Shown: in pieces, positions 1-64,000 of the stretch | Layout of the letters: every line of letters starts with the position of its first letter | How positions within the stretch are numbered: position 1 is the first letter of the stretch | Source of the DNA: an uncultured Planctomycetia bacterium | GTDB taxonomy: Bacteria > Omnitrophota > Gorgyraeia > JABMRG01 | Direction of reading: 5' to 3' | Length of the DNA stretch: 64,000 nt | Assembly (NCBI GenBank): GCA_964634945.1 | Contig: CAZWMG010000006.1 | Span: 736-64,735, forward strand | Notes under the pieces: generated by a model | Databases searched by the model: none | Seen by the model: only the letters and a program-made list of their open reading frames with translations | What the model was told of the DNA's origin: nothing | Position numbers and translations under genes: made by a program

Positions 1-1
1 A

Positions 2-469
2 ACCTCTGCCGAAGAACAAGAAAAAGAATTAAAAATAGGAAATTCATTTTATGTAAAGCTACATGGTTCGTTTAATTGGCGCAGTTCTGACCAACAGCAA
101 TTAATTATTACAGGCGAGAATAAAATTGAAAAAATAAAAACAGTTGGCCTGTTAAGTTGGTATTGGGATATTTTGCGTGATGTTTTAACTCAGGGTGATG
201 CAAAAGTACTTATTCTTGGATATGGCTTTAAGGATAAACATTTAAATCAGGTTTTAGAAAAAGCCATTTTTGAAAAAAATCTTAAGATATATATTCTTTC
301 ACCCGAGCCCTTTTCTTCTATGCGGGCAGCTGCAAAACAATATCAGTTTCATAAAGCATTGGAAGAAGGGTTAAGTGGCTATTTTCAGTCTGACCTACTT
401 GGACTTTTCCCTAGTGATCAGTCTGAAACACAACTTTTGCAAGATATCGAGGATTGTTTCTTTAAATAA
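2..469 (+). CDS. SIR2-like (SIR2_2-type) domain protein, C-terminal part; 5' end lies outside the window
   Basis: Reading frame is open from the window edge (frame starting at nt 2) to the stop at 469. Contains '...KLHGSFNW...' and C-terminal 'LILGYGFKDKHLNQVL', resembling the KLHGS and GYS-x-D motifs of bacterial SIR2_2-family proteins. Confidence 0.55.
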   Translation, partial: TSAEEQEKELKIGNSFYVKLHGSFNWRSSDQQQLIITGENKIEKIKTVGLLSWYWDILRDVLTQGDAKVLILGYGFKDKHLNQVLEKAIFEKNLKIYILSPEPFSSMRAAAKQYQFHKALEEGLSGYFQSDLLGLFPSDQSETQLLQDIEDCFFK

Positions 470-498
470 TTTGTTACTTTATGCTTTATAAATATATA

Positions 499-526
499 AA
501 TAAAAGGGGTCAGGCTCCTTTTATAA
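499..526 (+). terminator. weak hairpin plus T-run downstream of the SIR2-like gene
   Basis: 'aaaagggg tcaggc tcctttt' forms a short stem followed by a T-rich tract. Confidence 0.25.
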
Positions 527-638
527 AAGATGTAAAATTCACTAAAATTCGTGCTCAGGGGTGTCCCCTTTGGGACCGTCCCAGTTTTACATAATATATA
601 ATTCACTGCTATCTAAGCTTTACAATAAGGGGTAAAAA

Positions 639-1445
639 ATGAACTTAAATTTATCTATAAATCATTTTTTCAGATACGAATATGTGGGGCTTTTAACTCT
701 ATTTTACACTGAGCTCTACTTTCGCAATATTGGCTCTAAATTTTTAATATCAGAATTTAACCCGGCATTTATTGTTTTACTCGCTTTAATTATTGGTGCT
801 CCTATTTATTTTTTTTACAAAATATTGATTAGTGAAATAGTTATAGCTCAAATGCTCATACACCCACGCAAATCGGTACCTGCAGAATTAAGCATGAATG
901 TATTCCATTATATACAAAAAAAATACAAAATAAAACCACTTTATTCTGAAGATGCTCTTAGATTAGTGAGAACCACTTTTAAGCATAAAATGCAATCTGG
1001 GTTTCATCTACAACATTCGGAAATACATATGTGCTATCTAACTGCTGTTATTTCAATATTTTTCGGTTCTTTATTATTAAATCAGCATTATGAGTTCATA
1101 ATAGTAATGACCGGAGTTGTTTTCTTCTTGATAGGATGGCTAGCAGATATTCATCTTTGCAGGATTGAATGTGATTATCTTATACAACAGGACGAAAGTG
1201 AAATAAGATCTATTTTAGGCCAATTTCGCAAGGCTAATCTAAATAAAGAAGTAAATATGTCTTGCAATCCTAAAGAGAGTAAGTGCGGTTGTGGCTGTAT
1301 TGCATATATGCTTGGCATTATTGGAGCAGCAGTATACTATATATCAGCTGCAACTGGTTTTTGGACTGGAGCAGTAGGCCTTCTAAAATCACTGGTATGG
1401 CCAGCATTCTTAGTCTCTGGACTGCTTAAGTCTTTAGGGGCTTAG
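639..1445 (+). CDS. polytopic membrane protein of unknown function with a Gly-zipper-like C-terminus and a CGCGC motif
   Basis: 268-aa ORF with several hydrophobic helices. C-terminal segment reads 'CGCGCIAYMLGIIGAAVYYISAATGFWTGAVGLL'. A purine-rich RBS ('aagggg') precedes the ATG. Confidence 0.5.
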   Translation: MNLNLSINHFFRYEYVGLLTLFYTELYFRNIGSKFLISEFNPAFIVLLALIIGAPIYFFYKILISEIVIAQMLIHPRKSVPAELSMNVFHYIQKKYKIKPLYSEDALRLVRTTFKHKMQSGFHLQHSEIHMCYLTAVISIFFGSLLLNQHYEFIIVMTGVVFFLIGWLADIHLCRIECDYLIQQDESEIRSILGQFRKANLNKEVNMSCNPKESKCGCGCIAYMLGIIGAAVYYISAATGFWTGAVGLLKSLVWPAFLVSGLLKSLGA

Positions 1446-1649
1446 TAGAAAGGCACAAAGGAACTGTCCTTGGCTGTACACATGCTTAAATATTGATAAT
1501 ATACCAGTAATTAAAGATTATGATTATTGCGCCTATAGAGAGTCAGTAGAGGGGGTTTTGTAGTGGTTTAGAACTGTCCTTGGGTTTTGGTTTTTTATTA
1601 TTTTACCGCAAGGGGAATGGGAATAAGGGGCAAAAAAAAGGAGAGAAAA

Positions 1650-2324
1650 ATGGAAAATAATGCATCTTCAATCATTTGCAGTGCAGTGCGTGCTGTTGGA
1701 GTTATTAAACCAAAATTTGACCCAGCACAAGGAAACTTTTCGCCACCTAAGCTACGGATTGACGGAACTGGTTTTTGGCTTAAAAAGCATGAGGCTTTTA
1801 TTACATGCTCCCACGTTGTTCAAAATATTTTAGGGGCATCAATAGAGGTAGCTGGAATGCTTGTTGTTGGCGGAAATAATTTCGAATATCGCAAGGCAAC
1901 TATATCTATTATTGATGCTGTTCACGACCTAGCAGTGTTGCATGTTGAGGCAGACAAAGAATATCTTGATTCTCAAATAGCCACAGGTTTAGAAATAGCT
2001 GATCGCAACATCAACATCGCGGAGCAAGTAGCGTATGCGGGTTTCCCTTTTGGAAATGAATTGCTTAATAGTAGGCACTCTCCTACATATTCGGAGGGTG
2101 TAGTTGGTTCAGAAATACTTGAAGACACGATTCCTAAGACAATACAAATTTCTGGGTCAGTAGCCGGTGGTTACTCTGGTGCGCCTATAGCACTGAAAAG
2201 CGAGCCAAATAAGGTCATTTCTGTTTTAGCAAACTCGCCATCGAAAGAGGCAGGAGATGCAAGTATTTTTAGGGGAATCCACTGGAAGCATCTCAATAAA
2301 CTATTCGAGCTAATCAATTCCTGA
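1650..2324 (+). CDS. trypsin-like (S1/Trypsin_2-type) serine protease
   Basis: Ordered catalytic triad contexts are present: 'ITCSHVV' (His), 'HDLAVLHV' (Asp) and 'GYSGAPI' (Ser, GDSGGP-like). The internal ATG at 1650 is preceded by 'aaaaggagagaaaa'. Confidence 0.65.
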   Translation: MENNASSIICSAVRAVGVIKPKFDPAQGNFSPPKLRIDGTGFWLKKHEAFITCSHVVQNILGASIEVAGMLVVGGNNFEYRKATISIIDAVHDLAVLHVEADKEYLDSQIATGLEIADRNINIAEQVAYAGFPFGNELLNSRHSPTYSEGVVGSEILEDTIPKTIQISGSVAGGYSGAPIALKSEPNKVISVLANSPSKEAGDASIFRGIHWKHLNKLFELINS

Positions 2325-2424
2325 ACACTGACAATTCAGGAGACGGAATACTGTAAAGCGGTACACCCAAATCAACTAAAATAGGGAAATAGCATGACAA
2401 CAAAAAACGGAAAAAGAAAAGCAT

Positions 2425-2877
2425 ATGATATCACTAGGAATTGATTTACAAAAAGGTTTTGTAAGATACTCCATTCTGGCTGGGACTAAAAATAACCCAA
2501 AACTAACTAAAAAAGATCGCATTGCAATTCCTAGCATTCCTAATACCAAAAATCTGCTAAACTGGTTTGAGTCATACTTTCAATCACTCCTAAACAAGGA
2601 AAATCCAAACACGGTTTCTTACCGAGTTTCCGAAAATCCAAGCAGAAAACAATTTCCCTATTTAATATACCCATATGCTATTTTAAATTTATTGTGTTTT
2701 AGAGGTAATCTACAAATACATGAATACATAACAAGAAACATAACCCCTAAAAAACTAAGCTTCCAACCAAGTGAAGATAAGTATGTAATATGCGATAAGG
2801 TTTTTGGTAAAAACCCACCGTACTGGGATATTAGCCAAAAAAACTCAATACTTGTTGCCTGGCTATCTTTAACTTAA
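2425..2877 (+). CDS. hypothetical protein
   Basis: 150-aa ORF on the same strand and in tight array between the protease and kinase genes. No recognisable motif. Confidence 0.4.
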   Translation: MISLGIDLQKGFVRYSILAGTKNNPKLTKKDRIAIPSIPNTKNLLNWFESYFQSLLNKENPNTVSYRVSENPSRKQFPYLIYPYAILNLLCFRGNLQIHEYITRNITPKKLSFQPSEDKYVICDKVFGKNPPYWDISQKNSILVAWLSLT

Positions 2878-2889
2878 ATACACATTTTT

Positions 2890-3903
2890 ATGGAAAAAAT
2901 GATTGCTGAAAAATACAAACTTATCACTCCGCTAGGCAAAGGTAGATATGCTACAGTCTGGCTTGCAATTGACACTGCCCTACAAAGAGAGAAAGCAATT
3001 AAAATTCTAAATGCTTCTAATTCTGATGAATACATTCATGATTGCTTGGAAGAAGCAAGGACTTTGAACAAGTGTGAGCATAAGCATATTGTAAAAATTA
3101 ACGAAGCTCACAAGCATGTAGAGGGTGATAGCAAAACAGTAATTATTGACATGGAATACATAAAAAAAGGCTCTCTTGAGCAATTCATGAAGAAAGAATT
3201 TTTAACTTGTTGTTCTGCTATACAGCACACATGTGACATTTTGTTTGGACTAGAACATGCACATAATCTTGGGATAGTGCATAAAGATATTAAACCAGGA
3301 AACATAATGCTGGGCATTAATCATGCTAAGTTGTCTGATTTTGGTTTAGCTGCACGTAAAGACAAAAACCATAGCACCTACTTTAGCCATTTAGCTCCAG
3401 AATATTTTACTCAAAAAGTGCAAAATGTACAAACAGATATTTTTGCTGTCGGTATAACTTTATACAGATTACTAGCTAATGTTACTGACTGGAAGAAGTC
3501 AAAATCAACGGTTCGCAATCTTGATGCTAAAGTTAAGTCTGGCAAATTACTAAAATATTTAGAGTGGCCTCCCTATGTGCCATTAAAAATCAAAAGGCTT
3601 GTTTTGAAAGCTTCTAATCCAAACTTAACCTTACGATATGCTAATGCTTCTGCAATGCGCAGAGGATTAGAGTCTCTAAAATTTAGTATTGATTGGAAAA
3701 AAATAGGTAAAATGAGCTGGGTAGGCCGCGACATCACAAAGGATGATGAATGGAGTATTGATTGTGAAGCAAAACAGTTTATTCGAGTTATAGTAAAAAA
3801 GAACAGAAGGAGAGTAGCTAGCCATTGCGCTACTTTCCCAAATATAAAAAAAGCGGATGAATACATAAGTAACCATGTTGCGCAAACAATACTCGTCACC
3901 TAG
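2890..3903 (+). CDS. eukaryotic-like Ser/Thr protein kinase
   Basis: Kinase motifs are present: Gly loop 'GKGRYATVWLA', 'AIKIL' (VAIK), catalytic loop 'HKDIKPGNIML' (HRD-like), 'LSDFGLA' (DFG) and 'LAPEYF' (APE). Confidence 0.8.
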   Translation: MEKMIAEKYKLITPLGKGRYATVWLAIDTALQREKAIKILNASNSDEYIHDCLEEARTLNKCEHKHIVKINEAHKHVEGDSKTVIIDMEYIKKGSLEQFMKKEFLTCCSAIQHTCDILFGLEHAHNLGIVHKDIKPGNIMLGINHAKLSDFGLAARKDKNHSTYFSHLAPEYFTQKVQNVQTDIFAVGITLYRLLANVTDWKKSKSTVRNLDAKVKSGKLLKYLEWPPYVPLKIKRLVLKASNPNLTLRYANASAMRRGLESLKFSIDWKKIGKMSWVGRDITKDDEWSIDCEAKQFIRVIVKKNRRRVASHCATFPNIKKADEYISNHVAQTILVT

Positions 3904-3912
3904 AACAACAAT

Positions 3913-3946
3913 AAAAGAGGCTTGACATTGAGCCTCTTTTATTGTA
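3913..3946 (+). terminator. rho-independent terminator after the kinase gene
   Basis: 'aaaagaggc ttgacattg agcctctttt attg' is a perfect 9-10 bp stem followed by a T-run. Confidence 0.6.
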
Positions 3947-3990
3947 TATTAGTTATGAGCATATGCTTATAAGTAATAGGGGGTATAGGA

Positions 3991-4296
3991 GTGCCTAGGA
4001 AACCGATAGGAAGACCTGTAAAGACAAGGTATATCAAGGCAGAGCCGGAGATAATACAGTTCAGCCCCAGGGGCCGGCCTGGAAGGCCTGATGAGGTTGA
4101 GCTTTCTATGGATCAATATGAAGCATTAAGATTAGCGGACCATAAAATAATGCCGCATAACGCGGCTGGTAAGATCATGGGAATTTCGCGTCAGACCTTT
4201 GAGAGAATACTTAGGAAAGCTAGAAATAAAATCGCGGATGGTATTGTAAATGGCAAGATTATCAGGATTGAAGGCGGCACGGTTAAGGTTGGATAA
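3991..4296 (+). CDS. DUF134 (UPF0251) family predicted DNA-binding protein
   Basis: 'RPVKTRYIKAEPEIIQFSPRGRPG...ELSMDQYEALRLADHKIMPHNAAGKIMGISRQTFERILRKARNKIADGIV' matches the DUF134 / sigma-region-4-like HTH pattern. GTG start is preceded by 'ggggg'. Confidence 0.65.
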   Translation: MPRKPIGRPVKTRYIKAEPEIIQFSPRGRPGRPDEVELSMDQYEALRLADHKIMPHNAAGKIMGISRQTFERILRKARNKIADGIVNGKIIRIEGGTVKVG

Positions 4297-4514
4297 AAGG
4301 TAAAAGGAAAAAGGTTAAAGGTTAAAATAGAAAACTGGCAGAAAAATCGGCTTTTAGAGCTGTTAAAAAGGCTTGTGAGAGGGCTTAGAATGGACGTTCT
4401 TTTGACAGGCAGGGCAAAGATAAGCTAGATTCTTTCCGCCGTAGGCGGACTGACGCGCTTCGCACTCAGAATGGGCATAATACTAAAAATATGGTGATAT
4501 TTCAAGGAGAAAAA

Positions 4515-4838
4515 ATGGCTGAAAAAAACTTAAAAGAGTGGCAGATATTGCGCAAAAAATTGCTTGAAAATTACTTCTTTTACAGGGGTGGTTGTGAGAT
4601 AGATGGCATAGCAGTATGGCCAAAAAATATGGGGGAACATGTTGGCGTTTCCGAACGAATAGCAGAATACTGGCTAAAGGGCAAGTATATACCAACCAAG
4701 AGGCACATCACTAAAATAAGAACCTATTGTGAACGCCTAAAACCACTTCCGGAATTTTCTGCAGAAATAAAAGAATACCAGCAAGAACTTTTAAAATCAG
4801 CTGAAGGCATACTGCAAACACTCAAACTAGAAGACTAA
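4515..4838 (+). CDS. hypothetical protein
   Basis: ORF 4491..4838. The preferred start is ATG 4515 (MAEKNLKEW), preceded by 'caaggagaaaaa'. Confidence 0.4.
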   Translation: MAEKNLKEWQILRKKLLENYFFYRGGCEIDGIAVWPKNMGEHVGVSERIAEYWLKGKYIPTKRHITKIRTYCERLKPLPEFSAEIKEYQQELLKSAEGILQTLKLED

Positions 4839-5151
4839 ATCCCAGCTTAATCTCAGAATAGAAAACAAAAAAAGCACCTCTCTTTGCTTCAATATGCATA
4901 CTTCTGAATTGGACTATAATATATCTTATGTTAACTATACAGTATAGCAGCCCTTAGCGTAAGCCTTTATATCACTGCACTTATGGAGTTGTCCAGAACA
5001 CTTGTGGATATCCCTCTAAAACCCGTATCAAAGAACCTTAAAATATCTCAAGTACTATCAAGCTCTACAATCTTGTCAAGAATTTTTTTGTCAAATCGTC
5101 AAAAAATTTTCCACAAAGACAGATTAATAAAAACGTCTTGCATAAATAATT

Positions 5152-5180
5152 TTGTTGACACTTATACCTAATTCTGCTAC
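5152..5180 (+). promoter_or_regulatory. sigma70-like promoter candidate for dus
   Basis: 'TTGACA' (5152-5157), a 17-nt spacer, then 'TACTTT', about 50 nt upstream of the dus ATG. Confidence 0.35.
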
Positions 5181-5230
5181 TTTACATACACAAAACCTTA
5201 CAAAACTTTAATTTTCTGTGGATAAATATT

Positions 5231-6232
5231 ATGTTAAACATCGGATCGTATAGGCTCAAATCAAGGCTCGTTTTGGCCCCCCTTTCAGGCTGCTCTGATC
5301 TGCCATTTCGGGCAATGTGCAAGGCTCATGGCTGCAAGTTTGCGTTTTATGAGATGCTGGATGCCCATGGCTTGACCTATGGACATAAGCGCACCTTATC
5401 AATGCTGGGCTCTGACAAAGTTGACTCTCCGATTGGGGCTCAGATTTTAGGCCATGATCCTGAAAGAGTTTTAGAAGCTGCAAATATTATCATAGCCAAT
5501 TCAAAACCAAAAATAATAGATCTGAATTGCGGGTGCCCTGCCTTAAAAGTACTTAAGAAAAAGTGCGGCGCCTATCTTCTTAAAGAGCCAAGGCAGGCTG
5601 GCAAGATCATCAAGAAACTGGCATCCTCTCTCTCTATTCCTATTACAGTGAAGGTAAGAGCCGGCTGGGGTAAGGAGCATAAAAATGAGGGCTTGTTACT
5701 GGCAAAAATAGCGCAGGATAATGGCGCAAAAGGGGTATTTTTCCATGGCAGAAGCTGTTCTCAGGGGTACTCAGGAAAGACTACTTATGAGCCTATAAAA
5801 CAGGCTAAAAATGAGCTAAACATACCGGTTATTGGCAGTGGTGATATACTATCTCCTGAACTTGCTAAAGATATGCTTGATAAGACAGATTGTGATGGTA
5901 TATTAGTGGCCAGGGGCGCTTTTGGAACCCCTTGGATATTTGAACAGATAGAAAAGTACCTAAAAGACGGCCTACCTCCTTCCCCTGCGTCTTATGAAAA
6001 AATTGTAAATACAGCTAAAGAGCATTTAACTATATATAAGAATTGGAGAAAAACTACCTCAGAAAAGTACTATGTAGGACACCTAAGAAAAGTGGCGATA
6101 TGGTATTCTAAGGGCCTGCCCTACTCAAAAAGAGCGCGTGAAGACATAAGTTGCTCAAAAGGTTTTGATGAAATCATAGGTGTCTTAGATAAGCTGAAAA
6201 GTGATTATGATATCAAGTGGTTAAAAAGATAA
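5231..6232 (+). CDS. dus: tRNA-dihydrouridine synthase
   Basis: 'LAPLSGCSDLPFR' and 'IDLNCGCP' match the Dus family LAPM-AG-TD and IDxNxGCP motifs. The 333-aa length is typical. Confidence 0.85.
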   Translation: MLNIGSYRLKSRLVLAPLSGCSDLPFRAMCKAHGCKFAFYEMLDAHGLTYGHKRTLSMLGSDKVDSPIGAQILGHDPERVLEAANIIIANSKPKIIDLNCGCPALKVLKKKCGAYLLKEPRQAGKIIKKLASSLSIPITVKVRAGWGKEHKNEGLLLAKIAQDNGAKGVFFHGRSCSQGYSGKTTYEPIKQAKNELNIPVIGSGDILSPELAKDMLDKTDCDGILVARGAFGTPWIFEQIEKYLKDGLPPSPASYEKIVNTAKEHLTIYKNWRKTTSEKYYVGHLRKVAIWYSKGLPYSKRAREDISCSKGFDEIIGVLDKLKSDYDIKWLKR

Positions 6233-6260
6233 AGGATTAGGCAGAAGGATCAAGAGATAA

Positions 6261-6512
6261 TTAAGCCTGAGCTACCTTATGCAGTAATTCTGATATAAAG
6301 GTTTGGTATTTGATACCGAACTTCTTTGCCTTTTGCCTTATGCTAGCAAGATCTCCACTATTAACACGGATGTTTAATACAGCATCTTTCTTACGAGCAG
6401 CCACAGATCTTGCAATTATATCAAACTCTTTTTTTGACACATTCACATACTCTTTTTTAAGCAAAGCGTCTTCAATCGCTTTTTCATTCTTAGCTAGCTT
6501 TATTTGTCTCAT
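6261..6512 (-). CDS. brnA: BrnA-like antitoxin (RHH/CopG-like) of a type II TA pair
   Basis: 83-aa protein that overlaps the upstream toxin gene by 4 nt (ATGA). 'KYQTFISELLHKVA' is a C-terminal RHH-like segment typical of BrnA/DUF4415. Confidence 0.55.
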   Translation of the reverse strand: MRQIKLAKNEKAIEDALLKKEYVNVSKKEFDIIARSVAARKKDAVLNIRVNSGDLASIRQKAKKFGIKYQTFISELLHKVAQA

Positions 6513-6769
6513 TTTAACTTGCCCTCCTTGTAAAGCTTGGTAAATTTTCTACTCGGGTATAAAGTTTTCAAAAATATACTATCTCTATCCTCAATGTATG
6601 GCACAATCCATATATATCTTTTATAATAAAAAAGTAGTATCCTCTGATTGGACCTCTTTGGATGTTTCTTAACCGCTATAAGCTTTGCACCAATCAATTC
6701 ATCAAAAGACACAGCACGTGCCTTTTTAAGTCGTTCACTTTTTAAAATACTCCACCTAATAGTCTTCAT
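6509..6769 (-). CDS. brnT: BrnT-like toxin (DUF497 ribonuclease) of a type II TA pair
   Basis: 86 aa. 'IRWSILKSERLKKARAVSFDELIGA' resembles the BrnT N-terminus (FEWDxxKNxxNxxKHGVSFEEA). Confidence 0.6.
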   Translation of the reverse strand: MKTIRWSILKSERLKKARAVSFDELIGAKLIAVKKHPKRSNQRILLFYYKRYIWIVPYIEDRDSIFLKTLYPSRKFTKLYKEGKLK

Positions 6770-6794
6770 AAAATAGTTTCAGTATGTATACATT

Positions 6795-6808
6795 ATTGTA
6801 TATACAAT
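6795..6808 (-). promoter_or_regulatory. palindromic operator candidate upstream of brnT
   Basis: 14-nt perfect palindrome 'attgtatatacaat' about 26 nt upstream of the brnT start. Typical position for a TA autoregulation site. Confidence 0.35.
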
Positions 6809-6844
6809 ATATCAAGATTTCACATATATGTCAAGGGAAAAATC

Positions 6845-6979
6845 TGAAAGTACTCGAAGGGCCTGCCCTACTCAAAAAGAGCGCGTGAAGACATAAGCCG
6901 CTCAAAAGGTTTTGATGAAATCATAGGTGTCTTAGATAAGCTGAAAAGCGATTATGCTATTAAGTGGCTAAAAAGGTAA
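6845..6979 (+). repeat. near-identical duplicate of the dus 3' end (with an internal deletion)
   Basis: 6859..6979 matches 6112..6232 (the last ~120 nt of dus including the stop) with a few mismatches, for example 'gggcctgccctactcaaaaagagcgcgtgaagacataag...'. Confidence 0.85.
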
Positions 6980-6982
6980 AAA

Positions 6983-7255
6983 TTACAAGATTTTCCTTGA
7001 AGCCTTCTTATAGATATCTCTTCTATGCCCAACGGTTAGAACGATGATCAAGATTTGCTGATGTAAGATCTTGTATATTATACGGTAATCTCCAGAGCGG
7101 TAAGAATGCAAACCAGAAAGCCTCTTTGTTAAGCATTTTCCTATCAAAGGGTCATGGGCAATGCGCTGTATCGCGTCTTTTACTTGGCGCTTCTTCTTAG
7201 CAGATAAGGTAGTTATATTGCCTGTAGCTTCTTTTGTGAATTTAACATTATACAT
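6983..7255 (-). CDS. RelE/ParE-family toxin
   Basis: 'YRIIYKI...IIVLTVGHRRDIYKK' is the typical RelE/ParE C-terminal region. The likely start (MYNVKF, 7255) overlaps the phd stop by 8 nt. Confidence 0.6.
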   Translation of the reverse strand: MYNVKFTKEATGNITTLSAKKKRQVKDAIQRIAHDPLIGKCLTKRLSGLHSYRSGDYRIIYKILHQQILIIVLTVGHRRDIYKKASRKIL

Positions 7256-7499
7256 CACCAAAAACTTCCTCAAATGTAAAAAGCCTGCCTTCTTTTATAT
7301 CTTTTTTAGCTTTTTGGATAGAGGCTAGCATATTCTTATCAGCCATAATTTCAAGCGTCTCCAGCTCTTCCGGAGAAAGCATAACAGCCTCTGCCCTGCC
7401 ATTTCTGGTGATAATCAAGTGTTTGCCAAAATGAGCTATTTTTTTAATCAACTCAGGCAATTTGCCTCTTGCTTCTGATATAGGAACTATATAATCCAT
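7248..7499 (-). CDS. Phd/YefM-family antitoxin
   Basis: 'MDYIVPISEARGKLPELIKKI...IITRNGRAEAVMLSPEELETLEI' is Phd/YefM-like. The ATG at 7499 is preceded by 'GGAGGTGAGGCAA'. Confidence 0.65.
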   Translation of the reverse strand: MDYIVPISEARGKLPELIKKIAHFGKHLIITRNGRAEAVMLSPEELETLEIMADKNMLASIQKAKKDIKEGRLFTFEEVFGDV

Positions 7500-7520
7500 T
7501 TGCCTCACCTCCAAAGTAAT

Positions 7521-7543
7521 TGTACAATATTTTGTACAATATG
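7521..7543 (-). promoter_or_regulatory. direct-repeat operator candidate upstream of phd
   Basis: 'tgtacaatat' occurs twice (7521-7530 and 7534-7543) immediately upstream of the phd RBS. Confidence 0.35.
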
Positions 7544-7574
7544 TCAATAGCTAGTATGAAATTCCTAAAATTTA

Positions 7575-8006
7575 TTATTGAAGTTTTGATGAGTGAGAAG
7601 TAGCGCGCGTTTTCTTAAAAAATAACCAGGTATTATCTTTACCATCTTTAGGGGTAAATTTTAATAGGCAATATTGGCCTGTTAATCTCTTGCCATGCAA
7701 GTCAAATACAATCTCTTTTTTATCTGCTTTTATTAGGCCATATGTGCCTTTGTCCCATATCTCTACTGTGCCCGCGCCATAATGGCCCTGCGGTATCTCC
7801 CCTTCAAAATCAGCATAATCCAATGCATGGTCCTCAACCTTAATAGCTAGTCGCCTTACACCTGGCACTACAGGCGGTTCTTTTGGTATAGCCCAGCTTT
7901 TTAAGGCCCTTTCTCTCTCAAGCCTAAAGTCGTAATGCAGATGTGAGGCATTATGCTTTTGTACAACAAATATAAGCTGTTTGCGCTGTTTTTGATTATT
8001 TTTCAT
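7575..8006 (-). CDS. stand-alone DNA ligase D 3'-phosphoesterase (PE) domain protein
   Basis: 'FVVQKHNASHLHYDFRLE...' matches the LigD PE domain signature (QxHxA..LHYDFRLE). Confidence 0.7.
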   Translation of the reverse strand: MKNNQKQRKQLIFVVQKHNASHLHYDFRLERERALKSWAIPKEPPVVPGVRRLAIKVEDHALDYADFEGEIPQGHYGAGTVEIWDKGTYGLIKADKKEIVFDLHGKRLTGQYCLLKFTPKDGKDNTWLFFKKTRATSHSSKLQ

Positions 8007-8024
8007 ATTTGCCTAATCGTTATG

Positions 8025-8186
8025 TTAAAATTTATGGCTCACCTTAGCTCTTGGACCTTTCAATTCAAAATCTGTCTGAGTACCTAAATCCGCTGGATTG
8101 GACTTATTCTTCTTTGTCGCATGCAACTTAATTGAAGCGCAGCCACTAACAAGGGCCAATATAATAAACATAAAAAATACTCTCAT
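8025..8186 (-). CDS. small lipoprotein (about 54 aa)
   Basis: Manual translation gives MRVFFMFIILALVSGCASIKLHATKKNK...; the lipobox is 'LVSGC'. Absent from the ORF track because it is under 60 aa. Confidence 0.3.
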   Translation of the reverse strand: MRVFFMFIILALVSGCASIKLHATKKNKSNPADLGTQTDFELKGPRAKVSHKF

Positions 8187-8309
8187 ATTATAATATTATA
8201 GTTTTGTTATATAGAAATAGCAAGAATGAATTACGAATAGACATAGGAAGATTTTGTATTAGATGCTGGTTTTTAATGATATGCGATTATAATGGGAATT
8301 TTAAAAATA

Positions 8310-9224
8310 TCAGAACGAGTATGCTAATGAGGATATAACACGGAGATCATTATCTTTTGTATCTGCCGGCGGCGCCGCGTTGTAATCATCTATAAGACTT
8401 ATGCGCAGGCTTAACTTATGATTCATGGCGATATCGAGCATTGTTTCTGAGTGGATCCTGTAATCACTGAAATCCTCAAAAACAGGGTAATACAATATGT
8501 TCTGCGTGATTTTTGTGTTACTAAATAATTTTTTCTCAAAAAATGCCCTGGGAACAAGTACCCAATCCCCTTTATCCTTTATATTAGACCTGTATGAGGT
8601 ATGCTCATAACCCGCGCCTGCTTCAACCATCAGCTTTAATCTAGGCAGATCATAGAGCCAGTAACCGAGACCTGCAGCGGGTACAAACCTGTAATCTATA
8701 TCAGCAAACCTGTCGTGATCTGCCTCTATCCTATAAAAATTATACCACCTCTTCATGCTTCCAAAGCTATAAGCATATCTTCCCATACTATACCACTTAT
8801 GCGCATCCATCTTGTTGTTTGCCGAGGAATAATACATGTTACCTTTAGCTGTCCATTCGTCAATATGCTTATTCTCTCTATTAAGCAGGAAACTGCCTGA
8901 GAACTGGCTTTCACGCGTATTGCCTGTAGCGTAATTATAGCCCAATGCAACCTCTCTCTTCCATATTATATCTGTCGGATCATTGATATCTTTTCGCAAG
9001 CCATCTTCTGCTCTAACAATATGGCCTATCAAGTCTCTCTTTACCACGATTGAACCCATAGCCTCTGTCTCTACAGAAAGGCTATCCTGTTCTTCCTGCG
9101 TTATCTGCCCGCTTATCTTATCACCATTCTTAAGATATATCTCATCAGCGTAAACAGTGGCAAGAAATCCAGTAAAAAATACAATCGTTATTAAAAGACG
9201 TGTAAATATCTGATTCATATTCAA
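8310..9224 (-). CDS. outer-membrane beta-barrel protein, DUF481-like
   Basis: Signal peptide, Tyr/Gly-rich alternating pattern and C-terminal '...SLAYSF' ending in Phe. Confidence 0.5.
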   Translation of the reverse strand: MNMNQIFTRLLITIVFFTGFLATVYADEIYLKNGDKISGQITQEEQDSLSVETEAMGSIVVKRDLIGHIVRAEDGLRKDINDPTDIIWKREVALGYNYATGNTRESQFSGSFLLNRENKHIDEWTAKGNMYYSSANNKMDAHKWYSMGRYAYSFGSMKRWYNFYRIEADHDRFADIDYRFVPAAGLGYWLYDLPRLKLMVEAGAGYEHTSYRSNIKDKGDWVLVPRAFFEKKLFSNTKITQNILYYPVFEDFSDYRIHSETMLDIAMNHKLSLRISLIDDYNAAPPADTKDNDLRVISSLAYSF

Positions 9225-9346
9225 ATTTTCCTTAACAGCAATATTATTGTATATTACTCCTTATAAGTTTTACATGCAAGTGATTTTGTTAAGATACGAA
9301 TTGGTATGGCAAGGCCTTTTTTGATAGGATACAACAGGTAATAGTT

Positions 9347-12300
9347 TTAGCTGCTTATAGCGAAACCTAAGTTTACCTTATTACGATTAGCGCGCCTTGT
9401 TACGGGACTTGTGTTGGGATATCCTAGCTTGCGCGCTACATTCATATTTTTAATAGGGATGTTTTCTACTGCTAATCTTTCAACGGCGCCTTTAAGCTCA
9501 TGAATAAATACGCTTCTCCTCGAAAGCACTCCCAATAAACTGAAATCTATCTTATGATATTTAGAGCGCCTTGTTAGCTCCTTTGATTCCTTATAGCCGA
9601 GTTTGTACGCTACATTGCATATGGTTGGCAGCTTATCTTCTTCGATTAATTCTTTAACAGCGCCTGCAACCTTATGTATAAATTTATCTCTGCTGAAAAC
9701 CACTAATCCTAATAAACTTAAATCTATACTATAATAATTCGCGAGCTTTGTTATAGGACCTGCTGTATCATAGCCTAGTTTGCGTGCTACGTTTCGCGTA
9801 ATAGGCAGTTCACCTTTGTCTGTTAATTCCTTAACAGCGCCTTCAACCTTATAAATAAAAACATCTCTACTTGTAAACAATCCTAGCAAGTTTAAGTCTA
9901 TACCATGATACTTGGCTAGTCTTGTCAAGGACCCTGTTTTCTCATAGCCTAGTTTGCGTGCTATATTTCGCGTAATAGGCAACTCTCCTTCTTCTATCAA
10001 TTCTTTAACAACACCTTTAATCTTTTGTATAGTCTTATCTCTACTGCCGCTGGAAGAAGCCTTAACAGCCCCATTAAGGGCCTTTAAAACTTCAGGATGC
10101 GCGCTTAAATACTCTTTTACTCTTGCGTCATAATCAGCCTCTTTTGCTTTTTGCATAGTAAGTTCTTCCTGCCATTTAGGTTCAATGGTTTTACCAGGAA
10201 AAGCCTTCTCAAGCCATTGAATCTGGTGCTTTGCACACCATCCATGTGAAATGTTACTTGGTATCTTTATTTCTGTTACCTCGTACGCCTTGCCGCATGT
10301 AGCGCACATTGAAACCTTAATATTTTTCCCTTTGATATACTTCTCAACTATGGGCTCAACGATGTCTCTGCTGCCTATAAAACCATGCGTTAATAAGAGT
10401 ATTTGGAATAGATGGTCATTGTTCAGGATATCCTCATCCTCTTTTATATCTAAATTAAGGGTATCGATATCACCTGCCTCATCACCATGGTAAAATGCTA
10501 ACAATGCATCCGCTATCTTAAAGTAACGTTGAAGCTTAGTATCTGCCGCAATAATAGGGCTAATAGTAGGCACTTTGCCTAAATAGATATTGCCTGTATT
10601 GCCATCTATTGTTATGGTATCGCCATTTTCGATCCTACAGGGTTTGCCAGTATTATCTGTATACACAATACCGCTGTCATCACGTGCAAAATTAGCGCCA
10701 GCACGAAGAGTTACAGCCGGTTTTATAATATCTGCTGTTCCCATTTTTTCTCTGGCTAATTCCGCGATATGGTTAATCAATGAATCTTCCTTTGTAATAA
10801 AGCCCACGGGCCAGTACATGTCAATCTGGCTGTGAAAAAATGATGAGCCCATAGCCGCAATAGGGTTATCATACTTATCAAATAAAAATCTATCGGGGTT
10901 CTCACGCACAATTAACCTTCCTGTTACAACACCCGGAGAAAGCGGAAATCCCCTTAAAACAGGCTCTATGTCACAATTAGGGCTTACTACAGGCGATTTG
11001 AGTAAGGAGATAAAATGATCTATCCGTTCCGACTCCTTTAAAACGCTTCCGCTCTCTTCGTAATCAATACTAAGAATATCTCTTGTAGCTATATCTGAAT
11101 AGCTTATCTTATCAGCAACTTCACGATACGTCAGAGTACCATTGATTCCCATATCGATCGCGTAATGGACCAGGGCCACAGGATGTACAAGAGCAGATCT
11201 TTGTTGAAGAATATACAATTTACCGCCTTCAATAGTAAATTCAATATTTCTAATATCATTGTAAACTGTCTCTAATTTCCTAGCATTCTTTTTAATAGCG
11301 GCTAATTGTGCCGGGAACATCTTTTCAAAAGTCTCTTTATAAAATATTACCTGTCCGCTTGAAGGCGTTACAACCGCAGGCCCTTGTGACTTATGAGCCA
11401 TTTCAATGTATACGCTGTTCTCGCCTGTTATCGGGTGCCTTGAAGCGGCAATACCGGTGCATGAGTTGTTATTGAGATTACCAAAAACCATCGCCTGCAC
11501 AGTAAAAGCTATATATGTGCTATCTCCTAGCATTTTTTTACTGTGCAAAAGCCGAGCTTGTTTTGAAAGATCTCCCATATCACCTTCTTGATATTTTTTG
11601 AAAGCTTCTACCGCAAGCGCTAACTGCTGCCATGGGTCCTCAGGGAATTCTATATTGTGCTTGTCTAATAGATATTTTTTTAGCTTACTAATAGTTTCCT
11701 TGTATACCAACTTCTTAGGCACCCCGTCTTTACTTATCAGTTCAAAGCCTACAAAATGGTGCGCATTATCATATTTTCTAATAAAGTTATTTTTATATAT
11801 CTCTAATATGTCATAATCCAAAGTATTGATAATGTCAACACCCAACACAGCCTCACTATAAAAGCATAAATACATTAAATACATATTGTACAATTCAACC
11901 TTATCTTCGAACCGCTTCTCCAAGGCCTTGACTGTCTCGTCATTTAAACCTATATTGAGCAATGTGGACAATTTCCCGGGCTCAACAAATGGATATCCTG
12001 CCCTGATTGAAAGAAATAGCGGTTTTTTAGCATCCCCGAAATAGCGCTCTTTTCCTGATAAAGCTTTCATCCGCTTTTCTATCTCACCTACCGCACGGCG
12101 CAATGATGCACGATCATTTGATAGAGTTCTAATCTCATCTGATGTAATTTCAGAATCGATAACAAATCCCGGAGGAACAGGCATATTCTCCAAGGCTAGT
12201 CGCATTAGGCCTGAGCCCTTATCACTCAATAGGATTTTATTCTCAGGATTGCCGTCCGCATAGCCGGGCCAAAAAAAGTGCAGGTGAGCAATGTCAGGCG

Positions 12301-12487
12301 ATAGTCGCACATCAGCTTGTAAGTGAGTATCTCTATCCGCCTCAGCCATGGCCCCTAAAATACCAGACGATGCCTGTGGTCTCAGCGCATCTATTTTTGA
12401 CTTTTTTATCTCTGCAAAGAGACAGCCTTGCCCCACACCATTGAAGGCAAATGCAACTACTATTATAAATATAATTATACTTTTCAT
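9347..12487 (-). CDS. signal-anchored PPDK/PEP-synthase-like ATP-grasp protein with a PEP-utilizer swivel domain, a Cys/His-rich module and four C-terminal tandem ~60-aa repeats
   Basis: The N-terminal hydrophobic segment is followed by 'PVPPGFVI...PLFLSIRAGYP...LLNIGLNDETV' and 'TGIAASRHPITGENSVYIE...IEFTIEGGKLYILQQRSA', matching the PPDK_N / PEP-synthase nucleotide-binding domain. 'GFPLSPGVVTGRLIV...DSLINHIAELAREKMG...IENGDTITIDGNTGNIY' resembles the phospho-His mobile domain. Next comes 'KNIKVSMCATCGKAYEV...SHGWCAKH', then four repeats of 'ELPITRNIARKLGY...T..AKYH.IDL.LLG'. Confidence 0.6.
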   Translation of the reverse strand: MKSIIIFIIVVAFAFNGVGQGCLFAEIKKSKIDALRPQASSGILGAMAEADRDTHLQADVRLSPDIAHLHFFWPGYADGNPENKILLSDKGSGLMRLALENMPVPPGFVIDSEITSDEIRTLSNDRASLRRAVGEIEKRMKALSGKERYFGDAKKPLFLSIRAGYPFVEPGKLSTLLNIGLNDETVKALEKRFEDKVELYNMYLMYLCFYSEAVLGVDIINTLDYDILEIYKNNFIRKYDNAHHFVGFELISKDGVPKKLVYKETISKLKKYLLDKHNIEFPEDPWQQLALAVEAFKKYQEGDMGDLSKQARLLHSKKMLGDSTYIAFTVQAMVFGNLNNNSCTGIAASRHPITGENSVYIEMAHKSQGPAVVTPSSGQVIFYKETFEKMFPAQLAAIKKNARKLETVYNDIRNIEFTIEGGKLYILQQRSALVHPVALVHYAIDMGINGTLTYREVADKISYSDIATRDILSIDYEESGSVLKESERIDHFISLLKSPVVSPNCDIEPVLRGFPLSPGVVTGRLIVRENPDRFLFDKYDNPIAAMGSSFFHSQIDMYWPVGFITKEDSLINHIAELAREKMGTADIIKPAVTLRAGANFARDDSGIVYTDNTGKPCRIENGDTITIDGNTGNIYLGKVPTISPIIAADTKLQRYFKIADALLAFYHGDEAGDIDTLNLDIKEDEDILNNDHLFQILLLTHGFIGSRDIVEPIVEKYIKGKNIKVSMCATCGKAYEVTEIKIPSNISHGWCAKHQIQWLEKAFPGKTIEPKWQEELTMQKAKEADYDARVKEYLSAHPEVLKALNGAVKASSSGSRDKTIQKIKGVVKELIEEGELPITRNIARKLGYEKTGSLTRLAKYHGIDLNLLGLFTSRDVFIYKVEGAVKELTDKGELPITRNVARKLGYDTAGPITKLANYYSIDLSLLGLVVFSRDKFIHKVAGAVKELIEEDKLPTICNVAYKLGYKESKELTRRSKYHKIDFSLLGVLSRRSVFIHELKGAVERLAVENIPIKNMNVARKLGYPNTSPVTRRANRNKVNLGFAISS

Positions 12488-12509
12488 TTTTAGAAAGGTT
12501 TCTTTAGCA

Positions 12510-15500
12510 TTAAGCGGCGCTTTGAATTGCTTTTCTTATATATGATACAGAGAGGTTTCTAGAATGCGTAATTAAACGCTCTGAGATCACAGGATGCATT
12601 TTTAGGTACTCTGCCACTCTCTCACCAACTTTAGCTTCTCTGGCTTCCTGCGCCCTAATACGTTTCAAGCGGGCAGGCCCATCTTGCTTGCTATAATCAT
12701 AGCGTTCAATGATGTTGCCTGCATCTTTAATACATTTTCCATGCGAAATACCACTTGGACCTTCGTATTTTCGCACTGCGTATATCCTGCCACATGTAGC
12801 GCACATTGATACCGTTATGTTTTTATCCTTGATATACCTTTTTACTATTTTTTCAACCAGAGCTTTATTATTTATAAGATAATACGTTAATAAGCGCATC
12901 TGAAATAGGTGGTCTTCCGTACTAATATTTACATCATTGAATATTCTCTCTAATTCTCTAGTACTGTTTTCAGGGGTCTTGTTACCCGAAGAAGAGGTTT
13001 TCTCCGTAACCGGTAAAACAGCAGTTGCAGTACCCGGGCGTATTGGAGCAAGATAACCGTTTATCCTGTTATCCTGATCCAGTCTGCGTTTCATGATAAC
13101 CTGCAATGAGCGCGCCAGAGAACTCACACCGCCAGTCTCTTTAAGTTCCGCATCGAGTAATTTTATGAATTCATCCGTGTGCATTCTTAACAAAACGCTC
13201 TTTTGCGATGCCACAACTGTCTTGCTTCTTGGAAGCTGTTTCGAATCATTGAATAATGACATAAACCTATCACGCATATCTTTATCCATATCCAAGCTCT
13301 TTATCTCTGAAATATCCATTACATTCCATATATAATAACCAGCACCTGCTATAAACTGCTGGCTTATCATGTCCTTCCTAAAAAGAGCCTTTAAATCATC
13401 TTCTGTATATAAGCTTAACGCTCTTCTAAGAATAGCCATCTCACCCAATACATGCCCCTTTCCTAATGTCTTTATACCATTCGGCATATCCGCGATACCT
13501 TCAATATTTACTTTTCCGCTTAATATTATATATACATATGGATTATCGATAGTAAGGTCTCCTTCTCTGTAGATTATATGCCCCCCTCTCATCTCCTCTA
13601 TACTACCTATAGTTGCAAACTGCTTTCTGATTAGATCCCCAAAAATAATATTTTCAGCAGTGGTCTCTATAACTGTTGACTCTTTCAGCAGGTTATCAGC
13701 CCTCACTATACTCTTACGCCTGTCAGCTCTCTTTATAACCCTCAATGATTCAAAGACCTGTGCCCTTTGGAGCCCAGGTTCATTCTGCTGGCCTGCCGAG
13801 TGGACAGTATGCACAGCACCAATATTAGCAAGCTCCTTAAACGCATCGATTAATTCCTCAGGCTCTATATGTACACCTGGCACACCATTTTCAGATATGA
13901 GAAGGTCAACACCATTTTCATAAAACTCAATAAACTTCTGCCTTAATGGGCTCTCTTTTGAAGGCATCAGAGAATCTGGTAAATAAGCGAAAATGCCTTT
14001 TTCAGTTGATATCCTAAACCCATACGTTGGCAGAGGGTGACCGAATGTTCTATTAAGAAGCATCTCCATCCCAGCAAAGAGTGACAGCGTATCATTAAAG
14101 AGAACAACTTCTCTATCCGCATCCTTTTCTGTCTTAACCAAAGGAAAGATCTTTTCAAAATCATATCTACTTATACCTGTTAAGGTGTTTAGATATTCAA
14201 ACGCTGTCTCGTAAACCGGGATAGCCGCTATCAGAGGCATTGAGCCTAATTGTCCACCATTAGCCTTTTTCAATAGTTGTTGGTAAGCAAAATCTGCCAT
14301 CCCGCCAAAGTGGTCCCAATGAACATGCGAAAGATAGAAGGCGTCAACATTATCTAAGAGTTCATTAGCCCTTATATTGCGCAAGGTCTGCGCTGAGGGG
14401 TCAACTAGAATGCCCTTGCCATTAATCGCCATTAATAAATTTGTATAATCCTGCTTACCACTAAAAGGCGTGGGATCCGCGTTACCAAAAGGCATTATTA
14501 CTAATTCATCCCTATCCTTTTCAGAGAGCTTAAACGCTTCCTCAACCATGTTGACTTGTCTTGGCGTCCATGATGAATAAAATTGATTTTCCCCGCGTGA
14601 GGCAAGGCACGCTCTGTCAATATAGTAGGCATGCGCACCCTCTCCCTCAGTGACGATAAGGCTATCTTCTGTTTTTTCTATTCTTAACGTATTAGCAGGC
14701 GTTTCCGATGAAGGCAAGCCCTTACTTAATGCAATACTGTCGCCAAGCGCCAAGACCCGAATATCGATTATTTCGTTAATTAATTTTTCTACGGCCTCGT
14801 CGTCTTTAAAAGATATATTGCCCTCTCTATTAAATAGCCCTCCGGGAAAATGAAACGACCTGTTACGGGCAAACTCCTTTGAAAGCATCTTAGCTATATC
14901 AACACTGTAACCGCTATCTATTAATTTTGCTTCATAAAATCCTGCATCATGACCAATAAAAAAAGACTTGAGCAATCTAAGAGTTTTTTTCTTCTTTATT
15001 TCTGAATCCACTACAACAGTAATTCTACCGCTTATTAACCCCTTAACAAGTACGTCTACATCATAGCCTGCATCCATAACCTCATATTTAAAAGTATCTA
15101 TCTCATCTACTTTACGCTGGTAACTCGAATAATCCTTTTCTAATGCCTTTAAATCATTGAGGAGTGCTGCATATCTTGCTGAATACCCCTTAATGATGGG
15201 ATCAAAAAACATTCTTTGAAAAAATAATCCTTCCAACACACTGCTGTTAACAAGGGGATCAAACGCCAAAAAAACAACATCGGGTTGCTCCTTAGCCTTG
15301 AGGAAGGTGTGAGAATTTTGCCTGTCATAAGCTGAAAATGATAGCGTAAATGAGCGATTGCCGTTTACATCGCCTTTTGTAGTAAGGGTAAAGTTATCCA
15401 ACAAATCAGTGCCTGAATTATCAGGATTCAACTTGTCTTGACCCGGATAAGATGCGCGCGGATTCTTAAAAACCCTTGTTTCTAAGACATCGTAAGCTTT

Positions 15501-16451
15501 TCTTAAATCCGCTCTATTATCTGTGGCCTCTTTAAACTCTTGATTCAACAGCACAAAAGCGGAATAAGCATCAGTGAAATATTTAGTCGGCGTAACTCCT
15601 AGTATCTTAATATTGCTATCTAATGAAGGGGCCTTGTCAATATATAAGTTAAGAACGCCAAAAAATATTCCTGTTTTTTTAGCGAATTTCTTTAAGTGGC
15701 CTCCTTTAAAAATTAAGTCCGCGGACCACTTAATCATCATCGCGTATGAGAGATAAGCTATGAGCTGTGGAAGTGTTGCAAATGAGGCAAACAAAGGTAA
15801 GATCGTATATGCCACAATAACAGCTGCTGCAGATAATATAATGCCCGCGCCTAAAAATGGGAGAAGTTCCCATCTACTGTTATATATTGCATTCTTTGTC
15901 TCTCTGCTTACAGAATGCGCCACTCTCTTGCCTATCGCATGTATAAAAGCGACTGGCAGATCAATTAAGCTGATCTTATTGTATATGGTAATTGTATCAG
16001 TAAACTTAAGGTATGATACCGGCAGATTCCTTGTAACTAAATTATCCGCAAATACAATCCTTATGCCCTGAATATGCTCTTTGGGTAATTTTTTTAATAA
16101 ATATATTAGAAGCGAAAGTCGGACAATAGAAAGACTGTTCGGATTATACATTATGATATTATTGTTCTCTAAGAAATCTTTGATAGTATCCGTATCTAAT
16201 AGGCTAAATTCAAGCCTTGTAGATAAGAGATCTTTAGCAATAAATTGACGCATGCCTTTTTCAAGCATCGCCTGTATTGTATAATTTTGAGGTATCGCCT
16301 TCTTAACAGGCTTGTAGCCCTGAGCATGAGTATTATCTGAAACTGAGAGCTTGTGAGAAGCTGGGCGCAGAGCAAATAAGTCAGGTGGTATACTGGCCAT
16401 AATGAGTGAAATAACCAGAAAAATTGATAAAACCCTGTAGAACTCTTTCAT
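12510..16451 (-). CDS. giant (1313-aa) membrane-anchored multidomain protein with an MBL-fold domain, a cNMP-binding-like domain and a C-terminal Cys/His-rich module
   Basis: N-terminal signal/anchor plus an internal TM pair ('LPFLGAGIILSAAAVIVAYTILPLF...'). 'AFYLSHVHWDHFGG' is the metallo-beta-lactamase HxHxDH motif. 'YVYIILSGKVNIE...GKGHVLGEMAIL' is CAP_ED (cNMP-binding)-like. The C-terminal 'KNITVSMCATCGRIYAV...SHGKCIKD' is paralogous to the module in the neighbouring gene. Confidence 0.55.
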   Translation of the reverse strand: MKEFYRVLSIFLVISLIMASIPPDLFALRPASHKLSVSDNTHAQGYKPVKKAIPQNYTIQAMLEKGMRQFIAKDLLSTRLEFSLLDTDTIKDFLENNNIIMYNPNSLSIVRLSLLIYLLKKLPKEHIQGIRIVFADNLVTRNLPVSYLKFTDTITIYNKISLIDLPVAFIHAIGKRVAHSVSRETKNAIYNSRWELLPFLGAGIILSAAAVIVAYTILPLFASFATLPQLIAYLSYAMMIKWSADLIFKGGHLKKFAKKTGIFFGVLNLYIDKAPSLDSNIKILGVTPTKYFTDAYSAFVLLNQEFKEATDNRADLRKAYDVLETRVFKNPRASYPGQDKLNPDNSGTDLLDNFTLTTKGDVNGNRSFTLSFSAYDRQNSHTFLKAKEQPDVVFLAFDPLVNSSVLEGLFFQRMFFDPIIKGYSARYAALLNDLKALEKDYSSYQRKVDEIDTFKYEVMDAGYDVDVLVKGLISGRITVVVDSEIKKKKTLRLLKSFFIGHDAGFYEAKLIDSGYSVDIAKMLSKEFARNRSFHFPGGLFNREGNISFKDDEAVEKLINEIIDIRVLALGDSIALSKGLPSSETPANTLRIEKTEDSLIVTEGEGAHAYYIDRACLASRGENQFYSSWTPRQVNMVEEAFKLSEKDRDELVIMPFGNADPTPFSGKQDYTNLLMAINGKGILVDPSAQTLRNIRANELLDNVDAFYLSHVHWDHFGGMADFAYQQLLKKANGGQLGSMPLIAAIPVYETAFEYLNTLTGISRYDFEKIFPLVKTEKDADREVVLFNDTLSLFAGMEMLLNRTFGHPLPTYGFRISTEKGIFAYLPDSLMPSKESPLRQKFIEFYENGVDLLISENGVPGVHIEPEELIDAFKELANIGAVHTVHSAGQQNEPGLQRAQVFESLRVIKRADRRKSIVRADNLLKESTVIETTAENIIFGDLIRKQFATIGSIEEMRGGHIIYREGDLTIDNPYVYIILSGKVNIEGIADMPNGIKTLGKGHVLGEMAILRRALSLYTEDDLKALFRKDMISQQFIAGAGYYIWNVMDISEIKSLDMDKDMRDRFMSLFNDSKQLPRSKTVVASQKSVLLRMHTDEFIKLLDAELKETGGVSSLARSLQVIMKRRLDQDNRINGYLAPIRPGTATAVLPVTEKTSSSGNKTPENSTRELERIFNDVNISTEDHLFQMRLLTYYLINNKALVEKIVKRYIKDKNITVSMCATCGRIYAVRKYEGPSGISHGKCIKDAGNIIERYDYSKQDGPARLKRIRAQEAREAKVGERVAEYLKMHPVISERLITHSRNLSVSYIRKAIQSAA

Positions 16452-16780
16452 GATATATCCGTTCTTCAGTAATTACAGTTTAATTATGTATTAATGATCA
16501 ATACATAATAATATTAATAAAGTTCTTTAAAAGAGTAACATAAGTTTACCAAAATGTCAATCTTAAAACCTTTTTAAAGACCATTTCTATTGTCTGCTCG
16601 TATTTAGCAGGGCTTCTATTATACTTATATTATACTATATACTATGCTTACCCCTACTTTATTATATCCTGCGCAACTAAATTATATTTAATCCCTTTGA
16701 CAAATTATTATTGAACTGGTATAATTTACATTGATTTTAATAACAATCTCAATCAATAGCATAAAAAGGGAGTCAATGTT

Positions 16781-18238
16781 ATGGAAAAGGCAGCTGTTGT
16801 GGATACAAGTACTACAGGCGGCATAGATATTGAAGATATAATGCAGAAGGCCTCTTTTGCCTCTGCTATATTTAGTCAGTTGAGCCAGGAGCATACAGAC
16901 CGCATTGTCAAGGCTGTATATGAGGCCGGATTTAAGAATAGAATTAAACTTGCAAAGATGGCTCATGAGGAGACAAAATTGGGCGTCTGGGAAGATAAGG
17001 TAATAAAAAACGTTGTCGCGACACAGTTTGTGTATGAAGACATAAAGAACCTTAAGACAGTAGGTGTTATCTCTGATGATGAAGAGAAAGGCATTATAGA
17101 GATCGCACAGCCGATAGGGCCCATCTTCGCGTTAATCCCTACGACCAATCCTACTTCAACTGTAATGTTTAAGATACTTATAGCACTAAAAACAAGAAAC
17201 CCTATCATTATAAGCCCCCACCACAGGGCAATGAAGTGCTCCAATGAAACAGCGCGCTTATGTTACGAGGCAGCGTTAAAGGAAGACGCGCCACAGGATT
17301 GCATACAATGGCTCGAAGCAAAGTCATCGGAAGGTACCCGCGCGTTAATGAAACACAAAAAACTTGCTCTTGTTCTTGCCACAGGAGGATCAAGCCTTGT
17401 CGGAGCGGCCTACAGCTCAGGTACGCCTGCTATAGGTGTTGGGCCTGGTAATGTGCCTGCCTACATCGGAGAAACAGCTGATGTAGGTTTCGCAATAGAG
17501 CAGATATTCGCATCAAAGACATTTGACAACGGCACTGTATGCGCCAGCGAACAATCTATTGTAGTAGATAAATCTCATGCTGAAAAGGCTAAAAAAGAGA
17601 TCGAAAAACGAAAGGGTTATTTCCTCTCTGATGATGAGATAAAACGCGTTGAGGCAGTAGCGTTTGATCAAGAACGCGGTTTAATGAATGCCGCTATAGT
17701 AGGCCAGTCCGCGGCCTATATCGCTAAACTAGCGAATATCGACGCACCCTCTGATGTGCGCCTGCTCATAGCGCCCCTTAAAGGCATAGGCAAAGACTAC
17801 CCCCTCTCTTCTGAGGTTCTCGCGCCAATACTGGCTTACTACATTGCTAATGATTTTGAACATGCTGTAAATCTATGCATAGACTTGAATTTTCACGGCG
17901 GCATAGGACATACTGTAAGCATCTATTCCAATGATGATAAAAAGATCAGAGAATTTGCCTTTGTTATGAACGCGGGGCGCATTGTAGTTAATACCCCTTC
18001 TTCTCAAGGCGCTGTGGGAGGTTTATACAACACCCTTCACCCATCATTTACATTGGGCTGCGGAAGCGGCGGTAAAAATATTACTACAGACAATATAACG
18101 GCAAGGCATCTACTCAATATCCAGCGCATCGCGCGCAGACGCGTTAATAGGCGCCTGGAAAAGTTTGATAAGAGCCTCTATTTTAACGAATCTATCGACA
18201 CAAAAACGCTTGAAGATGAGTTTAACCGCAACTACTAA
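16781..18238 (+). CDS. CoA-acylating aldehyde dehydrogenase (EutE/PduP/AdhE-N family)
   Basis: 'ATGGSSLVGAAYSSGTPAIGVGPGNVP' and the catalytic 'GTVCASEQS' (CxSEQ) are characteristic of this family. RBS 'aaaaagggag' precedes the ATG. Confidence 0.75.
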   Translation: MEKAAVVDTSTTGGIDIEDIMQKASFASAIFSQLSQEHTDRIVKAVYEAGFKNRIKLAKMAHEETKLGVWEDKVIKNVVATQFVYEDIKNLKTVGVISDDEEKGIIEIAQPIGPIFALIPTTNPTSTVMFKILIALKTRNPIIISPHHRAMKCSNETARLCYEAALKEDAPQDCIQWLEAKSSEGTRALMKHKKLALVLATGGSSLVGAAYSSGTPAIGVGPGNVPAYIGETADVGFAIEQIFASKTFDNGTVCASEQSIVVDKSHAEKAKKEIEKRKGYFLSDDEIKRVEAVAFDQERGLMNAAIVGQSAAYIAKLANIDAPSDVRLLIAPLKGIGKDYPLSSEVLAPILAYYIANDFEHAVNLCIDLNFHGGIGHTVSIYSNDDKKIREFAFVMNAGRIVVNTPSSQGAVGGLYNTLHPSFTLGCGSGGKNITTDNITARHLLNIQRIARRRVNRRLEKFDKSLYFNESIDTKTLEDEFNRNY

Positions 18239-18258
18239 AAAAGATTAGGAGTAAAGAT

Positions 18259-18552
18259 ATGTTGGAATTTCAATTAGAGGGTGAAAAATTAATCTGCTTA
18301 TTCTTAAGCAACATGGAGACAGAAAACTGCGTTAATTGCGAGCAAGAACTTTTTAAGAAGATACGTGAGGCAAAGCTACCTGTTGTCTTTGATCTAAAAG
18401 AAGTAAGTTATATAGCATCGATGTTTCTTAGCATGTGTCTGATGGCTAAAAAGGAACCTGATGTTCAGGATTTTTTATTGATTAATGTACAACCAAATGT
18501 TAAGAAAGTATTTAAGATCGCGGGAGTTGATAAACATCTTTCTATTCAATGA
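18259..18552 (+). CDS. STAS-domain protein (anti-sigma-factor antagonist-like)
   Basis: 97-aa protein. 'VVFDLKEVSYIASMFLSMCLMAKKE...LINVQPNVKKVFKIAG' fits the SpoIIAA-like STAS pattern. Confidence 0.5.
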   Translation: MLEFQLEGEKLICLFLSNMETENCVNCEQELFKKIREAKLPVVFDLKEVSYIASMFLSMCLMAKKEPDVQDFLLINVQPNVKKVFKIAGVDKHLSIQ

Positions 18553-18559
18553 GGTAGAG

Positions 18560-18758
18560 GCAAAGGATAAATCCTAAACTCTAATATCTAAATCTTAAAC
18601 AAATTCAAAATTTTAATTTTCAAATGTTCAAAACTTTTGTTTTGAACATTTGATTTTTGATAATTTGATATTGTTTAGAGATTAGAACTTAAGATTTAGA
18701 ATTTAAGGATTATGCTTGCTAAGCAATTCTTACCACTTAATTCTTACAACTAAACGCG
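18560..18758. repeat. MITE-like palindromic intergenic repeat, copy A
   Basis: 'aaatcctaaactctaatatctaaatcttaaac...caaatgttcaaaacttttgttttgaacatttg...tttagagattagaacttaagatttag' has terminal and central inverted symmetry. Related copies occur at ~49.2, 51.4, 53.6 and 57.7 kb. Confidence 0.75.
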
Positions 18759-18782
18759 GGAATCTTCCCTATTAAAAACTTC

Positions 18783-19283
18783 CTATCTGTAATTATTGAA
18801 ATGAAGTGGTATAGAAAAATCCAGATCCTTTAAATGCTGCATAACGGACTGTAAATCATCCTTTTTAGGGGCAAACACTCTTACCTTCTCCCCTTCAATC
18901 TGTGACTGTACCTTTAATCCAAGGTTCTTAATAATCTTTACAAGCTCTCTTGCTTTTTCCTTCTCAATGCCTGTGGTAATCAACGCCTCTAGCTTTAAAT
19001 GCCCGCTGAAGACCTTTTCCGGTTCTGAAAAATCAAGCGCCTTTGGCGATATTCCTCTTTTTACTATCCTTGTAAGGACTATGTCTTTTAATGAGCGGAG
19101 TTTAAAATCATCAGGCGTAACCAGGGTTATCTTTTTCTCCTCACGATTATACTCTATTGTAGATTTTGAACCCTTAAAATCATATCTATTTCCGAGCTCT
19201 TTCTTTGCCTGCTGTATAGCGTTATCAACCTCCTGCATATCTACGTCTGAAACTATATCAAATGAAAATTTTTCCTTTGCCAT
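18783..19283 (-). CDS. yajQ: YajQ-family nucleotide-binding protein (UPF0234/DUF520)
   Basis: 'MAKEKFSFDIVSDVDMQEVDNAIQQAKKELGNRYDFKGS' is the characteristic YajQ N-terminus. Length is 166 aa. Confidence 0.8.
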   Translation of the reverse strand: MAKEKFSFDIVSDVDMQEVDNAIQQAKKELGNRYDFKGSKSTIEYNREEKKITLVTPDDFKLRSLKDIVLTRIVKRGISPKALDFSEPEKVFSGHLKLEALITTGIEKEKARELVKIIKNLGLKVQSQIEGEKVRVFAPKKDDLQSVMQHLKDLDFSIPLHFNNYR

Positions 19284-19303
19284 ATTTTTACTCCTTTAGC
19301 TCT

Positions 19304-20377
19304 TTATAAATTAAACCTTATATCAAGAAGATCCCCATCCTCGACAATATAATCTTTTCCCTTTAAATATGCCTTTCCTGATTCCTTAACCTTTGCCTCG
19401 CTTCCTAATGAGATAAGGTCGTCATATTTTATAACCTCGGCGCGTATAAAACCTTTTTGCAGGTCAGTATGTATGGCACCCGCGGCTTCCGGTGCTGATG
19501 ACCCTGCAACTACGGTCCATTGACGCACCTCATCGGGGCCGACAGTAAAAAATGATATCAGGTTAAGCGCTTTTATGCATAACCTTGTCATTACATTAGC
19601 GGCAGGCTCCTTTATGCCAAGCGCCTGCAAGAACTCTTCTCTTTCCTGCTCTGTCTCAAGAGACGCTATCTCAGATTCTACCTTAGCGCAGGCAGGCATT
19701 ATATAAAGGTCGGCATCCTTATACCTCTCTTGCATATCTTTTATTATAGAATTATTTAATATATCATTCTCTGAAACATTAATAATGATAAGCATCTTTT
19801 TAAATGTTACAAACGGATAACTTGATATCAGTTTTTTCTCATCAGCATCGAGGATTAGCAACCTTAGAGGCAGATTCTTATCAAGATGCTCCTTTATCTT
19901 TAAAAGGAGCGCTTTCTCTTTTATGGATTGCGCGTCATTAAGCTTTTTGATACTCTTATCAAGGCGCTCAAGACGCTTTTCAATAAAAAGCATGTCATGC
20001 AGTATCAGCTCTGAGTTAATATTATCTATATCTCGAGAAGCATCAACAGAACCATCGATATGATAAACCGAGTCATCCGCAAAAGACCTAACGACATGAG
20101 CTATGGCATCCATCTCAGCGATATCCTTGAATATATCCCCCTTTGCTATGGTGTCCTTCTCGATCTTAGGAAGCATCTCTATCTCTACCCTTGCCCTGAC
20201 ATTCTTTTTTGGATTATACATATCAGAGAGTATATCAAATCTAGGATCTTTGATCTGGGCTATATTTTTTATCGGCTTTCCCGATACAATATCCTTCTCT
20301 GTCAACTCATGACCGGTGAGTATCTGAAAAAATGTCTTTTTGCCTGTCTGCGGTAGACCTATTATACCTATCTTCAA
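19304..20377 (-). CDS. ychF: redox-regulated ATPase YchF (Obg-like GTPase family)
   Basis: 'MKIGIIGLPQTGKKTFFQILT' is the G1 motif. The TGS-like C-terminus and 357-aa length fit YchF. Confidence 0.85.
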   Translation of the reverse strand: MKIGIIGLPQTGKKTFFQILTGHELTEKDIVSGKPIKNIAQIKDPRFDILSDMYNPKKNVRARVEIEMLPKIEKDTIAKGDIFKDIAEMDAIAHVVRSFADDSVYHIDGSVDASRDIDNINSELILHDMLFIEKRLERLDKSIKKLNDAQSIKEKALLLKIKEHLDKNLPLRLLILDADEKKLISSYPFVTFKKMLIIINVSENDILNNSIIKDMQERYKDADLYIMPACAKVESEIASLETEQEREEFLQALGIKEPAANVMTRLCIKALNLISFFTVGPDEVRQWTVVAGSSAPEAAGAIHTDLQKGFIRAEVIKYDDLISLGSEAKVKESGKAYLKGKDYIVEDGDLLDIRFNL

Positions 20378-20424
20378 GTAAGTATCCTTTTACCTTTAAT
20401 ATCGTTTTGGCGTAATTCAAAAGC

Positions 20425-22533
20425 TTATTTGGATTCCCTTGCTTCCTTTGCTTTCTTTGCCTCTTCCAGCACTTTCTCTGTCAAAGAATTAGGCGCTTTA
20501 GCGTATTTCTCAAAATGCATCGAGTACCCGGCGCGACCGCTTGTCAATGTGCGTAACGCAGAGGCGTATCCAAACATCTCTGAAAGAGGCGCTTCGGCAA
20601 CCACAATCTGCTGGGTCGCCTTTGCCTCCATAGCCATTATCTTTCCGCGTCTTGAGCATATATCACCTGTCACATTTCCCATATACTCTTCAGGGGTGGT
20701 TATCTCAACGGACATCTGCGGCTCCAGAATAACCGGGCCTGATTTTAAAAACGCGGATTTAAAGCATTCAGCACCGGCTATCTTAAACGCCATTTCCGAT
20801 GAATCTACCTCATGATATGAGCCATCGATCAATGTAACCTTTACATCTACAACCGGATATCCGGCATATATACCTCGCTGCATAGCGGCTATTATGCCCT
20901 TTTCTACCGCAGGTATGTATTCCTTTGGTATAGAGCCGCCTTTTATCTGGTTTACAAACTCAAAGCCCTTACCAGCCTCAACCGGTTCGAGAATAATCTC
21001 TACATGTCCGTACTGTCCTCTGCCGCCTGTCTGCTTTGAATGTTTGTAGCTCTCCTTGGTCTGCTTAAAGATCGTCTCTCTGTAAGCAACCTTTGGCGCG
21101 CCAACCTCTGCTTCTACATTAAACTCGTGCTTTAGCCTGTCCACGATAATCTCAAGATGAAGCTCTCCCATGCCTGAGAGTATGACCTCATCGGTCTCCT
21201 CATCTGTCTTGACAGTAAATGTAGGGTCCTCATCCGCTAATCTTATAAGGCCCTTGCTGAGTTTATCTTGGTCTGCCTGACTCTGCGGCTTTATGCTTAG
21301 AGACATAACAGGCGCCGGAAACTCAATAGCCTCCAGCAATATAGGGCTATCTTCAGCGCAGAGGGTATCACCTGTCTTTGTCCTGTCCAGGCCTATAGCA
21401 GCCGCTATATCTCCTGTGAATATATCTTCTCTTATCTCCCTGTCATTGGCGTGCATCTGCAGTATCCTGCCGACTCTCTCTTTTTTGCCTCTTGTAGCAT
21501 TCAATACATACGAACCTGCTTTTAATGATCCTGAATAGACCCTGAAATATATCAATTTGCCCATGTGAGGATCAGACTGTACCTTAAACGCGAGCGCTGA
21601 AAAAGGCGCGTCATCATCAGGTTTTCTCTCAAGAGACGCCTCCGGGTCATCAGGGCTGCTTCCCTTGATAGCACTTGTATCAAATGGTGATGGCAAATAA
21701 GTGTTTACCGCGTCAAGAAGCTGTTGTACGCCCTTATTCTTAAATGCTGAACCACAGAGTATAGGAACTATCTTATTGGATATCGTACCTATGCGTATAG
21801 CGTTTATAAGCTCTTCTGGCGTTATAGACTCTTCTGATTCAAGATATTTCTCCATAAGGTTATCACATAGCTCGACCGCCTTCTCAACCATAATATGATG
21901 ATATTCCTTTGCCTGCTCTTTATAGTCATCAGGGATATCCTCTACCTTAAAGTCCTTACCCGTTGAATCACTATCATATAAATAGGCCTTCATCTCAATA
22001 AGGTCGATAACACCCTTAAAATTGTCTTCCGCCCCTATAGGAATCTGCAAGGGTATAACATGAGCGCCTAAGTCTTTCTTTATAGCCTCTTTCACAGCAA
22101 AAAAATCAGCTCCTACGCGATCCATCTTATTTATAAACGCGAGCTTTGGTACAGCGTATTTATCAGACTGTCGCCAGACTGTCTCGGATTGCGGCTCAAC
22201 GCCTCCTACAGCGCAAAAGACCGCGACAGCCCCATCTAGGATACGTAATGACCTTTCAACCTCTACTGTAAAATCAACGTGTCCGGGGGTATCGATAATA
22301 TTGATCCTGCAATCCTGCCAGTAACAGGTTGTAGCCGCGGATGTAATAGTAATGCCCCTCTCCTGCTCCTGCTTCATCCAGTCCATCTGCGCGTTACCGT
22401 CATGGACCTCACCTATCTTATGGGATATACCCGTGTAAAATAGTATACGCTCTGTAAGCGTTGTCTTGCCGGCATCGATATGAGCCATTATTCCGATATT
22501 CCTGATATTTTTTAAATCAATAGTCCTTGGCAT
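20425..22533 (-). CDS. fusA: translation elongation factor G
   Basis: '[19 protein letters not shown]...[19 protein letters not shown]...DTPGHVDF' and the 702-aa length match EF-G. It is not linked to rpsL/rpsG here, so it may be an EF-G paralog. Confidence 0.9.
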
Positions 22534-22535
22534 TT

Positions 22536-23900
22536 TTATTGCTCCTTTGTTTGTATTGTAAGAAGGAAGACATCGTCGTCCTGTACCCCTGCCTGAAAAT
22601 CATTAAGTTTTTTCATAAGGGCCTGATTAAATGTTTCTACATCCAAAATATTATGTTCCTGTACAAAATCCTCTAATCGCTTACTGCCAAACTCCTGTTT
22701 CGAGGAATCTCTTGCCTCTATTATTCCGTCAGTAAAGAGTATGAGCCTATCACCCGGGGCAAACGCTATATCATTGTTGTGTATACTGCTGGCGTCCATA
22801 CCTATGCCCATTAAAAAAGTCTGGGGCTGCATCAACACGATAGAATTTTCCTTTGACTGCAATAGTATCTGTGGCGGGTGGCCGTAGTTTGAATATATCA
22901 GCTTGTTGTTTGAAAAATCCAAAAGGCCGCAAAAAGCTGTTAAGAAAAACCCCATCTTTCCAAAGTCTTTATTTATAAATTCATCCAGCTCTTTAAGGAT
23001 GGCACCGGGGGACAAGTCCTCTCCTCTTACAAGCCGTTCTATTTCAGCGTGAACCCTGTTTACCAAAAGCGCTGAACATACGCCATGGCCGGTAACATCC
23101 GCAACTATGAATAATAATTTATCATTATTTATAAAATGGAACTTCGCGTAATCTCCACCCATATAGAACATAGGCTTATACATAACAGCTATGTCAGCAA
23201 GCTTATGGTTGACTGAATGTGGTATTATACTCTTATGTATCTTTTTAGCGAGCTCCAGCTCTTTTGCCATTAAAGCATTCTTCTCATCTATCTCTTTTCC
23301 CGCCGCGAATATCTTTCTTCTGGATATATCCTCACTCGCCTCAGCGACAACAGCGACAAAAACAGCGACAAAGAGCAAGATAGCGTTTATGCTTAATATC
23401 TCAGTGCTTACGAATACATTAGAGGAGATATAGACCGCAAGAAAACTAACTAGCGTAAAGATGCCTATAATAACCGCCTCTATAAAGCCCCATGGTAGAA
23501 GCAATATAGTCATAAATAGCGCTATAAGCACAAGCCCAATGCCCATGAAAGACATTATCTCAGGGTGCGCCGTAACAGCTAATATCGCGATCGCGATCAG
23601 AAGAAAACTAAATATCAATGCCCTTGCCTTCTGATACCATAGTTCTTTTGTTATATTACCCGTTATAAGCGATATTATAGCAAACGCTATTCCGCCGATA
23701 ATACCGGGCATGTCTTTAGCGCTTAATAAATGCTTAAAAAAGATAGATCCAAGCAGGACCTCAATCGAAAATATGGCGATCGTTACATAACAGAATAGGT
23801 TTATCCTTAAATGAAAAAGCTTCGCAAGTTCTTGTTTATACTCTTTCTTGAACCTGTCAGGTATTATCGCTTTTATCATGATATCATCCTTTGGTTTCAA
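22536..23900 (-). CDS. membrane-anchored PP2C-type Ser phosphatase (SpoIIE/RsbU-like)
   Basis: N-terminal multi-TM region followed by '[40 protein letters not shown]...' and '[11 protein letters not shown]', the PP2C/SpoIIE motifs. Confidence 0.7.
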
Positions 23901-24648
23901 TTAATACTTTTATAGATGTCGGGCTGCTCTCCGGGCCCTTATACTTTAACCAAGCGAAATCGCCTTGTGCCAAATGCCAGGTATATGCCTTTGGCAGGAA
24001 AACCTTAAATATGCTTAAAAGCCCAAGATTAGGATCAAGGCATATCTTATAAGCGGGCAATTTCTTATTATGAATATCTATGACCTCCTCATTAATCACC
24101 TTAATATCTACCACTAGTAGACTCGGTTCAGCGGTCAATAGGTCCACCCTCTTTTCTCTGATACCATTATTTAGCAATTTCTGCAGGTAAAGAGAAAGTG
24201 CCAGCCTATTTATCGGGTCAGAGGAAAAATTAAACTCTCTCGATGTTTCACGGTCTTTAACCTTGTCCTTCTTTGTACATAATATTTTTTTATCAATATA
24301 ATCGAATTCCTGCGTCTCTATAGCAAGTAATTCCTTCGCCTTATTAAAAACTCGCTTTTCTACCCTGATCGGGCTTATAGTATCTTTAGTGCTCTTAAAC
24401 CGCAATACAGATGCCCATGATACCTCATCTTCAAAACCGCTATAATAACCCATACCGTCTTCTGTTAATATGAATATGTCGTCAGGGTCACCTTTAAGGT
24501 GTTTAATAACAGCTTTCGCGCTCCACCTTGGATTGCCCTCCAAATCTGTGCAAAAATAACTTGTGTTGAAATTCGTATCAATATCAGAAAAACACGCAGG
24601 CGCTGATAATAATACGATACAAGCAATCAGTGTAATTATTTTCAACAT
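23884..24648 (-). CDS. secreted hypothetical protein
   Basis: Signal peptide 'MLKIITLIACIVLLSAPACFSD'. No recognisable domain. Confidence 0.4.
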   Translation of the reverse strand: MLKIITLIACIVLLSAPACFSDIDTNFNTSYFCTDLEGNPRWSAKAVIKHLKGDPDDIFILTEDGMGYYSGFEDEVSWASVLRFKSTKDTISPIRVEKRVFNKAKELLAIETQEFDYIDKKILCTKKDKVKDRETSREFNFSSDPINRLALSLYLQKLLNNGIREKRVDLLTAEPSLLVVDIKVINEEVIDIHNKKLPAYKICLDPNLGLLSIFKVFLPKAYTWHLAQGDFAWLKYKGPESSPTSIKVLIETKG

Positions 24649-24856
24649 AAGGCCTCCTGTTAACTCTCATACAATGCCTGGTACTTATAAATAAAAAATC
24701 CTTCGACTGGTCAACCATACCACCAAAAGAAGGACGAGCATTCTTATTTGTGTATAAGTGTGAGTATATTATACTATTTGTACTAATATGTCAAGGCGAT
24801 ATTTGCAATTAAACGCTCTGTTCATTTCGTCGTGCGTTGTGTGCTGTGTGTTACTT

Positions 24857-24904
24857 CAAGACCGGTTCTCAAGCACAACCGGTTGTGCTTGAGAACCGGT
24901 CTTG
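24857..24904. promoter_or_regulatory. perfect 48-bp palindrome in a divergent promoter region
   Basis: 'caagaccggttctcaagcacaacc|ggttgtgcttgagaaccggtcttg' sits between the divergent gene starts at 24648 (-) and 24945 (+). Confidence 0.5.
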
Positions 24905-24944
24905 AATATAGTATAATGCATGAAGAAAAGATTGGAGGTTTGAT

Positions 24945-25502
24945 ATGAGAAAAACAGCGATTGTAGTATTAGCGGATGGATTTGAAGAGATAGAGGCTAT
25001 AACAATAATCAATGCACTACGAAGAGCGGGCATTAAGGTCACTATCTGCGGGCTTGATACCGATCTAGTTAAAGGGTCCCGCGATATAACTATTAGCGCG
25101 GATAAGTTGCTTGACGAATCTGACGTGGGATCAGAATATGACGCGTGTGTTCTTCCGGGTGGAATGCCGGGCGCTGAAAATCTGGCAAGCTCAGATATGC
25201 TAAAAGAGTTGATAACTAAAATGCACGCGCAAGGAAAGGTCATTGCCGCTATATGCTCATCTCCCGCTTTAGTCCTCTCCTATCTAAACATACTCGATAA
25301 TAAGTCCGCCACATGTTTTCCAGGTATGCGTGGAGATTTCTCAAGCCTAACAACTTACAAAGAAGATAATGTAGTAATCGATGGAAAGATCATAACCAGC
25401 AAGGGGCCGGCTACAGCTATGGAATTTTCTTTATCTATTGTTGAAACTTTATGCGGTAAGGATATCGCTTGTAGGGTAGGCAAATCTTTGCTATATAAAT
25501 AA
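24945..25502 (+). CDS. DJ-1/PfpI (ThiJ) family protein
   Basis: 'IVVLADGFEEIEAITIINALRRAG...DACVLPGGMPGAENL...KVIAAICSSPALVL' carries the DJ-1 nucleophile-elbow Cys context. Confidence 0.8.
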   Translation: MRKTAIVVLADGFEEIEAITIINALRRAGIKVTICGLDTDLVKGSRDITISADKLLDESDVGSEYDACVLPGGMPGAENLASSDMLKELITKMHAQGKVIAAICSSPALVLSYLNILDNKSATCFPGMRGDFSSLTTYKEDNVVIDGKIITSKGPATAMEFSLSIVETLCGKDIACRVGKSLLYK

Positions 25503-25511
25503 CACTTATGC

Positions 25512-25757
25512 TTAAACGGAACGCTTAATAGCGCTTTGTACTGCAATAGATCTCGCCGGCGATACCGGCCTTGGACCTAACATAGGTGGCTCTAAAGGCG
25601 GCATTAGAACTTTTAAATTAACCTTGTGTTTTTGTGGTTTTAGCCAATCTTTATCGGGTTTTGATATTGCTGTTGAGGTAGGCCTAAGTGAAAATGCTTG
25701 TTGAGGCATGGCAAGGATAAGCGTAATGAACAATATGGCTATTGTATTTACTCTCAT
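25512..25757 (-). CDS. small secreted hypothetical protein
   Basis: Signal peptide 'MRVNTIAILFITLILAMPQQAFS' followed by a Pro-rich remainder. Confidence 0.3.
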   Translation of the reverse strand: MRVNTIAILFITLILAMPQQAFSLRPTSTAISKPDKDWLKPQKHKVNLKVLMPPLEPPMLGPRPVSPARSIAVQSAIKRSV

Positions 25758-25861
25758 CCAGTAAGTCCTTTTTTAGGTTTAACTGCATGACAAGTTTTAT
25801 CATTATATAATAAAGGCACTTATTATATTACAGTAATTAGAGTCCTGTGTCAATAAGATAC

Positions 25862-27034
25862 CTATCGGTTTCTTCTTCGATATAACCCCTTCTTTTTGCG
25901 GATAACTTTTGACCCTTCTATCGGATAACCCGCTTCCTTCCATTGGCTAAACCCGCCAAGAAAGACCCTTACTAATCCTTTTTTAAAACCGCTTTTTATA
26001 AGTATGCTGGCAGCAGCTGAACTTGACTCACATTCAAAACCGTCGCAGTATAATATAAGATTTTGAGACCTTGGTATTGATTTAACGCTTCTCTCTATTT
26101 CTGAAAGAGGGACATTTACAGCGCCTTTTATATGAGACTCTCTGTACGCCTGCCTATCTCTGACATCTACCCATTGGGTCTCCTTGTTGAATAACTTATA
26201 ATAGTGCTCATACGCCTCTTCCAGGTCTATTGCTATCCCTTCTTCAGACGGTAAGAGCCTTGGCCCCATAATAATAGGGTAGCCTTTATTGGCCCAGTCA
26301 GATATGCCGCCATCCATATTGTATGCCTTGTAGCCTAATTTTCTAAGCTTAGAGGTAACATAGCTTGACCTTGTCCCACTTCCACAATAAACGACTATCA
26401 AAGTGCGCTTGCTTATATTTCTTACAAGATCCTTGAGCTCATCGGCATTGCTGAGTTTACTTCTGGCAAAACGTATTGAGTTAGGTATATATTTATGGCC
26501 ATACTCGCTCTTTTCTCTAACATCAAACATTATAACCTGATGCCCCTTTGAGATGCGTTCATTTACCTCATCAGCGTCCATATGAGGTATAGATGATACA
26601 ACACCCGCGGGCAAAGCAACGCGCTTCTTTTTCACAAAAGGTTTATTGGGGTCACGTTCTATGATTAGTGCTTTTGTAGGGATCTTTAATTGGGGATTCG
26701 CGATATCATTTGAAAGGATAGTAATATATTTCTTATCAGCGCCCTCCATCTTGCGAGAGGCATTACAGACAACATCCAAGGCCGCCTTACCACCGGGCGC
26801 AATCTGCCAGGATGATACATCTTTTACGCTATAACCGCAACAGGTATGTATCTTATCAATAACAAGATCTTCAAAACCAATATTCTTTACATAAAAGACC
26901 TTGGCCTTTGCTTCGCCTTGTCTTACCCTGCCAAAATCCCATTCTTTGGATACAACTTTTAATTCAGGGCCTGTTTGAGCAAAGGCTACTGACGCGCAAA
27001 GCAGTATTGTAAGCATTACTGCCGCATACTTCAT
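25862..27034 (-). CDS. DUF1573-like beta-sandwich domain fused to tandem rhodanese (sulfurtransferase) domains
   Basis: After the signal peptide comes 'ELKVVSKEWDFGRVRQGE...FYVKNIG...L.I' (DUF1573-like). Two rhodanese modules follow, with active-site Cys loops 'VVYCGSGTRSS' and 'ILYCDGFECESS'. Confidence 0.7.
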   Translation of the reverse strand: MKYAAVMLTILLCASVAFAQTGPELKVVSKEWDFGRVRQGEAKAKVFYVKNIGFEDLVIDKIHTCCGYSVKDVSSWQIAPGGKAALDVVCNASRKMEGADKKYITILSNDIANPQLKIPTKALIIERDPNKPFVKKKRVALPAGVVSSIPHMDADEVNERISKGHQVIMFDVREKSEYGHKYIPNSIRFARSKLSNADELKDLVRNISKRTLIVVYCGSGTRSSYVTSKLRKLGYKAYNMDGGISDWANKGYPIIMGPRLLPSEEGIAIDLEEAYEHYYKLFNKETQWVDVRDRQAYRESHIKGAVNVPLSEIERSVKSIPRSQNLILYCDGFECESSSAAASILIKSGFKKGLVRVFLGGFSQWKEAGYPIEGSKVIRKKKGLYRRRNR

Positions 27035-27049
27035 ATATTCATATAATAA

Positions 27050-29574
27050 TTATCTGACCCTAATAATAGGGACAGGTTTCGCGTTTACAGTAGCGGTGAA
27101 AGAAGATATATCACTACTGCACTCTGTACCGGAACCATCGTCTACCGTAAGAACGATTTTGTATCTCCCGGGTTTGGTATATACATGAGAGACGCTTGCG
27201 CCTTCACTGCCTGTATCGTCTCCAAAATCCCATGTATAAGTAAGTATATCTCCATCCGGATCATAGGAATTAGAGCCATCAAATCTCGATATTGTGTCTA
27301 CGCAGCAGGCAAGGCTTAGCCCTGCGTCAGCTACCGGTGGGGTATTAACCCTAATACTAACCGTATCGACGGATGTAGAACATTCATAATCACGGCCATC
27401 ATCAACTGTAAGCTTTACAGTATAGGTGCCGCCTTTCTTATAGGTATGGCGTATGCTGGAGCGGCCAAACTGCGTTGAACCATCTCCAAGATCCCAAAAG
27501 TACTGCAATGAATCACCATCAGGATCATTAGAATCAGAGCCGTCAATTGTTATCGATTTATTGATACAGACGATGCGTGGCGCATCGATATTAGCGATAG
27601 GCGCTGTATTTACATCAGCAATAACAGTCGCTATCGCCTCTGAACACCTGGTATTTCTATTATCATTTACAGTAAGTCTTGGATAATATCTTCCGCCTTT
27701 TTGGTAGGCGTGTGTTGTCTTTACCCCCTTGCCCGTTGTGCCGTCTCCAAAATCCCATATGTAGCTTAGTGACTCACCATCCTCTGTTATGGATTCTGAG
27801 CCATCAAATACGACATCATCGCCAACGCATATCTTCGAATCTCTTGTCTGTATTGATGGTGATGGTGTCTTATTCAGATCTACGCTTACAGAATCAACAG
27901 ACACACTACAAGCTGAGCCTGAACCGTCATCTACGGTTAACGTTGCTGTATAAGTACCGGGCTTTTCATATATATGCGTAACTCTCTTGCCTTCTTTGAA
28001 TGTTCCGTCACCTAGATCCCATGAATAGGTAAGCTTATCTTTATCAGCGTCATACGAACCTGAGCCGTCAAAAGTAACCTTATAAGACTCTTGGTAATCT
28101 TCCAGACAGATATCAACATCGCCTCCGGCATCAGCTATAGGCGCAGTATTTACGCGTATCTTCTGCTGAATAGTATCTGTACTGCATGTTGAATCTTCAT
28201 TATCATCAACAGTCAGGCTTATCTTATATAGGCCTCCTTTTTCATATATCTTAGTCACACGCACACCTTCAACCTTGGCCCCATCACCTAGGTCCCAGTA
28301 ATAGCTTAGATCGCTTGATGAATCATCCTGGGTTTCGCTCGCGTCAAATACTATTTTATCGCCAACACATAAACTTTCTGGATAACTAAACGCTGCCTTT
28401 GGAGGTGTGTTTACCTTGATAGTCTGAGTAGTCGTCGCTGTGTCACATTCAAGGCCTGAATTATCCGTAACTGTCAACGTAACGGTATAGGTTCCGCCAT
28501 CTTCATAGAGATGAGTAACAACGGGTTCTGTACTTGTTTCACCGTCTCCAAAAGACCAGTCGAACGATAATTTCTGATTATCTACATCATAGGAATCTGT
28601 CGCGTCAAATGTGAATTTATTACATGTAATATCCTTTACAGGCTTTAGGACCGCCTTGACAACAGCCGGCATCGGCTTACCCTTGATAACCGGTATCGGC
28701 GCGTCACCTTTTGTAAAATATATAGGAAGTATATTACCTTTATCATCATATACTTTTATACCCGCATGCGCGTACTTTTGGGTACCTTTTGTTATGACAT
28801 ACTTGAGCCTTCCACCTGTCATCGCGTTTACAGGGATCTCGGTCTTTCTCCATTCACCTGTTAGGGAGTCAGCTACATTGTACTCCTTTTTGGTCTCTCC
28901 AAAAAGTATGTCACGTCCGGCGAAGATCTCACTTGTGCCGCCTTTCGCGTCCAAATCATAATTTTCAAGCACAATATATTCAGTATCAGCTGAGACCTGG
29001 GGATAAAAATACATCTTATCTCCCTTATGGCTCAATAGCCTTATGGTTATGTCTTCACTAAAGCATTCAGCGCTCTCCGGTAAGATCCTGAATCTAAATA
29101 GATTCGCGTCATCACCCGTAAGGCCCTTTACAACTACCTTGAAACGATAAGCGTTTTCCATCTCTTCACCCTGAGACTTACTATAAGGGCCAAACATGTA
29201 AAAGGCCCTGTTATATTCACCTGATCCAAATTCTCTACTCGCGATCAGATCATCTCCATAGATAGAAAACTCTGTAACCGTATCCCAGGCATTGTTAGAG
29301 TCTGTCCTGAAATCTTTATGGCTTCCTGTATCAGGGTCATATACCTCAATAGTAAGATCCGAGGCCTCTCTCTTTGGAACATCAATAAATAATGTAAATT
29401 CATTATCTTCCGCGCCCAGAAGCGGGTCTCCTTCCGCCCCAAATACATAAAAGTATTTTGCTTTTGATCTATCTTCAGGAATATCCTTCGCTACCGAGCT
29501 ATTTACAGCAACTAAAGATAAAGAAGATATAAAAATAACAACTCCACATAAAACTTTTTTAAACATTTTCAAAA
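27050..29574 (-). CDS. secreted protein with multiple PKD repeats
   Basis: At least six repeats of the type 'F[DS].S.S.D.DG..L.Y.WDFGDG....G....H.Y...G.Y.V.LTV.D'. The preferred start MFKKVL at 29574 is preceded by 'AGGAGG'. Confidence 0.7.
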
Positions 29575-29816
29575 CCTCCTGTATAGTTACGTTTATAAAA
29601 ACCATTTGATTATTTTTAAAAGATTTGAACATCATGCAGTATATTATATCTGCGTGATTTTGTCAACCAATACTTTATAATTTTTAATATATTTACACAG
29701 AAACCATAGCTTAGCGATATTGCGGATTTATTACGCGTATAATGAGCAGATAAGGCCTGATGACTTTCTGCTAAATAGAGTATCTGCATACATTCTGTCT
29801 TTTAATAGGCGCGCTC

Positions 29817-30770
29817 TTATTTCTCTTCGTATAGATGCACGTCTCTCTGCGGAAACGGTATTACTATGCCCGCTGTTTTAAATTGCTCGTTTATCTTTTT
29901 ATTGATAGTAAAAAGCAGTGGCCAATAGTCCGCTTGCTTGCAGCGCAACCTGGCATGAATATTAATACTTGAATCAGCAAACTCTGATATACCCACTATG
30001 GGCACAGGCGACTGCGCAACACGGCTATCATTTGTTACTATATCCTGTACGATGCTTACAGCCTTATCTGTATTTGACTCATAACCTACACCTACTGTGA
30101 CATCAAGCTTCTTAAACTCTGAATAATTATGTATTATTTCACCAACTATCTGTTTATTAGGTATGACTATCAGGGTGCCTCCTATTGTCTTTAGCTCTGT
30201 TCTGGCAAGAGTAATATCCTGAACCTCACCTACGGCACCTGAGACCTCAATTATATCTCCAACCTTAAAAGGCTTTGTGAATATTAATGTTATGCCTGAG
30301 GCGTAGTTTGACAAGGGCCCTTGCAAAGCAAAAGTCGCGCCGAAACCAATAACACTTAGACCCGCTATGAATGGGGCTATCGTAATACCGAATTTGCCAA
30401 GGGCGATAAGTCCTGATAGCATTATAATTATGATTTTTACGATACTACACGCGAATTTACTGACCGTAACATCAACATTGTGTTTTTCTAAAAACCTATT
30501 CAGGAACTTGGATACAAACTTAGCGATTACAATACCTAGTATAAAAATTATTAAGCCGCCCAATGCCTGGAAGCTATACTTTACAAAAAACTCTGTAATA
30601 AGGTCCAGGAGCTTTTTCGCGGTGGTGATCTCAGAAGCGAACATCGCCTGTGGCGATAAGATAGCGGGCGCGGGCGCTTGAGATGCTTCCTTCGCAAGGG
30701 TTATGCCCTGAAACATAAAAATAGAAACAAATGAAAGCTTGCATAATAAAAATAACCTTATTCTGTTCAT
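29817..30770 (-). CDS. mechanosensitive ion channel (MscS family)
   Basis: TM region plus 'FKVGDIIEVSGAVGEVQDITLARTELKTIGGTLIVIPNKQI', the MscS beta-domain signature. Confidence 0.8.
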   Translation of the reverse strand: MNRIRLFLLCKLSFVSIFMFQGITLAKEASQAPAPAILSPQAMFASEITTAKKLLDLITEFFVKYSFQALGGLIIFILGIVIAKFVSKFLNRFLEKHNVDVTVSKFACSIVKIIIIMLSGLIALGKFGITIAPFIAGLSVIGFGATFALQGPLSNYASGITLIFTKPFKVGDIIEVSGAVGEVQDITLARTELKTIGGTLIVIPNKQIVGEIIHNYSEFKKLDVTVGVGYESNTDKAVSIVQDIVTNDSRVAQSPVPIVGISEFADSSINIHARLRCKQADYWPLLFTINKKINEQFKTAGIVIPFPQRDVHLYEEK

Positions 30771-31369
30771 TCCTGCTTCTCCTTACTTTTACCGGTTAGA
30801 AATTTAAAGGCCTTTTTAACGAACTTAAACATGACCTTTAAGAACCATATTGAAAATATTATAAAGCATATGACGCAAACAGTCGCTATAACAGGGTGCT
30901 TTATTACAAGATATAGCATAGTAAGTACAAGCCCGTCTTCTGTAAGACTGGCAACTGAATTAGTAACAGGCTCAGGAGATGTGTTTATCGCAACACGCGT
31001 TGTGGCTTTTGTAAGATGTGAATCCGCGGCAACGGTGCCGGTGAGCAATGCTACGGGGATCTGTGCTACGGGGCCCATATCCGCCATAGCCATAAAACCA
31101 AGCAAAGCGCCGCCCGCGGGCCTTATGAAGGTATGCACGCTATCCCATGCTGAATCAACAACCGGTATCTTATCAGCGAAAAATTCCACCGCAGCCATAA
31201 GAACAGCCACGGCTATTATCAAAGGGTGTGATACTACATCCATATTTCCGGGCAGGTCCACCATTTTGAGCCTGTCCGCGATCCCTAATCCCGCGACAGT
31301 CAGATAGAGATTAACGCCTGATGCCCATGAGGTCCCAAGTAAGACGCCTATATTGCTTAACGCATCCAC
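30767..31369 (-). CDS. membrane protein, possibly DUF4126 family
   Basis: Four predicted TM segments. GTG start at 31369 preceded by 'GGAGG'. Confidence 0.45.
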   Translation of the reverse strand: MDALSNIGVLLGTSWASGVNLYLTVAGLGIADRLKMVDLPGNMDVVSHPLIIAVAVLMAAVEFFADKIPVVDSAWDSVHTFIRPAGGALLGFMAMADMGPVAQIPVALLTGTVAADSHLTKATTRVAINTSPEPVTNSVASLTEDGLVLTMLYLVIKHPVIATVCVICFIIFSIWFLKVMFKFVKKAFKFLTGKSKEKQE

Positions 31370-31456
31370 TTTATTTGCCTCCGAAGAGAAGTTTTAGCTT
31401 GCCTGTTATACTGCCTGCTATCTCGATTAAGATCTTTCCGGCATTATTAACCATCA
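31370..31456 (-). CDS. possible 28-aa peptide ORF (MMVNNAGKILIEIAGSITGKLKLLFGGK), paralogous to the C-terminus of the 33986..34774 protein
   Basis: A ~70-nt stretch (31376-31445) is about 85% identical to 33990-34060. The reading frame is kept, and its stop lies 1 nt before the GTG start of the downstream gene. Confidence 0.25.
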
Positions 31457-31480
31457 TGTTATCCCTGTTTTTATTTCCAC

Positions 31481-32749
31481 TTATTTTCCGAATTTCCAAT
31501 TAAAGGAAAAACCCAAGACATTAACATGTTGATTATAATCACCTGATAGTATGCGTCCGCCAGAAACTACTTGACTATTAATCGGGGCACTTCCTAAATC
31601 TATAAACTCATAATTAAGGCATATATTGCTGTTTTCATTTAAATTATACTCAAGGCCGGCTCCATAACGCCACTGTCTATCAACCGGCATATCTGGTAAT
31701 CGATCGCTATCAGACGCTACAGGATCGCTATCATAAGAAAAACCAATTTTAAAAAGAAGTGGATCAGCAACTTTAATATGCGCTCCAAGGCCTATTCTCC
31801 ATGTATCCTTCCAGTCACGTTTTATAGTGACAGCGCTGCCTGAAGACGTAGTTATTTCGGTCTTTTCCATCTCTTCCCAATTTGCCCATCCGGTATCAAA
31901 GACTAAAGCAAGATTATCAAAAACCTGCTGATAAAAGCTGACTATAACATTTTGGGGGAGAGTGAGATCTGTTTTTCCATAAGTACTCTCTAATCCCAGT
32001 ATATTCCAAATAGCACCGGCACCTGTGATATCTATATCTCCTTCTAGCGCAAAATCAACTTTAGAACGATATGCGGCGCCTATCCTGGTGCCCTTCTGTG
32101 GTTCAAGCAAAATACCAAAATTATAGCCACCTGCCCAATCATCAAATTCCATCTCTATTTCACCATCTGGGATAACTGGATTATAAAGAGCCATATCCTG
32201 CTTCATATAAGCATAATAAAGCGAGCATCCACCTCCTAATGATAGCCAATCCGTAACCTTATACGCTAAGACAGGATTAATATTAATTACTGCTAATAAG
32301 TTCTCCTCTACAAGGTACCTGCCTTTCCAACCATCATCATAGTCAAGGCCAAGGCCAACCGGTGTATTTAGAACAAGCCCTACACGTGCTTTAGGGGAAA
32401 GCTTTTGCGCATAATATAATCCTCCGCTTGGAAAGACACTACCGGCATCTCCACCATCATTTCCTCGCCTTGTATTTTTTGCGTCAGAGCTAAACTCCAT
32501 AGATGTAATAGATGCGCCGCCTCCAAGGAGTACTTCAGATCTTTTGAGCCGTGTTAAACCAGCGGGATTAAAATATGCAGTGGACGCATCATCCGCTAAT
32601 GCTGCTTGTCCAGCACCTGCAGTACCTATGCTCGGTTGCCCTAATTCATAAGATTGTATGCCCGCGGCATAAACATTTATTGTAAAAAGTGAAATAAAAA
32701 AAATTACTACCGCAGATGCAGTCAATAGCTTCGGCTTTTTACTAATCAT
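31481..32749 (-). CDS. outer-membrane transport protein, FadL/OmpP1/TodX family
   Basis: The signal peptide is followed by 'ALADDASTAYFNPAGLTRL', matching the FadL-family 'ADDASAvfyNPAGLa' motif. Beta-barrel-like pattern throughout. Confidence 0.65.
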   Translation of the reverse strand: MISKKPKLLTASAVVIFFISLFTINVYAAGIQSYELGQPSIGTAGAGQAALADDASTAYFNPAGLTRLKRSEVLLGGGASITSMEFSSDAKNTRRGNDGGDAGSVFPSGGLYYAQKLSPKARVGLVLNTPVGLGLDYDDGWKGRYLVEENLLAVININPVLAYKVTDWLSLGGGCSLYYAYMKQDMALYNPVIPDGEIEMEFDDWAGGYNFGILLEPQKGTRIGAAYRSKVDFALEGDIDITGAGAIWNILGLESTYGKTDLTLPQNVIVSFYQQVFDNLALVFDTGWANWEEMEKTEITTSSGSAVTIKRDWKDTWRIGLGAHIKVADPLLFKIGFSYDSDPVASDSDRLPDMPVDRQWRYGAGLEYNLNENSNICLNYEFIDLGSAPINSQVVSGGRILSGDYNQHVNVLGFSFNWKFGK

Positions 32750-32798
32750 AATATATTGTCCTCCTTTTCTAACCGCTTGCCTACATTGCTTTTTTTAA

Positions 32799-33620
32799 CT
32801 ATTTTCTTTTTGCGGGGAAAAGCAGCTGTATTTGAAAACGAACAGACCAGTCCGGTCCTATCTCTGGTTTTACTACATTATAATAACTCTGCAGAGACGC
32901 ATTAATCGGCTGCTTGCCAAAACTAAACACTTTTCCAAGGCCGCCGCCCAAAGGCACAGTCCATTGATCATCATTATCATCCGCTTCCCAGTTAGCGGTA
33001 ATAATTGGAGATGTTGATACGTACCAGCCATCAGCCATATTATAATTAATAAATGGCTGCATAAGCATGGCATTAACATCTTTACGGTCATCGTCACCCG
33101 CATATGACCACTGGTTACTAACTAGAGCGCCATATACCCAGGGGCCATTAATAGAAAGCAGGACACCTGACGGCCCAGCACTCCACTTTTTTGAACCAAG
33201 CTTCTTATCCGTAGCTGATGGAAATGTAAACGTAGGGCCAAGGCCCCACAACCACTTAGAAGGTTTAGATGGGGACAGGAATATTGTTGGATTTATGTCT
33301 CCTAACCCAAACTTAGTGCCTGAACCCTCTGTTAATTCCGGAAGATAAATTATTGGGACTATTGTTCGCGTTATTACATTCCAATCTTCGTTCAATTTAA
33401 AAGGGATTACGGGCTGGACATTGAGTATATACCTCATCTCATCTTCCGCTCCATAATCAAAATCAAAATTATTTTGAAACGGTACGCTTATCATATCAGA
33501 TATTGGATTCTGAGCTGCTTCGGCTAGCTGCATAGTATCTTCTTCCTGAGCCAAAGCTATCTGCGCAGACAGCGCCAATACGCTAATAATTACTAATAAG
33601 AAACGTGTCAATCGCATCAT
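32799..33620 (-). CDS. putative outer-membrane/secreted beta-barrel protein (transporter-like family)
   Basis: Signal peptide 'MMRLTRFLLVIISVLALSAQIALAQ' and a Gly/aromatic-rich alternating pattern. Confidence 0.4.
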   Translation of the reverse strand: MMRLTRFLLVIISVLALSAQIALAQEEDTMQLAEAAQNPISDMISVPFQNNFDFDYGAEDEMRYILNVQPVIPFKLNEDWNVITRTIVPIIYLPELTEGSGTKFGLGDINPTIFLSPSKPSKWLWGLGPTFTFPSATDKKLGSKKWSAGPSGVLLSINGPWVYGALVSNQWSYAGDDDRKDVNAMLMQPFINYNMADGWYVSTSPIITANWEADDNDDQWTVPLGGGLGKVFSFGKQPINASLQSYYNVVKPEIGPDWSVRFQIQLLFPAKRK

Positions 33621-33985
33621 AGCTCCTCCTTAAGTAATTTGTTTATTACTCTGCCTGAAAACGTAAAGACCTGTAATAACTGCCGTATATCATATAAGAA
33701 TGCATGCCTTACATGACAGACAGTTATTACCGCATAAAACCTCTTCTTCTTTAACCGATTTTATTCTTTTACTTCGTAGGATTGTACTTAGAAATCTTGG
33801 TTCCCTGAAGTCCCAGCCCTGCCATCAACCCTTTTGTATTGAAAAAGAAAGTATAAATGCCTTCCTTAATTGATGTAGTACTAAGTGTTCCGGCAACCTC
33901 GGAATCAACAATAACAAGGTGTGGCGCGCTGCCTATTTCCCAGCCGCCTGAACGGTCAAGATAAGCCAAATCATCCGGCTACCAG

Positions 33986-34774
33986 CTATTTGCCTCCAAA
34001 GGGGAGTTTTAGCTTGTCTGTTATGCTGCCTGCTGTCTCGGTCAAGGTCTTTCCGGCATTGCCTACTACCTTATCAGCTGTCTGAGTGGCAATATGCTGT
34101 GCTGATGCCAAGGTGTTACCTACGGTATCCTGCAGCCCTGTGATATCAAGCTTGATAAGTTTTCCAATAGTGGTATTCATAACTACCTTCATAACAATAA
34201 GACTTACCAGGGCGTTAGGGTTTGTTATATTCTCATAGCTCTCATCAATATCCACGTTAAATTGCAAGACATATGGCTTGCCACCTTTTGAATAATCCTT
34301 ATAAACAACCCTGCCTATCTTAAGTTCCAGCCGGTCTATCTTAAAATCCCCTTTGGCAGATTTTTCTTTTTTAGCACTCGGCTTCTTCCCTGCTAAATCT
34401 TGGATAGTCTTTAATGAATCCAGGTTAAGCAGGCCATCCTTATTCTTTACTATAAAACACTCTTTCAGATGCAGCTTCACATCATATAAATGTATGTCAC
34501 CTTTAACTATGGCGGGAAGATCATAATCTACATACACCTCAGGCAGATCAACCATAACCTTGTCCTCAAAACCCTTGGGGTTATAAAGGCGAATATCTTT
34601 AATGCCTACGAGAGTCTTAATAAGGCCTATATTGAGGCTGCCTATTTTCAACTTAAGCCCTGTGACTACCTTAGCGCCCTTTTCAACACTGACCTTAACT
34701 ATCATGTTCTTCATGCCTGATAGTAATACAAATACAATAACAACTACAGCGATTACAATGCCTATTTTCTTCAT
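33986..34774 (-). CDS. membrane-anchored hypothetical protein
   Basis: N-terminal anchor 'IGIVIAVVVIVFVLL' with a Lys-rich body. C-terminus 'GNAGKTLTETAGSITDKLKLPFGGK' is repeated as a peptide ORF at 31.4 kb. Confidence 0.45.
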   Translation of the reverse strand: MKKIGIVIAVVVIVFVLLSGMKNMIVKVSVEKGAKVVTGLKLKIGSLNIGLIKTLVGIKDIRLYNPKGFEDKVMVDLPEVYVDYDLPAIVKGDIHLYDVKLHLKECFIVKNKDGLLNLDSLKTIQDLAGKKPSAKKEKSAKGDFKIDRLELKIGRVVYKDYSKGGKPYVLQFNVDIDESYENITNPNALVSLIVMKVVMNTTIGKLIKLDITGLQDTVGNTLASAQHIATQTADKVVGNAGKTLTETAGSITDKLKLPFGGK

Positions 34775-34904
34775 ATCGCCTCCTTGTTTAACTCCATGTG
34801 ATTATGCGGATATATACATATATTAATATATTACAAATATAGAGAATTTTTGTCAAGAGAAATTAGGGCAAAATATGGCCCCTCAAATAGGTCGGGATGG
34901 GAAC

Positions 34905-35591
34905 TTAAAAACGAGCATTCAAGCTAATCGCTACAGCCTCTGAATCAAAAAAACTTGCTTCTACATTAAGCCACATCTTTTCCGTAACAGGTATATCAGC
35001 GCCTGCGATAAGGCCGATACATTTTCCTGTATCAGACATGTGACGTTTTCTGGTATTATCTATCCAGTTGATATAATCTGTACGAGATAAACGCGTACCT
35101 GCATAAGGCGTGATAAATGAGAAATCATATGAACCTAAAAGAGATAACTGCCAATCATCAAGAACTGATTTATACTTTTTATTATTCTGGCGTACTGTAA
35201 AAGGATGCACGCTAATGTGCTGGAAACCTCCAACAAATTTTACCTTATCCTTTTCAAATAATTTAACGCGAAAACCATACCCTCCATCAAATTTAGCGCT
35301 ATAATAGACATTATCTTTTGGGGCGTCGTAACGCTTGATATCACCCGCGCCTACCTTGAGGTCAAGGCTTAACCAATCGAATATACCATAAGATATAAGT
35401 AAAAAACTCTGATTACTACGTATTTTACCCTGATCTGGCTCAAGCTCCCTCTCTAAGATTCCGTAGTACTCAAGTCCTGAAAAAAATTCACCCTTAACAG
35501 GCATCTTTGTGCCGTAACACGGCGCTGCGTATGATGCTATTGGCGCAAGAAGCACTACTAATAATAAGATAGAGACAAATAGTCTATTCAT
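34905..35591 (-). CDS. outer-membrane beta-barrel protein
   Basis: Signal peptide, alternating hydrophobic pattern and C-terminal '...SLNARF'. Confidence 0.5.
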   Translation of the reverse strand: MNRLFVSILLLVVLLAPIASYAAPCYGTKMPVKGEFFSGLEYYGILERELEPDQGKIRSNQSFLLISYGIFDWLSLDLKVGAGDIKRYDAPKDNVYYSAKFDGGYGFRVKLFEKDKVKFVGGFQHISVHPFTVRQNNKKYKSVLDDWQLSLLGSYDFSFITPYAGTRLSRTDYINWIDNTRKRHMSDTGKCIGLIAGADIPVTEKMWLNVEASFFDSEAVAISLNARF

Positions 35592-36092
35592 TGTTACCTA
35601 TTTTATCACTTTTTTTAATAGCCGCAAGCAAAATCCGCAATAACAACTATACACCAGTGCAAAACTAGTCACTGCCGCCAACTTTAAACTTGGGGGTAGT
35701 TTTCACAGAAACGCTCGCAAACCCCTGCGAGGTTTGCTCACTCCGTTTTGTTGCTCATTCATACAATTAAAACAACGTGGAAAAACCATGCCATTCGTAA
35801 CAAAAAGGTTCTGTTCCAAACCACCCCCAAGCCTAAAGTTTACGCAAGGTGTTTACTGCATGCTATTCTCATCATATATATCCGAAAGGTTTCGTTGCAA
35901 TCAGAGCAGGACCTTGTTGATGCGAGCGGGCAAGGTTTCCGCCGAAGGCGGAAGAGCGAACATCAACGCGGAGTACAATTTTACACGCCGGGGAAAATTG
36001 TACGCTCCTGCGGAGATTGGCTACGAAACCTTTTGGCTATCATAAACGAGTTTTTGTTGTGAGATCAAATGCCTAATGTTATACTATAAAAC

Positions 36093-36953
36093 ATGAAAAG
36101 CTCACTCCATAACCAATACAAGAAATGCACACTATGCGCCAGGAAGTGCAATGTTGACAGAACTAAGGGCGAACTTGGTTTCTGCGAAGCTAGCGCTGAG
36201 GTTGTTGTAGCATCATATATGGTGCATCGTTTTGAAGAACCGCCTATAAGCGGAAAAAATGGTTCAGGCACTATATTCTTTAGTTATTGCACTGCTCGTT
36301 GCTCTTATTGCCAAAACTACAATTACAGCCGAGGCAAGCATGGCAGGGCAACAACAATACAAAGACTCGCTGAAATAATGCTTGAGCTTGTGAAAAAAGG
36401 CTCCCATAATATAAATCTAGTCACCCCTACCCATTACATACCCACTATCCTATCGGCACTTGATATAGCTAAATCAGAAGGCTTGAGCGTGCCTATCGTA
36501 TATAATACAAATGGCTATGAATCTGATGGGGCCTTGGAGATGCTAAATGGATATGTCGATATATATATGCCTGACGCGAAATACTCTGATAATAAACTAG
36601 CGGAAGAACAATGTGGCTTCATTGATTACAGCAAATATAATATGAGTGCTCTTAAAAGAATGCGTCAACAGGTGGGAGATCTTGAGACAGACAAAGGCGG
36701 CATAGCTAAAAAAGGCTTACTTATAAGGCATCTGGTCATTCCAGGCTATATTGAGAATACAAAGAGCCTACTTGAGAAAATATCTGAGGAGATATCCAAC
36801 AAAGTCCATATAAGCCTTATGAACCAGTATTCGCCAATAGCACAGGTAAGAGAGCATCCGAATCTTAAAAGACGGCTTGATGTTGAGGAATATGAAGAAT
36901 CCAAAGCATATTTAGAGCGCCTTGGCTTTTTAAATGGCTGGATACAGAACTAG
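36093..36953 (+). CDS. radical SAM protein (PflX/AmrS-like activating-enzyme family)
   Basis: N-terminal 'CTLCARKCNVDRTKGELGFC' cluster plus the canonical 'CTARCSYCQN' (CxxxCxxC). Confidence 0.6.
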   Translation: MKSSLHNQYKKCTLCARKCNVDRTKGELGFCEASAEVVVASYMVHRFEEPPISGKNGSGTIFFSYCTARCSYCQNYNYSRGKHGRATTIQRLAEIMLELVKKGSHNINLVTPTHYIPTILSALDIAKSEGLSVPIVYNTNGYESDGALEMLNGYVDIYMPDAKYSDNKLAEEQCGFIDYSKYNMSALKRMRQQVGDLETDKGGIAKKGLLIRHLVIPGYIENTKSLLEKISEEISNKVHISLMNQYSPIAQVREHPNLKRRLDVEEYEESKAYLERLGFLNGWIQN

Positions 36954-36978
36954 CTTTCACAGCTTTACCGCACAAGGA

Positions 36979-37524
36979 TCATTGCTCAATCATTGTCATG
37001 ATCTTTCGCTTTGCCCTCATAAGATTATGCGCCACGGCATTAGGGCTCATATTAAGCTCTACAGCAGCAACATTATAGGAGAGCCCCTTAATACTGCACA
37101 ACTCTAAAACGGCCCTGTAATTGTAGGCTAACCTATCCATAGCGCTTAAGAGCATATCCATGTGCTCTTTCTGCTGGGTCACGACATCCGGAGCCTCAAA
37201 CTTTGTATCAACTATTATATCAGAGAGTTCTCTGCATCCCTGATCAGATCCTATTCTCCTATTCAAGGACTCCTTGCATGAATATTGCTTACTTCTCGTA
37301 TAATTATAGGAGAGATTACGCGAAACCGTATACGTCCATTTCAGAAAGTCTGTTCGATTGACTATCTTTTCAAGATTCGTATAAGCGCGCATAAATGTTT
37401 CTTGCGCTATATCTTCAGCGGCGTATCTCTCATTATTCAGTAGGCGCGTGACTCGCGAATGTATCTTTTTAAAATACCTCTTGTAGAAAACCTTAAAAAT
37501 TCTTTCTCTCTGATCATAGGACAT
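36979..37524 (-). CDS. ECF-type RNA polymerase sigma-70 family factor
   Basis: Region 2 'AEDIAQETFMRAYTNL' and region 4 'LSYNVAAVELNMSPNAVAHNLMRAKRKI'. Length 181 aa. Confidence 0.75.
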   Translation of the reverse strand: MSYDQRERIFKVFYKRYFKKIHSRVTRLLNNERYAAEDIAQETFMRAYTNLEKIVNRTDFLKWTYTVSRNLSYNYTRSKQYSCKESLNRRIGSDQGCRELSDIIVDTKFEAPDVVTQQKEHMDMLLSAMDRLAYNYRAVLELCSIKGLSYNVAAVELNMSPNAVAHNLMRAKRKIMTMIEQ

Positions 37525-37580
37525 TTTATTCCTCCTTTTCGGGGAGCATAAATGCTCCCCGAATAAGAAAATTGTTGTTT

Positions 37581-38027
37581 TTAATATTCTGTCGCGTTTA
37601 TTTTATCTAGCTCTATCATCTCTTCATCTACATCCTTGTTCAGGCTTCCATCTATATGTTCATCCATATATTCATTCTTCTCTTCTACCTTATCATCATC
37701 AGGCAGATAAAAAGTCGCGGCATCTACCGCACCCTTTGTAGTATTTACCACGGCCTTACCCGCGCCTTTTATGGTACCTACGGTAACGCCTTCTACCACA
37801 TTCTTCTCTTGGGTAGTATCAGCCATCTCCTTAGGTACCTCTGCCCATCCGGTCGCGGTCTCCTTAACACCTTCTGAGAGTTTCTCAACAGGTTCTTCCG
37901 CTGCTAAGGCCGGCAGAACAAGGGCCAGTAAAAGAATATACGGTGGAAAGAACTTTATAAGTCTTCTCATGCTTACCTTTCTTGATTTTACCTCATTATG
38001 TTTCTTCCCCATCTTGCGTTTCTTCAT
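37581..38027 (-). CDS. membrane-anchored TIGR04073-like (exosortase-system-associated-like) protein
   Basis: 'KLSEGVKETATGWAEVPKEM...GVTVGTIKGAGKAVVNTTKGAVDAATFYLP' parallels the KL.RG..N...GW.E.P...G...G...G.....F..P pattern seen in 41506..41859. Confidence 0.4.
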   Translation of the reverse strand: MKKRKMGKKHNEVKSRKVSMRRLIKFFPPYILLLALVLPALAAEEPVEKLSEGVKETATGWAEVPKEMADTTQEKNVVEGVTVGTIKGAGKAVVNTTKGAVDAATFYLPDDDKVEEKNEYMDEHIDGSLNKDVDEEMIELDKINATEY

Positions 38028-38205
38028 GGTTCTTACCTCCTATTTGTTTTTTACCTTATCGATTCTTATCCTGAGCATATGCGAAGGCGAAACCTCTATC
38101 TGAATAAATTCAGCTGCCTTTGTCTCCCACCTAACCATCACAGGATCACTGCCTCCTTTCTTACCTGTCCAACGAATGTTCATGCTCTTCTCCTTTTTAA
38201 GTGTC

Positions 38206-38490
38206 TCATTTACTAACCAGCTTAGCGCTGTTAAAGCTGCTGGAGTTTTTGATATACCAGCTCTTGTAGAGTGCGGTAACTACCTTTTGCATTATATCTA
38301 CTTCCATAAAAACCATGTTCTCGCTTACTTCCTCCAACCTTCTTCCGCAGGCAGATACCCTGCGCATCCAAATGTAGCTGTTCCCGCTTGTTGGCGGCAT
38401 CATCTCTTCAAGCGAAGAGGCTATTATCCCGGTAACAAATAAAAAAGGTATTATAAATAAAATCATAAGTATAATCTTATTTATGCTCAT
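38206..38490 (-). CDS. hypothetical membrane protein
   Basis: 94 aa with an N-terminal TM 'IILMILFIIPFLFVTGIIA'. Confidence 0.3.
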   Translation of the reverse strand: MSINKIILMILFIIPFLFVTGIIASSLEEMMPPTSGNSYIWMRRVSACGRRLEEVSENMVFMEVDIMQKVVTALYKSWYIKNSSSFNSAKLVSK

Positions 38491-38492
38491 CT

Positions 38493-38777
38493 TTAGCGTC
38501 TCTTCCTTTTTATTTTGTGCATAGGCTCCGGCAATGGTAGCCTCATAACAGATAGAAGCTTCTTTTCAAGTTCTAATTTGGAATGCACGCCATTGCCATT
38601 AAAATCGTTTACCTTTATAACATCTATAAGCGCTCTTATCACATCTGTTCTTGAGAGCTTGTGCCCAGTTGAAAATAAAGCGTCCTTTGAGAGCCTATCT
38701 ATAAAATCAATCTCATCTCTGGTTAAGAGCGCGACTACCCTGCCGGTATTACCCTGACTTGATAAGTTATTCTTCAT
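38493..38777 (-). CDS. hypothetical protein
   Basis: 94-aa ORF directly upstream of, and co-oriented with, 38206..38490. Confidence 0.3.
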   Translation of the reverse strand: MKNNLSSQGNTGRVVALLTRDEIDFIDRLSKDALFSTGHKLSRTDVIRALIDVIKVNDFNGNGVHSKLELEKKLLSVMRLPLPEPMHKIKRKRR

Positions 38778-39211
38778 ATTTATCTATCCTCCTTAGTTAG
38801 CAGCCTAAGATCTATAAGGCATAAAAAAAGCCCTAAAACATTTAAAAGGTATCTACCTCTTGAAAGTTTTAGGGCTTGAAAAATCAATATCTGATATTTC
38901 GGCAACCCGACTACCGTACCCTTTGACAATTCTGGGTTTAGGCTCGCGGCTTTGCGCCCCGCTCTTTCAAGCGGTTTGCCTTTATCGTTACTTTTTTAAA
39001 AGAACCTTTGTTTCTTCTCATAACAAATATGCCCTACCCTTTACCAAAAGTCAAGGGGTTAGAAGTATATTTTTACATTTCTACACTTTTACACTTTGTC
39101 CATCTCATTAAAATGATCCGTAGCAATCTTCACAGGAACGTACAATTTTACCCAACGTATAAAATTGTACTACACCTGTTCTCAATATTGTTCACACCTT
39201 CTGCCTTCACT

Positions 39212-39279
39212 GCGCAGGTATTTTTGCCATCCACTTATAACAGTAGGCAAAAAAATCCAATGCGCCGCTACAGGCAAAG
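39212..39279. repeat. conserved imperfect hairpin module (copy 1 of 2)
   Basis: 'gcgcaggtatttttgccat[variable ~16 nt]ggcaaaaaaatccaatgcgc..caggcaaag'. The same stem with a different loop recurs at 61860..61927. Confidence 0.6.
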
Positions 39280-39694
39280 GTGCCGACAATATTCTTATTT
39301 AGACATGCATATGATCCTAAAAACCATAAAAAGCAAGGAAATAACGTGCTTAGGGGGTACTGTTCTCACGATTTCACTATTAGCTTGTGTAGTGGTCTTG
39401 AGCAAAACCTTTTTTCTTAAATGTTGCAGTGTATGCTAGCAACATTTAAGGAACCTTCTGGTACAAAGCGACTACTAGCGGTTTGTTACGAATAGCATGC
39501 CTGCCGGCCGGCAGGGTTTTTCCGTATTGTTTAACTATATGGATGAGCAACAAAGCGGAATAAGCAAACATCGCTGGAGTTTGCGAACGTTTTTGTGAAG
39601 ACCACTACGCAAGCATGGGGGGCACGGATTACAACAAAATTTTCTTTGGTTATATATGATTATAAATCAGGTAAGAGGTGAAAAGATGTTGGGA

Positions 39695-40429
39695 TTAAGG
39701 ATTTGTATGTGCCGCGCGCTTCTCTATATACTCTATGACCCCCTCTTGCGTAGCGGGGGAAAGGCCTGTAAAGGCAACGCCCATTCCGGGATAGAGTTCA
39801 GGCTGAAGCATTTTATCAGCGAGCCACATTACAACGCCTTGGAATTCCTTTGGGTCCTGATCTTTTTCAAGCATGATCTCAAGGCGGACATCACTACCCG
39901 GAGGCAGGAGCTGGATGGAACGTATAAAAAGACCTGCGCCGCTTAAATTGCCCATTCTGCCTGAACAGATATGGCCTCCTTTATCAGAACGTGAATATTG
40001 AGCCAGCCTATAAACTATGGGCAAGTCTATATCAAGCCTTAAAAAACGTCGACGCCACTGCTGTTTAAGATCATCTTTCCCCAAAGAATCCACTTTGTTC
40101 GTAAAACTATCGATAGCCTTATCTATGTCAGGGTATATCTCAAAAACATCATCGAGTTTTACTACCCTGAAAATCTCTTCAACATCAAGTATTATGCCGC
40201 ATAATTTCATTATACACTTATTATTTAACGCGTTCTTATAGGTTATAGCCAGTACAGAAAGTCCGTTATAATCTACATGACTAATACCCTTCATATCTAT
40301 GATTATCTTTGAGCTGCCCTTCTCAAGCAAATCACCTACTATCTCTATAAGCTTGGATGAGTTAATATTTATCATGCCCTCTATGTTCAGGACATCGATG
40401 TCATGGAGGCGCTTTACCTTTATCTTCAT
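39695..40429 (-). CDS. STAS-PilZ fusion protein
   Basis: N-terminal STAS-like segment ('IDVLNIEGMIN...KIIIDMKGISHVDYNGLSVLAI...'). C-terminal PilZ motifs 'RRRFLRLD' (RxxxR) and 'GNLSGAGLFI' (D/NxSxGG). Confidence 0.55.
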   Translation of the reverse strand: MKIKVKRLHDIDVLNIEGMININSSKLIEIVGDLLEKGSSKIIIDMKGISHVDYNGLSVLAITYKNALNNKCIMKLCGIILDVEEIFRVVKLDDVFEIYPDIDKAIDSFTNKVDSLGKDDLKQQWRRRFLRLDIDLPIVYRLAQYSRSDKGGHICSGRMGNLSGAGLFIRSIQLLPPGSDVRLEIMLEKDQDPKEFQGVVMWLADKMLQPELYPGMGVAFTGLSPATQEGVIEYIEKRAAHTNP

Positions 40430-40529
40430 CTCCGACTATTCTCTTTTCTTCTCACCAATAAAAAAGGGGGATAGATATCCCCTTTTTTAAAAGCATTATT
40501 TTACCCAATCGAGATTATCCTTAAAAATC

Positions 40530-40904
40530 TTATTCAAACGCCTCTTGGGTTCCTTTTATCGGTGTATTAATACTACCTTCTACCGCAGTATAACCTGTAT
40601 CTACACTTCCCTTGACAGGAACAACAACTACGTCCTTTATCTTCTCAGGCTTACCGGTAACAGTCTCAACCGCGCTAACTCCTGTATTAGTAACTGTTGT
40701 AAGGCCCTGTTCTGTTGTGCGTCCCACTGTTCCTACAGCCTCCTTTGTAATGCTAAAAGGCCACTTCACAAGATCCTTTAAAAACTTTACCGCCTTGTTC
40801 TCCTGCTGCACCTGTTCCTGCTGGGCAAGCGCCCCGCTTACGCAACAGATAGATGCCGCTACAACTAAAATTACAACACAGCATATGCTACCATATCTCT
40901 TCAT
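40530..40904 (-). CDS. small secreted hypothetical protein
   Basis: Signal peptide 'ICCVVILVVAASICCVSGALAQ' and a Thr/Val-rich body. Confidence 0.35.
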   Translation of the reverse strand: MKRYGSICCVVILVVAASICCVSGALAQQEQVQQENKAVKFLKDLVKWPFSITKEAVGTVGRTTEQGLTTVTNTGVSAVETVTGKPEKIKDVVVVPVKGSVDTGYTAVEGSINTPIKGTQEAFE

Positions 40905-40980
40905 ATCGCTTCACCTCTCTTTTTATATATATTAGTCTATATAAACATTCAGCGCAAGCAAAAAATCAAGGATGTGTCAA

Positions 40981-41403
40981 TTATCCGCGCTCGCCTGATC
41001 GATAAATGGTATCACATAAAAACTTCAAAAACGTATTCTTATTATCTTCTTCTATGTCTGTAAAAGCGACACCGCAATTATACATACCTTTCTTATTAGC
41101 AGGGACGGTCCAGACTACCTTGCCATTACAATGAATAGGGTTTGGCGCCTCCGGAGCATACATATCGATCGCCGTATCAGTACCAAAGGTGAGTTTCCTA
41201 TCAACATTTACCATCATGCCGCTGGCACTTACATTTTTCACATGCGCCTTTATTTTTTCAATGCGGCCTTTTTTCTTTATGCTGAATATGGCAGGCACTA
41301 AGACATCTATGCGTATATAGTAGCGCTGTTCCTTGTCACCTGTCTGACGGCTGCTCTTTCTCTTTTCCTTTAGAGAATTTTTAGTATTTTTAATTTTTAC
41401 CAC
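40981..41403 (-). CDS. PilZ-domain protein
   Basis: 140 aa. 'QRYYIRIDV' and 'KNVSASGMMVNV' (DxSxGG-like) are PilZ motifs. Confidence 0.5.
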   Translation of the reverse strand: MVKIKNTKNSLKEKRKSSRQTGDKEQRYYIRIDVLVPAIFSIKKKGRIEKIKAHVKNVSASGMMVNVDRKLTFGTDTAIDMYAPEAPNPIHCNGKVVWTVPANKKGMYNCGVAFTDIEEDNKNTFLKFLCDTIYRSGERG

Positions 41404-41505
41404 TTCACATACCCCTTGAAAAAAAACGAAGAAATATCATTTGTATCTATCAATAAGATATTTACTTCGCTTTTCACAGTATTTAAATATTTTACTCGTT
41501 AAACC

Positions 41506-41859
41506 CTATTTTTCCTCAAATACGAACTCAGGTTGCAATATAGGGCTGTAGTCCTGTGGCATTGGAAAGAGGAATGTTACTGTATCATACGCGCCGGCGC
41601 CTGTTCTTACTACCGCCATGCCAAGGCCCTTTAATGTGCCGTATGTTATACCCATTAAAGGGTTATTGGTATCTACGCTGGTATCATATATATTCATAGG
41701 TAACTCTACCCAACCGGTTACTATATTGACAATACCTCTGCCTAGTTTCTTGCCCATCTTCTCTACAACGCTACCTTCTTCGGCAAATACCGGTAAAGCT
41801 ATCGCCGCAACGCATAACACTACCAAACATGTTATTAATGACCTTGTACCTCTTCTCAT
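41506..41859 (-). CDS. TIGR04073-like (exosortase-system-associated-like) small secreted protein
   Basis: 'KLGRGIVNIVTGWVELPMNIYDTS...GITYGTLKGLGMAVVRTGAGAYDTVTFLFPMP' follows a signal peptide. Confidence 0.5.
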   Translation of the reverse strand: MRRGTRSLITCLVVLCVAAIALPVFAEEGSVVEKMGKKLGRGIVNIVTGWVELPMNIYDTSVDTNNPLMGITYGTLKGLGMAVVRTGAGAYDTVTFLFPMPQDYSPILQPEFVFEEK

Positions 41860-41999
41860 GTCTCTTCCTTTTTTTTAAAATGACTTATATCTCTTGTATT
41901 TTAGTTTAACAACAGAGAAAGCTTTTGTCAAGGCAAAAACCTCCCCTTATAAAAATTGCAACACGACAAATAACTACAAAATCGCTGTTTATAATGATA

Positions 42000-42755
42000 T
42001 CAAATAACCTTATTTCTCAACTGCCCTATATGCTCTATATCAACTACAACGTTATCACCTCTTTGGAGTTCTCCTACGCCCTTAGGTGTGCCTGTGGTTA
42101 TAATATCACCGGGCAGAAGAGTCATTATCCGCGAAATAAAAGAGACAAGATATCCAATATTAAAGATCATATTAGATGTAGGCGAAGATTGGCGCATCTG
42201 GTCATTGACATATAACCTTACTAAAAGATCGGATGGATCTATGCCTGTAACAATGTATGGGCCTACGGGAGCGAAGGTATCAAATGACTTTGCCCTTGTC
42301 CACTGTATATCTTTTTTCTGAAGATCGCGTGCGGTAACGTCATTAAGGCACGTATATCCTAGTATATAATCAGAGATCGACTCCTGCTTAACAGCCTTTG
42401 CTTTTCTTTTTATAACAATAGCCAGTTCCGCCTCGTAATCGAGCCTGGCAATTGACTCAGGATAGATTATATCATCTTCAGGCCCTATAACCGCGGTAGA
42501 GGGCTTTAAAAATAACGTAGGATCCTTGGGCAGATCCATGTTAAGTTCCTTAGCGTGGTCCTTATAATTTAAACCGGCGCATACTATCTTTGAAGGTATG
42601 ACCGGCGCCAGGAGCTTGACCTTATCCACGGAGAGTACCGTATCAGTAAACTGAAATTCATCCGCAAAGATGGAATTCCTAAGAATTCTTATATTGTCAC
42701 CTTCCAGCGCGCCAAAACATATCTTGTTATCATGCTTTATTCTTGCTATTTTCAT
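42000..42755 (-). CDS. fumarylacetoacetate hydrolase (FAH) family protein
   Basis: 'DYEAELAIVIKRKAK' and 'GYTCLNDVTARDLQ...PGDIITTGTPKGVG' are FAH-family motifs. Confidence 0.8.
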   Translation of the reverse strand: MKIARIKHDNKICFGALEGDNIRILRNSIFADEFQFTDTVLSVDKVKLLAPVIPSKIVCAGLNYKDHAKELNMDLPKDPTLFLKPSTAVIGPEDDIIYPESIARLDYEAELAIVIKRKAKAVKQESISDYILGYTCLNDVTARDLQKKDIQWTRAKSFDTFAPVGPYIVTGIDPSDLLVRLYVNDQMRQSSPTSNMIFNIGYLVSFISRIMTLLPGDIITTGTPKGVGELQRGDNVVVDIEHIGQLRNKVI

Positions 42756-42764
42756 ATAAAATAC

Positions 42765-43541
42765 CTACACTTGGAACCTCTTCATATATTCTATATCCAT
42801 TAATAGGTCCTTGTTTGAATGTGGTTCAATTGTTATGACAGGCTTTTCCTTATAAGTATCTATCTCCGCTAAAAAAGGCTCGATATCTAAGGAACCTTCT
42901 CCCAGCACAAGATGCTGATCCTCTTTTTCGTCATTATCCGATAGATGAACCTCGCCTATAGAACCCTTTGGATACATTCTCAAGAGATCTTGCCAGTTCT
43001 CTTTTCCAAATATAGAGTAATGCGCCAGATCAAAACATGCCTTAAATAGTGGATATTCCCTCAATATCGCGATAATCGGCTCCGGGGAGTCATCCTCTGA
43101 GTTCTCTATATATACTACTATATTGTGCTTTTGAGCAACCGCGTTTACATTGGACCAGACCATCTTTGAAAAGTTGAACCATTCATCAAAACGCCTTTTA
43201 TGGTAAACCGGGTCATAATGGCTATGAAGAACAATATCATTGCATCCTAATCCAACACATAGCCTGAGCGCCTCTAAGATGCGTTCCTGCGATAATGCCC
43301 TTACCTTCTTATCTGAGCTGCCCGGGCATATATCCATAAAAGGGCCGTGGATCCTGATTAAGACGCCCATTTCCTTGAAGCCGTTCTTAACGCGTTCTAT
43401 ATCCCGCTGTTTATGGTCATCAATAAACGCGGAATTTATATATAACTCGCAATTTACTTTTAAGTCTAGATAATCATCAAGGCCATCAAGCAGCCTGTAA
43501 ATAGGCATATGAAAATAAAGCCTTTGTGGTGATATATTCAT
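42765..43541 (-). CDS. sugar phosphate isomerase/epimerase (xylose-isomerase-like TIM barrel)
   Basis: 'IVLHS', 'VYIENSEDD', 'FDLAHY' and 'EVHLSDN' match the AP-endonuclease-2 / TIM-barrel pattern. Confidence 0.6.
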   Translation of the reverse strand: MNISPQRLYFHMPIYRLLDGLDDYLDLKVNCELYINSAFIDDHKQRDIERVKNGFKEMGVLIRIHGPFMDICPGSSDKKVRALSQERILEALRLCVGLGCNDIVLHSHYDPVYHKRRFDEWFNFSKMVWSNVNAVAQKHNIVVYIENSEDDSPEPIIAILREYPLFKACFDLAHYSIFGKENWQDLLRMYPKGSIGEVHLSDNDEKEDQHLVLGEGSLDIEPFLAEIDTYKEKPVITIEPHSNKDLLMDIEYMKRFQV

Positions 43542-44080
43542 TTTTTGCTTTCTCTCTGGTGCATAAAGTTATCTCGAATCCGAGTAAATATACTTATATA
43601 TTCATCTGTCCTGTAATCCGGATAGGTGTAATCACAGGGCATAAATCGTTTCTTACGAAACGAGAGAGTAATCTCAGCGTATATACCTTGATCTATATAT
43701 ATCCTGTGGCTATAATCCTTTGTTGATGCCAGAACGAGCTTTGCCGCTGTAATATAACCGGGGTCTATATTAACCGGCCGCTTAAGCTTGCCCTTCATGG
43801 ACCGCGCTAAACGAGCCTCCATATTATTAGTTTTAATCTTTATTGAGGCAAGGCGCGCGGGATCTACAAGCTTATCAAAACTTAAAAATACCCTAAAGAG
43901 GTCTCTGCCTGTATATTTAGCGTAATAAGGCGTACAATCAAAATCGATCATACCGCTCTTGTAATCCAGCCTGCCAAATGCCTTCACCAGTTGTTTTTCC
44001 GCTTGATTGAAAAGAGATTGAGATGAAGAGATAATTCCTGTTATCAGTTTAACGGGGTGGGGTTTTTTAAGCGTACCCAT
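43538..44080 (-). CDS. DUF4416-like protein
   Basis: 'PVKLITGII...FGRLDYKS..FDCTPYYAKYTG..L.RVFLSFDKLVDP..L..IKI.TN..E...NIDPGYITAAKLVLASTKDYSHRIYIDQGIYAEITL...YTYPDY' fits the recalled DUF4416 consensus. Confidence 0.45.
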   Translation of the reverse strand: MGTLKKPHPVKLITGIISSSQSLFNQAEKQLVKAFGRLDYKSGMIDFDCTPYYAKYTGRDLFRVFLSFDKLVDPARLASIKIKTNNMEARLARSMKGKLKRPVNIDPGYITAAKLVLASTKDYSHRIYIDQGIYAEITLSFRKKRFMPCDYTYPDYRTDEYISIFTRIRDNFMHQRESKK

Positions 44081-44084
44081 GAAA

Positions 44085-44657
44085 TCAGAGTCTCTTGACT
44101 TCCCAGACTTCTCTATCTAGTATATGGGCGATATTGTCTATTTCTTTAATAGCGTGATCGATTACTTTTTTAAAATGCAGTGCGTGAATATGGGACTGTT
44201 CCATATCATAAAGTTTTCCACCCATCTCCTTAAGTATATGGTACATCTTCTTAAGCTCAAGCGCCTGCCGGTAATTGCGAAATTTGTTTTTAAGAAAATC
44301 TTTTATCTTTTTACTGTCGCCTCTTTTTATCTTTGTTATGGCGATGCCCATGCCCGGATAATATCCTACCTGCGTTTTCTTGGCAATCCAGGCAACCTGC
44401 CCCTCTAATGTGACATAACCTGAAGCGTCAGGCAGAGGCAATTTTATCTTTAACTCAGTATTAATGGGGAGAGGTTTTTGCATCTTGACAAAGAAGCCTT
44501 TCTGCGTCATATCCTTTGCCTCAAGAAAATAAGCACTCAAGGTATGATGGGTCTTCTTATCGAGCCTATAAACCTTGACCTGTGAACTGACCGCAAGTCT
44601 CTTCGCGTCTCTCCTGTCAACCTTATCAATATTATTTGAAGTGGTTTTTTTTATCAT
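44085..44657 (-). CDS. PilZ-like domain protein
   Basis: N-terminal 'RRDAKRLAVSSQVKVY' (RxxxR) and 'DMTQKGFFVKM' (DxSxxG-like) motifs. Confidence 0.45.
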   Translation of the reverse strand: MIKKTTSNNIDKVDRRDAKRLAVSSQVKVYRLDKKTHHTLSAYFLEAKDMTQKGFFVKMQKPLPINTELKIKLPLPDASGYVTLEGQVAWIAKKTQVGYYPGMGIAITKIKRGDSKKIKDFLKNKFRNYRQALELKKMYHILKEMGGKLYDMEQSHIHALHFKKVIDHAIKEIDNIAHILDREVWEVKRL

Positions 44658-44659
44658 AT

Positions 44660-45067
44660 CTATTTTTTAGTTGGCATAACCTTATCAATAACCAAGGGGT
44701 ATCTTACCTTAAGTTGATCATTTAAAAGCACCTCTACCGCGTACTCTCCCGGGTCATTAAAGCGTATATTATTAAAACGAGCCACGATACGGTGTTTTGC
44801 CTTTATACTAGTAAGGTTAAACTCCGTCTCTTTATCCTCTATCAGCTTGGTATTTCCAGGGGCGACTATCCTGGTCTTTTGCGTGAAATCTCCCACGCCG
44901 CTGCACCAACAGTTCATAACAAATAGCGCCGGATGCATAACGGGAAACGAGGCTGCCCCTATAGTCTCAAAGAGTCCTATAAGCATAAATTTACCGTTAT
45001 CCTCGCGCCTGACATCATCACAGAGGATTGAAAAAAGTAAAGTTGGTTCTATCTGTCCATCTTTCAT
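44660..45067 (-). CDS. hypothetical protein
   Basis: 135-aa ORF separated by 2 nt from the downstream PilZ-like gene. Confidence 0.35.
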   Translation of the reverse strand: MKDGQIEPTLLFSILCDDVRREDNGKFMLIGLFETIGAASFPVMHPALFVMNCWCSGVGDFTQKTRIVAPGNTKLIEDKETEFNLTSIKAKHRIVARFNNIRFNDPGEYAVEVLLNDQLKVRYPLVIDKVMPTKK

Positions 45068-45201
45068 ATTGCAATAATTATATCAATTATACGCCCTATC
45101 CGCAAGTAAAAACAAAAATTGCCCCCATCTATTTAGCCATGTATCTTTTTTAACTTTACAAAGACAACCAAAGCCATATATAATAGGTAAAAGGTAAAAT
45201 T

Positions 45202-46020
45202 ATGTATAAAGCATTCTATAATCTAAATGAAAACCCCTTTAACGTGACAAGTGACCCGCATTTTCTATATATGAGCAAACGCCACAAAGAGGCGCTTGCT
45301 TCTCTTGTATACGGTATAGAAGGGCGCAAAGGTTTTATAGAGATAACTGGCGAGATAGGAACGGGAAAAACCACCCTATGTAGGGCACTGCTTAAAAAAC
45401 TCACCTCCAGAACAAAGACAGCTTTTATACTCAACCCCCGCCTTTCAGGGATACAATTTATGAGGGCCGTCATAGATGACTTTGGTATAATCGTAAAGAG
45501 CAACACTAAAGTCGAGATGATAAAGGCGCTGAATCAATTTCTGATAGAACAGCTTCGTGAAGGCAATAACGTAGTCCTTATAGTTGATGAGTCACAAAAT
45601 CTGAGCAAGCCGCTATTGGAAGAGATAAGGCTCTTGTCAAACCTTGAGACCGAAAAAGAGAAACTCTTGCAGATTGTGCTTGTGGGCCAGCCCGAACTTA
45701 AGGTAAAACTATCTTCTCCTGAGCTGGCGCAATTAAGGCAAAGGATAGCTGTAAGATATCATATCCTTCCTATTGAAAAATCTGACATAGAAAACTATAT
45801 CAGCCGCAGGCTTGAAGTTGCCGGCGCGAAACCCAACAGCATAACCTGGAGTGACGACGCCATAGATGAACTATACAACTATTCAAAAGGAGTTCCCAGG
45901 CTTATGAATGTAGTCTGTGACAGAAGCATGCTCTTAGGCTATGTGCAAGAGATAAAAGACTTTCGTGGAAATACAATCATAAGGGCTATCTCTGAAATAG
46001 AAAATACGGTGCTCCAATGA
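45202..46020 (+). CDS. ExeA/GspA-family AAA ATPase (general-secretion / PEP-CTERM-locus type)
   Basis: 'NPFNVTSDPHFLYMSKRHKEALASLVYGIEGRKGFIEITGEIGTGKTTLCRAL' and 'LIVDESQNL...LLSN..T.....LQIVLVGQPEL' are ExeA hallmarks. Confidence 0.7.
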   Translation: MYKAFYNLNENPFNVTSDPHFLYMSKRHKEALASLVYGIEGRKGFIEITGEIGTGKTTLCRALLKKLTSRTKTAFILNPRLSGIQFMRAVIDDFGIIVKSNTKVEMIKALNQFLIEQLREGNNVVLIVDESQNLSKPLLEEIRLLSNLETEKEKLLQIVLVGQPELKVKLSSPELAQLRQRIAVRYHILPIEKSDIENYISRRLEVAGAKPNSITWSDDAIDELYNYSKGVPRLMNVVCDRSMLLGYVQEIKDFRGNTIIRAISEIENTVLQ

Positions 46021-46565
46021 GTATTATAAACGACGCGTTAAACAAGGCGATCCAGGAAAAAGATGTAAAGCCGGAGACTAAAAGCAAAACACCTCCCGCA
46101 TCCGGGCCCACAGCTCTTAACGAGACTCTGAATAAAGAATCCTCTCAAGAAAACAATGCAAATAATAAAGAGCCCTCTAAGACAAAAAGCCTCAAGTTCC
46201 ATTTGCTTGTCTATATTATCAGCCTCTTTGCAATTGCACTCATCGGATTCGCGATATTTAAATATGTCAACACCTATAATTACCGCTCTGAGATGGTATC
46301 CATATCAGAGGCTGATAAGGCATCTGGTCTATCTGTTATAACCACCGGTAAAAAGCGCGCTGAGGCCTCTCCATATACCGGAAGCGATGCATCGGGATTC
46401 TTATTAACCGGCATTATTCATGGAGAAGGCGCTTCTATGGCTATTATAAATGGTTCTGTCTATATGGCGGGTGATATAGTAGGCTCCGCGAAGATCGCGA
46501 AGATAAATGAGAATACGGTTATTGTTGAAGATGGCTCGAGAGTGCTGGAACTGAAGGTTAAGTAG
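46017..46565 (+). CDS. GspB/ExeB-like membrane protein
   Basis: Translationally coupled to the ExeA-like gene (4-nt overlap). 'MSIINDALNKA' N-terminus, a Pro/Thr-rich linker, a single TM and a periplasmic beta-rich C-terminus. Confidence 0.45.
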   Translation: MSIINDALNKAIQEKDVKPETKSKTPPASGPTALNETLNKESSQENNANNKEPSKTKSLKFHLLVYIISLFAIALIGFAIFKYVNTYNYRSEMVSISEADKASGLSVITTGKKRAEASPYTGSDASGFLLTGIIHGEGASMAIINGSVYMAGDIVGSAKIAKINENTVIVEDGSRVLELKVK

Positions 46566-46573
46566 GTCCTTTT

Positions 46574-48058
46574 CTAAAAATTCTTCCTGATTACCTTAAG
46601 AAACGCCTTTACAACAACAGGGTCAAACTGTGAACCGCTATTTGCCTTTATCTCCTTAATGGCTTTATCTTTGCGTATAGCTTTCCTGTAGGGCCTGTTT
46701 GATGTCATGGCTTCATAAGCATCCGCTACAGCTATGATCCTTGACTCAATAGGTATCTGCTGTCCTTTTAAGCCGTCTATGTAACCTTTTCCATCAAAAC
46801 GTTCATGTTCATGATAAACCACCGGTATAATATGCTTTAAGCGCGGGAGATGCTTAAGTATGGCAACCGCGTGCAGAGGATGCCTCTCTATTATCTCCCA
46901 CTCCTTATCCGTAAGTTTACCGGGCTTAAGCAGGACCCTGTCAGGTATGCCGATCTTTCCTATATCATGAAGCATGCTGGAAAGTCGGGTCTTTTCTATG
47001 GCCTCCTCTGAAAGCCTTAAGGCTTTTGCCAATGCAAGCGCGATCTTAGCTACTCTGCGGGAATGGCCATGTGTATAATGGTCGCGGGCGTCTATGGCCG
47101 CTGCTAACGATATAATGCTGCCCTCGTATAAAGCGTGGACCTCCTCAAAAAGCCGGCAATTGCTTATCGCTGTGCCTGCCTCATAAGCAAGAATTGACAA
47201 CAACTCAGCGTCCTCTTTATCAAATAATGGCTTATTGTGACGCTTAGCTAGATTTAAGACCCCTAAGACAGCGCCATCTGCCATAAGAGGTATGCTGAGA
47301 GCTGATTTTATGCCTAACCCACGCAGAAACTTCTTTGTATAGGCCGGTATCTTATAACCCTTGCTTATAACTATAGGCTTCGCGGTCTTGGCGACTTTTC
47401 CCGATATGCCGTGGCCGAGCCTTATTCGGGTATTAGTAGTTATCTTCTTAGGTATACCTAAAGAACTTTTTATGTGTAAATAACCATCTCTTTCTAAGAG
47501 CATAAGAGATGCCCTGTCAGAATTACTTTCAATAACAGCCGCCTCAAGAATAAGGTCACATAACTTATCCTGATTATTAACACTTATGAGTTTTTTGCCG
47601 TACTTCATTATAGTCTCAAGCCTCGCAAAATCTCTTCTCTTATATAAACCGGAGAAGCAGATAATAGAGCGGTCTATCTGGCTGACTATAAGATCTATGC
47701 TTGCTCTTCTCTTTTTAATCTCATCCACATACTTATTTGAGAGTAACTCGATAAGTATGCCGCGTAATATCATAAGCCCTTCTATGGCATCCGCGGCACT
47801 GGAGGCGCTTAGATAATCCTTAAATACAAGTTTCTTTATTATCAATTCACAGGATTTTGAATTCGGCTTTTCTATATCAGCGGCAAAGGCCTTTATATAC
47901 GCGTTCATTCCGCTGGCATGGACTTTTTTGGGGATTATATCTCTGTCTCTTTGATAGCCGGATATATTAAATATGGAGGAGGACCAGCGTTTTACTATAA
48001 CGCTGGTATTGCTTTTTAAGAATTGCGATATCTCTTTTCTTACCAACCTATTATGCAT
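46574..48058 (-). CDS. GAF-domain HD-GYP phosphodiesterase (c-di-GMP)
   Basis: 'HDIGKIGIPDRVLLKPGKLTDKEW' and 'HHEHERFDGKGYIDGL' are HD-GYP signatures. A GAF-like region lies upstream. Confidence 0.75.
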   Translation of the reverse strand: MHNRLVRKEISQFLKSNTSVIVKRWSSSIFNISGYQRDRDIIPKKVHASGMNAYIKAFAADIEKPNSKSCELIIKKLVFKDYLSASSAADAIEGLMILRGILIELLSNKYVDEIKKRRASIDLIVSQIDRSIICFSGLYKRRDFARLETIMKYGKKLISVNNQDKLCDLILEAAVIESNSDRASLMLLERDGYLHIKSSLGIPKKITTNTRIRLGHGISGKVAKTAKPIVISKGYKIPAYTKKFLRGLGIKSALSIPLMADGAVLGVLNLAKRHNKPLFDKEDAELLSILAYEAGTAISNCRLFEEVHALYEGSIISLAAAIDARDHYTHGHSRRVAKIALALAKALRLSEEAIEKTRLSSMLHDIGKIGIPDRVLLKPGKLTDKEWEIIERHPLHAVAILKHLPRLKHIIPVVYHEHERFDGKGYIDGLKGQQIPIESRIIAVADAYEAMTSNRPYRKAIRKDKAIKEIKANSGSQFDPVVVKAFLKVIRKNF

Positions 48059-48061
48059 ATA

Positions 48062-48724
48062 TTATTTTGGCATATTAGCAACAAAGCTATCTTTTATGCC
48101 CTCTCTCTTCTTTAATCTTTGAGCTAAATCGCTTGCTTTATTTCTATCGGCAAAACTGCCTGCGTATATTGTAAATTTATCTTTACCTGATGAATAAAAC
48201 GACTTATGAATAAAAGACTTATAGCCTTTCGCGTCCAGATCAGATCTTAGTTTTTCCGCGTCAGCAAGTTTGGCTGATACCGCGACCTGGACAGCGTAAT
48301 TGATCTTTCCTGTATTTCTGGCGCTAGCCCTAACCTTGGGCCTTGGCTGTCTTGCCTTATTATAAAAAATCTTTCTGATAACAGTCGCCGCAAGCAATAT
48401 GATAAAAAAAGCTATGACCGAAGATATAATTATAAGGCGTATCTTTTTCGCGCTTATGCCTTTTAACCTATCCAATCTTCTCTTGGCCTGCTCAAGCTCT
48501 ACTCTAAGCTCTGCTAATTCACCGCATATCTTTGATCTGTCTTGGTTAGAATCCTTATCTGAATCCAAGATCTCTTTTTGTATGCTCTTCTCCCTTTTCG
48601 ATAAGGCTCCTCCAAGAGCATCTGTGGATATCCCTACAGCGCTCCCGTATAACCTGTTCCTGATATCTTCTTCGGTTAAAGCGTTGAGTACGGGACTTTT
48701 TCTGGACTTAAAATTAAAAGCCAT
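48062..48724 (-). CDS. SPOR-domain protein
   Basis: C-terminal 'YAVQVAVSAKLADAEKLRSDLDAKGYKSFIHK...FTIYAGSFADRNKASDLAQRL' is a SPOR domain. Single TM. Confidence 0.6.
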   Translation of the reverse strand: MAFNFKSRKSPVLNALTEEDIRNRLYGSAVGISTDALGGALSKREKSIQKEILDSDKDSNQDRSKICGELAELRVELEQAKRRLDRLKGISAKKIRLIIISSVIAFFIILLAATVIRKIFYNKARQPRPKVRASARNTGKINYAVQVAVSAKLADAEKLRSDLDAKGYKSFIHKSFYSSGKDKFTIYAGSFADRNKASDLAQRLKKREGIKDSFVANMPK

Positions 48725-49117
48725 CTATGACAATACCTCTCTTAATGTTTGCGGCATGCGCTTAGGCTTGCCTGTCTTATCTGTAAAAACATGGACTGTC
48801 TCCGCTTCTGTCAATACATCCTTACCACGCGTCACCTTATAGGCAAAGGTAATACTGCTGTTTCCCAATTTAGTCACGCTGCAGGCTATATCAATAAGGT
48901 CATCATATCGCGCCGGCGATTTATAGCGGCACCTAACCTCCGAAACCATAAGGCGCAATCCTAGTTCCTCTTCTATGCCTCTATATGTATGGCCGATATC
49001 TCTTAAGAGTTCGGCCCTAGCCACTTCAAACCATACCAAATAGTTGGAATAATAGACAACCCCCATCTGGTCTGTCTCTTTGTAGCGAGCCCTCAATCTA
49101 GTTGTATATTCAATCAT
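48725..49117 (-). CDS. acyl-CoA thioesterase, YbgC/4HBT family
   Basis: 'RYKETDQMGVVYYSNYLVWFEVAR' is the hot-dog fold motif. Confidence 0.75.
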   Translation of the reverse strand: MIEYTTRLRARYKETDQMGVVYYSNYLVWFEVARAELLRDIGHTYRGIEEELGLRLMVSEVRCRYKSPARYDDLIDIACSVTKLGNSSITFAYKVTRGKDVLTEAETVHVFTDKTGKPKRMPQTLREVLS

Positions 49118-49165
49118 ACTATATTTTTATAAATTAAACGCTATCCTATTCACATATTCGGATTT

Positions 49166-49395
49166 AGTATTAAGTTGTAAGCATTAAGCAACAAGCCTAA
49201 TCCTTAAATTCTAAATCCTAAGTTCTAAACTCTAAACAATATTAAATTACCAAAATCCAAATGTTCAAAAAAAAGTTTTGAATTCTAGAAATTAGAATTT
49301 TGAATTTGTTTAGGATTTAGATATTAGAGTTTAGGATTTATTATTTACCTCTTTTCCTTTTCCTTCACCTTTACCTAGTATCTTGTATCTAGCAT
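49166..49395. repeat. MITE-like palindromic repeat, copy B
   Basis: 'gtaagcattaagcaacaagcctaatccttaaattctaaatcctaagttctaaactctaaac...tttgaatttgtttaggatttagatattagagtttaggattt...cacctttacctag'. It is the inverted counterpart of copy C. Confidence 0.8.
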
Positions 49396-49402
49396 CCAGT
49401 AT

Positions 49403-49888
49403 CTAGTGTATCTTATAATGAAGTAGAACTATCTCTATATCATTAAAAGGAAATCGCTCTTTTTCAACAAAGCCTTTCTTCTCCTGCAAAAGCTTAATAG
49501 CCGCCTCCATCCTTGATGTTGCTCTGAAAACCACTTGTTTGTATCCGTTCATCTTACAAAAATCCAGGGCAGTGTCAACTAGCATAGATCCTATCTGCCT
49601 GCCCCTGTGGCTTGAATGAACAAATAATCTCCTCAAGAGAGCCGTAGAATCACTATCCTCTTTGATGCCGATAGTGCCTATCACTTCATCATCTTCCTGT
49701 ACCACTAAAAACTTTTCTCTTAGGGCTCCATACGCGTCTGATATGCTCTTTAAGTCCCCATACTGATATGCCTTCTCCTCAACAGGGTACTCTTTATTCA
49801 TAATCGAGCTGATCAGAGACTTAACGCTTGATATATCTGTTGGGTGAAATGATCTTATCTCCATTACCTCTCTCCTTAATGAGGTCAC
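49403..49888 (-). CDS. GNAT-family N-acetyltransferase
   Basis: 'LRRLFVHSSHRGRQIGSMLVDTALDFCKMNGY' is the acetyl-CoA binding motif (R/Q-x-x-G-x-G/A). Confidence 0.75.
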   Translation of the reverse strand: MTSLRREVMEIRSFHPTDISSVKSLISSIMNKEYPVEEKAYQYGDLKSISDAYGALREKFLVVQEDDEVIGTIGIKEDSDSTALLRRLFVHSSHRGRQIGSMLVDTALDFCKMNGYKQVVFRATSRMEAAIKLLQEKKGFVEKERFPFNDIEIVLLHYKIH

Positions 49889-50171
49889 AACTTAGACCTG
49901 CCTGCCGGCAGGCAGGGAACAAGGTGAACTAAGTTGTTTGACCGAATTAACCCCGTACCCAAGCCTGGCGTCTAAATGCACACTTCGCAGGCGAGTGGTG
50001 TCGAGGTAACGACTACCCACAACTTAGAAAACAAAGTTGTATGAGCAAATTAACCTATGAATCCTATAAAAGTCTAACTTCTAATATATTATTAAATTAT
50101 CACAATGTCAATAAAATTGGCATTTTAACAATTATTTTTATTCTCTTCTACCCACAAGCGCTTAAAAATTG

Positions 50172-51263
50172 CTATTTTAAGCGCCTTAAAATTGCTGACT
50201 TTATAACCTCGCGCGGCACCTGATCGCATACTACTACATGGCCTATATCTACAGGTAAGATCCAACGCTTCTTTCCCCTTACAATCTTTTTGTCATATGA
50301 AGTGGCCATTAGAACATCTTCAGGAGATATGCCTTTAACGAAAACAGGCAGCCCTACCTGCTTTATCAAGGCTTCTACACGTCCGGCTATCGAGGCTTTT
50401 GTCATTTTCAGTGCAAGCGCAATATCAAAAGCAGCGATCATGCCTATTCCGATGGCTTCTCCATGATTAATCGATCTCTTATATGAAGATGCCGCTTCAA
50501 TAGCGTGGCCTATGGTGTGACCGAAATTCAATATCGACCTATAACCAAGCTTTTCGTGCTCATCAGCCGCTACAACCTCTGCCTTTAATTTGCCACAACG
50601 CGCAACCATGTATTCTGTAGGTGCCTTGTTAAAATTAATTATTTTAGAGGCGTTTTTCTCAAGATAATTAAAAAATTTATTATCAAGTATAACGCCATAT
50701 TTAATTATCTCTGCCAGTCCATTACGTATCTGACGCTTAGGTAGGCTCTTGATAACAGAGACATCTGCTATAACAACCTTTGGCTGGTAAAACGAACCTA
50801 CAAGGTTTTTCGCGAAATCTAAATCTATAGCGACCTTACCGCCTATAGCGGAATCTACCTGCGCTAGAAGCGTTGTCGGAATCTGGACAAAACCTACACC
50901 ACGGCGGTATGTAGAAGCGACAAACCCCGCAAGATCCCCTACTACCCCTCCGCCAAGAGCTATGACGCAGGCCCCCTTGCCCTTATCAAATCTGGCGAGG
51001 CTCTTAAGAACCCTGAACCAGCTTAGATAAGATTTGGCATTTTCTGAATCAGGGACCATGCAAAACGTAAAATCCATTCCGGATGCAGCGATAGACCTGC
51101 CTAGCCTATCCCCGTAAAGAGACATTATCTTTTTATTAGTTACTATAAAACAGGCCTTTGCGATATTTAAAGACCTTATTATCCTTCCCGCGTTAGAGAG
51201 TGCCCCTGCCTCTATGCAAATATTGTAGCTTTCCTTACCGAGATCAACTTTTACCTTGTTCAT
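50172..51263 (-). CDS. aroB: 3-dehydroquinate synthase
   Basis: 'ALGGGVVGDLAGFVASTYRRGVGFVQIPTTLLAQVDSAIGGKVAIDL' is the AroB signature. Confidence 0.85.
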   Translation of the reverse strand: MNKVKVDLGKESYNICIEAGALSNAGRIIRSLNIAKACFIVTNKKIMSLYGDRLGRSIAASGMDFTFCMVPDSENAKSYLSWFRVLKSLARFDKGKGACVIALGGGVVGDLAGFVASTYRRGVGFVQIPTTLLAQVDSAIGGKVAIDLDFAKNLVGSFYQPKVVIADVSVIKSLPKRQIRNGLAEIIKYGVILDNKFFNYLEKNASKIINFNKAPTEYMVARCGKLKAEVVAADEHEKLGYRSILNFGHTIGHAIEAASSYKRSINHGEAIGIGMIAAFDIALALKMTKASIAGRVEALIKQVGLPVFVKGISPEDVLMATSYDKKIVRGKKRWILPVDIGHVVVCDQVPREVIKSAILRRLK

Positions 51264-51324
51264 TGAGACGCTCCTTTATATATTAGTTTAAGTATAGCAA
51301 CATAAATATAAGCTGTCAAGAAAG

Positions 51325-51565
51325 GATAAAGAAAAAAAGTATAAAGTAAAAAGGATAAAGGAAAAGAGGTAAATAATAAATCCTAAACTCTAATATCTAA
51401 ATCCTAAACAAATTCAAAATTCTAATTTCTAGAATTCAAAACTTTTTTTTGAACATTTGGATTTTGGTAATTTAATATTGTTTAGAGTTTAGAACTTAGG
51501 ATTTAGAATTTAAGGATTAGGCTTGTTGCTTAATGCTTACAACTTAATACTAAATTCGAATATAT
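51325..51565. repeat. MITE-like palindromic repeat, copy C (inverted relative to B)
   Basis: 'aaaggataaag...aaatcctaaactctaatatctaaatcctaaac...caaaactttttttt gaacatttg...ttagagtttagaacttaggatttagaatttaaggattaggcttgttgcttaatgcttacaactt' is the reverse complement of copy B. Confidence 0.8.
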
Positions 51566-51587
51566 AAATAGAATAGCGGTTTTGGAT

Positions 51588-52211
51588 TTAGAAGGAGATA
51601 TTTATGCCTAGATACTTTACAACAATAAGCATGGCGCCATATATTAGTCTTCTTAGCATGCCTGTCCATAAAAGCAGGATTATAATAAGAAAACCATATG
51701 GCTGGATCTTGTTATACGCGGCGAGATACTGATATGGCAGCAGGGCGCTGACGATACGTGAACCATCAAGTGGGGGTATTGGGATCAGGTTAAATACAGC
51801 CAAGATAACATTGATAATAATGCCAAAAAATATAGCCTGTCCAAAGATTGTATGAACCAGCATAGGAAAAAGCTTTATCAGGATGCTTAAAATCGCGGCT
51901 AATAAAAAATTAGCAGCCGGCCCAGCCAAGCCCACCCAAAGCATATCACGCTTAGGATTTCTTAGGCTCATAAAATCTACAGGCACGGGCTTTGCCCAAC
52001 CTATCGGTGGAATATGCGCTATAGTAAGAAGCAAAGGCAGGATTATAGTTCCAAAAGGGTCTATATGCGCGATCGGGTTTAAGGTAAGACGCCCCATGTA
52101 TTTAGCTGTCGGATCGCCTAACCTATAGGCGACAAGGCCATGGGCATATTCATGTATAGTTATAGCAAATATTAGAATTACAAATTGCAGTATAATGTAA
52201 TGGACCATCAC
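51588..52211 (-). CDS. site-2 protease (peptidase M50) family membrane metalloprotease
   Basis: 'AITIHEYAHGLVAYRLGD' (HExxH) within a polytopic membrane protein, followed by 'NLIPIPPLDGSRI'. Confidence 0.7.
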   Translation of the reverse strand: MMVHYIILQFVILIFAITIHEYAHGLVAYRLGDPTAKYMGRLTLNPIAHIDPFGTIILPLLLTIAHIPPIGWAKPVPVDFMSLRNPKRDMLWVGLAGPAANFLLAAILSILIKLFPMLVHTIFGQAIFFGIIINVILAVFNLIPIPPLDGSRIVSALLPYQYLAAYNKIQPYGFLIIILLLWTGMLRRLIYGAMLIVVKYLGINISF

Positions 52212-52232
52212 TTATGACCCTTAAAAAAATAT

Positions 52233-52553
52233 CTACTTTATCGTAGATCCGGCAGGCAGGCCCTTATCAAGAGTTAAGATCGAAAGCATCTCACTATCAC
52301 TCGCGGCAAGCAGCATGCCGTTAGATTCCACGCCTCTTATTACGGCAGGTTCAAGATTTACAATAACCGCTACATTTTTACCTATAAGCTCTTCAGGCGT
52401 ATAGTGTTTTTTTATGCCTGCGACTACCTGCCTCTTTTCACTGCCTAAATCGATATCAACCACATAGAGTTTATCAGCGTCGGGATGGTCTTTCACACTC
52501 AGTATGGTCGCTGTCTTTATCTCTACTTTTTTAAACTCATCAAATGTTATCAT
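52233..52553 (-). CDS. tRNA-binding domain protein (CsaA/Myf-like)
   Basis: 'FKKVEIKTATILSVKDHPDADKLYVVDIDLG...VVAGI' is the EMAP/Myf tRNA-binding OB fold. Confidence 0.7.
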   Translation of the reverse strand: MITFDEFKKVEIKTATILSVKDHPDADKLYVVDIDLGSEKRQVVAGIKKHYTPEELIGKNVAVIVNLEPAVIRGVESNGMLLAASDSEMLSILTLDKGLPAGSTIK

Positions 52554-52586
52554 AAGATCACCGCAAACGGACTAAATAGCATAAGT

Positions 52587-52868
52587 TTATTTCTTACCTT
52601 TTTCTTTTGGTGCTTCCTTGGCCTTATCTTCAGCTACGGGAGCATCCGCGGGAGCAGCCGCATCAGTAGTTTCTTCGCCTTCTGCCGCCTCTTTCTTCTC
52701 CTTCTTAAACTTCAACTTCACCACCTTTACCTTAGGAAGGCCAAAGATAGAGTCCTTGTCTTCTTCCCATTTTTCTTCCTTTTGAAGAAGTAAAAGCCTG
52801 GCAAGGCGCTTTAGTACGCTCTTTTGCTGCTTGCCTTTTCCACTCTTGAAACTCGGATGAACTGACAT
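52587..52868 (-). CDS. small Lys/Glu-rich hypothetical protein
   Basis: 93-aa ORF of highly charged low complexity. No recognisable domain. Confidence 0.3.
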   Translation of the reverse strand: MSVHPSFKSGKGKQQKSVLKRLARLLLLQKEEKWEEDKDSIFGLPKVKVVKLKFKKEKKEAAEGEETTDAAAPADAPVAEDKAKEAPKEKGKK

Positions 52869-52884
52869 TTTTATTACCTCCTGA

Positions 52885-53451
52885 TTAAATTTTTCTTACC
52901 AGACAATCGGAATATTGCTTGCGCAGCCTCTTCATCTCTGAATCAGCATCCTCTTTATCCCTGAACTTGCCTATGCACATAATATAATAACTTCCCTTAT
53001 GTAACGCGAAAGCCTCGTAACCCTCAGATTTGAGCTTATCTACACGCCCTTTCGCGAAACTCTCACTCGTATAAGAAGCTACTTGAACCGTATAACCCGG
53101 AAGAGGCTTTTCCTCATACTCCGACAACAACTCGTCTTCGCTTTCTTTTTTTACAACCGCGTCCTCGGCATGCTCATCTGTTTTTGATAAAACTATCTTT
53201 TCCGTATCTTTTTTCGCGTCTTGGGCAAAAGATGCTCTTTTCAAACGAACAGATTTGCCTCTTTCAACACCTAATGAAAAGACTATGATAGAGAATACGA
53301 TTAACCCGATAGCTATAAACGCGATATGTTCATATAGGAGCGTTATCGCTCTCTTAGACTTATTTTCAAACAGATTTTTTGGATACCTTCTTTTTTCAGG
53401 ACTTCCAAACTCTTCAAAAAGCTCTTTCTGGACCTGTCTCTTCTCATCCAT
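52885..53451 (-). CDS. SPOR-domain membrane protein
   Basis: Single TM plus C-terminal 'YTVQVASYTSESFAKGRVDKLKSEGYEAFALHKGSYYIMCIGKF' SPOR domain. Confidence 0.55.
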   Translation of the reverse strand: MDEKRQVQKELFEEFGSPEKRRYPKNLFENKSKRAITLLYEHIAFIAIGLIVFSIIVFSLGVERGKSVRLKRASFAQDAKKDTEKIVLSKTDEHAEDAVVKKESEDELLSEYEEKPLPGYTVQVASYTSESFAKGRVDKLKSEGYEAFALHKGSYYIMCIGKFRDKEDADSEMKRLRKQYSDCLVRKI

Positions 53452-53539
53452 AATCTAATCTCTTATTCTTTCATGTAAAGCATTGTATTATAACACAATA
53501 AATGAGCAATACAAATAAAAAAACGCTATCTCTGCGTTT

Positions 53540-53760
53540 AGTCGTAAGTTGTAAGTATTAAGTACTAAACCCAATCTTTAAATTCTAAATCCTAAGTTCT
53601 AAACTCTAAACAATATCAAATTACCAAAATCTAAATGTCCAAAACGAAAGTTTTGAATTTTGAAAATTAGAATTTTGAATTTGTTTAGGATTTAGATATT
53701 AGAGTTTAGGATTTATTATTTACCTCTTTTTCTTCACCTTCACCTTTACCTAGTTCATAG
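53540..53760. repeat. MITE-like palindromic repeat, copy D
   Basis: 'gtaagttgtaagtattaagtactaaac...taaattctaaatcctaagttctaaactctaaac...tttgaatttgtttaggatttagatattagagtttaggattt...cacctttacctag', in the same orientation as copy B. Confidence 0.8.
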
Positions 53761-53763
53761 CAT

Positions 53764-54468
53764 CTATCGTACCGTAAGCTTAAATAAATCCGTATTTATG
53801 CTGATAGAGGGGTTGTCCGTACTCCCTGATACATACAGATCTACTTCTGAAAATTGCCCGTTTGTCTTAAAAAATACTTTTCTTACACTATCAGGTATGC
53901 CGGAAGTTAATTCATTAGATAGGATAAGCTTAAAACTATAGCCTATCTCCTTACCGCGTATCGAACCGTCTGCAAAGACCTTTAGCAACTTTCCTTCCGC
54001 GTGAAGCGCGTTTATAGTGATGTCTTCTCTGCTTATATAAAGCTTTCCTTTAACATAATCAAAACTAAGAACATCCAAAGGCTTAATAGACAACGTATCC
54101 GCTATCCCATCTATAATCTTTGAATCCGGATAAGAAAGCTTGAGGTCCTTCATATTGAATGTCAAATGTATCCTCATCGCCAGAAAAGATGATGCCTCAA
54201 TGTGCAAAATCACTTCTCCTACAGCACAATTAAGCCCCTTATTATTGGCTATGTTTAAGCCTTCTATATCTATTCTTGGCCCTAGTCCTAAATTAAAATT
54301 CTCTGTAGTTACCTTGGCATCTAGCTTGTTGGAGAGATATGCTACTAATAGCCTCTCGCTTAATAGATTACGAAAATATACAAGCGATGAAAGCAATAAA
54401 ATAATAATAACTACGATTGATATATAAGTCTTTTTCATCTTCAACCTTTGTAACTTTTGTAACCACAC
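53764..54468 (-). CDS. membrane-anchored hypothetical protein
   Basis: N-terminal anchor 'ISIVVIIILLLSSLVYF'. No clear domain. Confidence 0.4.
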   Translation of the reverse strand: MWLQKLQRLKMKKTYISIVVIIILLLSSLVYFRNLLSERLLVAYLSNKLDAKVTTENFNLGLGPRIDIEGLNIANNKGLNCAVGEVILHIEASSFLAMRIHLTFNMKDLKLSYPDSKIIDGIADTLSIKPLDVLSFDYVKGKLYISREDITINALHAEGKLLKVFADGSIRGKEIGYSFKLILSNELTSGIPDSVRKVFFKTNGQFSEVDLYVSGSTDNPSISINTDLFKLTVR

Positions 54469-54484
54469 TCTATTTGTTCTTATA

Positions 54485-56011
54485 TTACAGCGGTTTTTTA
54501 AGCTCCTCAGAGTGTTTTCTCATCAACTGCTCAAGCCTGCCATCCTTAGCAAGCAATACAAGGACCTTCACTATATCCGGATCGAACTGCTTTCCTGATT
54601 GTCGACGCACTTCTGATACAACCATGCGAAAAGGTATAGGCTCACGATATGGCCTGTAACAGACCATGGCCTCAAAGGCATCCGCTATAGCCATAATACG
54701 CGCGCCCAAAGGTATCTTTTCTCCTTTTAACCTGTCTGGGTAGCCTGTACCATCATACTTTTCATGGTGATGCAGTATTATAGGTATTACAGGCTTTAAT
54801 ACATCGAGATACTTAAGCGCCTCAATGCCCTTTACTGTATGGGTCTTTAACATCTTACGCTCTTTTCCACTTAAACCTTTTTTCTTCTGGAGCGTCTCTT
54901 CGGGGATAACCAGCTTTCCGAGATCAGGCATAAGAGCGGAATATTGAATGATCTTAAGTTCCTTTTTTGTCAGGCCCAATTCTCTGCCAAGCTCAATTAT
55001 CAGATCCTCAAAAAGGCCTGTGTGAGTATAGAGCCTTGGAAATTTTGCGTCCAGAAGATAGCCTAAAGATTTTATAGTGCCCGCTGTCAGGTCTTCCTGC
55101 TCCTTGTAGAGCTGCGCGTTTCCTATAGCGATTACAGCCTGCTCCGCGAGAGTCGTAAGTATCTCACGGTCAAATATCGTAAAATTATCAGCGCCTATCT
55201 TATCTTTGATAGTTATAACCCCGCATATCTCTTCATCCACAAGAGGCACGCTAAGGAGATTATCCTTATAAATGGATCTGCCATAACAAGCGACTTTTTT
55301 CTCAAATGGCGTTGGCTTTGTGTTAAGCTTAAATACATCACTGCTCTTTCTGTAATCAACCGAGGTAACGCAGGCGAGTTTGCTTGTCTCCTGGTCTATC
55401 ATGCATATTCGCACTCTCTCCGCTTTTAATACCTGCAGACTAAGACGCGCTATCCTGGGAAAGAGCTCCTTAAGATCCAGCGTAGAACTGATTAGGCGAT
55501 GGATAGTATGCACTGTAGATAAGGCTATCGCGCGGGGCCTTACGAGCTCATAGAGCCTGGTGAGCTCTTTTTCCCTGCTCATCTCCTTAATAATTATATC
55601 TACATAACCCGCAAGGATATCAAGAAGCGCGGGATCAGGTTTGACCTTAAGGTCATATACACCAAAGAAGCCGACACATTTTCCCTGCCTTTCAATAGGC
55701 GCGGCTATCCCATATGTATTATTTAAACTGGCTTCAAAAAAAACAGGGAACTTAGACTTCTCTGCCTGACTCATGGCCCTTAGAATGTTCTTCTTATAAT
55801 CAGCGAGAGAAAGATAGTCTTCCACGCCCCTGGCCCTCTTTAAACGTGTAATCGGCAGAATACTTCCGGGGCTTCTTTTATCCGCTACCCACCACATAGG
55901 CCTATGTAGAAATTTATCAAAGGCATCTTTTAAATCTCTGTAACCTGTGTTTTCAAGCAGAGAATGAAAGAAACTTTTATTCTTTGCTGATTTTCCTATT
56001 CGCTTCATCAT
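54485..56011 (-). CDS. GAF-domain HD-GYP phosphodiesterase (second copy)
   Basis: 'HHHEKYDGTGYPDRLKGEKIPLGARIMAIADAFEAM' plus an upstream GAF-like region. Confidence 0.75.
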   Translation of the reverse strand: MMKRIGKSAKNKSFFHSLLENTGYRDLKDAFDKFLHRPMWWVADKRSPGSILPITRLKRARGVEDYLSLADYKKNILRAMSQAEKSKFPVFFEASLNNTYGIAAPIERQGKCVGFFGVYDLKVKPDPALLDILAGYVDIIIKEMSREKELTRLYELVRPRAIALSTVHTIHRLISSTLDLKELFPRIARLSLQVLKAERVRICMIDQETSKLACVTSVDYRKSSDVFKLNTKPTPFEKKVACYGRSIYKDNLLSVPLVDEEICGVITIKDKIGADNFTIFDREILTTLAEQAVIAIGNAQLYKEQEDLTAGTIKSLGYLLDAKFPRLYTHTGLFEDLIIELGRELGLTKKELKIIQYSALMPDLGKLVIPEETLQKKKGLSGKERKMLKTHTVKGIEALKYLDVLKPVIPIILHHHEKYDGTGYPDRLKGEKIPLGARIMAIADAFEAMVCYRPYREPIPFRMVVSEVRRQSGKQFDPDIVKVLVLLAKDGRLEQLMRKHSEELKKPL

Positions 56012-57183
56012 ACCCTCTCGTAAGGCTCAAAAAGCTTCTTATACTCATCAAGCGCGTATCTATCTGTCATACCTGCTATATAATCACATATGATCGCCCT
56101 GCGCGCAGAGTCATCCTTCGCCCTTTCATAATAGCTGCTTGGCAAAAGACGTGGCTCATCAAGATAAACGTTAAAAAGTTTCACAATAAAACGCTTTGCC
56201 TTATTTGCCATACGCATCACTCTATAGTGTTTATAAAAATTCTTTAAGAGAAAATCCCGTAAAACCACCTTCTGAGAATTTAATGACGATGAGAAATCAA
56301 TTATCTTGACATCACATTTTCTGGCCTTTTCAACAGAATCTATATTGTACTTTTTTATGCGCTTCTCAGATTCACCTATAAGGTCTGTTACAAGCCTGTT
56401 TATGAGCGCCCTGATAGCCTGGTACCTTCTCTGTTCAGTGTCCATGGGTTGTCGCAGATTCTTTGTATCCAGGCTTAAGCCCTTCCATATCTCAAGTTTT
56501 TCAAGTAAGGGCTCGGATAATATCCTGCTCGTAAGCCCATCATCAAGATCGTGGCTGAAATACGCTATCTCATCCGCCACATCCACAATCTGAGCCTCTA
56601 GCGTAGGGAACTGCTTCAGATCAAATTCTTCTGTCTTAGGAGGATTATCAAAAGAGCTGCTGTGCCTGGCAATGCCTTCTCTGACCTCAAAGGTAAGATT
56701 TAAACCCGCAAACTCAGGGTAGCGCTTCTCCAGCAAATCAATGACTCGCAGACTCTGCATATTATGGTCGAACCCGCCAAAGGGCTGCATAAGCTCATTT
56801 AATATCTCTTCACCTGAATGCCCAAAAGGGGTATGGCCAAGATCGTGCGCCAGGGAGATAGCTTCAACAAGGTCCTCGTTCAATGAAAGAGCGCGCGCGA
56901 TAGTACGGGCTATCTGCGCGACCTCTAATGTATGCGTTAAACGTGTGCGGTAATAATCACCTTCATAATTTACAAAAACCTGTGTCTTGTATTCCAAGCG
57001 CCTGAAAGCGGTAGTATGCAGGACCCTCTCCCTGTCCCTTTGATACATAGAACGATACGGGTGCTCCTTCTCGTTATGGCTCCTGCCTTTACTAAGGGGA
57101 GAGCTCATCGCGTATGGAGCAAGAAGAGATTCTGAATGAATTGAACTTAGGGCCTTACTAGGCATTTTTTCGTAACCTTTCAT
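56008..57183 (-). CDS. dgt: dGTP triphosphohydrolase-like HD-domain protein
   Basis: 'RTRLTHTLEVAQIAR...ISLAHDLGHTPFGHSGE' is the dGTPase HD motif. Confidence 0.8.
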   Translation of the reverse strand: MKGYEKMPSKALSSIHSESLLAPYAMSSPLSKGRSHNEKEHPYRSMYQRDRERVLHTTAFRRLEYKTQVFVNYEGDYYRTRLTHTLEVAQIARTIARALSLNEDLVEAISLAHDLGHTPFGHSGEEILNELMQPFGGFDHNMQSLRVIDLLEKRYPEFAGLNLTFEVREGIARHSSSFDNPPKTEEFDLKQFPTLEAQIVDVADEIAYFSHDLDDGLTSRILSEPLLEKLEIWKGLSLDTKNLRQPMDTEQRRYQAIRALINRLVTDLIGESEKRIKKYNIDSVEKARKCDVKIIDFSSSLNSQKVVLRDFLLKNFYKHYRVMRMANKAKRFIVKLFNVYLDEPRLLPSSYYERAKDDSARRAIICDYIAGMTDRYALDEYKKLFEPYERV

Positions 57184-57631
57184 ATAGGCAGGACAAAGAC
57201 TCTGATATTACCTTTACGTCGCCAAGTATCGGCATGAAGTTTGTATCGCCCTCCCAGCGAGGCACAATATGCATATGAACATGCCCGGGAAATCCCGCGC
57301 CGGATACCTTTCCGACATTAACACCTATGTTATAACCTTGGGGTTTTATAACCTTGCTTAAGAGGCTGGTCGTCTTATTGAGTAAGCGCATCAGATCCGC
57401 AGTCTCAGGCGCTGAAAGCTTTTCAAGGGATGACTTGTGCTTTTTTGGCACAACCATTATATGGCCATTGTTATATGGATATATATTTAACATTGAAAAA
57501 GAATGCCTTGTCTTTTCAATGACATAACTCTTTTTCATATCGCGCGAATCTCTTGCCTGGCAGAAGATGCACCCCTGCCTCTTTCGCTGGTAAATAAATT
57601 TGCTTCTCCATGGCGCCCATATGGTTTTCAT
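57158..57631 (-). CDS. HIT-family hydrolase
   Basis: 'FPGHVHMHIVPRW' is the histidine-triad HxHxHxx motif. Confidence 0.75.
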   Translation of the reverse strand: MKTIWAPWRSKFIYQRKRQGCIFCQARDSRDMKKSYVIEKTRHSFSMLNIYPYNNGHIMVVPKKHKSSLEKLSAPETADLMRLLNKTTSLLSKVIKPQGYNIGVNVGKVSGAGFPGHVHMHIVPRWEGDTNFMPILGDVKVISESLSCLYERLRKNA

Positions 57632-57649
57632 AAGCTACTCTCCGCGTTA

Positions 57650-57775
57650 AACTCGAAATCCTAAACTCTAAACAATGTCAAATGAACAAAATCCGAATAT
57701 CTAAATTTTTTGAATTTAGAAAATTAGAATTTTGAATTTGTTTAGGATTTAGATATTAGAGATTAGGATTTAACT
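57650..57775. repeat. MITE-like palindromic repeat, copy E
   Basis: 'aaatcctaaactctaaacaatgtcaaatgaacaaaatccgaatatctaaattttttgaatttagaaaattagaattttgaatttgtttaggatttagatattagagattaggattt'. Confidence 0.75.
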
Positions 57776-58596
57776 TTATCCTTTACCTTTTCGTGACTCA
57801 GCCTCTTCCGCGCTTCTTCAAAAAACGTCTCCGCGAAACTGCTATCCCAAACCCTCTGGTTGAAATCCCTTTTCTCAACCAGATCAAGAAAGCCCTTAAA
57901 ATCTTCATAATAGCTTCCATATATATGAAAACTGTCGGTAATATCCGTATGCCTTCCAACATCAATCTTCTTGCCTGTCTTTTCTGATATACGTTGCGCA
58001 ATCTCTCTCTGTAAATCTGTAAGCGCGAATATATTCATGAATGCCGCTTTGAACGCATCTCTGGAGCGCCAGTGCGTATTCATATTAAGAAGCAATCTAT
58101 TCTCCTGAGATGATATCCTAAACCATACCCTTTGCAGGCATGGCGGGTCATCTGTCGGTATGTCAAGTTTGGGATTCCATGTTATGGCCTGCGCTCTCCT
58201 TGAGTAACTACTTTCGCTAAGCTTGTTAACAATGTAATCCATCTGGTCGATTATATCTGTTTCACTTTTGTAGGAAAAGAGCCTCTGGTGGTATGTATAT
58301 GTCCATTTTCCTTCTTCAGGGGCTATCCAATGATCGTGAACCCCATCGACAACCTCCTGCCTGTAAACCTCGAGGTCATCAAGGCCGCCTGGAAACGCCC
58401 TATGTATGCGCGGCTCTTTAAACGGGGAGTTTATAACGATTATCATTGTAGCGTCTCTGCTTGGCGGATCATCGGGCTTATCATACTCTGTCCTTACCTG
58501 CGTGCCTTCTTTCCATGTCCTGATAACCGCTTCTTCCCATGCTTCAGGTAGGGTATCTCGCTGAACCTGGATTACCGGTATCCCCTCTGTCTTCAT
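57763..58596 (-). CDS. thymidylate synthase (ThyA) family protein, divergent
   Basis: 'AQAITWNPKLDIPTDDPPCLQRVWFRIS' parallels ThyA 'IISAWNP...LPPCHAFFQFYV'. 'HWRSRDAFKAAFMNIFA' corresponds to 'YQRSCD..LGLPFNIAS'. 'DSFHIYGSY' corresponds to 'GDTHLYSNH'. Confidence 0.55.
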   Translation of the reverse strand: MKTEGIPVIQVQRDTLPEAWEEAVIRTWKEGTQVRTEYDKPDDPPSRDATMIIVINSPFKEPRIHRAFPGGLDDLEVYRQEVVDGVHDHWIAPEEGKWTYTYHQRLFSYKSETDIIDQMDYIVNKLSESSYSRRAQAITWNPKLDIPTDDPPCLQRVWFRISSQENRLLLNMNTHWRSRDAFKAAFMNIFALTDLQREIAQRISEKTGKKIDVGRHTDITDSFHIYGSYYEDFKGFLDLVEKRDFNQRVWDSSFAETFFEEARKRLSHEKVKDKVKS

Positions 58597-59084
58597 ATTT
58601 CTAACCTCACAATTGTTGGAGTTATCTTCTCACCAATCTCTAGTATACCAAATGAATTGTATGGCGCAAAGACTTTTTCAGTAGGACTGCCCGGGCAAAA
58701 ATATAGTACATCATCTATATAATCTATCTTCGGGATATGTGTGTGGCCATATATTATGCAATCTAGCTTCTCATCCTTAAACATCTCCTTAACGTAATCT
58801 ATAAGCTTATCAGGCCCGCCGTAACCGTGGGCTATGCCAACCTTAAAAGAACCTAGTTCTAAGATCTTTTTTACGGGAAACCGCCTACTGATGATAGCGG
58901 TATCCATGTTACCGACAACTCCTTCTACCGGGGCTATCTTCTCAAGCTCTTCGATTACAGAGAGTTCCGTACAATCCCCCGCATGAATTATAAGGTCCAC
59001 GCCTTTTATCCCTTCAAGGAGCGTATTCGGGAGAGCGTTACATGTCGCGGGAATGTGTGTATCTGATATAACAGCTACTTTCAT
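58593..59084 (-). CDS. metallophosphoesterase (YfcE/MJ0936 family)
   Basis: 'MKVAVISDTH', 'IIHAGD' and 'IIYGHTH' match the calcineurin-like phosphoesterase motifs. Confidence 0.75.
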   Translation of the reverse strand: MKVAVISDTHIPATCNALPNTLLEGIKGVDLIIHAGDCTELSVIEELEKIAPVEGVVGNMDTAIISRRFPVKKILELGSFKVGIAHGYGGPDKLIDYVKEMFKDEKLDCIIYGHTHIPKIDYIDDVLYFCPGSPTEKVFAPYNSFGILEIGEKITPTIVRLEI

Positions 59085-59171
59085 AATATTGATCCTTTTT
59101 CTGTTGCCTCTTATGTCTTGTGCCTTGCACCTTGGGGCTCTTGCGCCTTACGCCTTGTGCCTTCGTATGCC

Positions 59172-60806
59172 TTAAGCTATAAGAGCGTTATACCCTTTAA
59201 AAAATTCAAAGAGCCTGGACATGTCTTTATCGGTCCAGACCCAAAAATGCTTCTGTTTCGCCAAAAGCCTTGCCGAGGAGCTTATATCTCTCGGCGCTAT
59301 TAATATGACCTTAGGCTTATCGTACTTGAGCGAGCGTATCTTTTCTGATAGGCCATAGACATCTTCTTCCGCGACCTCTTTGCTCGATATTATAAAAAGG
59401 CACTTCTTTTTCGCCCTCCCTGTTATCAAGAGGCTGTTTCCATCAAGCTGTTTAAACCGCATAGAGCTGACACGAGGAAGCACGCGGACCCTTTCATCAA
59501 TAAAAAATTGATCGTCATTAAAAGAGCTAATCAGCTCAATTATGCGCTTATCCAGGCTCTTCTTTCTTTCCGCGCAGGAGATAGCGATCCTCTCTTGTAT
59601 CTCATCAGCGTAATCCGCTCTATCCTGCTGCGGTATAAAATCAAAGCAGAGATTGCGCGGTTTTGATTTTACCTCTATCCATAACCTGAATACCGGATCC
59701 GTAATACTATAAAGGGCCCCGCTCTTTGAAACCATCCCGAGCTCTAATAGACTGTTAATTATCTTATTTAGCTCTGTCGCGGACATGGTGTTCTTGTTCA
59801 TTATATCCTTAATGCGCGCAGGAGAGGAAAAAGACGCCAATATATCCAGAACGTTTGTTTGTGGCGTTGCTGTGTTAATTGATGTAAGCATATTAGTAAA
59901 GAACTGGCCTATCGAGCCGCCGGGGTAAAAAAGAAGCTCCGCGATAATATTACTTAAGTTTTTAATCGCTATTCTCTCCGCGCCATAACCTCTGGCTGAT
60001 TTTATCTTATTTGCGATTGAACTTAAGTAGAAAGGGTGGCCACCGGTAAAAGTCAGTATAAAATCCCTGATATCATCTGAGAAGGCTATGGACTTACATA
60101 TTGAATGTAAAAAATCTCTCGCCTCTAACGGGCTAAACGCGCCTATATTAATTATCTTAAACCCGCCAAAAAGCAATGAAAGTTTTTCTGAAAGTATCTT
60201 CTTGGCGCAAAGAGTGTTTGAGCTTGAAAAAATAAAAAGCGTCTTCTGCTGCACCATTATCTTTTGACCTAGAATCCGGAAAGGCCGCTTAACGGGTAAG
60301 CCTGATATGAGGCTGAATTCATCAAGCACGATTATTGGAAAATATCCTGATTCCGCGTTTAAAATAACATTCAAGTCCCAAACCTCTGAAAACGCGTCAT
60401 CATAACTCTTCTCATCGATGAGCAGATTAACTCTTTTTATCAGATCGCAGCTCTTAGGAAATATATCCTTCGCGCTCCTGAGAAGGTATTGTAATTCATA
60501 TGATTTCTTAAGCCTCTTGCGCTTCTTAAGGCTGTGGTATAAAAGCCTAGTCATAACATTGTAAAGTAAATCTTTGATACCGGCGTTTTTCAGGTTTAAG
60601 TAAACAGGAAGGAGCTTTTTTGAGTTGTCTATCTTGCTCAAAAACTGCAGCAACAAAGAACTCTTGCCTATTAACCCGTTACCTATCAACGCTATGTTAT
60701 GACGATATCCATCCTGGAAAGCTGAGACATTTTCATGCAAGGACTTTAGGATGTCCTCTCTGGCAAAAAATTCTTTTCCAACTACAGGTTCTTCAATATG
60801 CATCAT
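59172..60806 (-). CDS. P-loop ATPase, archaeal-ATPase/AAA-like
   Basis: Walker A-like 'IALIGNGLIGKSSLL' and Walker B-like 'PIIVLDEF'. Long alpha-rich C-terminal region of 544 aa. Confidence 0.45.
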   Translation of the reverse strand: MMHIEEPVVGKEFFAREDILKSLHENVSAFQDGYRHNIALIGNGLIGKSSLLLQFLSKIDNSKKLLPVYLNLKNAGIKDLLYNVMTRLLYHSLKKRKRLKKSYELQYLLRSAKDIFPKSCDLIKRVNLLIDEKSYDDAFSEVWDLNVILNAESGYFPIIVLDEFSLISGLPVKRPFRILGQKIMVQQKTLFIFSSSNTLCAKKILSEKLSLLFGGFKIINIGAFSPLEARDFLHSICKSIAFSDDIRDFILTFTGGHPFYLSSIANKIKSARGYGAERIAIKNLSNIIAELLFYPGGSIGQFFTNMLTSINTATPQTNVLDILASFSSPARIKDIMNKNTMSATELNKIINSLLELGMVSKSGALYSITDPVFRLWIEVKSKPRNLCFDFIPQQDRADYADEIQERIAISCAERKKSLDKRIIELISSFNDDQFFIDERVRVLPRVSSMRFKQLDGNSLLITGRAKKKCLFIISSKEVAEEDVYGLSEKIRSLKYDKPKVILIAPRDISSSARLLAKQKHFWVWTDKDMSRLFEFFKGYNALIA

Positions 60807-61480
60807 GGTAGATAATAATATGGGTTTTTTGGTTCGTGACCTTTTCTTATCTCAAAATGGAGTGACGGCGTGGTGGCCCTGCCGGTATCTCCCCCTTTGG
60901 CGATTATCTGATTCTGCTCTACATGATCACCACAATCTACAAGGTTCGCCGCGTTATGCGCGTAGAGAGTAGAATAACCATTTTTATGTTCTACTATAAT
61001 AACCTTGCCCATGCCCTTGACTTTATCATCACAAAAGACAACCTTGCCTGACCTGGAAGCGACTATAGGCTGATTCTTCCTTACCTTTATATCTATTCCC
61101 TTGTTTTTTACTCCATCTATCTTTGAACCATAATATGATATGATCTTCCCTTTTAATGGCCAGATATAGCCCTTTTTACTTCTAACCGCCGCAGGGGCAT
61201 ATTGGTTGACCCTGACAGTCTTTTTAGCTCCGGGGATAAGGAGTTTTTGCCCAACAGCAATGTCTGAGGCATCAGGCATTCTATTGGCATCTATAATCTT
61301 CTTGATGTCAGTATGATATGCCTTAGCTATTCTCCATAGCGTCTCCCCTTTAAGTACCGTGTGATAGGCACCTTGAAAACGCTGGGCGGGTAAAGCCTTG
61401 GTAGTAATAGTCGGCGTAGATGTAGTAGCACACCCTGATAAAAGAGCTGTTAAAAATATTATGATCAATAAGTTTTTCAT
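60803..61480 (-). CDS. LysM-domain M23 peptidase lipoprotein (NlpD-like)
   Basis: Lipobox 'LLSGCAT'. LysM segment 'YHTVLKGETLWRIAKAYHTDIKKIIDAN...GQKLLIPG'. M23 segment 'GIDIKV...GKVIIVEHKNGYSTLYAHN...GDTGRATTPSLHFEIR'. Confidence 0.8.
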   Translation of the reverse strand: MKNLLIIIFLTALLSGCATTSTPTITTKALPAQRFQGAYHTVLKGETLWRIAKAYHTDIKKIIDANRMPDASDIAVGQKLLIPGAKKTVRVNQYAPAAVRSKKGYIWPLKGKIISYYGSKIDGVKNKGIDIKVRKNQPIVASRSGKVVFCDDKVKGMGKVIIVEHKNGYSTLYAHNAANLVDCGDHVEQNQIIAKGGDTGRATTPSLHFEIRKGHEPKNPYYYLP

Positions 61481-61491
61481 CTAGCTTTTGT

Positions 61492-61568
61492 AACCTTTTT
61501 AACCTTTGCAACCTTTGCAACCTTTGCAACCTTTTTAACCTTTTTAACCTTTGTAACCTTTGTAACCT
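61492..61568. repeat. tandem array of about 8.5 copies of a 9-bp unit AACCTTT[GT][CGT]
   Basis: 'aaccttttt aacctttgc aacctttgc aacctttgc aaccttttt aaccttttt aacctttgt aacctttgt aacc', immediately upstream of the nlpD-like start codon. Confidence 0.85.
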
Positions 61569-61678
61569 AATATGGAGCGGGCAGGCTTCGCTTTTAAAAC
61601 ACGTTTTATCGTGTCCAAGCTACGCCAGCCTATCCGGCGAATACACACCGGATTAGACTTATCAACAGCGAAGCAGGA

Positions 61679-61753
61679 TGGAGCGGGAGACGGGGTTCGA
61701 ACCCGCGACGTCAAGCTTGGGAAGCTTGCATTCTACCACTGAATTACCCCCGC
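61679..61753 (-). tRNA. tRNA-Gly (anticodon CCC), CCA-encoded
   Basis: Reverse complement is GCGGGGGTAATTCAGTGGTAGAATGCAAGCTTCCCAAGCTTGACGTCGCGGGTTCGAACCCCGTCTCCCGCTCCA. It folds as a cloverleaf with a 7-bp acceptor stem, a GGTTCGAA T-loop, and an anticodon loop 'TTCCCAA' carrying the CCC anticodon. Confidence 0.8.
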
Positions 61754-61859
61754 ACAAATCTCATCACGCGCAACGCCTTGGCATTTTTCACAAATAATTA
61801 TCTATTTCTTTGCAATCAAAGCAGGCAACTTGCATCTGCTCATATCTCTTGCCTCCACA

Positions 61860-61927
61860 GCGCAGGTATTTTTGCCATATATTTAAAATCCATGGCAAAA
61901 AAATCCAATGCGCTGTTAAAGGCAAAG
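61860..61927. repeat. conserved imperfect hairpin module (copy 2 of 2)
   Basis: 'gcgcaggtatttttgccat atatttaaaatccat ggcaaaaaaatccaatgcgc tgttaaaggcaaag'. The stems are identical to 39212..39279 and the loop differs. Confidence 0.6.
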
Positions 61928-62146
61928 ATATAAGCAGATAATAAAATAGTTTAGTTGCAATTGAGTCAAAATCTAAATAGTTGCTTGCGGCTTTGCCGGA
62001 GTAGTGCTTTGGCTTTTTTGCCGTAATTTAAAACTAACGGCAAAATACCAGCAATACGAAGGTAAGAGCCGCGAGCAACTATCCCTATATGCATAATCAA
62101 GATTTGTATTTGTTTTAATTGCAAGGAACCATATTATTGCGAAAGA

Positions 62147-63043
62147 TCAAAAACTACAAAGCTTCTTAAATAGCTTAAACCGCTTTTCAATGCTCTTATT
62201 GTTCTGCTTTGAAAGACTGCTTATATCATAACTCTCTACTGTAAAAGACGCCATTACGGTGCCGTAAGCGAGCGCCTTTTTAATGGCCGCGTCATTCATC
62301 TTTGGGGCCCTTGAAAGATAGCCTAAAAACCCTCCGGCAAAGGTATCCCCGGCGCCTGTCGGGTCATAGACATCCTCCATAAGATAGGCCGGAGAAGCAA
62401 AAAAAGTATCCTTTGAAACAAAGAGTACACCATCTTCTCCTTTTTTGATAACTATCTTCTTCGTGCCCCAGGAGATTATCTTTTTCGCTGCCTTTAGAAG
62501 GTTTCCTTCTTTGGTAAGCTGCCTTGCCTCATATTCATTAAGGATGACAATATCTATCTTCTTTAATACCCGCAAGAGAACACTCCTTTTATGCTCAATC
62601 CAGAGATTCATCGTATCTGCCGCTACGATCTTTGCCTTGGACTGTTTGAGTACATCTAGCTGCAGCTCAGGATCAATGTTCGCCAGAAATAGGATATCAT
62701 CCTTTATGTATTCTTTTGGCAGGACAGGTTTAAAATCCTTGAAAAGGTTTAAATCCGTAGCGAGTGTCTTGGCATTATCAAGGTCCCAATCATAGCTGCC
62801 CTTCCACCTGAAGGTCTTTCCCTTCTTTATCTCGAGGCCTTTAATATCCACATTCTTTTTCTTAAGAAGCGTAATATATTTTTTAGGAAAATCCTCTCCG
62901 ACAACAGCGACTAATTTTACTTTTGTGAAATTTGACGCACTTAATGAAAAGTACGTGGCTGAACCACCCGGGGCATTATGGTTTTTGCCAAAAGGCGTAG
63001 TAACATCATCAATAGCAACCGAACCTACTACAACTATTCCCAT
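62147..63043 (-). CDS. PfkB-family carbohydrate kinase (ribokinase-like)
   Basis: 'GIVVVGSVAIDDVTTPFG...GGSATY' N-terminus and 'DPTGAGDTFAGGFLGYL' (PfkB signature 2). The preferred ATG at 63043 overlaps the thiC stop by 1 nt (TAATG). Confidence 0.7.
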   Translation of the reverse strand: MGIVVVGSVAIDDVTTPFGKNHNAPGGSATYFSLSASNFTKVKLVAVVGEDFPKKYITLLKKKNVDIKGLEIKKGKTFRWKGSYDWDLDNAKTLATDLNLFKDFKPVLPKEYIKDDILFLANIDPELQLDVLKQSKAKIVAADTMNLWIEHKRSVLLRVLKKIDIVILNEYEARQLTKEGNLLKAAKKIISWGTKKIVIKKGEDGVLFVSKDTFFASPAYLMEDVYDPTGAGDTFAGGFLGYLSRAPKMNDAAIKKALAYGTVMASFTVESYDISSLSKQNNKSIEKRFKLFKKLCSF

Positions 63044-64000
63044 TATATTTTCTCCGATATTTTTAAGGGGCAGTATTCGCCGCACATTGTACAGAGGTCT
63101 TCAGACTCTGTCTTTAATCGTCTATGAATACCCTCCGCTCTTTCAGGATCCAAGGATGAACCGATATGGCCTTTCCAATCGCGTTTCCTACGAAAGATAG
63201 AGACCTTCCTGTCCCAGTCTATGGCCCCTTTAATACCTTTGGCTATATCCGCGCTATGAGCGGCTATCCTGTAAGCTATCAAACCATCCTTGACATCTTC
63301 AAGCGTAGGTATACTAAGATGCTCAGCCGGGGTCACATAGCAAAGATAATCAGCGCCGTGTAATCCCGCGAGTGTAGCGCCAATAACAGATGTGATATGG
63401 TCATAACCCGGCGCTACATCTGTGACCAGAGGCCCTAACACATAAAATGGGGCGTTATCACAATATTTTTGCTGCAATTTCATATTCTTCTCAATCTGAT
63501 TAATCGGTACATGGCCCGGCCCTTCTATCATAACCTGAACACCACAAGCGCGCGCCTTTCTGGCGAGCATGCCCAATATCTTAAGCTCTTCTATCTGTGG
63601 CTTATCTGTAGCGTCACAGACTGAACCGGGCCTTAACCCATCTCCTAGGCTCAAGGATATGTCATACTCCTTGGCGATAGATATGACCCTGTCGAAATCC
63701 TTAAAAAGAGGGTTCTCTTTTTTATTCTTCCTCATCCATTCCGCTATTAACGCGCCGCCTCTGCTAACAATTCCCGCGACACGGCCATATCTTTTTAAAA
63801 GGCTTATTACCTTTCTGGTAACACCGGCATGAATTGTAAAAAAATCCACGCCTTCCCTTGCCTGGGCTTCAATAACATCAAAAATTTCATCTGAAGAGGC
63901 GTTAAAAAATGATTTAGATGCTTCTCGTCTATTGACAGCTATCTCGTATAAAGGCACCGTACCTACGGGCAGAGGTGATTTTTTCAGGATAGCCTTTCTT
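63043..64000 (-). CDS. thiC: phosphomethylpyrimidine synthase ThiC, C-terminal part (N-terminus beyond window end)
   Basis: 'QVMIEGPGHVPINQIEKNMKLQ', 'DHITSVIGATLAGLHGADYLCYVTPAEHL' and the C-terminal 'CTMCGEYCPLK' metal-cluster motif are ThiC hallmarks. The frame stays open to the window edge. Confidence 0.85.
   Translation of the reverse strand, partial: RKAILKKSPLPVGTVPLYEIAVNRREASKSFFNASSDEIFDVIEAQAREGVDFFTIHAGVTRKVISLLKRYGRVAGIVSRGGALIAEWMRKNKKENPLFKDFDRVISIAKEYDISLSLGDGLRPGSVCDATDKPQIEELKILGMLARKARACGVQVMIEGPGHVPINQIEKNMKLQQKYCDNAPFYVLGPLVTDVAPGYDHITSVIGATLAGLHGADYLCYVTPAEHLSIPTLEDVKDGLIAYRIAAHSADIAKGIKGAIDWDRKVSIFRRKRDWKGHIGSSLDPERAEGIHRRLKTESEDLCTMCGEYCPLKISEKI

What the first reader, a model, noticed from the sequence alone, without database searches (positions are those of the whole stretch)
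12510..16451. Giant membrane protein combining an MBL-fold hydrolase domain with a cyclic-nucleotide-binding-like domain
The 1313-aa protein has an N-terminal anchor and an internal TM hairpin, a metallo-beta-lactamase HxHxDH motif (LSHVHWDHFGG), then a CAP-effector-type cNMP-binding signature (YVYIILSGKVNIE...GKGHVLGEMAIL). Large stretches show no recognisable similarity. An MBL fold next to a cNMP-binding domain suggests a nucleotide-regulated hydrolase, for example a cyclic or linear oligonucleotide phosphodiesterase. It is translationally adjacent to the PPDK-like gene (22-nt gap), and a DUF481 outer-membrane barrel follows on the same strand. The three genes may form an envelope-associated operon.
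Basis: partly seen in the sequence, partly recalled or inferred. Interest (0 to 1): 0.75.

Follow-up and report, generated by a model that had tools for sequence, protein, structure and literature searches.

The report
Rare nucleotide-gated membrane phosphodiesterase
A real 1,313-residue gene of an uncultured Omnitrophota bacterium encodes a membrane-tethered protein that joins an intact metal-dependent phosphodiesterase domain to a cyclic-nucleotide sensor domain; this pairing is known from slime-mould cAMP/cGMP phosphodiesterases, but here it belongs to an extremely rare bacterial family with several unusual structural features, and its substrate and its side of the membrane are still unknown.

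Summary
The ORF (12510..16451, minus strand, 1313 aa) is real. The same gene occurs on independent assemblies, with colinear homologues in other metagenomes. Both domain calls hold. The MBL fold passes Pfam's cut-off and all five metal-binding motifs are invariant. The cNMP-binding domain scores 37.8 bits against a cut-off of 27.5.

New findings:
2. The sensor's phosphate-binding cassette is split by a 62-aa insert.
3. This ~800-aa three-domain core occurs in only about ten 50%-identity clusters among 1.84 billion representatives, including proteins of 5,734 and 7,620 aa.
4. The protein and its PPDK-like neighbour share a leader plus ALRP motif, a KxSSSG junction, a 124-aa C2HC module and an AIxS(A)A C-terminus. 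The tails are swapped between the two proteins in other strains.

Best reading: a cNMP-gated phosphodiesterase, functionally like Dictyostelium GbpA/GbpB. Substrate, ligand and membrane side are untested. The three-gene "operon" is only partly supported. I rate it a new variant of a known kind.

The parts
12510..16451 (-). Whole ORF, 1313 aa (stop codon 12510-12512)
   Evidence: The identical protein P0001 is in public assemblies.
16353..16451 (-). aa 1-33: hydrophobic leader (aa 10-28) followed by the ALRP motif (aa 27-30; nt 16362-16373)
   Evidence: Kyte-Doolittle scan. The motif is shared with the PPDK-like neighbour and with 8 protein families in related loci.
15867..16352 (-). aa 34-195: lineage-specific N-terminal region with no family match; 33-38% identical among homologues and absent from paralogue P0006
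15723..15866 (-). aa 196-243: one strong TM segment (196-214) plus a weaker hydrophobic segment (216-234); the following flank carries 5 Lys
15420..15722 (-). aa 244-344: juxtamembrane linker, poorly conserved (36-40% identity), low-confidence helices in the model
14490..15419 (-). aa 345-654: conserved domain 'X', probably a degenerate MBL-like domain without the His motif. Family invariants: P390, E407, F415, F527, R531, W628
13737..14489 (-). aa 655-905: catalytic MBL domain. Motif I D684, motif II H709-x-H711-x-D713-H714 (nt 14310-14327), H805, D826, H861, H884
   Evidence: Pfam. Residues invariant or at least 90% conserved across the family. Nearest solved sequences are Apyc1, ELAC1 and BA1088. 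Most conserved region, 74-76% identity.
13122..13649 (-). aa 935-1110: cyclic-nucleotide-binding domain. G1003-E1004 (nt 13428-13445 covers GEMAIL) and R1075 (LPRSKT, nt 13218-13235) are invariant across the family
   Evidence: Pfam 37.8 bits. The family profile matches PKG, PKA-R and Epac CNB domains at E 1e-13 to 1e-8. Invariants.
13236..13421 (-). aa 1011-1072: 62-aa insert inside the phosphate-binding cassette, with invariant W1042
   Evidence: Deleting it in silico extends the Pfam match from profile positions 3-68 to 3-87 of 89 and raises the score from 43.4 to 52 bits.
12984..13004 (-). aa 1150-1156: EKTSSSG junction motif that precedes the tail modules in all relatives and in the PPDK-like protein
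12573..12944 (-). aa 1170-1293: tail module with putative C2HC zinc site (C1217, C1220, H1237, C1240), 44% identical to aa 681-804 of the PPDK-like protein
   Evidence: BLASTP E 3e-26. All four residues are invariant in alignment A7. Only a weak ADK_lid match. Found only in this locus type in the metagenome scan.
12513..12530 (-). aa 1308-1313: C-terminal AIQSAA end motif
9347..12487 (-). Downstream partner gene, 1046 aa. It has a leader plus ALRP (nt 12377-12388), the PPDK nucleotide-binding and His-swivel domains (nt 10505-12262; putative catalytic His573 in LINHIAELAR) and no TIM barrel. It also carries the shared C2HC module (nt 10076-10447), a KASSSG junction, four ~58-aa HTH-like repeats (nt 9350-10039) and a FAISS end.
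8310..9224 (-). DUF481 outer-membrane-type protein (likely start ATG at 9218). It is a positional neighbour only and lacks the shared motifs.

Best explanation
The gene encodes a membrane-tethered, cyclic-nucleotide-gated binuclear-metal phosphodiesterase of a very rare family.

Shown:
- An ~800-aa core is conserved as one colinear unit. It consists of domain X (aa 345-654), a complete MBL catalytic domain (aa 655-905) and a CNB domain (aa 935-1110).
- All metal ligands and the cNMP phosphate-contact residues (Gly-Glu ... Arg) are kept in relatives down to about 21-35% identity.
- The CNB phosphate-binding cassette carries a family-wide 62-aa insert.
- The MBL domain is nearest to the Apyc1 / tRNase Z (ELAC1) / BA1088 group.

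Inferred:
- X is a decayed MBL copy that packs on the active MBL domain as an intramolecular pseudo-dimer. It would replace the homodimer used by Apyc1, YhfI and RNase Z, as in long-form RNase Z.
- Binding of a cyclic nucleotide, or a related nucleotide given the remodelled cassette, to the CNB domain switches catalysis on or off.
- The substrate is most likely a 3',5'-cyclic mononucleotide, giving self-limiting or cross-talk control of a second messenger near the membrane, as in Dictyostelium GbpA/GbpB.
- The N-terminal leader, the ~160-aa region and the TM segment(s) position the enzyme at the membrane.
- The C2HC tail, shared and exchanged with the adjacent PPDK-like ATP-dependent phosphotransferase, gives both enzymes a common partner, location or fate.
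For: Domain calls are above Pfam cut-offs.

Family invariants:
- D684, H709, H711, D713 and H714 are invariant. H805, D826, H861 and H884 are at least 90% conserved, and invariant in the 10-sequence MBL alignment.
- G1003, E1004, W1042 and R1075 are invariant in the CNB-domain alignment.
- Sources.

Conservation is highest in the MBL domain (74-76%) and the CNB domain (about 70%), against 33-40% in the N-terminal parts.

The MBL profile's best solved hits are Apyc1 (E 1.6e-7), an MBL-fold arylsulfatase (8gyg, E 6e-7), ELAC1 and BA1088. Apyc1 and the B. subtilis enzyme YhfI are homodimeric cNMP phosphodiesterases that use an HxHxDH motif (PMC9117128).

The CNB profile matches PKG, PKA and Epac domains at E 1e-13 to 1e-8. 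Removing the insert in silico restores a near full-length Pfam match.

The core is colinear in all relatives, at E 1e-69 to 1e-145.

There is a functional precedent: in GbpA/GbpB an MBL catalytic domain is activated by cNMP binding to downstream CNB domains (PMC11988041). A bacterial-type protein with MBL plus two canonical CNB domains (P0031) is a distant hit of the family profile.
Against: - No enzymology or ligand-binding data exist.
- The Pfam Apyc1 model (15 bits against a cut-off of 50), the RNase Z NCBIfam models and Pfam PDEase_II are not met, so the substrate class is not fixed by homology.
- The 62-aa insert in the cassette could change or abolish cNMP binding.
- Leaders look Sec-like, which would place a cNMP sensor outside the cytoplasm.
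- No nucleotide cyclase was seen among the 33 window ORFs that were scanned.
Confidence: 0.5

Rival explanations
1. It is a nucleotide-regulated nuclease that acts on RNA or DNA ends, like RNase Z or RNase J, rather than on a small cyclic nucleotide. X would act as the substrate-holding inactive half, as in ELAC2.
Against: RNase Z NCBIfam scores are 14-15 bits against cut-offs of 252-293. No beta-CASP or KH domains were detected. Only 90 residues lie between motif II (aa 709-714) and H805, which I judge too few for an RNase Z-type flexible arm (inference). The best solved hit is a cNMP phosphodiesterase. A membrane tether is unusual for tRNA or mRNA processing.
Confidence: 0.17
2. It has the same chemistry, but the protein is exported and acts outside the producer, either on its surface or inside a prey or host cell. 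There it would destroy, or be switched on by, the victim's cyclic nucleotides. On this reading the PPDK-like enzyme and the other leader/ALRP...SAA proteins are co-delivered effectors.
For: Leaders have a positive n-region and a short h-region, and in L011 members an AQS(A/T)G-type site typical of Sec signal peptides. Relatives P0006, P0025, P0026 and P0028 have a single N-terminal hydrophobic segment and no later one, and P0025 and P0027 begin with signal-peptide-like leaders. The core is embedded in proteins of 5,734 and 7,620 aa. A leaderless relative sits next to an RHS-repeat fragment and a gene of more than 2,000 aa. Many Omnitrophota are proposed to be predators or parasites, and their long proteins are mostly predicted to carry a signal peptide and/or TM helices (PMC10066038; bioRxiv 10.64898/2026.06.07.730766).
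Against: The cargo set includes a protein that passes the LpxC equivalog cut-off, a histidine kinase and an ATP-grasp enzyme, all of which normally need the cytoplasm. The window protein has no clear signal-peptidase site. Five Lys follow the TM region, and by the positive-inside rule this points to a cytoplasmic C-terminal part. Leaderless members P0029 and P0030 exist. No secretion genes are adjacent in the window.
Confidence: 0.2
3. The CNB-like domain no longer senses cyclic nucleotides. The 62-aa insert would make it a scaffold or a sensor for another ligand, and the MBL domain would hydrolyse a non-nucleotide substrate such as a lipid head group (like NAPE-PLD), a sulfate ester or a lactone.
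Against: Gly-Glu and Arg of the cassette are invariant across the family, and the Thr three residues after the Arg is at least 90% conserved. That pattern is hard to explain without phosphate-ribose binding. With the insert removed, the domain matches the Pfam model nearly end to end.
Confidence: 0.1
4. It is an assembly chimera or a fused pseudogene.
For: None found. The only hint is the unusual mix of domains.
Against: The identical sequence is on independent contigs seen in 8 samples. Colinear homologues come from four other assemblies. The reading frame is uninterrupted and the composition is even. The same domain order is found in distant relatives.
Confidence: 0.01

Closest known systems
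Dictyostelium GbpA (PdeD) and GbpB (PdeE), class IIb cNMP phosphodiesterases
   Same: An MBL-fold catalytic domain is followed, C-terminally, by cyclic-nucleotide-binding domain(s) in one polypeptide. In GbpA/GbpB, cNMP binding activates hydrolysis of cGMP or cAMP (PMC11988041). This is the best functional analogy.
   Different: GbpA/GbpB have two canonical CNB domains and are cytosolic. The window protein has one CNB domain with a 62-aa insert in the cassette, an extra degenerate MBL-like domain upstream, a membrane tether and a C2HC tail. Sequence relatedness to GbpA/GbpB was not tested because no sequence was available here.
Apyc1 (phage anti-Pycsar) and YhfI / BA1088-type bacterial MBL phosphodiesterases
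   Same: These include the nearest solved sequences to the catalytic domain (Apyc1 E 1.6e-7, BA1088 E 3.8e-6). They use an HxHxDH binuclear-metal site. Apyc1 and B. subtilis YhfI hydrolyse 3',5'-cNMPs (PMC9117128).
   Different: They are ~250-aa soluble homodimers without sensor domains. Pfam's Apyc1 model scores 15.4 bits against a cut-off of 50, and similarity is confined to the region around motifs I-II.
Long-form RNase Z (ELAC2 / Trz1)
Bdellovibrio Bd1971 (cNMP-binding domain fused to an EAL c-di-GMP phosphodiesterase)
   Same: A bacterial second-messenger phosphodiesterase with a fused CNB domain. Its CNB domain is among the PDB hits of the family profile.
   Different: The catalytic fold is EAL rather than MBL. 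The domain order is the reverse. It is soluble.
Bacterial-type proteins with MBL plus two canonical CNB domains (P0031, 740 aa)
   Same: A distant hit of the family profile (E 3.8e-7) with Lactamase_B / Lactamase_B_2 plus cNMP_binding domains.
   Different: It has a contiguous cassette (IGETALILNQPRNADIVA), two CNB domains, no X domain by sequence, no leader and no tail.

Membership tests
Metallo-beta-lactamase fold superfamily (Pfam Lactamase_B_2 / Lactamase_B) | Score at or above the curated cut-off | tested here: met
   Lactamase_B_2 scores 28.7 bits against a cut-off of 27. Lactamase_B scores 22.5 against 22.7, just below.
Metallo-beta-lactamase fold superfamily | Five metal-binding motifs: Asp, HxHxDH, His, Asp (or Cys), His | tested here: met
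   D684, H709/H711/D713/H714, H805, D826, H884 (plus H861). All are invariant or at least 90% conserved in relatives of 24-66% identity.
Cyclic nucleotide-binding domain (Pfam PF00027) | Score at or above the curated cut-off | tested here: met
   37.8 bits against 27.5 for the whole protein. 43.4 bits for the isolated region.
Cyclic nucleotide-binding domain (PF00027) | Phosphate-binding cassette residues Gly-Glu and Arg(-x-x-Thr) | tested here: met
   G1003, E1004 and R1075 are invariant, and T1078 is at least 90% conserved, across 10 family sequences.
Cyclic nucleotide-binding domain (PF00027) | Contiguous cassette (about 10-11 residues between Glu and Arg) | tested here: not met
   70 residues separate E1004 and R1075 because of a 62-aa insert. 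The Pfam match stops at profile position 68 of 89 unless the insert is deleted.
Cyclic nucleotide-binding domain (PF00027) | Binds cAMP, cGMP or another cNMP | not testable with these tools
   Needs ITC, DRaCALA or a co-crystal structure.
Class IIb (MBL-type) cNMP phosphodiesterases, GbpA/GbpB type | MBL catalytic domain followed by CNB domain(s) in one chain | tested here: met
   MBL at aa 655-905, then CNB at aa 935-1110.
Class IIb (MBL-type) cNMP phosphodiesterases, GbpA/GbpB type | Two tandem CNB domains | tested here: not met
   Only one cNMP_binding match. The tail has no second CNB domain.
Class IIb (MBL-type) cNMP phosphodiesterases, GbpA/GbpB type | cNMP-stimulated cNMP hydrolysis; sequence orthology to GbpA/GbpB | not tested
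Apyc1 (Pfam PF23023) | Score at or above the curated cut-off (50 bits) | tested here: not met
   15.4 bits, covering aa 663-727 only. Not a member; related clade only.
RNase Z (TIGR02651 / NF000801) | Score at or above the curated cut-off | tested here: not met
   14-15 bits against cut-offs of 252-293.
Long-form RNase Z-like tandem MBL architecture | N-terminal MBL-fold domain without the His motif, directly upstream of the active MBL domain | tested here: inconclusive
Class II cAMP phosphodiesterase (Pfam PDEase_II; yeast PDE1 / CpdP type) | Match to the family model | tested here: not met
Anti-phage defence or anti-defence systems (PADLOC) | Match to a system-specific model beyond the shared CNB domain | tested here: not met
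   The only hits are weak matches (about 11-20 bits) of aa ~905-1010 to Pycsar-type models (TIR effector models, PycTIR, PycC), confined to the CNB-domain region.

The most novel reading that the evidence does not exclude
The leader-[A/T/S]LRP motif and the C-terminal I-x-S-A-A / A-I-S-S end, together with the KxSSSG junctions and swappable tails, may mark a previously undescribed two-ended sorting or processing system in an Omnitrophota lineage. It would handle a set of enzymes with 'cytoplasmic' chemistry: this cNMP-gated phosphodiesterase, a PPDK-like phosphotransferase, an LpxC, a histidine kinase and an NHL propeller. One version is export and delivery to the cell surface or into prey, where the phosphodiesterase would sense or destroy the victim's cyclic nucleotides through a CNB domain whose remodelled cassette recognises a non-canonical nucleotide.
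Probability: 0.25. Interest if true: 0.85.

Novelty: new variant of a known kind. Interest (0 to 1): 0.55.

Why it matters
MBL-type phosphodiesterases fused to cyclic-nucleotide sensors are characterised mainly in Dictyostelium. Two full-text literature searches found no paper describing a bacterial MBL-plus-CNB phosphodiesterase. This family would give a bacterial example with three features worth testing:
- a possible built-in pseudo-dimer of MBL domains;
- a phosphate-binding cassette that tolerates a 62-residue insert while keeping its contact residues;
- use of the same 800-aa unit as a building block in proteins of up to 7,620 aa.

Omnitrophota are uncultured, possibly predatory nanobacteria whose long membrane-associated multi-enzyme proteins are unexplained. 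At 1.3 kaa this member is tractable. Its shared end motifs and exchangeable tails offer a concrete way to ask where such proteins go and how they are processed.

Tried and rejected
- **GTDB representative genomes.** A scan with the family alignment found only generic MBL matches of 27-42% identity over about 50-110 residues. No family member turned up, so the organism or lineage is not represented there.
- **Word-indexed protein searches.** The full protein gave 6 hits and the 13-sequence core profile gave 8. The tail-module alignment returned nothing, not even the source proteins, so I treat that search as uninformative.
- **Domain X.** Foldseek against PDB gave no hit at E <= 0.001. The afdb50 library was unavailable. 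hhalign of X against the family's MBL domain gave probability 0.1%. The X profile against PDB sequences gave nothing.
- **PADLOC.** Hits were confined to the CNB-domain region, so a defence-system reading was dropped.
- **Decayed zincin lead.** The N-terminal region shows a pattern resembling a decayed HExxH...E signature (REIGH / REIGR / HAIGK plus YF[A/T]DAYS). Pfam gives no support, even with the TM hairpin deleted, so I make no claim.
- **HTH-like repeat region** of the partner protein has no PDB sequence match.
- **Recent duplication of the tail module** within the window is rejected. The two DNA copies have diverged, sharing mainly a conserved stretch around the Cys-x-x-Cys codons.
- **Literature.** Searches for a bacterial MBL-plus-CNB phosphodiesterase and for an Omnitrophota sorting signal found nothing.
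- **tmRNA.** None is present in the window for comparing the C-terminal motif with the ssrA tag.

Full report
**Observation.** The window has an uninterrupted minus-strand ORF at 12510..16451 (1313 aa, ATG start). GC content is even across it. Hydropathy shows a leader at aa 10-28, a strong TM segment at aa 196-214 and a weaker one at aa 216-234. Pfam gives cNMP_binding (aa 953-1015, 37.8 bits, cut-off 27.5) and Lactamase_B_2 (aa 681-875, 28.7 bits, cut-off 27). A weak Apyc1 match (15 bits) is well below its cut-off. NCBIfam returns only sub-threshold MBL and RNase Z matches. The next gene (9347..12487) follows after 22 nt and is PPDK-like. A DUF481 gene follows after about 122 nt.

**Is it an artefact?** No. 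The identical protein is on an 87.6-kb NCBI contig and on a Logan contig seen in 8 samples. Four full-length homologues (54-57% identity) and one shorter paralogue (52%) come from JGI and ENA assemblies and are colinear. Flanking genes (aldehyde dehydrogenase, STAS, YajQ, YchF, an EF-G-like protein, SpoIIE) are syntenic. The window's EF-G falls in a 90%-identity cluster with Candidatus Orphnella occulta, phylum Omnitrophota.

**Rarity and the true unit of conservation.** A search of 5.8 billion clustered proteins found only 6 proteins. A scan of GTDB species representatives found no member. I then built a profile of the stretch with no known domain (aa 340-655) and ran it with full HMMER against 1.84 billion 50%-identity representatives. 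It found ten proteins. Three belong to the close group. The others are a 459-aa protein that ends inside the MBL domain and looks truncated, and proteins of 1137, 1377, 1390, 2285, 5734 and 7620 aa. A local hmmsearch with the whole core showed that all six complete distant proteins contain the same colinear ~800-aa unit, at E 1e-69 to 1e-145. The unit is the unknown domain X, then MBL, then the cNMP-binding domain. Pfam sees MBL and/or cNMP domains at matching positions in them. So the conserved entity is a three-domain core. It is used alone (P0029 and P0030, which have no leader), with leaders, or embedded in very long proteins.

**Catalytic domain.**
- Across 13 sequences of 24-66% identity, D684, H709, H711, D713 and H714 are invariant.
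- H805, D826, H861 and H884 are at least 90% conserved, and invariant in the 10-sequence MBL alignment.
- The family MBL profile hits Apyc1 best among solved proteins (7u2s, E 1.6e-7). An MBL-fold arylsulfatase (8gyg), human ELAC1 and BA1088 follow.
- Apyc1 and the B. subtilis enzyme YhfI are homodimeric cNMP phosphodiesterases built on the HxHxDH site (PMC9117128).
- The MBL domain is the most conserved part of the protein, at 74-76% identity.
- I conclude that it is an active binuclear-metal phosphodiesterase. Its substrate is not fixed by homology.

**Sensor domain.**
- The family's profile matches PKG, PKA-R and Epac CNB domains at E 1e-13 to 1e-8.
- The cassette reads GEMAILRR, then 62 residues, then LPRSKTVVA.
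- G1003, E1004 and R1075 are invariant and T1078 is at least 90% conserved in all ten aligned family members. A Trp inside the insert (W1042) is also invariant.
- Deleting the insert in silico extends the Pfam match from profile positions 3-68 to 3-87 of 89 and raises the score from 43.4 to 52 bits.
- This is a genuine CNB domain with a family-specific insertion in the phosphate-binding cassette. The kept contact residues argue for continued phosphate-ribose binding. The insert may alter specificity, but that is an inference.

**Domain X.**
- With six sequences, AF2 of the whole core was poor (pLDDT 48).
- With 14 sequences, X alone gave pLDDT 77 and pTM 0.71.
- Foldseek, hhalign against the family's own MBL domain and a profile search of PDB sequences gave nothing.
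- X has no conserved His or Asp cluster. Its invariants are P390, E407, F415, F527, R531 and W628.
- I read X as a decayed MBL-like domain, at about 60% confidence. Because the nearest active relatives work as homodimers, a tandem dead-plus-live pair would act as an intramolecular pseudo-dimer. This is the arrangement known from long-form RNase Z (general knowledge).

**Ends and tail: the link to the neighbour.**
- The MBL protein and the PPDK-like protein share a 124-aa module at 44% identity (E 3e-26). It has an invariant C-x2-C ... H-G-x-C pattern.
- Both have a hydrophobic leader followed by ALRP. Both have a K-x-S-S-S-G junction before the tail modules. They end in AIQSAA and FAISS respectively.
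- The tails are mosaic between strains. P0004's tail matches the window's PPDK-like tail over 300 aa (46% identity, E 1e-88), and in that locus the PPDK-like gene is absent.
- P0002, P0003 and P0005 carry a methyltransferase insert. P0005 also carries the 58-aa HTH-like repeats of the PPDK-like tail.
- A metagenome scan with the module found it only in this locus type (4 loci).
- The PPDK-like protein keeps the PPDK nucleotide-binding domain (E about 1e-36 to solved PPDKs). It also keeps the His-swivel region, with a His aligned to the catalytic His. It lacks the PEP/pyruvate TIM barrel. It is therefore an ATP-dependent phosphotransferase of unknown acceptor.
- The gene pair is adjacent in the window and in L012, L017 and L018. 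It is not adjacent in L013 or L002. DUF481 is a positional neighbour only.

**A wider signature.**
- In 158 ORFs of at least 100 aa from the window and four related loci, 13 have a leader plus [A/T/S]LRP and 13 have an SAA, SSA, AAA or [I/L]SS end. Twelve have both (Fisher p = 5e-16; some are orthologues of one another).
- The two exceptions are the halves of one frameshifted gene that encodes a Metallophos domain and a histidine kinase.
- The set spans eight protein families. It includes an NHL propeller, a protein that passes the LpxC equivalog cut-off, and three unknowns clustered around paralogue P0006.
- The long relatives P0024, P0027 and P0028 end in ..ADIAA..SIRQAA and ..SIQRAA.
- No NCBIfam model covers these ends, and a literature search found nothing.

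**Topology is unresolved.**
- The leaders look Sec-like, which predicts export.
- The domains (a cNMP sensor, ATP-using enzymes, LpxC, a SAM methyltransferase) and the five Lys after aa 243 point to the cytoplasm.
- If aa 196-243 is a single TM segment, the protein has the classic receptor layout: TM1, then a ~165-aa outside loop, then TM2, then a cytoplasmic output.
- Published surveys report the same puzzle for long Omnitrophota proteins (bioRxiv 10.64898/2026.06.07.730766; 10.1101/2023.11.21.568195).

**Mechanism and comparison.** The best-supported model is a membrane-tethered, cNMP-gated phosphodiesterase. It works like Dictyostelium GbpA/GbpB, where an MBL catalytic domain is activated through downstream CNB domains (PMC11988041). 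It is not a demonstrated member of that family. It has one CNB domain rather than two, a split cassette, an extra X domain, a membrane tether and a tail. It fails the Apyc1, RNase Z and PDEase_II family thresholds. The rivals are a regulated nuclease, an exported effector, and a non-nucleotide ligand or substrate. None can be excluded without biochemistry and topology mapping.

**Verdict.** This is a new variant of a known kind, from a very rare family, with interest 0.55. The two-ended signature and the swappable tails are the most novel leads, and they lie partly outside the original finding.

Noticed in passing
window 9347-12487 and 12510-16451; L002 8083-9975; L011 6165-7415, 7472-8860, 9980-12604, 12765-17872, 17910-18938; L012 18295-19446: A two-ended signature. 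An N-terminal hydrophobic leader is followed within about 3-20 residues by [A/T/S]-L-R-P, and the C-terminus ends in ..I-x-S-A-A, A-I-S-S or similar. It occurs on eight unrelated protein families: MBL-cNBD, PPDK-like, an NHL propeller, an LpxC, a Metallophos-histidine kinase and three unknowns. 12 of the 13 ORFs with one motif have both (p = 5e-16). No NCBIfam model or paper was found.
   Followed up: partly
L013 4338-8705 (P0004); L002 10001-15664 (P0005); L012 9481-14580 (P0002): Tails are mosaic between the MBL-cNBD protein and the PPDK-like protein. P0004 carries the PPDK-type tail (C2HC module plus HTH-like repeats plus FAISS), and the PPDK-like gene is absent from that locus. P0002, P0003 and P0005 carry a SAM-methyltransferase insert. 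Each module starts after a K-x-S-S-S-G junction.
   Followed up: partly
window 9350-10039 (-): Four ~58-aa repeats (ELPITRNIARKLGY...TRLAKYHGIDLxLLG) at the end of the PPDK-like protein. TRF reports period 174 nt, 2.3 copies, 75% identity. There are only weak Pfam hints of HTH or DNA-binding families and no PDB sequence match.
   Followed up: partly
window 10505-12262 (-): The PPDK-like enzyme keeps the ATP-grasp nucleotide-binding domain and a His-swivel region (LINHIAELAR aligned to the catalytic ..TSHAAVVAR) but lacks the PEP/pyruvate TIM barrel. It is an ATP-dependent phosphotransferase of unknown acceptor behind a signal-like leader.
   Followed up: partly
window 25512-25757 (-): An 81-aa ORF with the same leader plus SLRP motif (..QQAFSLRPTSTAIS..) and a Pro-rich body. 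It may be a small member of the same class. No family search was run on it.
   Followed up: no
L011 12765-15704 and 15701-17872: Two overlapping ORFs are the halves of one gene of about 1,700 aa. The gene has a leader plus ALRP, a Metallophos domain, HisKA and HATPase_c domains, and an ..AISSAA end. It is split by an apparent frameshift, either an assembly error or a pseudogene.
   Followed up: partly
L011 6165-7415: A protein that passes the LpxC equivalog cut-off (TIGR00325, 192 bits against 187) carries the Sec-like leader, ALRP and an ..AFAAAA end. This is odd for a cytoplasmic lipid A enzyme and bears on which side of the membrane this protein class sits.
   Followed up: no
window 15867-16352 and 15420-15722 (aa 34-195 and 244-344): The N-terminal region shows FIHAIGKRV here, FLREIGRRV in P0002 and FLREIGHRV in P0005. 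After the TM hairpin comes TP(T/S)KYF(T/A)DAYSA. Together these resemble a decayed HExxH...E zincin signature. Pfam gives no support, even with the hairpin removed.
   Followed up: partly
P0025, P0026, P0027, P0028 (distant relatives), N-terminal ~100-560 aa: Between the leader and the X-MBL-cNBD core these proteins share a conserved region beginning ..(V/I)KDAHCxYEAQKNI.. (DAHxNYxAQ) that has no Pfam match.
   Followed up: no
window 46574-48058, 54485-56011, 39695-40429, 18783-19283: Other nucleotide second-messenger components are in the window: two GAF plus HD_5 (HD-GYP-type) proteins, a STAS-PilZ protein and a YajQ/DUF520 protein. No nucleotide cyclase was seen among the ORFs scanned.
   Followed up: no
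L016 172-851 and 5531-10776: The leaderless, high-GC (60%) relative P0030 lies downstream of an RHS-repeat fragment and upstream of an ORF of more than 2,000 aa with Big_13 Ig-like domains. The family therefore extends beyond the low-GC Omnitrophota lineage.
   Followed up: no
window 16452-16780: A divergent intergenic region. A perfect TTGACA-17-TATAAT with an extended TG (16697-16725, + strand) faces the aldehyde dehydrogenase gene. On the minus strand a TTGACA lies about 100 nt upstream of the MBL gene start. Neither the MBL gene nor the PPDK-like gene has a clear Shine-Dalgarno sequence.
   Followed up: no
window 27050-29635 and 25862-27034 (-): An 861-aa protein with six PKD domains lies next to a DUF1573 plus double-rhodanese protein. 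These are surface or adhesion-type genes unrelated to the finding.
   Followed up: no

Follow-up and report, generated by a model that had tools for sequence, protein, structure and literature searches.

What are the five short palindromic repeats that lie among protein genes in one stretch of the genome of an Omnitrophota bacterium near Ca. Orphnella occulta, and how did they come to be there? The stretch analysed here, referred to as the window, is 64,000 nucleotides long. An earlier note on this DNA offered two readings of the repeats, as non-autonomous transposable elements or as REP/BIME-like structured elements doubling as terminators. In our view, the repeats probably belong to a family of long hairpin elements, AT-rich and of the type known as rRNA intervening sequences (IVSs), and represent members of it that lack an ORF. 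Bacterial rRNA IVSs have been known since 1990 and have been called selfish or parasitic; their origin, their spread and the role of their conserved ORF are not known (PMC4990558; PMC11270868).

The five copies noted earlier were recovered in place as AT-rich imperfect palindromes of 150–225 nt, in both orientations (Table 1), and an nhmmer profile search of the window returned exactly these five and none beyond. Their scores against a profile of 41 family members were 100–118 bits. The 34-nt core CTCTAATATCTAAATCCTAAACAAATTCAAAATT matched the window five times at ≤1 mismatch and a 44-nt right-arm pattern matched it four times, while shuffles gave 0 matches for either. The terminal arms, the palindromic centre (exact in copy A) and both flanking motifs that had been described were all confirmed. 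The further statement that every copy is intergenic holds for copies A to D but not fully for copy E, whose 5' end encodes the final codons of a thymidylate-synthase-family ORF (57763-58596) together with its TAA stop; copy E is also without the long 3' tail common to A–D.

Copy A starts 4 nt past the TGA stop of the ORF at 18259-18552 and lies between convergent genes, with a DUF520 gene (18783-19283) on the minus strand. The neighbours of copy B are a GNAT gene (49403-49888) and a 4HBT thioesterase gene (48725-49117), those of copy C an M50 peptidase gene (51588-52211) and aroB (50172-51263), whose promoter (51319-51291) falls outside the copy, and those of copy D an ORF (53764-54468) and a SPOR-domain gene (52885-53451). 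Copies B and C, inverted relative to each other, share 98% identity along 225 nt, and the pair encloses aroB and the GNAT gene. An Rfam scan found no rRNA gene in the 64-kb window; all five copies are between protein genes.

Table 1. Positions of the five repeat copies in the window and of the relics of the PF05635 ORF within them
Feature	Positions	Strand	Remarks
Copy A	18556-18745	+	canonical orientation; nhmmer 100.6 bits; RNA fold -53.5 kcal/mol, z -7.3
Copy B	49136-49360	-	nhmmer 112.3 bits
Copy C	51357-51581	+	nhmmer 112.3 bits
Copy D	53537-53734	-	nhmmer 118 bits
Copy E	57646-57788	-	nhmmer 106.5 bits
Relic of PF05635 ORF 5' end, copy C	51459-51480	-	CAATATTAAATTACCAAAATCC vs family motif TCAAATGACCAAAATCC; ATG mutated to ATT
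Relic of PF05635 ORF 5' end, copy E	57678-57694	+	TCAAATGAACAAAATCC; ATG intact at 57682-57684

The repeats proved to belong to a dispersed family, as had been supposed, and not to a local segmental duplication. Exact 20–25-mers of the arm were found in 97 genome stretches, to which ~17 phylum labels are attached, as well as in >120 metagenome contigs and in contigs of phages; every family locus was collected via such exact arm words, so the apparent conservation of that arm is inflated. The survey comprised 311 family hits in 229 loci, with genome-specific subfamilies among them. In viral DNA, an exact 25-mer had 0 matches in IMG/VR and a 20-mer search gave 11 viral stretches; collections of plasmids, phage isolates and E. 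coli gave no match. The sole locus with a Pacearchaeota label (L045) is probably misbinned, because its Cpn60 chaperonin gene and the neighbouring ORFs are common to Pirellulales loci, and an archaeal host was rejected on the same ground. We give virtually no credence to a local product, whether heptamer microsatellites expanded in place or a regional segmental duplication. The window does hold period-7 arrays of other units (4294-4326 and 59117-59163), and copies B to E are clustered in 8.7 kb. Copy A, however, is 30 kb from the rest, the flanks of the five copies are unrelated to one another, and the local reading is refuted by the exact 20–25-mers common to hundreds of unrelated loci together with the empty sites of B, C and E in relatives.

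Those empty sites bear out a presence/absence polymorphism relative to close relatives. In the syntenic loci L106 and L109–L112, which come from relatives about 10% diverged, the sites of B, C and E are empty: the site of B measures 285 nt here vs a spacer of 7–24 nt in the relatives, copy C is absent, and the site of E is a 39–53-nt spacer. The site of D is either short or occupied by a different hairpin repeat, and the nhmmer profile detected no family copy in the relatives' syntenic ~20-kb loci. That syntenic relatives lack copies B, C and E indicates that the three were gained recently in the Omnitrophota lineage studied here. A composite transposon or an inversion produced by the B/C pair was rejected, as relatives without the repeats keep the same gene order and orientation. 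Insertion into pre-existing hairpins, i.e., between complementary flanks, was also rejected as a general rule: the duplex energies of real flank pairs were no different from those of permuted pairs (p = 0.44). The few strongly pairing flanks in the tail of the distribution are due to lineage-specific GC-rich outer stems.

Folding gave a single long, imperfect hairpin for every copy (z -3.6 to -7.3 vs dinucleotide shuffles). The arms, each ~65 nt, are series of degenerate 7-nt units that resemble AAATCCT in one arm and AGGATTT in the other, and TRF reported the period of 7 in both (up to 9.6 units). In the window copies TAA or TAG can be read every 7 nt, which places stops in all three frames of both strands. 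The stem encloses the remainder of the element (51 consensus pairs, 81% of cells paired), and its internal loops are conserved, e.g., AATATCT opposite AGGATTT. Covariation was modest, with 221 double-change cells in a profile-based pair count vs 190 ± 10 in shuffles, and the RNAalifold consensus contained the core stem only and no compensatory pairs. First folds of copy C had hinted at a strand-specific RNA structure through G-U pairs; this was rejected, given equal fold energies for the two strands (-36.9 vs -36.5 kcal/mol, n = 76 elements, p = 0.51). With modest covariation and equal folding of both strands, the constraint may act on the DNA or primary sequence and not on RNA structure.

The equal folding also speaks against independent non-coding RNA genes, which would form a new family of sRNAs expressed from a single strand. 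That explanation, which we judge very improbable, would account for the conserved polarity (nhmmer ~110 bits on one strand vs ~58 on the other) and for the conserved internal loops. Against it, promoters and terminators are not consistently present at the elements, the outer arm changes its polarity relative to the ORF from locus to locus, and Rfam 15 gave the window elements no match at gathering score, nor at E up to 10. Integron attC sites were rejected as well: as read from the sequence, the arm motifs CCTAAAC and GTTTAGR do not fit RYYYAAC and GTTRRRY, the orientations alternate and the neighbours are housekeeping genes.

The terminator role suggested in the earlier note was not supported. 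The stems are AT-rich and have no consistent T-tract, a scan of 48900–54000 found no terminator inside B, C or D, and its counts were equal to those in shuffles; a small hairpin with a T-run does lie in the tail of copy D (53539-53521). REP/BIME/REPIN elements are 20–40 nt, GC-rich, species-specific and RAYT-linked, whereas the arms described here are ~65 nt, AT-rich and cross-phylum, and no recurrent HUH or RAYT gene was found near the elements in the 229 loci. More broadly, the repeats could be non-mobile structured elements (REP/BIME-like, terminators or mRNA stabilisers) kept by the host for gene regulation. Intergenic copies that often abut stop or start codons, long hairpins, the recurrent stops in every frame and purifying selection on the arms would all suit such a service. 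We nevertheless think it quite unlikely, since close relatives share the genes and promoters but have empty sites, the elements stand in both orientations to transcription (39 vs 27 in co-directional gene pairs), no GC-rich stem with a T-tract occurs within them, and the same sequence is present in rRNA genes and phages.

The identity of the family was indicated by its gene-bearing members. Clustering of the ORFs within 2.5 kb of the 311 hits gave one element-linked family, at 10 loci, and in 9 of these the ORF lies exactly between the left and right arms. [quoted passage not shown] All six loop ORFs tested exceeded the PF05635 gathering score (44–58 bits vs 33.8), and the protein also matches TIGR02436 (E 8e-22) and PDB 2RLD (E 1e-13). 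The full-length element is ~500–560 nt, with the two arms and the PF05635 gene in the loop; the start codon and first ~8 codons of the gene are inside the stem. The ATG falls within the arm motif TCAAATGACC, which is kept in ORF-less copies, and copies C and E retain relics of the 5' end of the ORF (Table 1). Compared by eye, ~45 of 47 positions agree between the left arm of D and the arm of L168, a gene-bearing copy. ORF-less and ORF-bearing copies share one contig in L204 (6 copies) and in L047. The 64-kb window contains no PF05635 gene. In L190, a divergent PF05635 gene lies between a pair of heptamer-periodic inverted repeats of another kind, a second arm family.

Other members of the family reside in rRNA genes. 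Three full copies, one of them near E. coli position 1163 at about helix 45, are inside the 23S gene in L154 (Rfam, 2261 bits), two copies are inside the 16S gene in L224 (Rfam, 1346 bits), and one is inside a partial 23S gene in L128 (Rfam). The rRNA-embedded copies are 64–76% identical to the window copies over ~140 nt. These comparisons establish the window copies as homologous to both the gene-bearing and the rRNA-embedded copies.

The arms and the protein are under strong long-term constraint. Among the loop ORFs, pS was 0.70–0.98 and pN 0.15–0.36. For an orthologous leuC-ORF-leuD insertion, pS was 0.75 in all three genes, while the 5' arm was 87% identical and the 3' spacer, which includes the 3' arm, 67% identical; the arms are thus 67–87% identical where synonymous sites are saturated.

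The reading as a non-autonomous transposable element stood in part: the repeats are small, palindromic, without a gene and polymorphic for insertion, but neither a transposase nor target-site duplications came to light. A classical MITE would derive by deletion from a DDE or HUH insertion sequence and would move with the help of a transposase supplied in trans from another place in the genome. Terminal inverted repeats, multiple small ORF-less copies (B and C being 98% identical), presence/absence relative to relatives and genome-specific subfamilies are all in keeping with this, and the transposase search within this genome covered 64 kb. Neither the IS630 or IS200/IS605-type partner that had been suggested nor any other transposase was among the recurrent neighbours of the 311 hits in 229 loci, and none was among the window ORFs that were tested or annotated via relatives. 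No target-site duplication was visible at termini defined by motif, fold or profile, and there was no target consensus; this test is not fully decisive because a TAA-type duplication could hide in the TAA-containing repeat unit. Further, the sole gene-bearing relatives carry PF05635, and the arms are conserved far above what transposase ends show at such divergence. A classical MITE is thus, in our judgement, unlikely.

On the IVS-type reading, the window hairpins of ~150 nt would have arisen from full-length elements by loss of the gene body. Members would settle at any place that tolerates a large hairpin, be it an intergenic spacer, an rRNA gene or a phage genome. Co-transcribed with its neighbours, an element would fold into an imperfect dsRNA stem of ~50–60 bp, and by analogy with rRNA IVSs and Correia repeats, for which such cutting is known from experiments, we infer that RNase III cuts this stem in transcripts. 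The short copies would rely on whatever recognises the conserved arms; the foremost candidate for this is the protein encoded by the element itself, provided in trans by gene-bearing copies. Because the 64-kb window has no PF05635 gene and no copy in rRNA, the trans-acting source in this genome is only putative. A mobility role for the PF05635 protein is speculative; we know of no catalytic activity of PF05635 proteins. The Coxiella IVS protein seems not to be made (PMC4990558).

A possible extension, put forward tentatively, is that the arms are specific binding sites of the four-helix-bundle protein, a multimer of which reads the heptamers, and that protein and hairpin are self-propagating without a nuclease, recombinase or reverse transcriptase of their own. 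If true, these elements, mobile or addictive, would make up a class that is new, and this would explain the origin of rRNA IVSs, the ORF-less MITE-like swarms and why the arms are so extremely conserved across phyla. Diversity-generating retroelements (DGRs) have an accessory protein, Avd, a basic four-helix bundle that forms pentamers and binds nucleic acid as well as the reverse transcriptase. Like the loop protein, Avd is assigned to PF05635, and the family is mentioned in a DGR review. Neither a reverse transcriptase nor a template/variable repeat pair was found beside the elements examined, and a functional relation of the loop protein to Avd is a lead, not a result.

Known systems of this type are the rRNA IVSs with an S23p/PF05635 ORF, namely the helix-45 IVS of Coxiella burnetii, the Leptospira IVS and the rRNA insertions of CPR bacteria. 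The Coxiella IVS lies at helix 45 with S23p in the loop, its terminal inverted-repeat stem is cut by RNase III, and tandem heptameric repeats stand upstream of the ATG (PMC4990558); CPR rRNA insertions carry PF05635 ORFs (PMC11270868). Full-length family members likewise have a long terminal inverted-repeat stem around a ~120-aa PF05635 gene, and, as in Coxiella, tandem heptamers in the stem upstream of the ATG. The family further resembles rRNA IVSs in being AT-rich relative to the host, in a sporadic distribution consistent with horizontal transfer, and in the location of some members in 23S rRNA (~helix 45) and 16S rRNA. The heptamer unit differs (AAATCCT-like vs GACAGAT in Coxiella), as does the length of the arms (~65 nt vs a 28-bp stem), and, unlike rRNA IVSs, the window copies occupy protein-gene spacers and have lost the ORF. 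A search of the accessible literature found no account of a dispersed, ORF-less, intergenic IVS-type form across phyla, and a search by words of the element sequence returned nothing relevant.

Three groups of intergenic repeats are similar in part. The Correia/NEMIS repeats of Neisseria are intergenic inverted repeats (Correia ~100–150 nt) co-transcribed with genes, and RNase III cuts mRNAs at their paired ends (PMC10969869), which is the behaviour predicted for the window elements. Unlike this family, Correia repeats have TA duplications, are restricted to one genus, and have no PF05635 relative and no rRNA copies. ERIC/IRU sequences are likewise imperfect palindromes (ERIC ~127 nt) of defined polarity, found in transcribed intergenic regions in both orientations, with copy number strongly variable between relatives and no transposase known. 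In ERIC, extra sequence is inserted at internal sites. ERIC is confined to Enterobacteriaceae and Vibrionaceae, whereas this family has ~17 phylum labels, and ERIC is not built of heptamers and has no known parent that carries a gene; a blastn search of 5,426 E. coli genomes with the elements gave no match. The TAACTGA heptamer arrays of Beggiatoaceae, Cyanobacteria and Bacteroidetes are patchy across phyla, with no known transfer mechanism (PMC4679880). These and the cyanobacterial STRR share with the family 7-nt intergenic units that often adjoin start codons, but they are simple direct arrays of one unit, whereas here two complementary degenerate arrays form a hairpin and long exact words are common to several phyla.

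What the window copies add is an IVS-type family that is not tied to rRNA and populates intergenic spacers and phage genomes, in MAGs with ~17 phylum labels. It occurs in gene-bearing and gene-less forms, three of its sites are empty in syntenic relatives, and its arms are conserved far beyond neutral expectation. The family offers a testable system: many independent insertions can be compared, PF05635 and the heptamer arms form a candidate pair of protein and nucleic acid, and RNase III is predicted to cleave within operons. In practical terms, the repeats break short-read assemblies of uncultured phyla, and near-identical repeats in unrelated genomes may matter for binning. Six Logan contigs, for example, all end inside copy E.

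AT-rich sequence common to all five stretches was apparent on direct reading of the window. A 34-nt core matched five times with no more than one mismatch, and a 44-nt right-arm pattern matched four times, versus no match for either in shuffled sequence; an nhmmer profile built from 41 family members recovered exactly copies A-E in the 64 kb, with no sixth. The five palindromic repeats described in the earlier note were thus all found at their places and in both orientations, and their extents were refined (Table). The earlier note had also placed every copy between genes, which holds for A-D; copy E supplies the stop and final codons of ORF 57763-58596 and so is not purely intergenic. When folded, each copy formed a single long imperfect hairpin (z = -3.6 to -7.3). 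Copies B and C make a 225-nt inverted pair, 98% identical, around aroB and a GNAT gene. Such a pair is a potential substrate for inversion; because gene orientation is the same in relatives, no inversion between them has occurred.

Table. Coordinates of the repeat copies and of other features in the window and in collected loci (L-numbers)
Feature	Sequence	Positions	Strand	Remarks
Copy A	window	18556-18745	+	refined extent
Copy B	window	49136-49360	-	refined extent
Copy C	window	51357-51581	+	refined extent
Copy D	window	53537-53734	-	refined extent
Copy E	window	57646-57788	-	refined extent
Second hairpin family	window	39189-39279; 61837-61927		91 nt, 79% identical
Second hairpin family	L110-L112	~14740-14880		copy-D site
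23S gene	L154	522-4807		4286 nt vs 2925-nt model; three copies
16S gene	L224			1839 nt vs 1533-nt model; two copies
23S gene, partial	L128			one copy
Phage half-element spacers	L122	2380-2500; 5680-5800; 6930-7170
c-di-GMP-I riboswitch aptamer	window	38898-38990	-	80.8 bits
PilZ-STAS protein gene	window	39695-40429
ECF sigma factor gene	window	36979-37524
Inverted-repeat pairs	window	35696-36019 and 39124-39605		76 nt, 83%; 48 nt, 85%
Palindrome GTACAATTTT-N11-AAAATTGTAC	window	35973-36003; 39140-39170		one in each pair
9-nt units in tandem	window	61487-61568		nine units of TTTGTAACC, 91% matches
tRNA-Gly(CCC)	window	61679-61753
Heptamer arrays	window	4294-4326; 45181-45199; 51321-51366; 59117-59163		TAAAAGG, AAAGGAT, CTTGCGC
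1313-aa protein gene	window	12510-16451	-
174-nt tandem repeats	window	9528-10045		in 1046-aa protein

In the canonical orientation the element consists of a left arm almost without G (AAATCCT AAATyCT AATATCT AAATCCT AAACAAA TTCAAAA T...TTCAAAAC), a loop of variable sequence, and a right arm poor in C (GTTTTGAA...TTTTGGTCATTTGATATTGTTTAGAATTTAGGATTTAGTGCTTAGGATTT). Degenerate 7-nt units make up both arms (TRF period 7, up to 9.6 units), and direct reading showed TAA every 7 nt in one arm and TAG in the other, so that stops occur in all three frames of both strands. One arm does not simply mirror the other: AATATCT lies opposite AGGATTT and AAATCCT opposite AGTGCTT, and this pairing gives the element conserved internal loops and a polarity, which is seen in nhmmer scores of ~110 bits on one strand versus ~58 on the other. 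The loop is a hot spot for additional sequence, e.g., in the collected loci L002, L006 and L067. A purine-rich 5' module and a 3' tail of 65 nt set the window copies apart as a subfamily. A profile-based count gave 51 pairs with 81% of cells paired; 24 pairs showed double changes, and with 221 double-change cells versus 190 +/- 10 in shuffles, compensatory change backs the stem modestly.

The window belongs to an Omnitrophota genome. Several window proteins share 90% clusters with proteins of Candidatus Orphnella occulta, and gene order is the same in syntenic contigs of close relatives, which are ~10% diverged from the window. Only ordinary genes adjoin the copies: aroB, GNAT, and genes for a 4HBT thioesterase, an M50 peptidase, SPOR proteins, a HIT protein, a dGTPase-like HD protein, a thymidylate-synthase-family protein and DUF520. 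The spacer at site B is 285 nt in the window versus 7-24 nt in relatives, and that at site E is 131 nt versus 39-53 nt; at site C the relatives are without the element, and at site D their spacer is short or holds another hairpin repeat. A profile search of the relatives' syntenic ~20-kb loci found no copy anywhere, and copies at three sites (B, C and E) are absent from syntenic relatives. Short-read contigs from Logan that encode identical proteins break off within the element at several sites, which is what a multicopy repeat would produce. The empty sites and the mixed orientations of the copies speak against a regulatory hairpin or terminator serving the host, a reading we disfavour. The terminator role raised in the earlier note also failed its test, as a terminator scan of 48900-54000 placed no terminator-like site inside copies B, C or D. 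The strong promoters of aroB and GNAT lie outside the elements and are kept in relatives. A second, unrelated hairpin repeat family, present twice in the window, fills the copy-D site in Candidatus Orphnella relatives; in Rfam it gave weak generic long-hairpin matches only.

A search of the species-representative genomes with an exact left-arm 25-mer found it in 97 stretches, every one from a MAG. By record title these carry ~17 phylum-level labels: Planctomycetota (30 loci), Patescibacteria (12), Nitrospirota (11), Chloroflexota (7), Omnitrophota, Bacteroidota and Pseudomonadota (5 each) and Clostridia (4), with WOR-3, Acidobacteriota and others accounting for the remaining loci. Matches on two chromosomes, from Cyclobacteriaceae (7.86 Mb) and WOR-3 (2.85 Mb), and on several contigs of >250 kb speak against binning artefacts as the cause of this breadth. 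The only archaeal label, Candidatus Pacearchaeota (L045), probably belongs to a misbinned contig; L045 shares a chaperonin (Cpn60) gene and adjacent ORFs with the Pirellulales loci L017 and L051. An arm 20-mer was found in at least 120 metagenome stretches and in 11 stretches of viral contigs; the plasmid, isolate-phage and E. coli collections searched gave no match. In one phage (L122; also L116), three intergenic spacers within the structural-gene block each contain a half-element, and full copies are present in another phage group. The phage half-elements come after CTCGT-type heptamers, one stops ~10 nt from a start codon, and together they resemble a shared 5' leader. Over 229 loci the profile gave 311 hits (158 full, 111 left-arm only, 42 right-arm only). 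In the 97 genome loci the copies are all intergenic, often adjoining start or stop codons; orientation with respect to co-directional gene pairs is 39 against 27, and 13 copies lie between convergent and 7 between divergent genes. Subfamilies are genome-specific, each with its own outer modules. The cross-genome exact words and the empty sites in relatives refute local segmental duplication and in-place microsatellite growth, and the family is dispersed, as the earlier note had supposed. A GC-rich imperfect palindrome with the form GATTGCCACGCTGCGCTGGCAATGACAA recurs beside left-arm-only copies in L033, L066, L092, L022 and L023, in MAGs labelled Planctomycetota and Dehalococcoidia, and may be another repeat common to several lineages.

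Clustering of ORFs near elements gave housekeeping families only in the first 97 loci; when metagenome loci were added, one element-linked family of ~120 aa was found in 10 loci, in nine of which the ORF lies precisely between the left and right arms. [quoted passage not shown] The ORF starts at an ATG within the arm motif TCAAATGACC, its first ~8 codons (MTKIQNSK) being stem, and its stop adjoins the other arm. Because this start motif is retained in ORF-less copies, as the conserved GGTCATTTGA of the right arm (ATTACC in window copies A-D, ATGAAC in E), the short hairpins are deletion derivatives of a ~500-560-nt cassette. In L204 and L047, ORF-bearing and ORF-less copies occur together on single contigs. 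The loop-protein subfamily is very large, with at least 8000 candidates, and none of the best 120 clusters listed falls below 82% identity to the query. A divergent PF05635 gene (L190, 43% identity) lies between a different inverted pair, also heptamer-periodic, with the unit AATTTCT. Outer-arm polarity relative to the ORF varies among loci; loop inversion via recombination between the arms would give such differences. That polarity flips between loci, and that both strands are equally stable, makes an sRNA gene a disfavoured explanation.

Both protein and arms are constrained. The eight loop ORFs compared are 47-76% identical in amino-acid sequence, with pN 0.15-0.36 and pS 0.70-0.98, i.e., synonymous sites are saturated; the sole measurable pair gave dN/dS ~0.08. 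The low pN and dN/dS indicate that the loop protein is under purifying selection. One orthologous insertion, leuC-ORF-leuD, was found in two diverged genomes, with a pS of 0.75 in each of the three genes. Here identity is 87% for the 5' arm and 67% for the 3' spacer with its arm. Since these loci were collected via the protein and not via arm words, such identity at saturated synonymous sites means that the arms have been constrained over long times, and recent transfer alone does not account for the cross-phylum words. Its retention between leuC and leuD (L246-L256) in two synonymously saturated lineages shows that the PF05635 cassette has resided for a long time in an essential operon.

Complete copies were also located within rRNA genes by Rfam and the profile (Table). 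They share 64-76% identity with the window copies over ~140 nt, and most have extra GC-rich outer stems. Insertion positions are approximate, the first L224 insertion having been misplaced by the aligner; on this footing one L154 copy follows ~position 1163 in the E. coli rRNA alignment, near helix 45, the classic IVS site. Insertions in the L154 23S gene total ~1.36 kb; among them are three hairpin copies, a 112-nt insert in the helix 25 region (near position 540) and a 714-nt one near position 1951. In Coxiella the IVS, a "selfish genetic element" of 428 nt, sits in helix 45 and carries an S23p ORF of the PF05635 family, tandem heptameric repeats (GACAGAT) in variable number upstream of the ATG, and a terminal inverted-repeat stem cut by RNase III; its origin and mobility are unknown (PMC4990558). 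PF05635 ORFs have likewise been reported from rRNA insertions of CPR bacteria (PMC11270868). Members of the present family resemble the Coxiella IVS in PF05635 ORF and heptamer repeats. In the literature searched we found no paper linking IVSs to dispersed intergenic hairpin repeats.

In sum, the window repeats are probably ORF-less hairpin elements of the IVS type. That they are classical MITEs mobilised by an unseen transposase is improbable: the element ends showed no duplication, no transposase-bearing relative was met among the 229 loci, and the conservation of the arms would be unusual. The element ends showed no target motif or flank complementarity. The cognate transposase suggested in the earlier note was not encountered; 20 further window ORFs and Pfam calls on relatives' contigs included no transposase, reverse transcriptase or PF05635 gene, and tblastn of the window with PF05635 proteins gave no match. 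By analogy with IVS and Correia biology, an IVS-type element co-transcribed with adjacent genes or rRNA would form an imperfect double-stranded RNA stem of ~50-60 bp, and RNase III cleavage of the stem would take the element out of rRNA or sever a polycistronic mRNA between genes. Such cleavage would explain tolerance of the element both inside rRNA genes and in spacers. More speculatively, the protein that the element itself encodes may recognise the conserved heptamer arms, and short copies would make use of it in trans. The family makes the origin and spread of bacterial rRNA IVSs, so far unexplained, more tractable to study, and likewise the function of PF05635 proteins outside retroelements.

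Intergenic heptamer arrays also lie outside the hairpin cores, and the window genome seems generally rich in 7-nt repeats. A 9-nt tandem array lies ~110 nt from the tRNA gene. A ~3-kb segment is bounded by two inverted-repeat pairs, each holding a palindrome that looks like an operator. A c-di-GMP-I riboswitch aptamer occurs in a region that also has genes for a PilZ-STAS protein and an ECF sigma factor. Elsewhere, a 1313-aa protein with anti-Pycsar Apyc1-like/metallo-beta-lactamase and cyclic-nucleotide-binding domains is encoded beside the 1046-aa repeat-bearing protein.

Follow-up and report, generated by a model that had tools for sequence, protein, structure and literature searches.

BOX of Streptococcus pneumoniae and the BIMEs of enterobacteria are mosaic intergenic repeats. 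Repeats of this type, which have been reviewed (PMC3184786), consist of short non-coding modules whose order, number and orientation vary from one intergenic spacer to another, with stable predicted folds, no encoded transposase and a distribution restricted to particular lineages. REPINs are inverted REP doublets that owe their mobility to RAYT transposases (PMC3337134). MITEs such as Correia, RUP and Nezha (reviewed in PMC10969869) and the ERIC/RU-1 elements (PMC2759123) are small (100–250 nt), multi-copy, intergenic and non-coding, have inverted ends, and can differ between related genomes in whether a given site is occupied. In an uncultured bacterium of the phylum Omnitrophota, we have found intergenic repeat modules, here called A, B, C and D, for which BOX, BIME/REPIN and ERIC, likewise modular and structure-forming, are the closest analogues.

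The window, i.e. the whole 64,000-nt stretch of DNA that was analysed, contains a 917-nt spacer (38778–39694) flanked by two minus-strand genes, a 94-aa ORF (38493–38777) and a STAS+PilZ gene (39695–40429) with a product of 244 aa. A first-pass annotation had singled out this spacer as an unusually long gene-free region with several hairpins, and it is indeed the longest non-coding gap of the window, the runners-up between convincing ORFs being 666 nt and 392 nt. Two plus-strand ORFs inside the spacer (83 aa and 143 aa) gave no match in a Pfam search and are composed of repeat modules that are found elsewhere in both orientations, in agreement with the earlier judgement that nothing in the region is truly coding. 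All six inverted repeats that had been listed were recovered, at 38828–38877, 39140–39170, 39212–39265, 39413–39453, 39500–39515 (followed by a T-run) and 39564–39584, and are numbered here as hairpins 1 to 6. Fold z-scores against dinucleotide shuffles were −4.6 for 38770–39030 (minus strand), −6.2 for 39370–39630 (plus strand) and −7.6 for 39383–39616 (plus strand), with zero shuffles folding as well as the native sequence in each of the three cases. The spacer is composed of a riboswitch cassette and repeat modules, an assignment in which we have high confidence, and it is probable that these are two unrelated layers, one a known type of regulator and the other a nest of repeats belonging to an undescribed family. 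The first layer (38778–39097, minus strand) has the following features:

38792–38788 and 38777–38775, minus strand: ribosome-binding site (GGAGG) and start codon (ATG) of the first regulated gene, the 94-aa ORF, read from the sequence; the site is kept in relatives
38821–38880, minus strand: intrinsic terminator and riboswitch expression platform (hairpin 1), from inverted repeat I1 and its fold
38898–38990, minus strand: c-di-GMP-I (GEMM-I) riboswitch aptamer, from the Rfam RF01051 covariance model
39026–39054, minus strand: sigma-70-type promoter of the riboswitch operon (TTGACT, 17 nt, CATATT), from a promoter scan
39055–39097, no strand assigned: region upstream of the promoter with direct repeats of TTTTACAC, from alignments with L001/L009 and more distant relatives

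The sequence at 38898–38990 is a c-di-GMP-I riboswitch with predicted ligand binding, a further instance of a known family. It matches RF01051 over the entire model (positions 1–87 of 87) at 80.8 bits, exceeding the gathering score of 35 more than twofold (E 2.5e-14), and has no structural difference from the family; what it adds is the host phylum and the regulated operon. The placement is that of a cis-regulatory element, with the aptamer in the 5′ leader between promoter and terminator, followed by the ribosome-binding site and the ATG. RF01051 matches of 65.6–82.7 bits lie at the same position in nine relatives (L002, L009, L016, L019, L020, L055–L058), and an orthologous aptamer is present down to 56% STAS-PilZ protein identity. 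The terminator, a stem of approximately 24 bp (arms 38877–38854 and 38851–38828) with a U7 tract behind it on the minus strand, is shared by nine species, and changes to its arms in the more distant ones preserve pairing. The promoter hexamers are kept in seven of the eight aligned relatives (L058 being the exception, and the −35 of L055 lying outside the aligned stretch). The cassette as a whole is 93–95% identical in sister species and 83–86% identical in more distant species, and 39055–39097 still falls within the part that is conserved at the riboswitch locus.

Approximately 20 nt separate the aptamer from the terminator. Because the two do not overlap, the architecture points to a likely off switch, in which bound c-di-GMP would keep the aptamer folded, the terminator would form and the operon would be turned off. 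The aptamer is also complementary to the terminator's 5′ arm at 11 of 12 positions (I4), a match that, by eye, is lost in distant relatives. The aptamer carries a G at the position equivalent to G20 in the Vc2 structure, suggesting c-di-GMP and not cGAMP as the ligand. The operon encodes two 94-aa proteins without a known family (one of them the product of 38493–38777), a 47-aa protein and a TIGR04073 exosortase-associated protein, and it ends with an ECF sigma factor; two further PilZ proteins are found in the neighbourhood. This arrangement is seen again in nine relatives within Omnitrophota. As a regulator this is a routine instance, which ties c-di-GMP to an operon with an ECF sigma factor and an exosortase-associated protein in an uncultured phylum.

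The second layer concerns the remaining length of the spacer, which has 917 nt here, 765 nt in sister species (L009–L015) and 339–514 nt in more distant species (L016–L021). In the last group the riboswitch part alone aligns, and the approximately 540 bases at 39098–39641 are absent. These bases are probably an insertion that has lengthened the spacer, a mosaic of non-autonomous interspersed repeats built from A, B, D and C modules. Self-comparison of the window showed that pieces of the insertion recur at 35690–36040 (opposite strand) and at 61837–61927. The modules of the insertion, the adjoining flank and the further copies in the window are given below, with helix names (P1 to P3) and covariance model R1 as described for the consensus fold:

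39110–39176, minus strand: truncated A-type unit, 3′ half only, with hairpin 2 as its P3; 82.5% identical to 36034–35972
39184–39297, plus strand: B module, an imperfect long hairpin of approximately 115 nt with hairpin 3 as its core (nhmmer, 107 bits)
39298–39382, plus strand: D spacer module, which travels with B and C; aligned with a B-D-C block at a different locus (L024)
39383–39616, plus strand: C-type unit, from its fold z-score and an R1 score of 51.6 bits on the part 3′ of its first insertion
39617–39694, no strand assigned: flank 3′ of the STAS-PilZ gene, with 39627–39679 kept at the locus in sister species
35685–35835, minus strand: second C-type unit of the window, compact and canonical (R1, 162.3 bits)
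35886–36032, plus strand: full-length A-type unit in the spacer between a radical-SAM gene and a 228-aa gene (R1, 64.8 bits, and alignment)
61829–61937, plus strand: further copy of the B module (nhmmer, 104.7 bits)
61979–62081, minus strand: weaker B-like copy (nhmmer, 42.0 bits)

Identity over the conserved piece of the flank (39627–39679) is 98% to L001 and 92% to L009–L015. The A-type remnant at 39110–39176 reaches 11.5 bits with R1 when filters are off, and a full A-type unit is found at the same spacer site in sister species L009 and L040. In the C-type unit at 39383–39616, P1 is formed by 39383–39399 with 39598–39614 and P3 is hairpin 6. Alignments with the second window copy and with L024 show that two hairpins are private to this C-type unit: 39417–39483, which holds hairpin 4, and hairpin 5, a GC palindrome found in this C copy only, beside the U5 loop of hairpin P2a. 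The second C-type unit (35685–35835) folds at −66.4 kcal/mol compared with −49.7 kcal/mol for its antisense strand, and forms a head-to-head pair with the A-type unit at 35886–36032. A piece of D of approximately 40 nt occurs elsewhere in L009. For module B, nhmmer searches gave approximately 17 distinct copies across the window and the other loci, with a conserved asymmetric core and outer arms that covary. The sequence of B gives it a clear orientation, but fold energy favours neither strand; in 11 of 13 cases B lies 10–125 nt upstream of an A/C unit in the same orientation. A role of B as an intrinsic terminator (a hairpin and then AUUCUUAUUU) was considered and rejected, as its placement relative to genes is inconsistent. 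As a separate observation, the B copies at 61829–61937 and 61979–62081 adjoin a tRNA gene (61682–61753).

These assignments bear on what else the first-pass annotation had proposed. Its description of the hairpins as conserved holds at the locus for the left 320 nt, across species, but for the right 540 nt conservation is limited to copies scattered over other loci. Of its two leads, one or more novel structured ncRNAs or a decayed mobile-element end, the former fails for the left part, which the suggested Rfam search assigns to a known riboswitch family; the other five hairpins belong to no Rfam family and do have covarying structure, but are without signs of independent RNA genes. At permissive thresholds, Rfam searches with 39098–39641, with both C-type copies of the window and with canonical A, B and C modules returned only generic hairpin and miRNA-like hits of 8–29 bits, far below gathering scores. 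The mobile-element lead came closer, because the remaining five hairpins are pieces of multi-copy structured repeat modules, albeit of no known IS. The T-run that had been pointed out after 39500–39515 is not a terminator tail; it is the conserved U5 loop of hairpin P2a in the C-type unit.

A-type and C-type modules are two subfamilies of a single Y-shaped element of approximately 150 nt, which constitutes a new repeat family. We consider them one element because covariance model R1, which was built from 14 compact C-type copies and scores C-type units at 120–168 bits, also detects A-type units, at 46–92 bits on the opposite strand; alignment shows that the P1b, P2 and P3-loop sequences are common to both. 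The consensus fold has 44–45 pairs. An extended stem, P1, closes the element and is followed by P1b; P2 bears hairpin P2a as well as an internal loop that is large and conserved, and P3 is a further hairpin. In all, we found 27 A/C units, of which 17 were C-type and 10 A-type in a comparison of strand folds. The usual arrangement is a head-to-head A|C pair with a spacer of 8–60 nt, seen at seven loci. Copies within the window have diverged, with the two C-type units (c1 and c2) being 81% identical in the core.

Analysis of covariation, which had been suggested as a check, gave a strong signal in the A/C unit. In the 14 compact C-type copies, 93.8% of cells pair compared with 41–49% in slid controls, and 21 pairs change on both sides compared with 4–7 in slid controls. 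None of 500 shuffles reached the native values for pairing or for double changes, a control that is inflated by the kinship of the copies (effective sequence number 1.35). With both subfamilies combined (29 distinct copies), 93.6% of cells pair compared with 40–46% in slid controls, and changes on both sides are seen in 32 of 45 pairs. The arms of P1 differ between copies yet stay complementary, with changes on both sides at 10 of 10 P1 pairs. The units also show a clear strand preference: in 16 of 17 C-type units and in 10 of 10 A-type units the more stable fold is that of the sense strand, with a mean gain of 10–12 kcal/mol, and G-U pairs outnumber A-C mismatches by 101 to 33. A-type units were left out of model building, and their strand bias is independent of the model.

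Copies of A, B and C are present in other spacers of L016 and L020, and a scan of metagenomes with a pattern for the C core returned 21 loci, of which one was a chance match, leaving 20 further loci. The pattern forced 22 core bases to be identical, and the conservation of that segment in the retrieved copies is therefore a search artefact. The neighbours of the units are ordinary genes, encoding for example AcrB, ABC transporters, a GGDEF protein and radical-SAM enzymes, and orientation with respect to the neighbouring gene is co-directional in approximately 13 cases and opposite in 12. In the spacers that were examined closely, units are placed upstream of each divergent gene's promoter, as read from the sequence. 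Truncated, nested and interrupted copies occur. Modules turn over between species: orthologous spacers differ in the modules they hold or in module orientation in the three that were compared (STAS-PilZ/riboswitch, radical-SAM/228-aa and DJ-1/254-aa). In the sister species, for example, the spacer orthologous to ours has a full A module, B in the opposite orientation and no C. Likewise, in L024 the DJ-1/254-aa spacer holds a block that matches the B-D-C block of the window at approximately 90% identity over approximately 440 nt, while the window's own DJ-1 spacer has no such block and carries in its place a perfect palindrome of 52 nt. An inversion between B copies that moved B-D-C from the DJ-1 spacer was considered and rejected, as gene order is collinear with L016.

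The family appears to be confined to a narrow group. A search with R1 over 126 kb from slightly more distant relatives found no unit, phage and plasmid collections gave no match to the repeat modules, and scans of viral contigs gave no true copy, 12 matches to a 17-mer of B being due to chance. Our literature search found no description of such repeats in Omnitrophota. Between species, units are 83–88% identical where the flanking proteins are 67–84% identical, and conservation above that of the flanking proteins is as compatible with selection for a host function as with recent spread.

One possible explanation, which we put forward with moderate confidence from the sequence comparisons, is that the A/C, B and D modules are selfish, non-autonomous, structure-constrained repeats. 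Comparison of species suggests that they are mobile. They would move or be copied between intergenic spacers, often as blocks (B-D-C, or head-to-head A|C pairs), and would probably be of no use to the genes beside them. The likely reason why the fold persists is that the sense strand is propagated or tolerated in single-stranded form, which could be ssDNA or RNA. Within the layered reading of the spacer, which is probable overall, we regard this way of spreading and this single-stranded form as about an even call. Searches for the hallmarks of mobile elements in the 27 units gave no target-site duplication or direct repeats (boundaries are fuzzy, and short duplications could be missed), no conserved flanking motif, including a conserved tetranucleotide such as a GTAG-like 5′ motif, and no sequence-conserved terminal inverted repeat. 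No transposase, integrase or reverse transcriptase was found near any copy when 20 neighbouring ORFs were scanned. Hammerhead, group II domain V, T-loop and attC features were compared by eye with no convincing match.

In terms of described systems, the A/C, B and D modules resemble BOX and BIMEs in their varying combination in intergenic spacers, their stable predicted folds, the lack of an encoded transposase and their lineage restriction. They differ in having no sequence similarity to either and in their core, which is a three-arm fold of approximately 150 nt with covariation and strand bias, and not a short palindrome. The likeness to REPINs lies in the head-to-head inverted pairs of related units, in the compensatory changes that keep pairing, and in a strand specificity that would agree with an ssDNA intermediate; mosaic clusters that include other motifs, such as B upstream of the unit, are likewise reminiscent of REP/BIME. 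In contrast to REPINs, the units here are five times longer than REP and fold alone, and the partners of a pair are diverged subfamilies (A and C). The units lack the 20–40 nt GC-rich palindrome with a conserved 5′ tetranucleotide that is typical of REP, and no RAYT gene was seen in the window or the loci examined. As in MITEs and ERIC, the elements are small, multi-copy, intergenic and non-coding with inverted ends, and related genomes differ in whether a site is occupied (here in three spacers of sister species). Unlike in MITEs and ERIC, the terminal stems covary and are not conserved in sequence, no target-site duplication or parent IS was found, and copies within one genome are diverged, not near-identical as after a recent burst. 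Should the units prove to be transcribed or to move as ssDNA, they would offer a tractable case of selfish elements under structural constraint.

The same structural evidence can be taken to indicate a function. It is possible, though in our view doubtful, that the A/C unit is an undescribed class of structured nucleic acid, specific to one strand and functional in its own right, either a functional RNA (for example a ribozyme, an RNA that binds protein or a small RNA that is processed) or a new kind of non-autonomous element that transposes as folded ssDNA without terminal repeats or target duplications. An unlikely alternative is that A/C units, with or without B as a 5′ domain, are multi-copy, independently transcribed small RNA genes that act in trans or sequester a protein, with the C-type unit at 39383–39616 (plus strand) being one such gene. 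This explanation stays live because strong covariation, consistent strand bias in folding and conservation across species in excess of that of the flanking proteins are all expected of functional RNA, as is the roughly 3:1 excess of G-U over A-C. The loop sequences conserved between both subfamilies and the position of B upstream of the unit in the same orientation would also fit, and independent genes would show random orientation with respect to their neighbours, as is seen. However, signals for transcription are lacking in the units. A sigma-70-like site lies upstream in the sense direction in only 4 of 27 units, no more often than pointing the other way (6 of 27), while the genuine promoters of this organism are canonical, and no U-tract terminator follows P1 in the units. 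A candidate promoter in the A|C spacer of the second window copy (TTGCAA, 18 nt, TATGAT) was rejected, as it is absent from other copies. Further evidence against small RNA genes is that truncation, nesting or interruption affects many copies, that sister species may have a unit, lack it or carry it inverted in one and the same spacer, and that the family is missing from the 126 kb of slightly more distant relatives. A role of the units as 5′ leaders, similar to a riboswitch, was considered because in divergent spacers they point toward the adjacent gene. It was rejected as well, since a divergent spacer produces this orientation automatically, orientation is random in tandem and convergent settings, and the units are positioned upstream of promoters.

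It is improbable that the repeats act as double-stranded DNA, with the palindromes (B and P1) serving as cruciform supercoil buffers or as sites for nucleoid proteins, as has been proposed for BIMEs. Such a role would be in line with modules lying between divergent promoters or just upstream of a promoter in the examined spacers, with B folding about equally well on both strands, and with the tolerance of either orientation. However, a structure formed by two strands predicts equal numbers of G-T and A-C mismatches, at odds with the counts given above, the sense strand folds better in 26 of 27 units, and units are also found downstream of genes in convergent or tandem settings.

Far less credible is the idea that the whole 917 nt is one locus-specific regulatory leader or 3′ UTR, either of the riboswitch operon or of the STAS-PilZ mRNA. 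The region does lie between two co-directional genes that are both connected to c-di-GMP signalling, through PilZ domains and the riboswitch, but the comparison of species contradicts a single leader or 3′ UTR: relatives have the same operon without the extra sequence, and the promoter conserved in seven of eight aligned relatives is downstream of the extra 540 nt. The C-type unit is, moreover, antisense to both flanking genes, and the modules recur at unrelated loci. That the region encodes a small protein can practically be dismissed, since the 143-aa ORF at 39008–39439 (plus strand), although called as 136 aa by gene callers in the identical contigs L002–L006, has no Pfam match, is absent from sister species, and is pieced together from the promoter region, the truncated A-type unit, B, D and a portion of C, the modules being found elsewhere in either orientation and differently ordered.

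The more useful product of this locus is the repeat family, a motif of approximately 150 nt with approximately 27 examples that is absent from Rfam and could join both RNA and repeat libraries. The repeats also account for spurious ORF calls in these spacers and for assembly gaps in metagenome-assembled genomes of Omnitrophota. In the case of L001, the only locus that a scan with the STAS-PilZ protein found in the genome collection, a run of 100 N is placed exactly at the repeats. In a 99.8%-identical JGI contig this run stands for 335 nt that hold a B module and an A-type unit, and the run in L001 is therefore an assembly gap at the repeats.

The c-di-GMP-related gene cluster is conserved across the clade and comprises the riboswitch operon, a minus-strand operon led by a c-di-GMP-I riboswitch, together with the genes of the PilZ-rich neighbourhood (40530-40904 and 41506-41859), which also includes small secreted proteins of unknown family and a second paralogue of the exosortase-associated TIGR04073 family (41506-41859). 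Immediately upstream of the -35 element of the riboswitch promoter, direct repeats of TTTTACAC are found at 39064-39097, and these are kept at equivalent positions in most aligned relatives; they could represent an UP element or an operator. In two loci of relatives, L055 (about 10815-10920) and L058 (about 10835-10940), aptamer-like extra sequence (GGCAAACCCCG...) is present upstream of the annotated c-di-GMP-I aptamer, and may be a tandem or partial second aptamer.

A further region of interest (24649-24790, minus strand) was found upstream of the gene encoding a 254-aa protein (23884-24648). It carries a canonical promoter (TTGACA, 17 nt, TATAAT) followed on its 3′ side by a stretch of ~100 nt that is nearly invariant across five species, has no match in Rfam and includes a hairpin (GUCCUUC...GAAGGA) with a run of six U. 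The stretch may act as an attenuator leader, or it may encode a small RNA of ~75 nt; the genes downstream encode a phosphatase of the SpoIIE type and a GTPase resembling EF-G.

Further repeats and palindromes in the window are as follows.

18556-18743 (+), AT-rich repeat of ~190 nt
24855-24906, perfect palindrome of 52 nt in the divergent spacer between the DJ-1 and 254-aa genes
49167-49352 (-), AT-rich repeat
49897-49916, GC-rich palindrome of 20 nt, CCTGCCTGCCGGCAGGCAGG
51365-51550 (+), AT-rich repeat
53542-53727 (-), AT-rich repeat
57637-57783 (-), AT-rich repeat
61829-61937 (+), B-type hairpin repeat
61979-62081 (-), B-type hairpin repeat, in opposite orientation to the preceding copy

The AT-rich repeats form a separate, internally palindromic family (five copies in 64 kb, 81-97% identity) that has no relationship with the A, B and C modules; none of the retrieved loci yielded a copy. 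The two B-type repeats occupy most of a 666-nt gap adjoining a tRNA gene (61682-61753). In sister species (loci L035, L024 and L016), precisely the site of the 52-nt palindrome is occupied by B-C repeat blocks. The palindrome is possibly a footprint, or else another kind of small element. The 20-nt palindrome is near-identical to the 16-nt palindrome (39500-39515) inserted in the C-type unit. It is possibly a very small element of the REP kind within an AT-rich genome.

Some C-type units also carry insertions, with an extra module starting ACCGTTAA... placed at the identical point of the P3 hairpin loop in three units.

L028 5642-5859
L041 22-239
L025 13244-13404

This shared insertion point suggests site-specific insertion into the C-type repeat itself. 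The B and A-type repeats also break assemblies. The public MAG contig L001 has exactly 100 N at 6786-6885, where a JGI contig of 99.8% identity (L040, 3562-3896) has 335 nt comprising B and an A-type unit.
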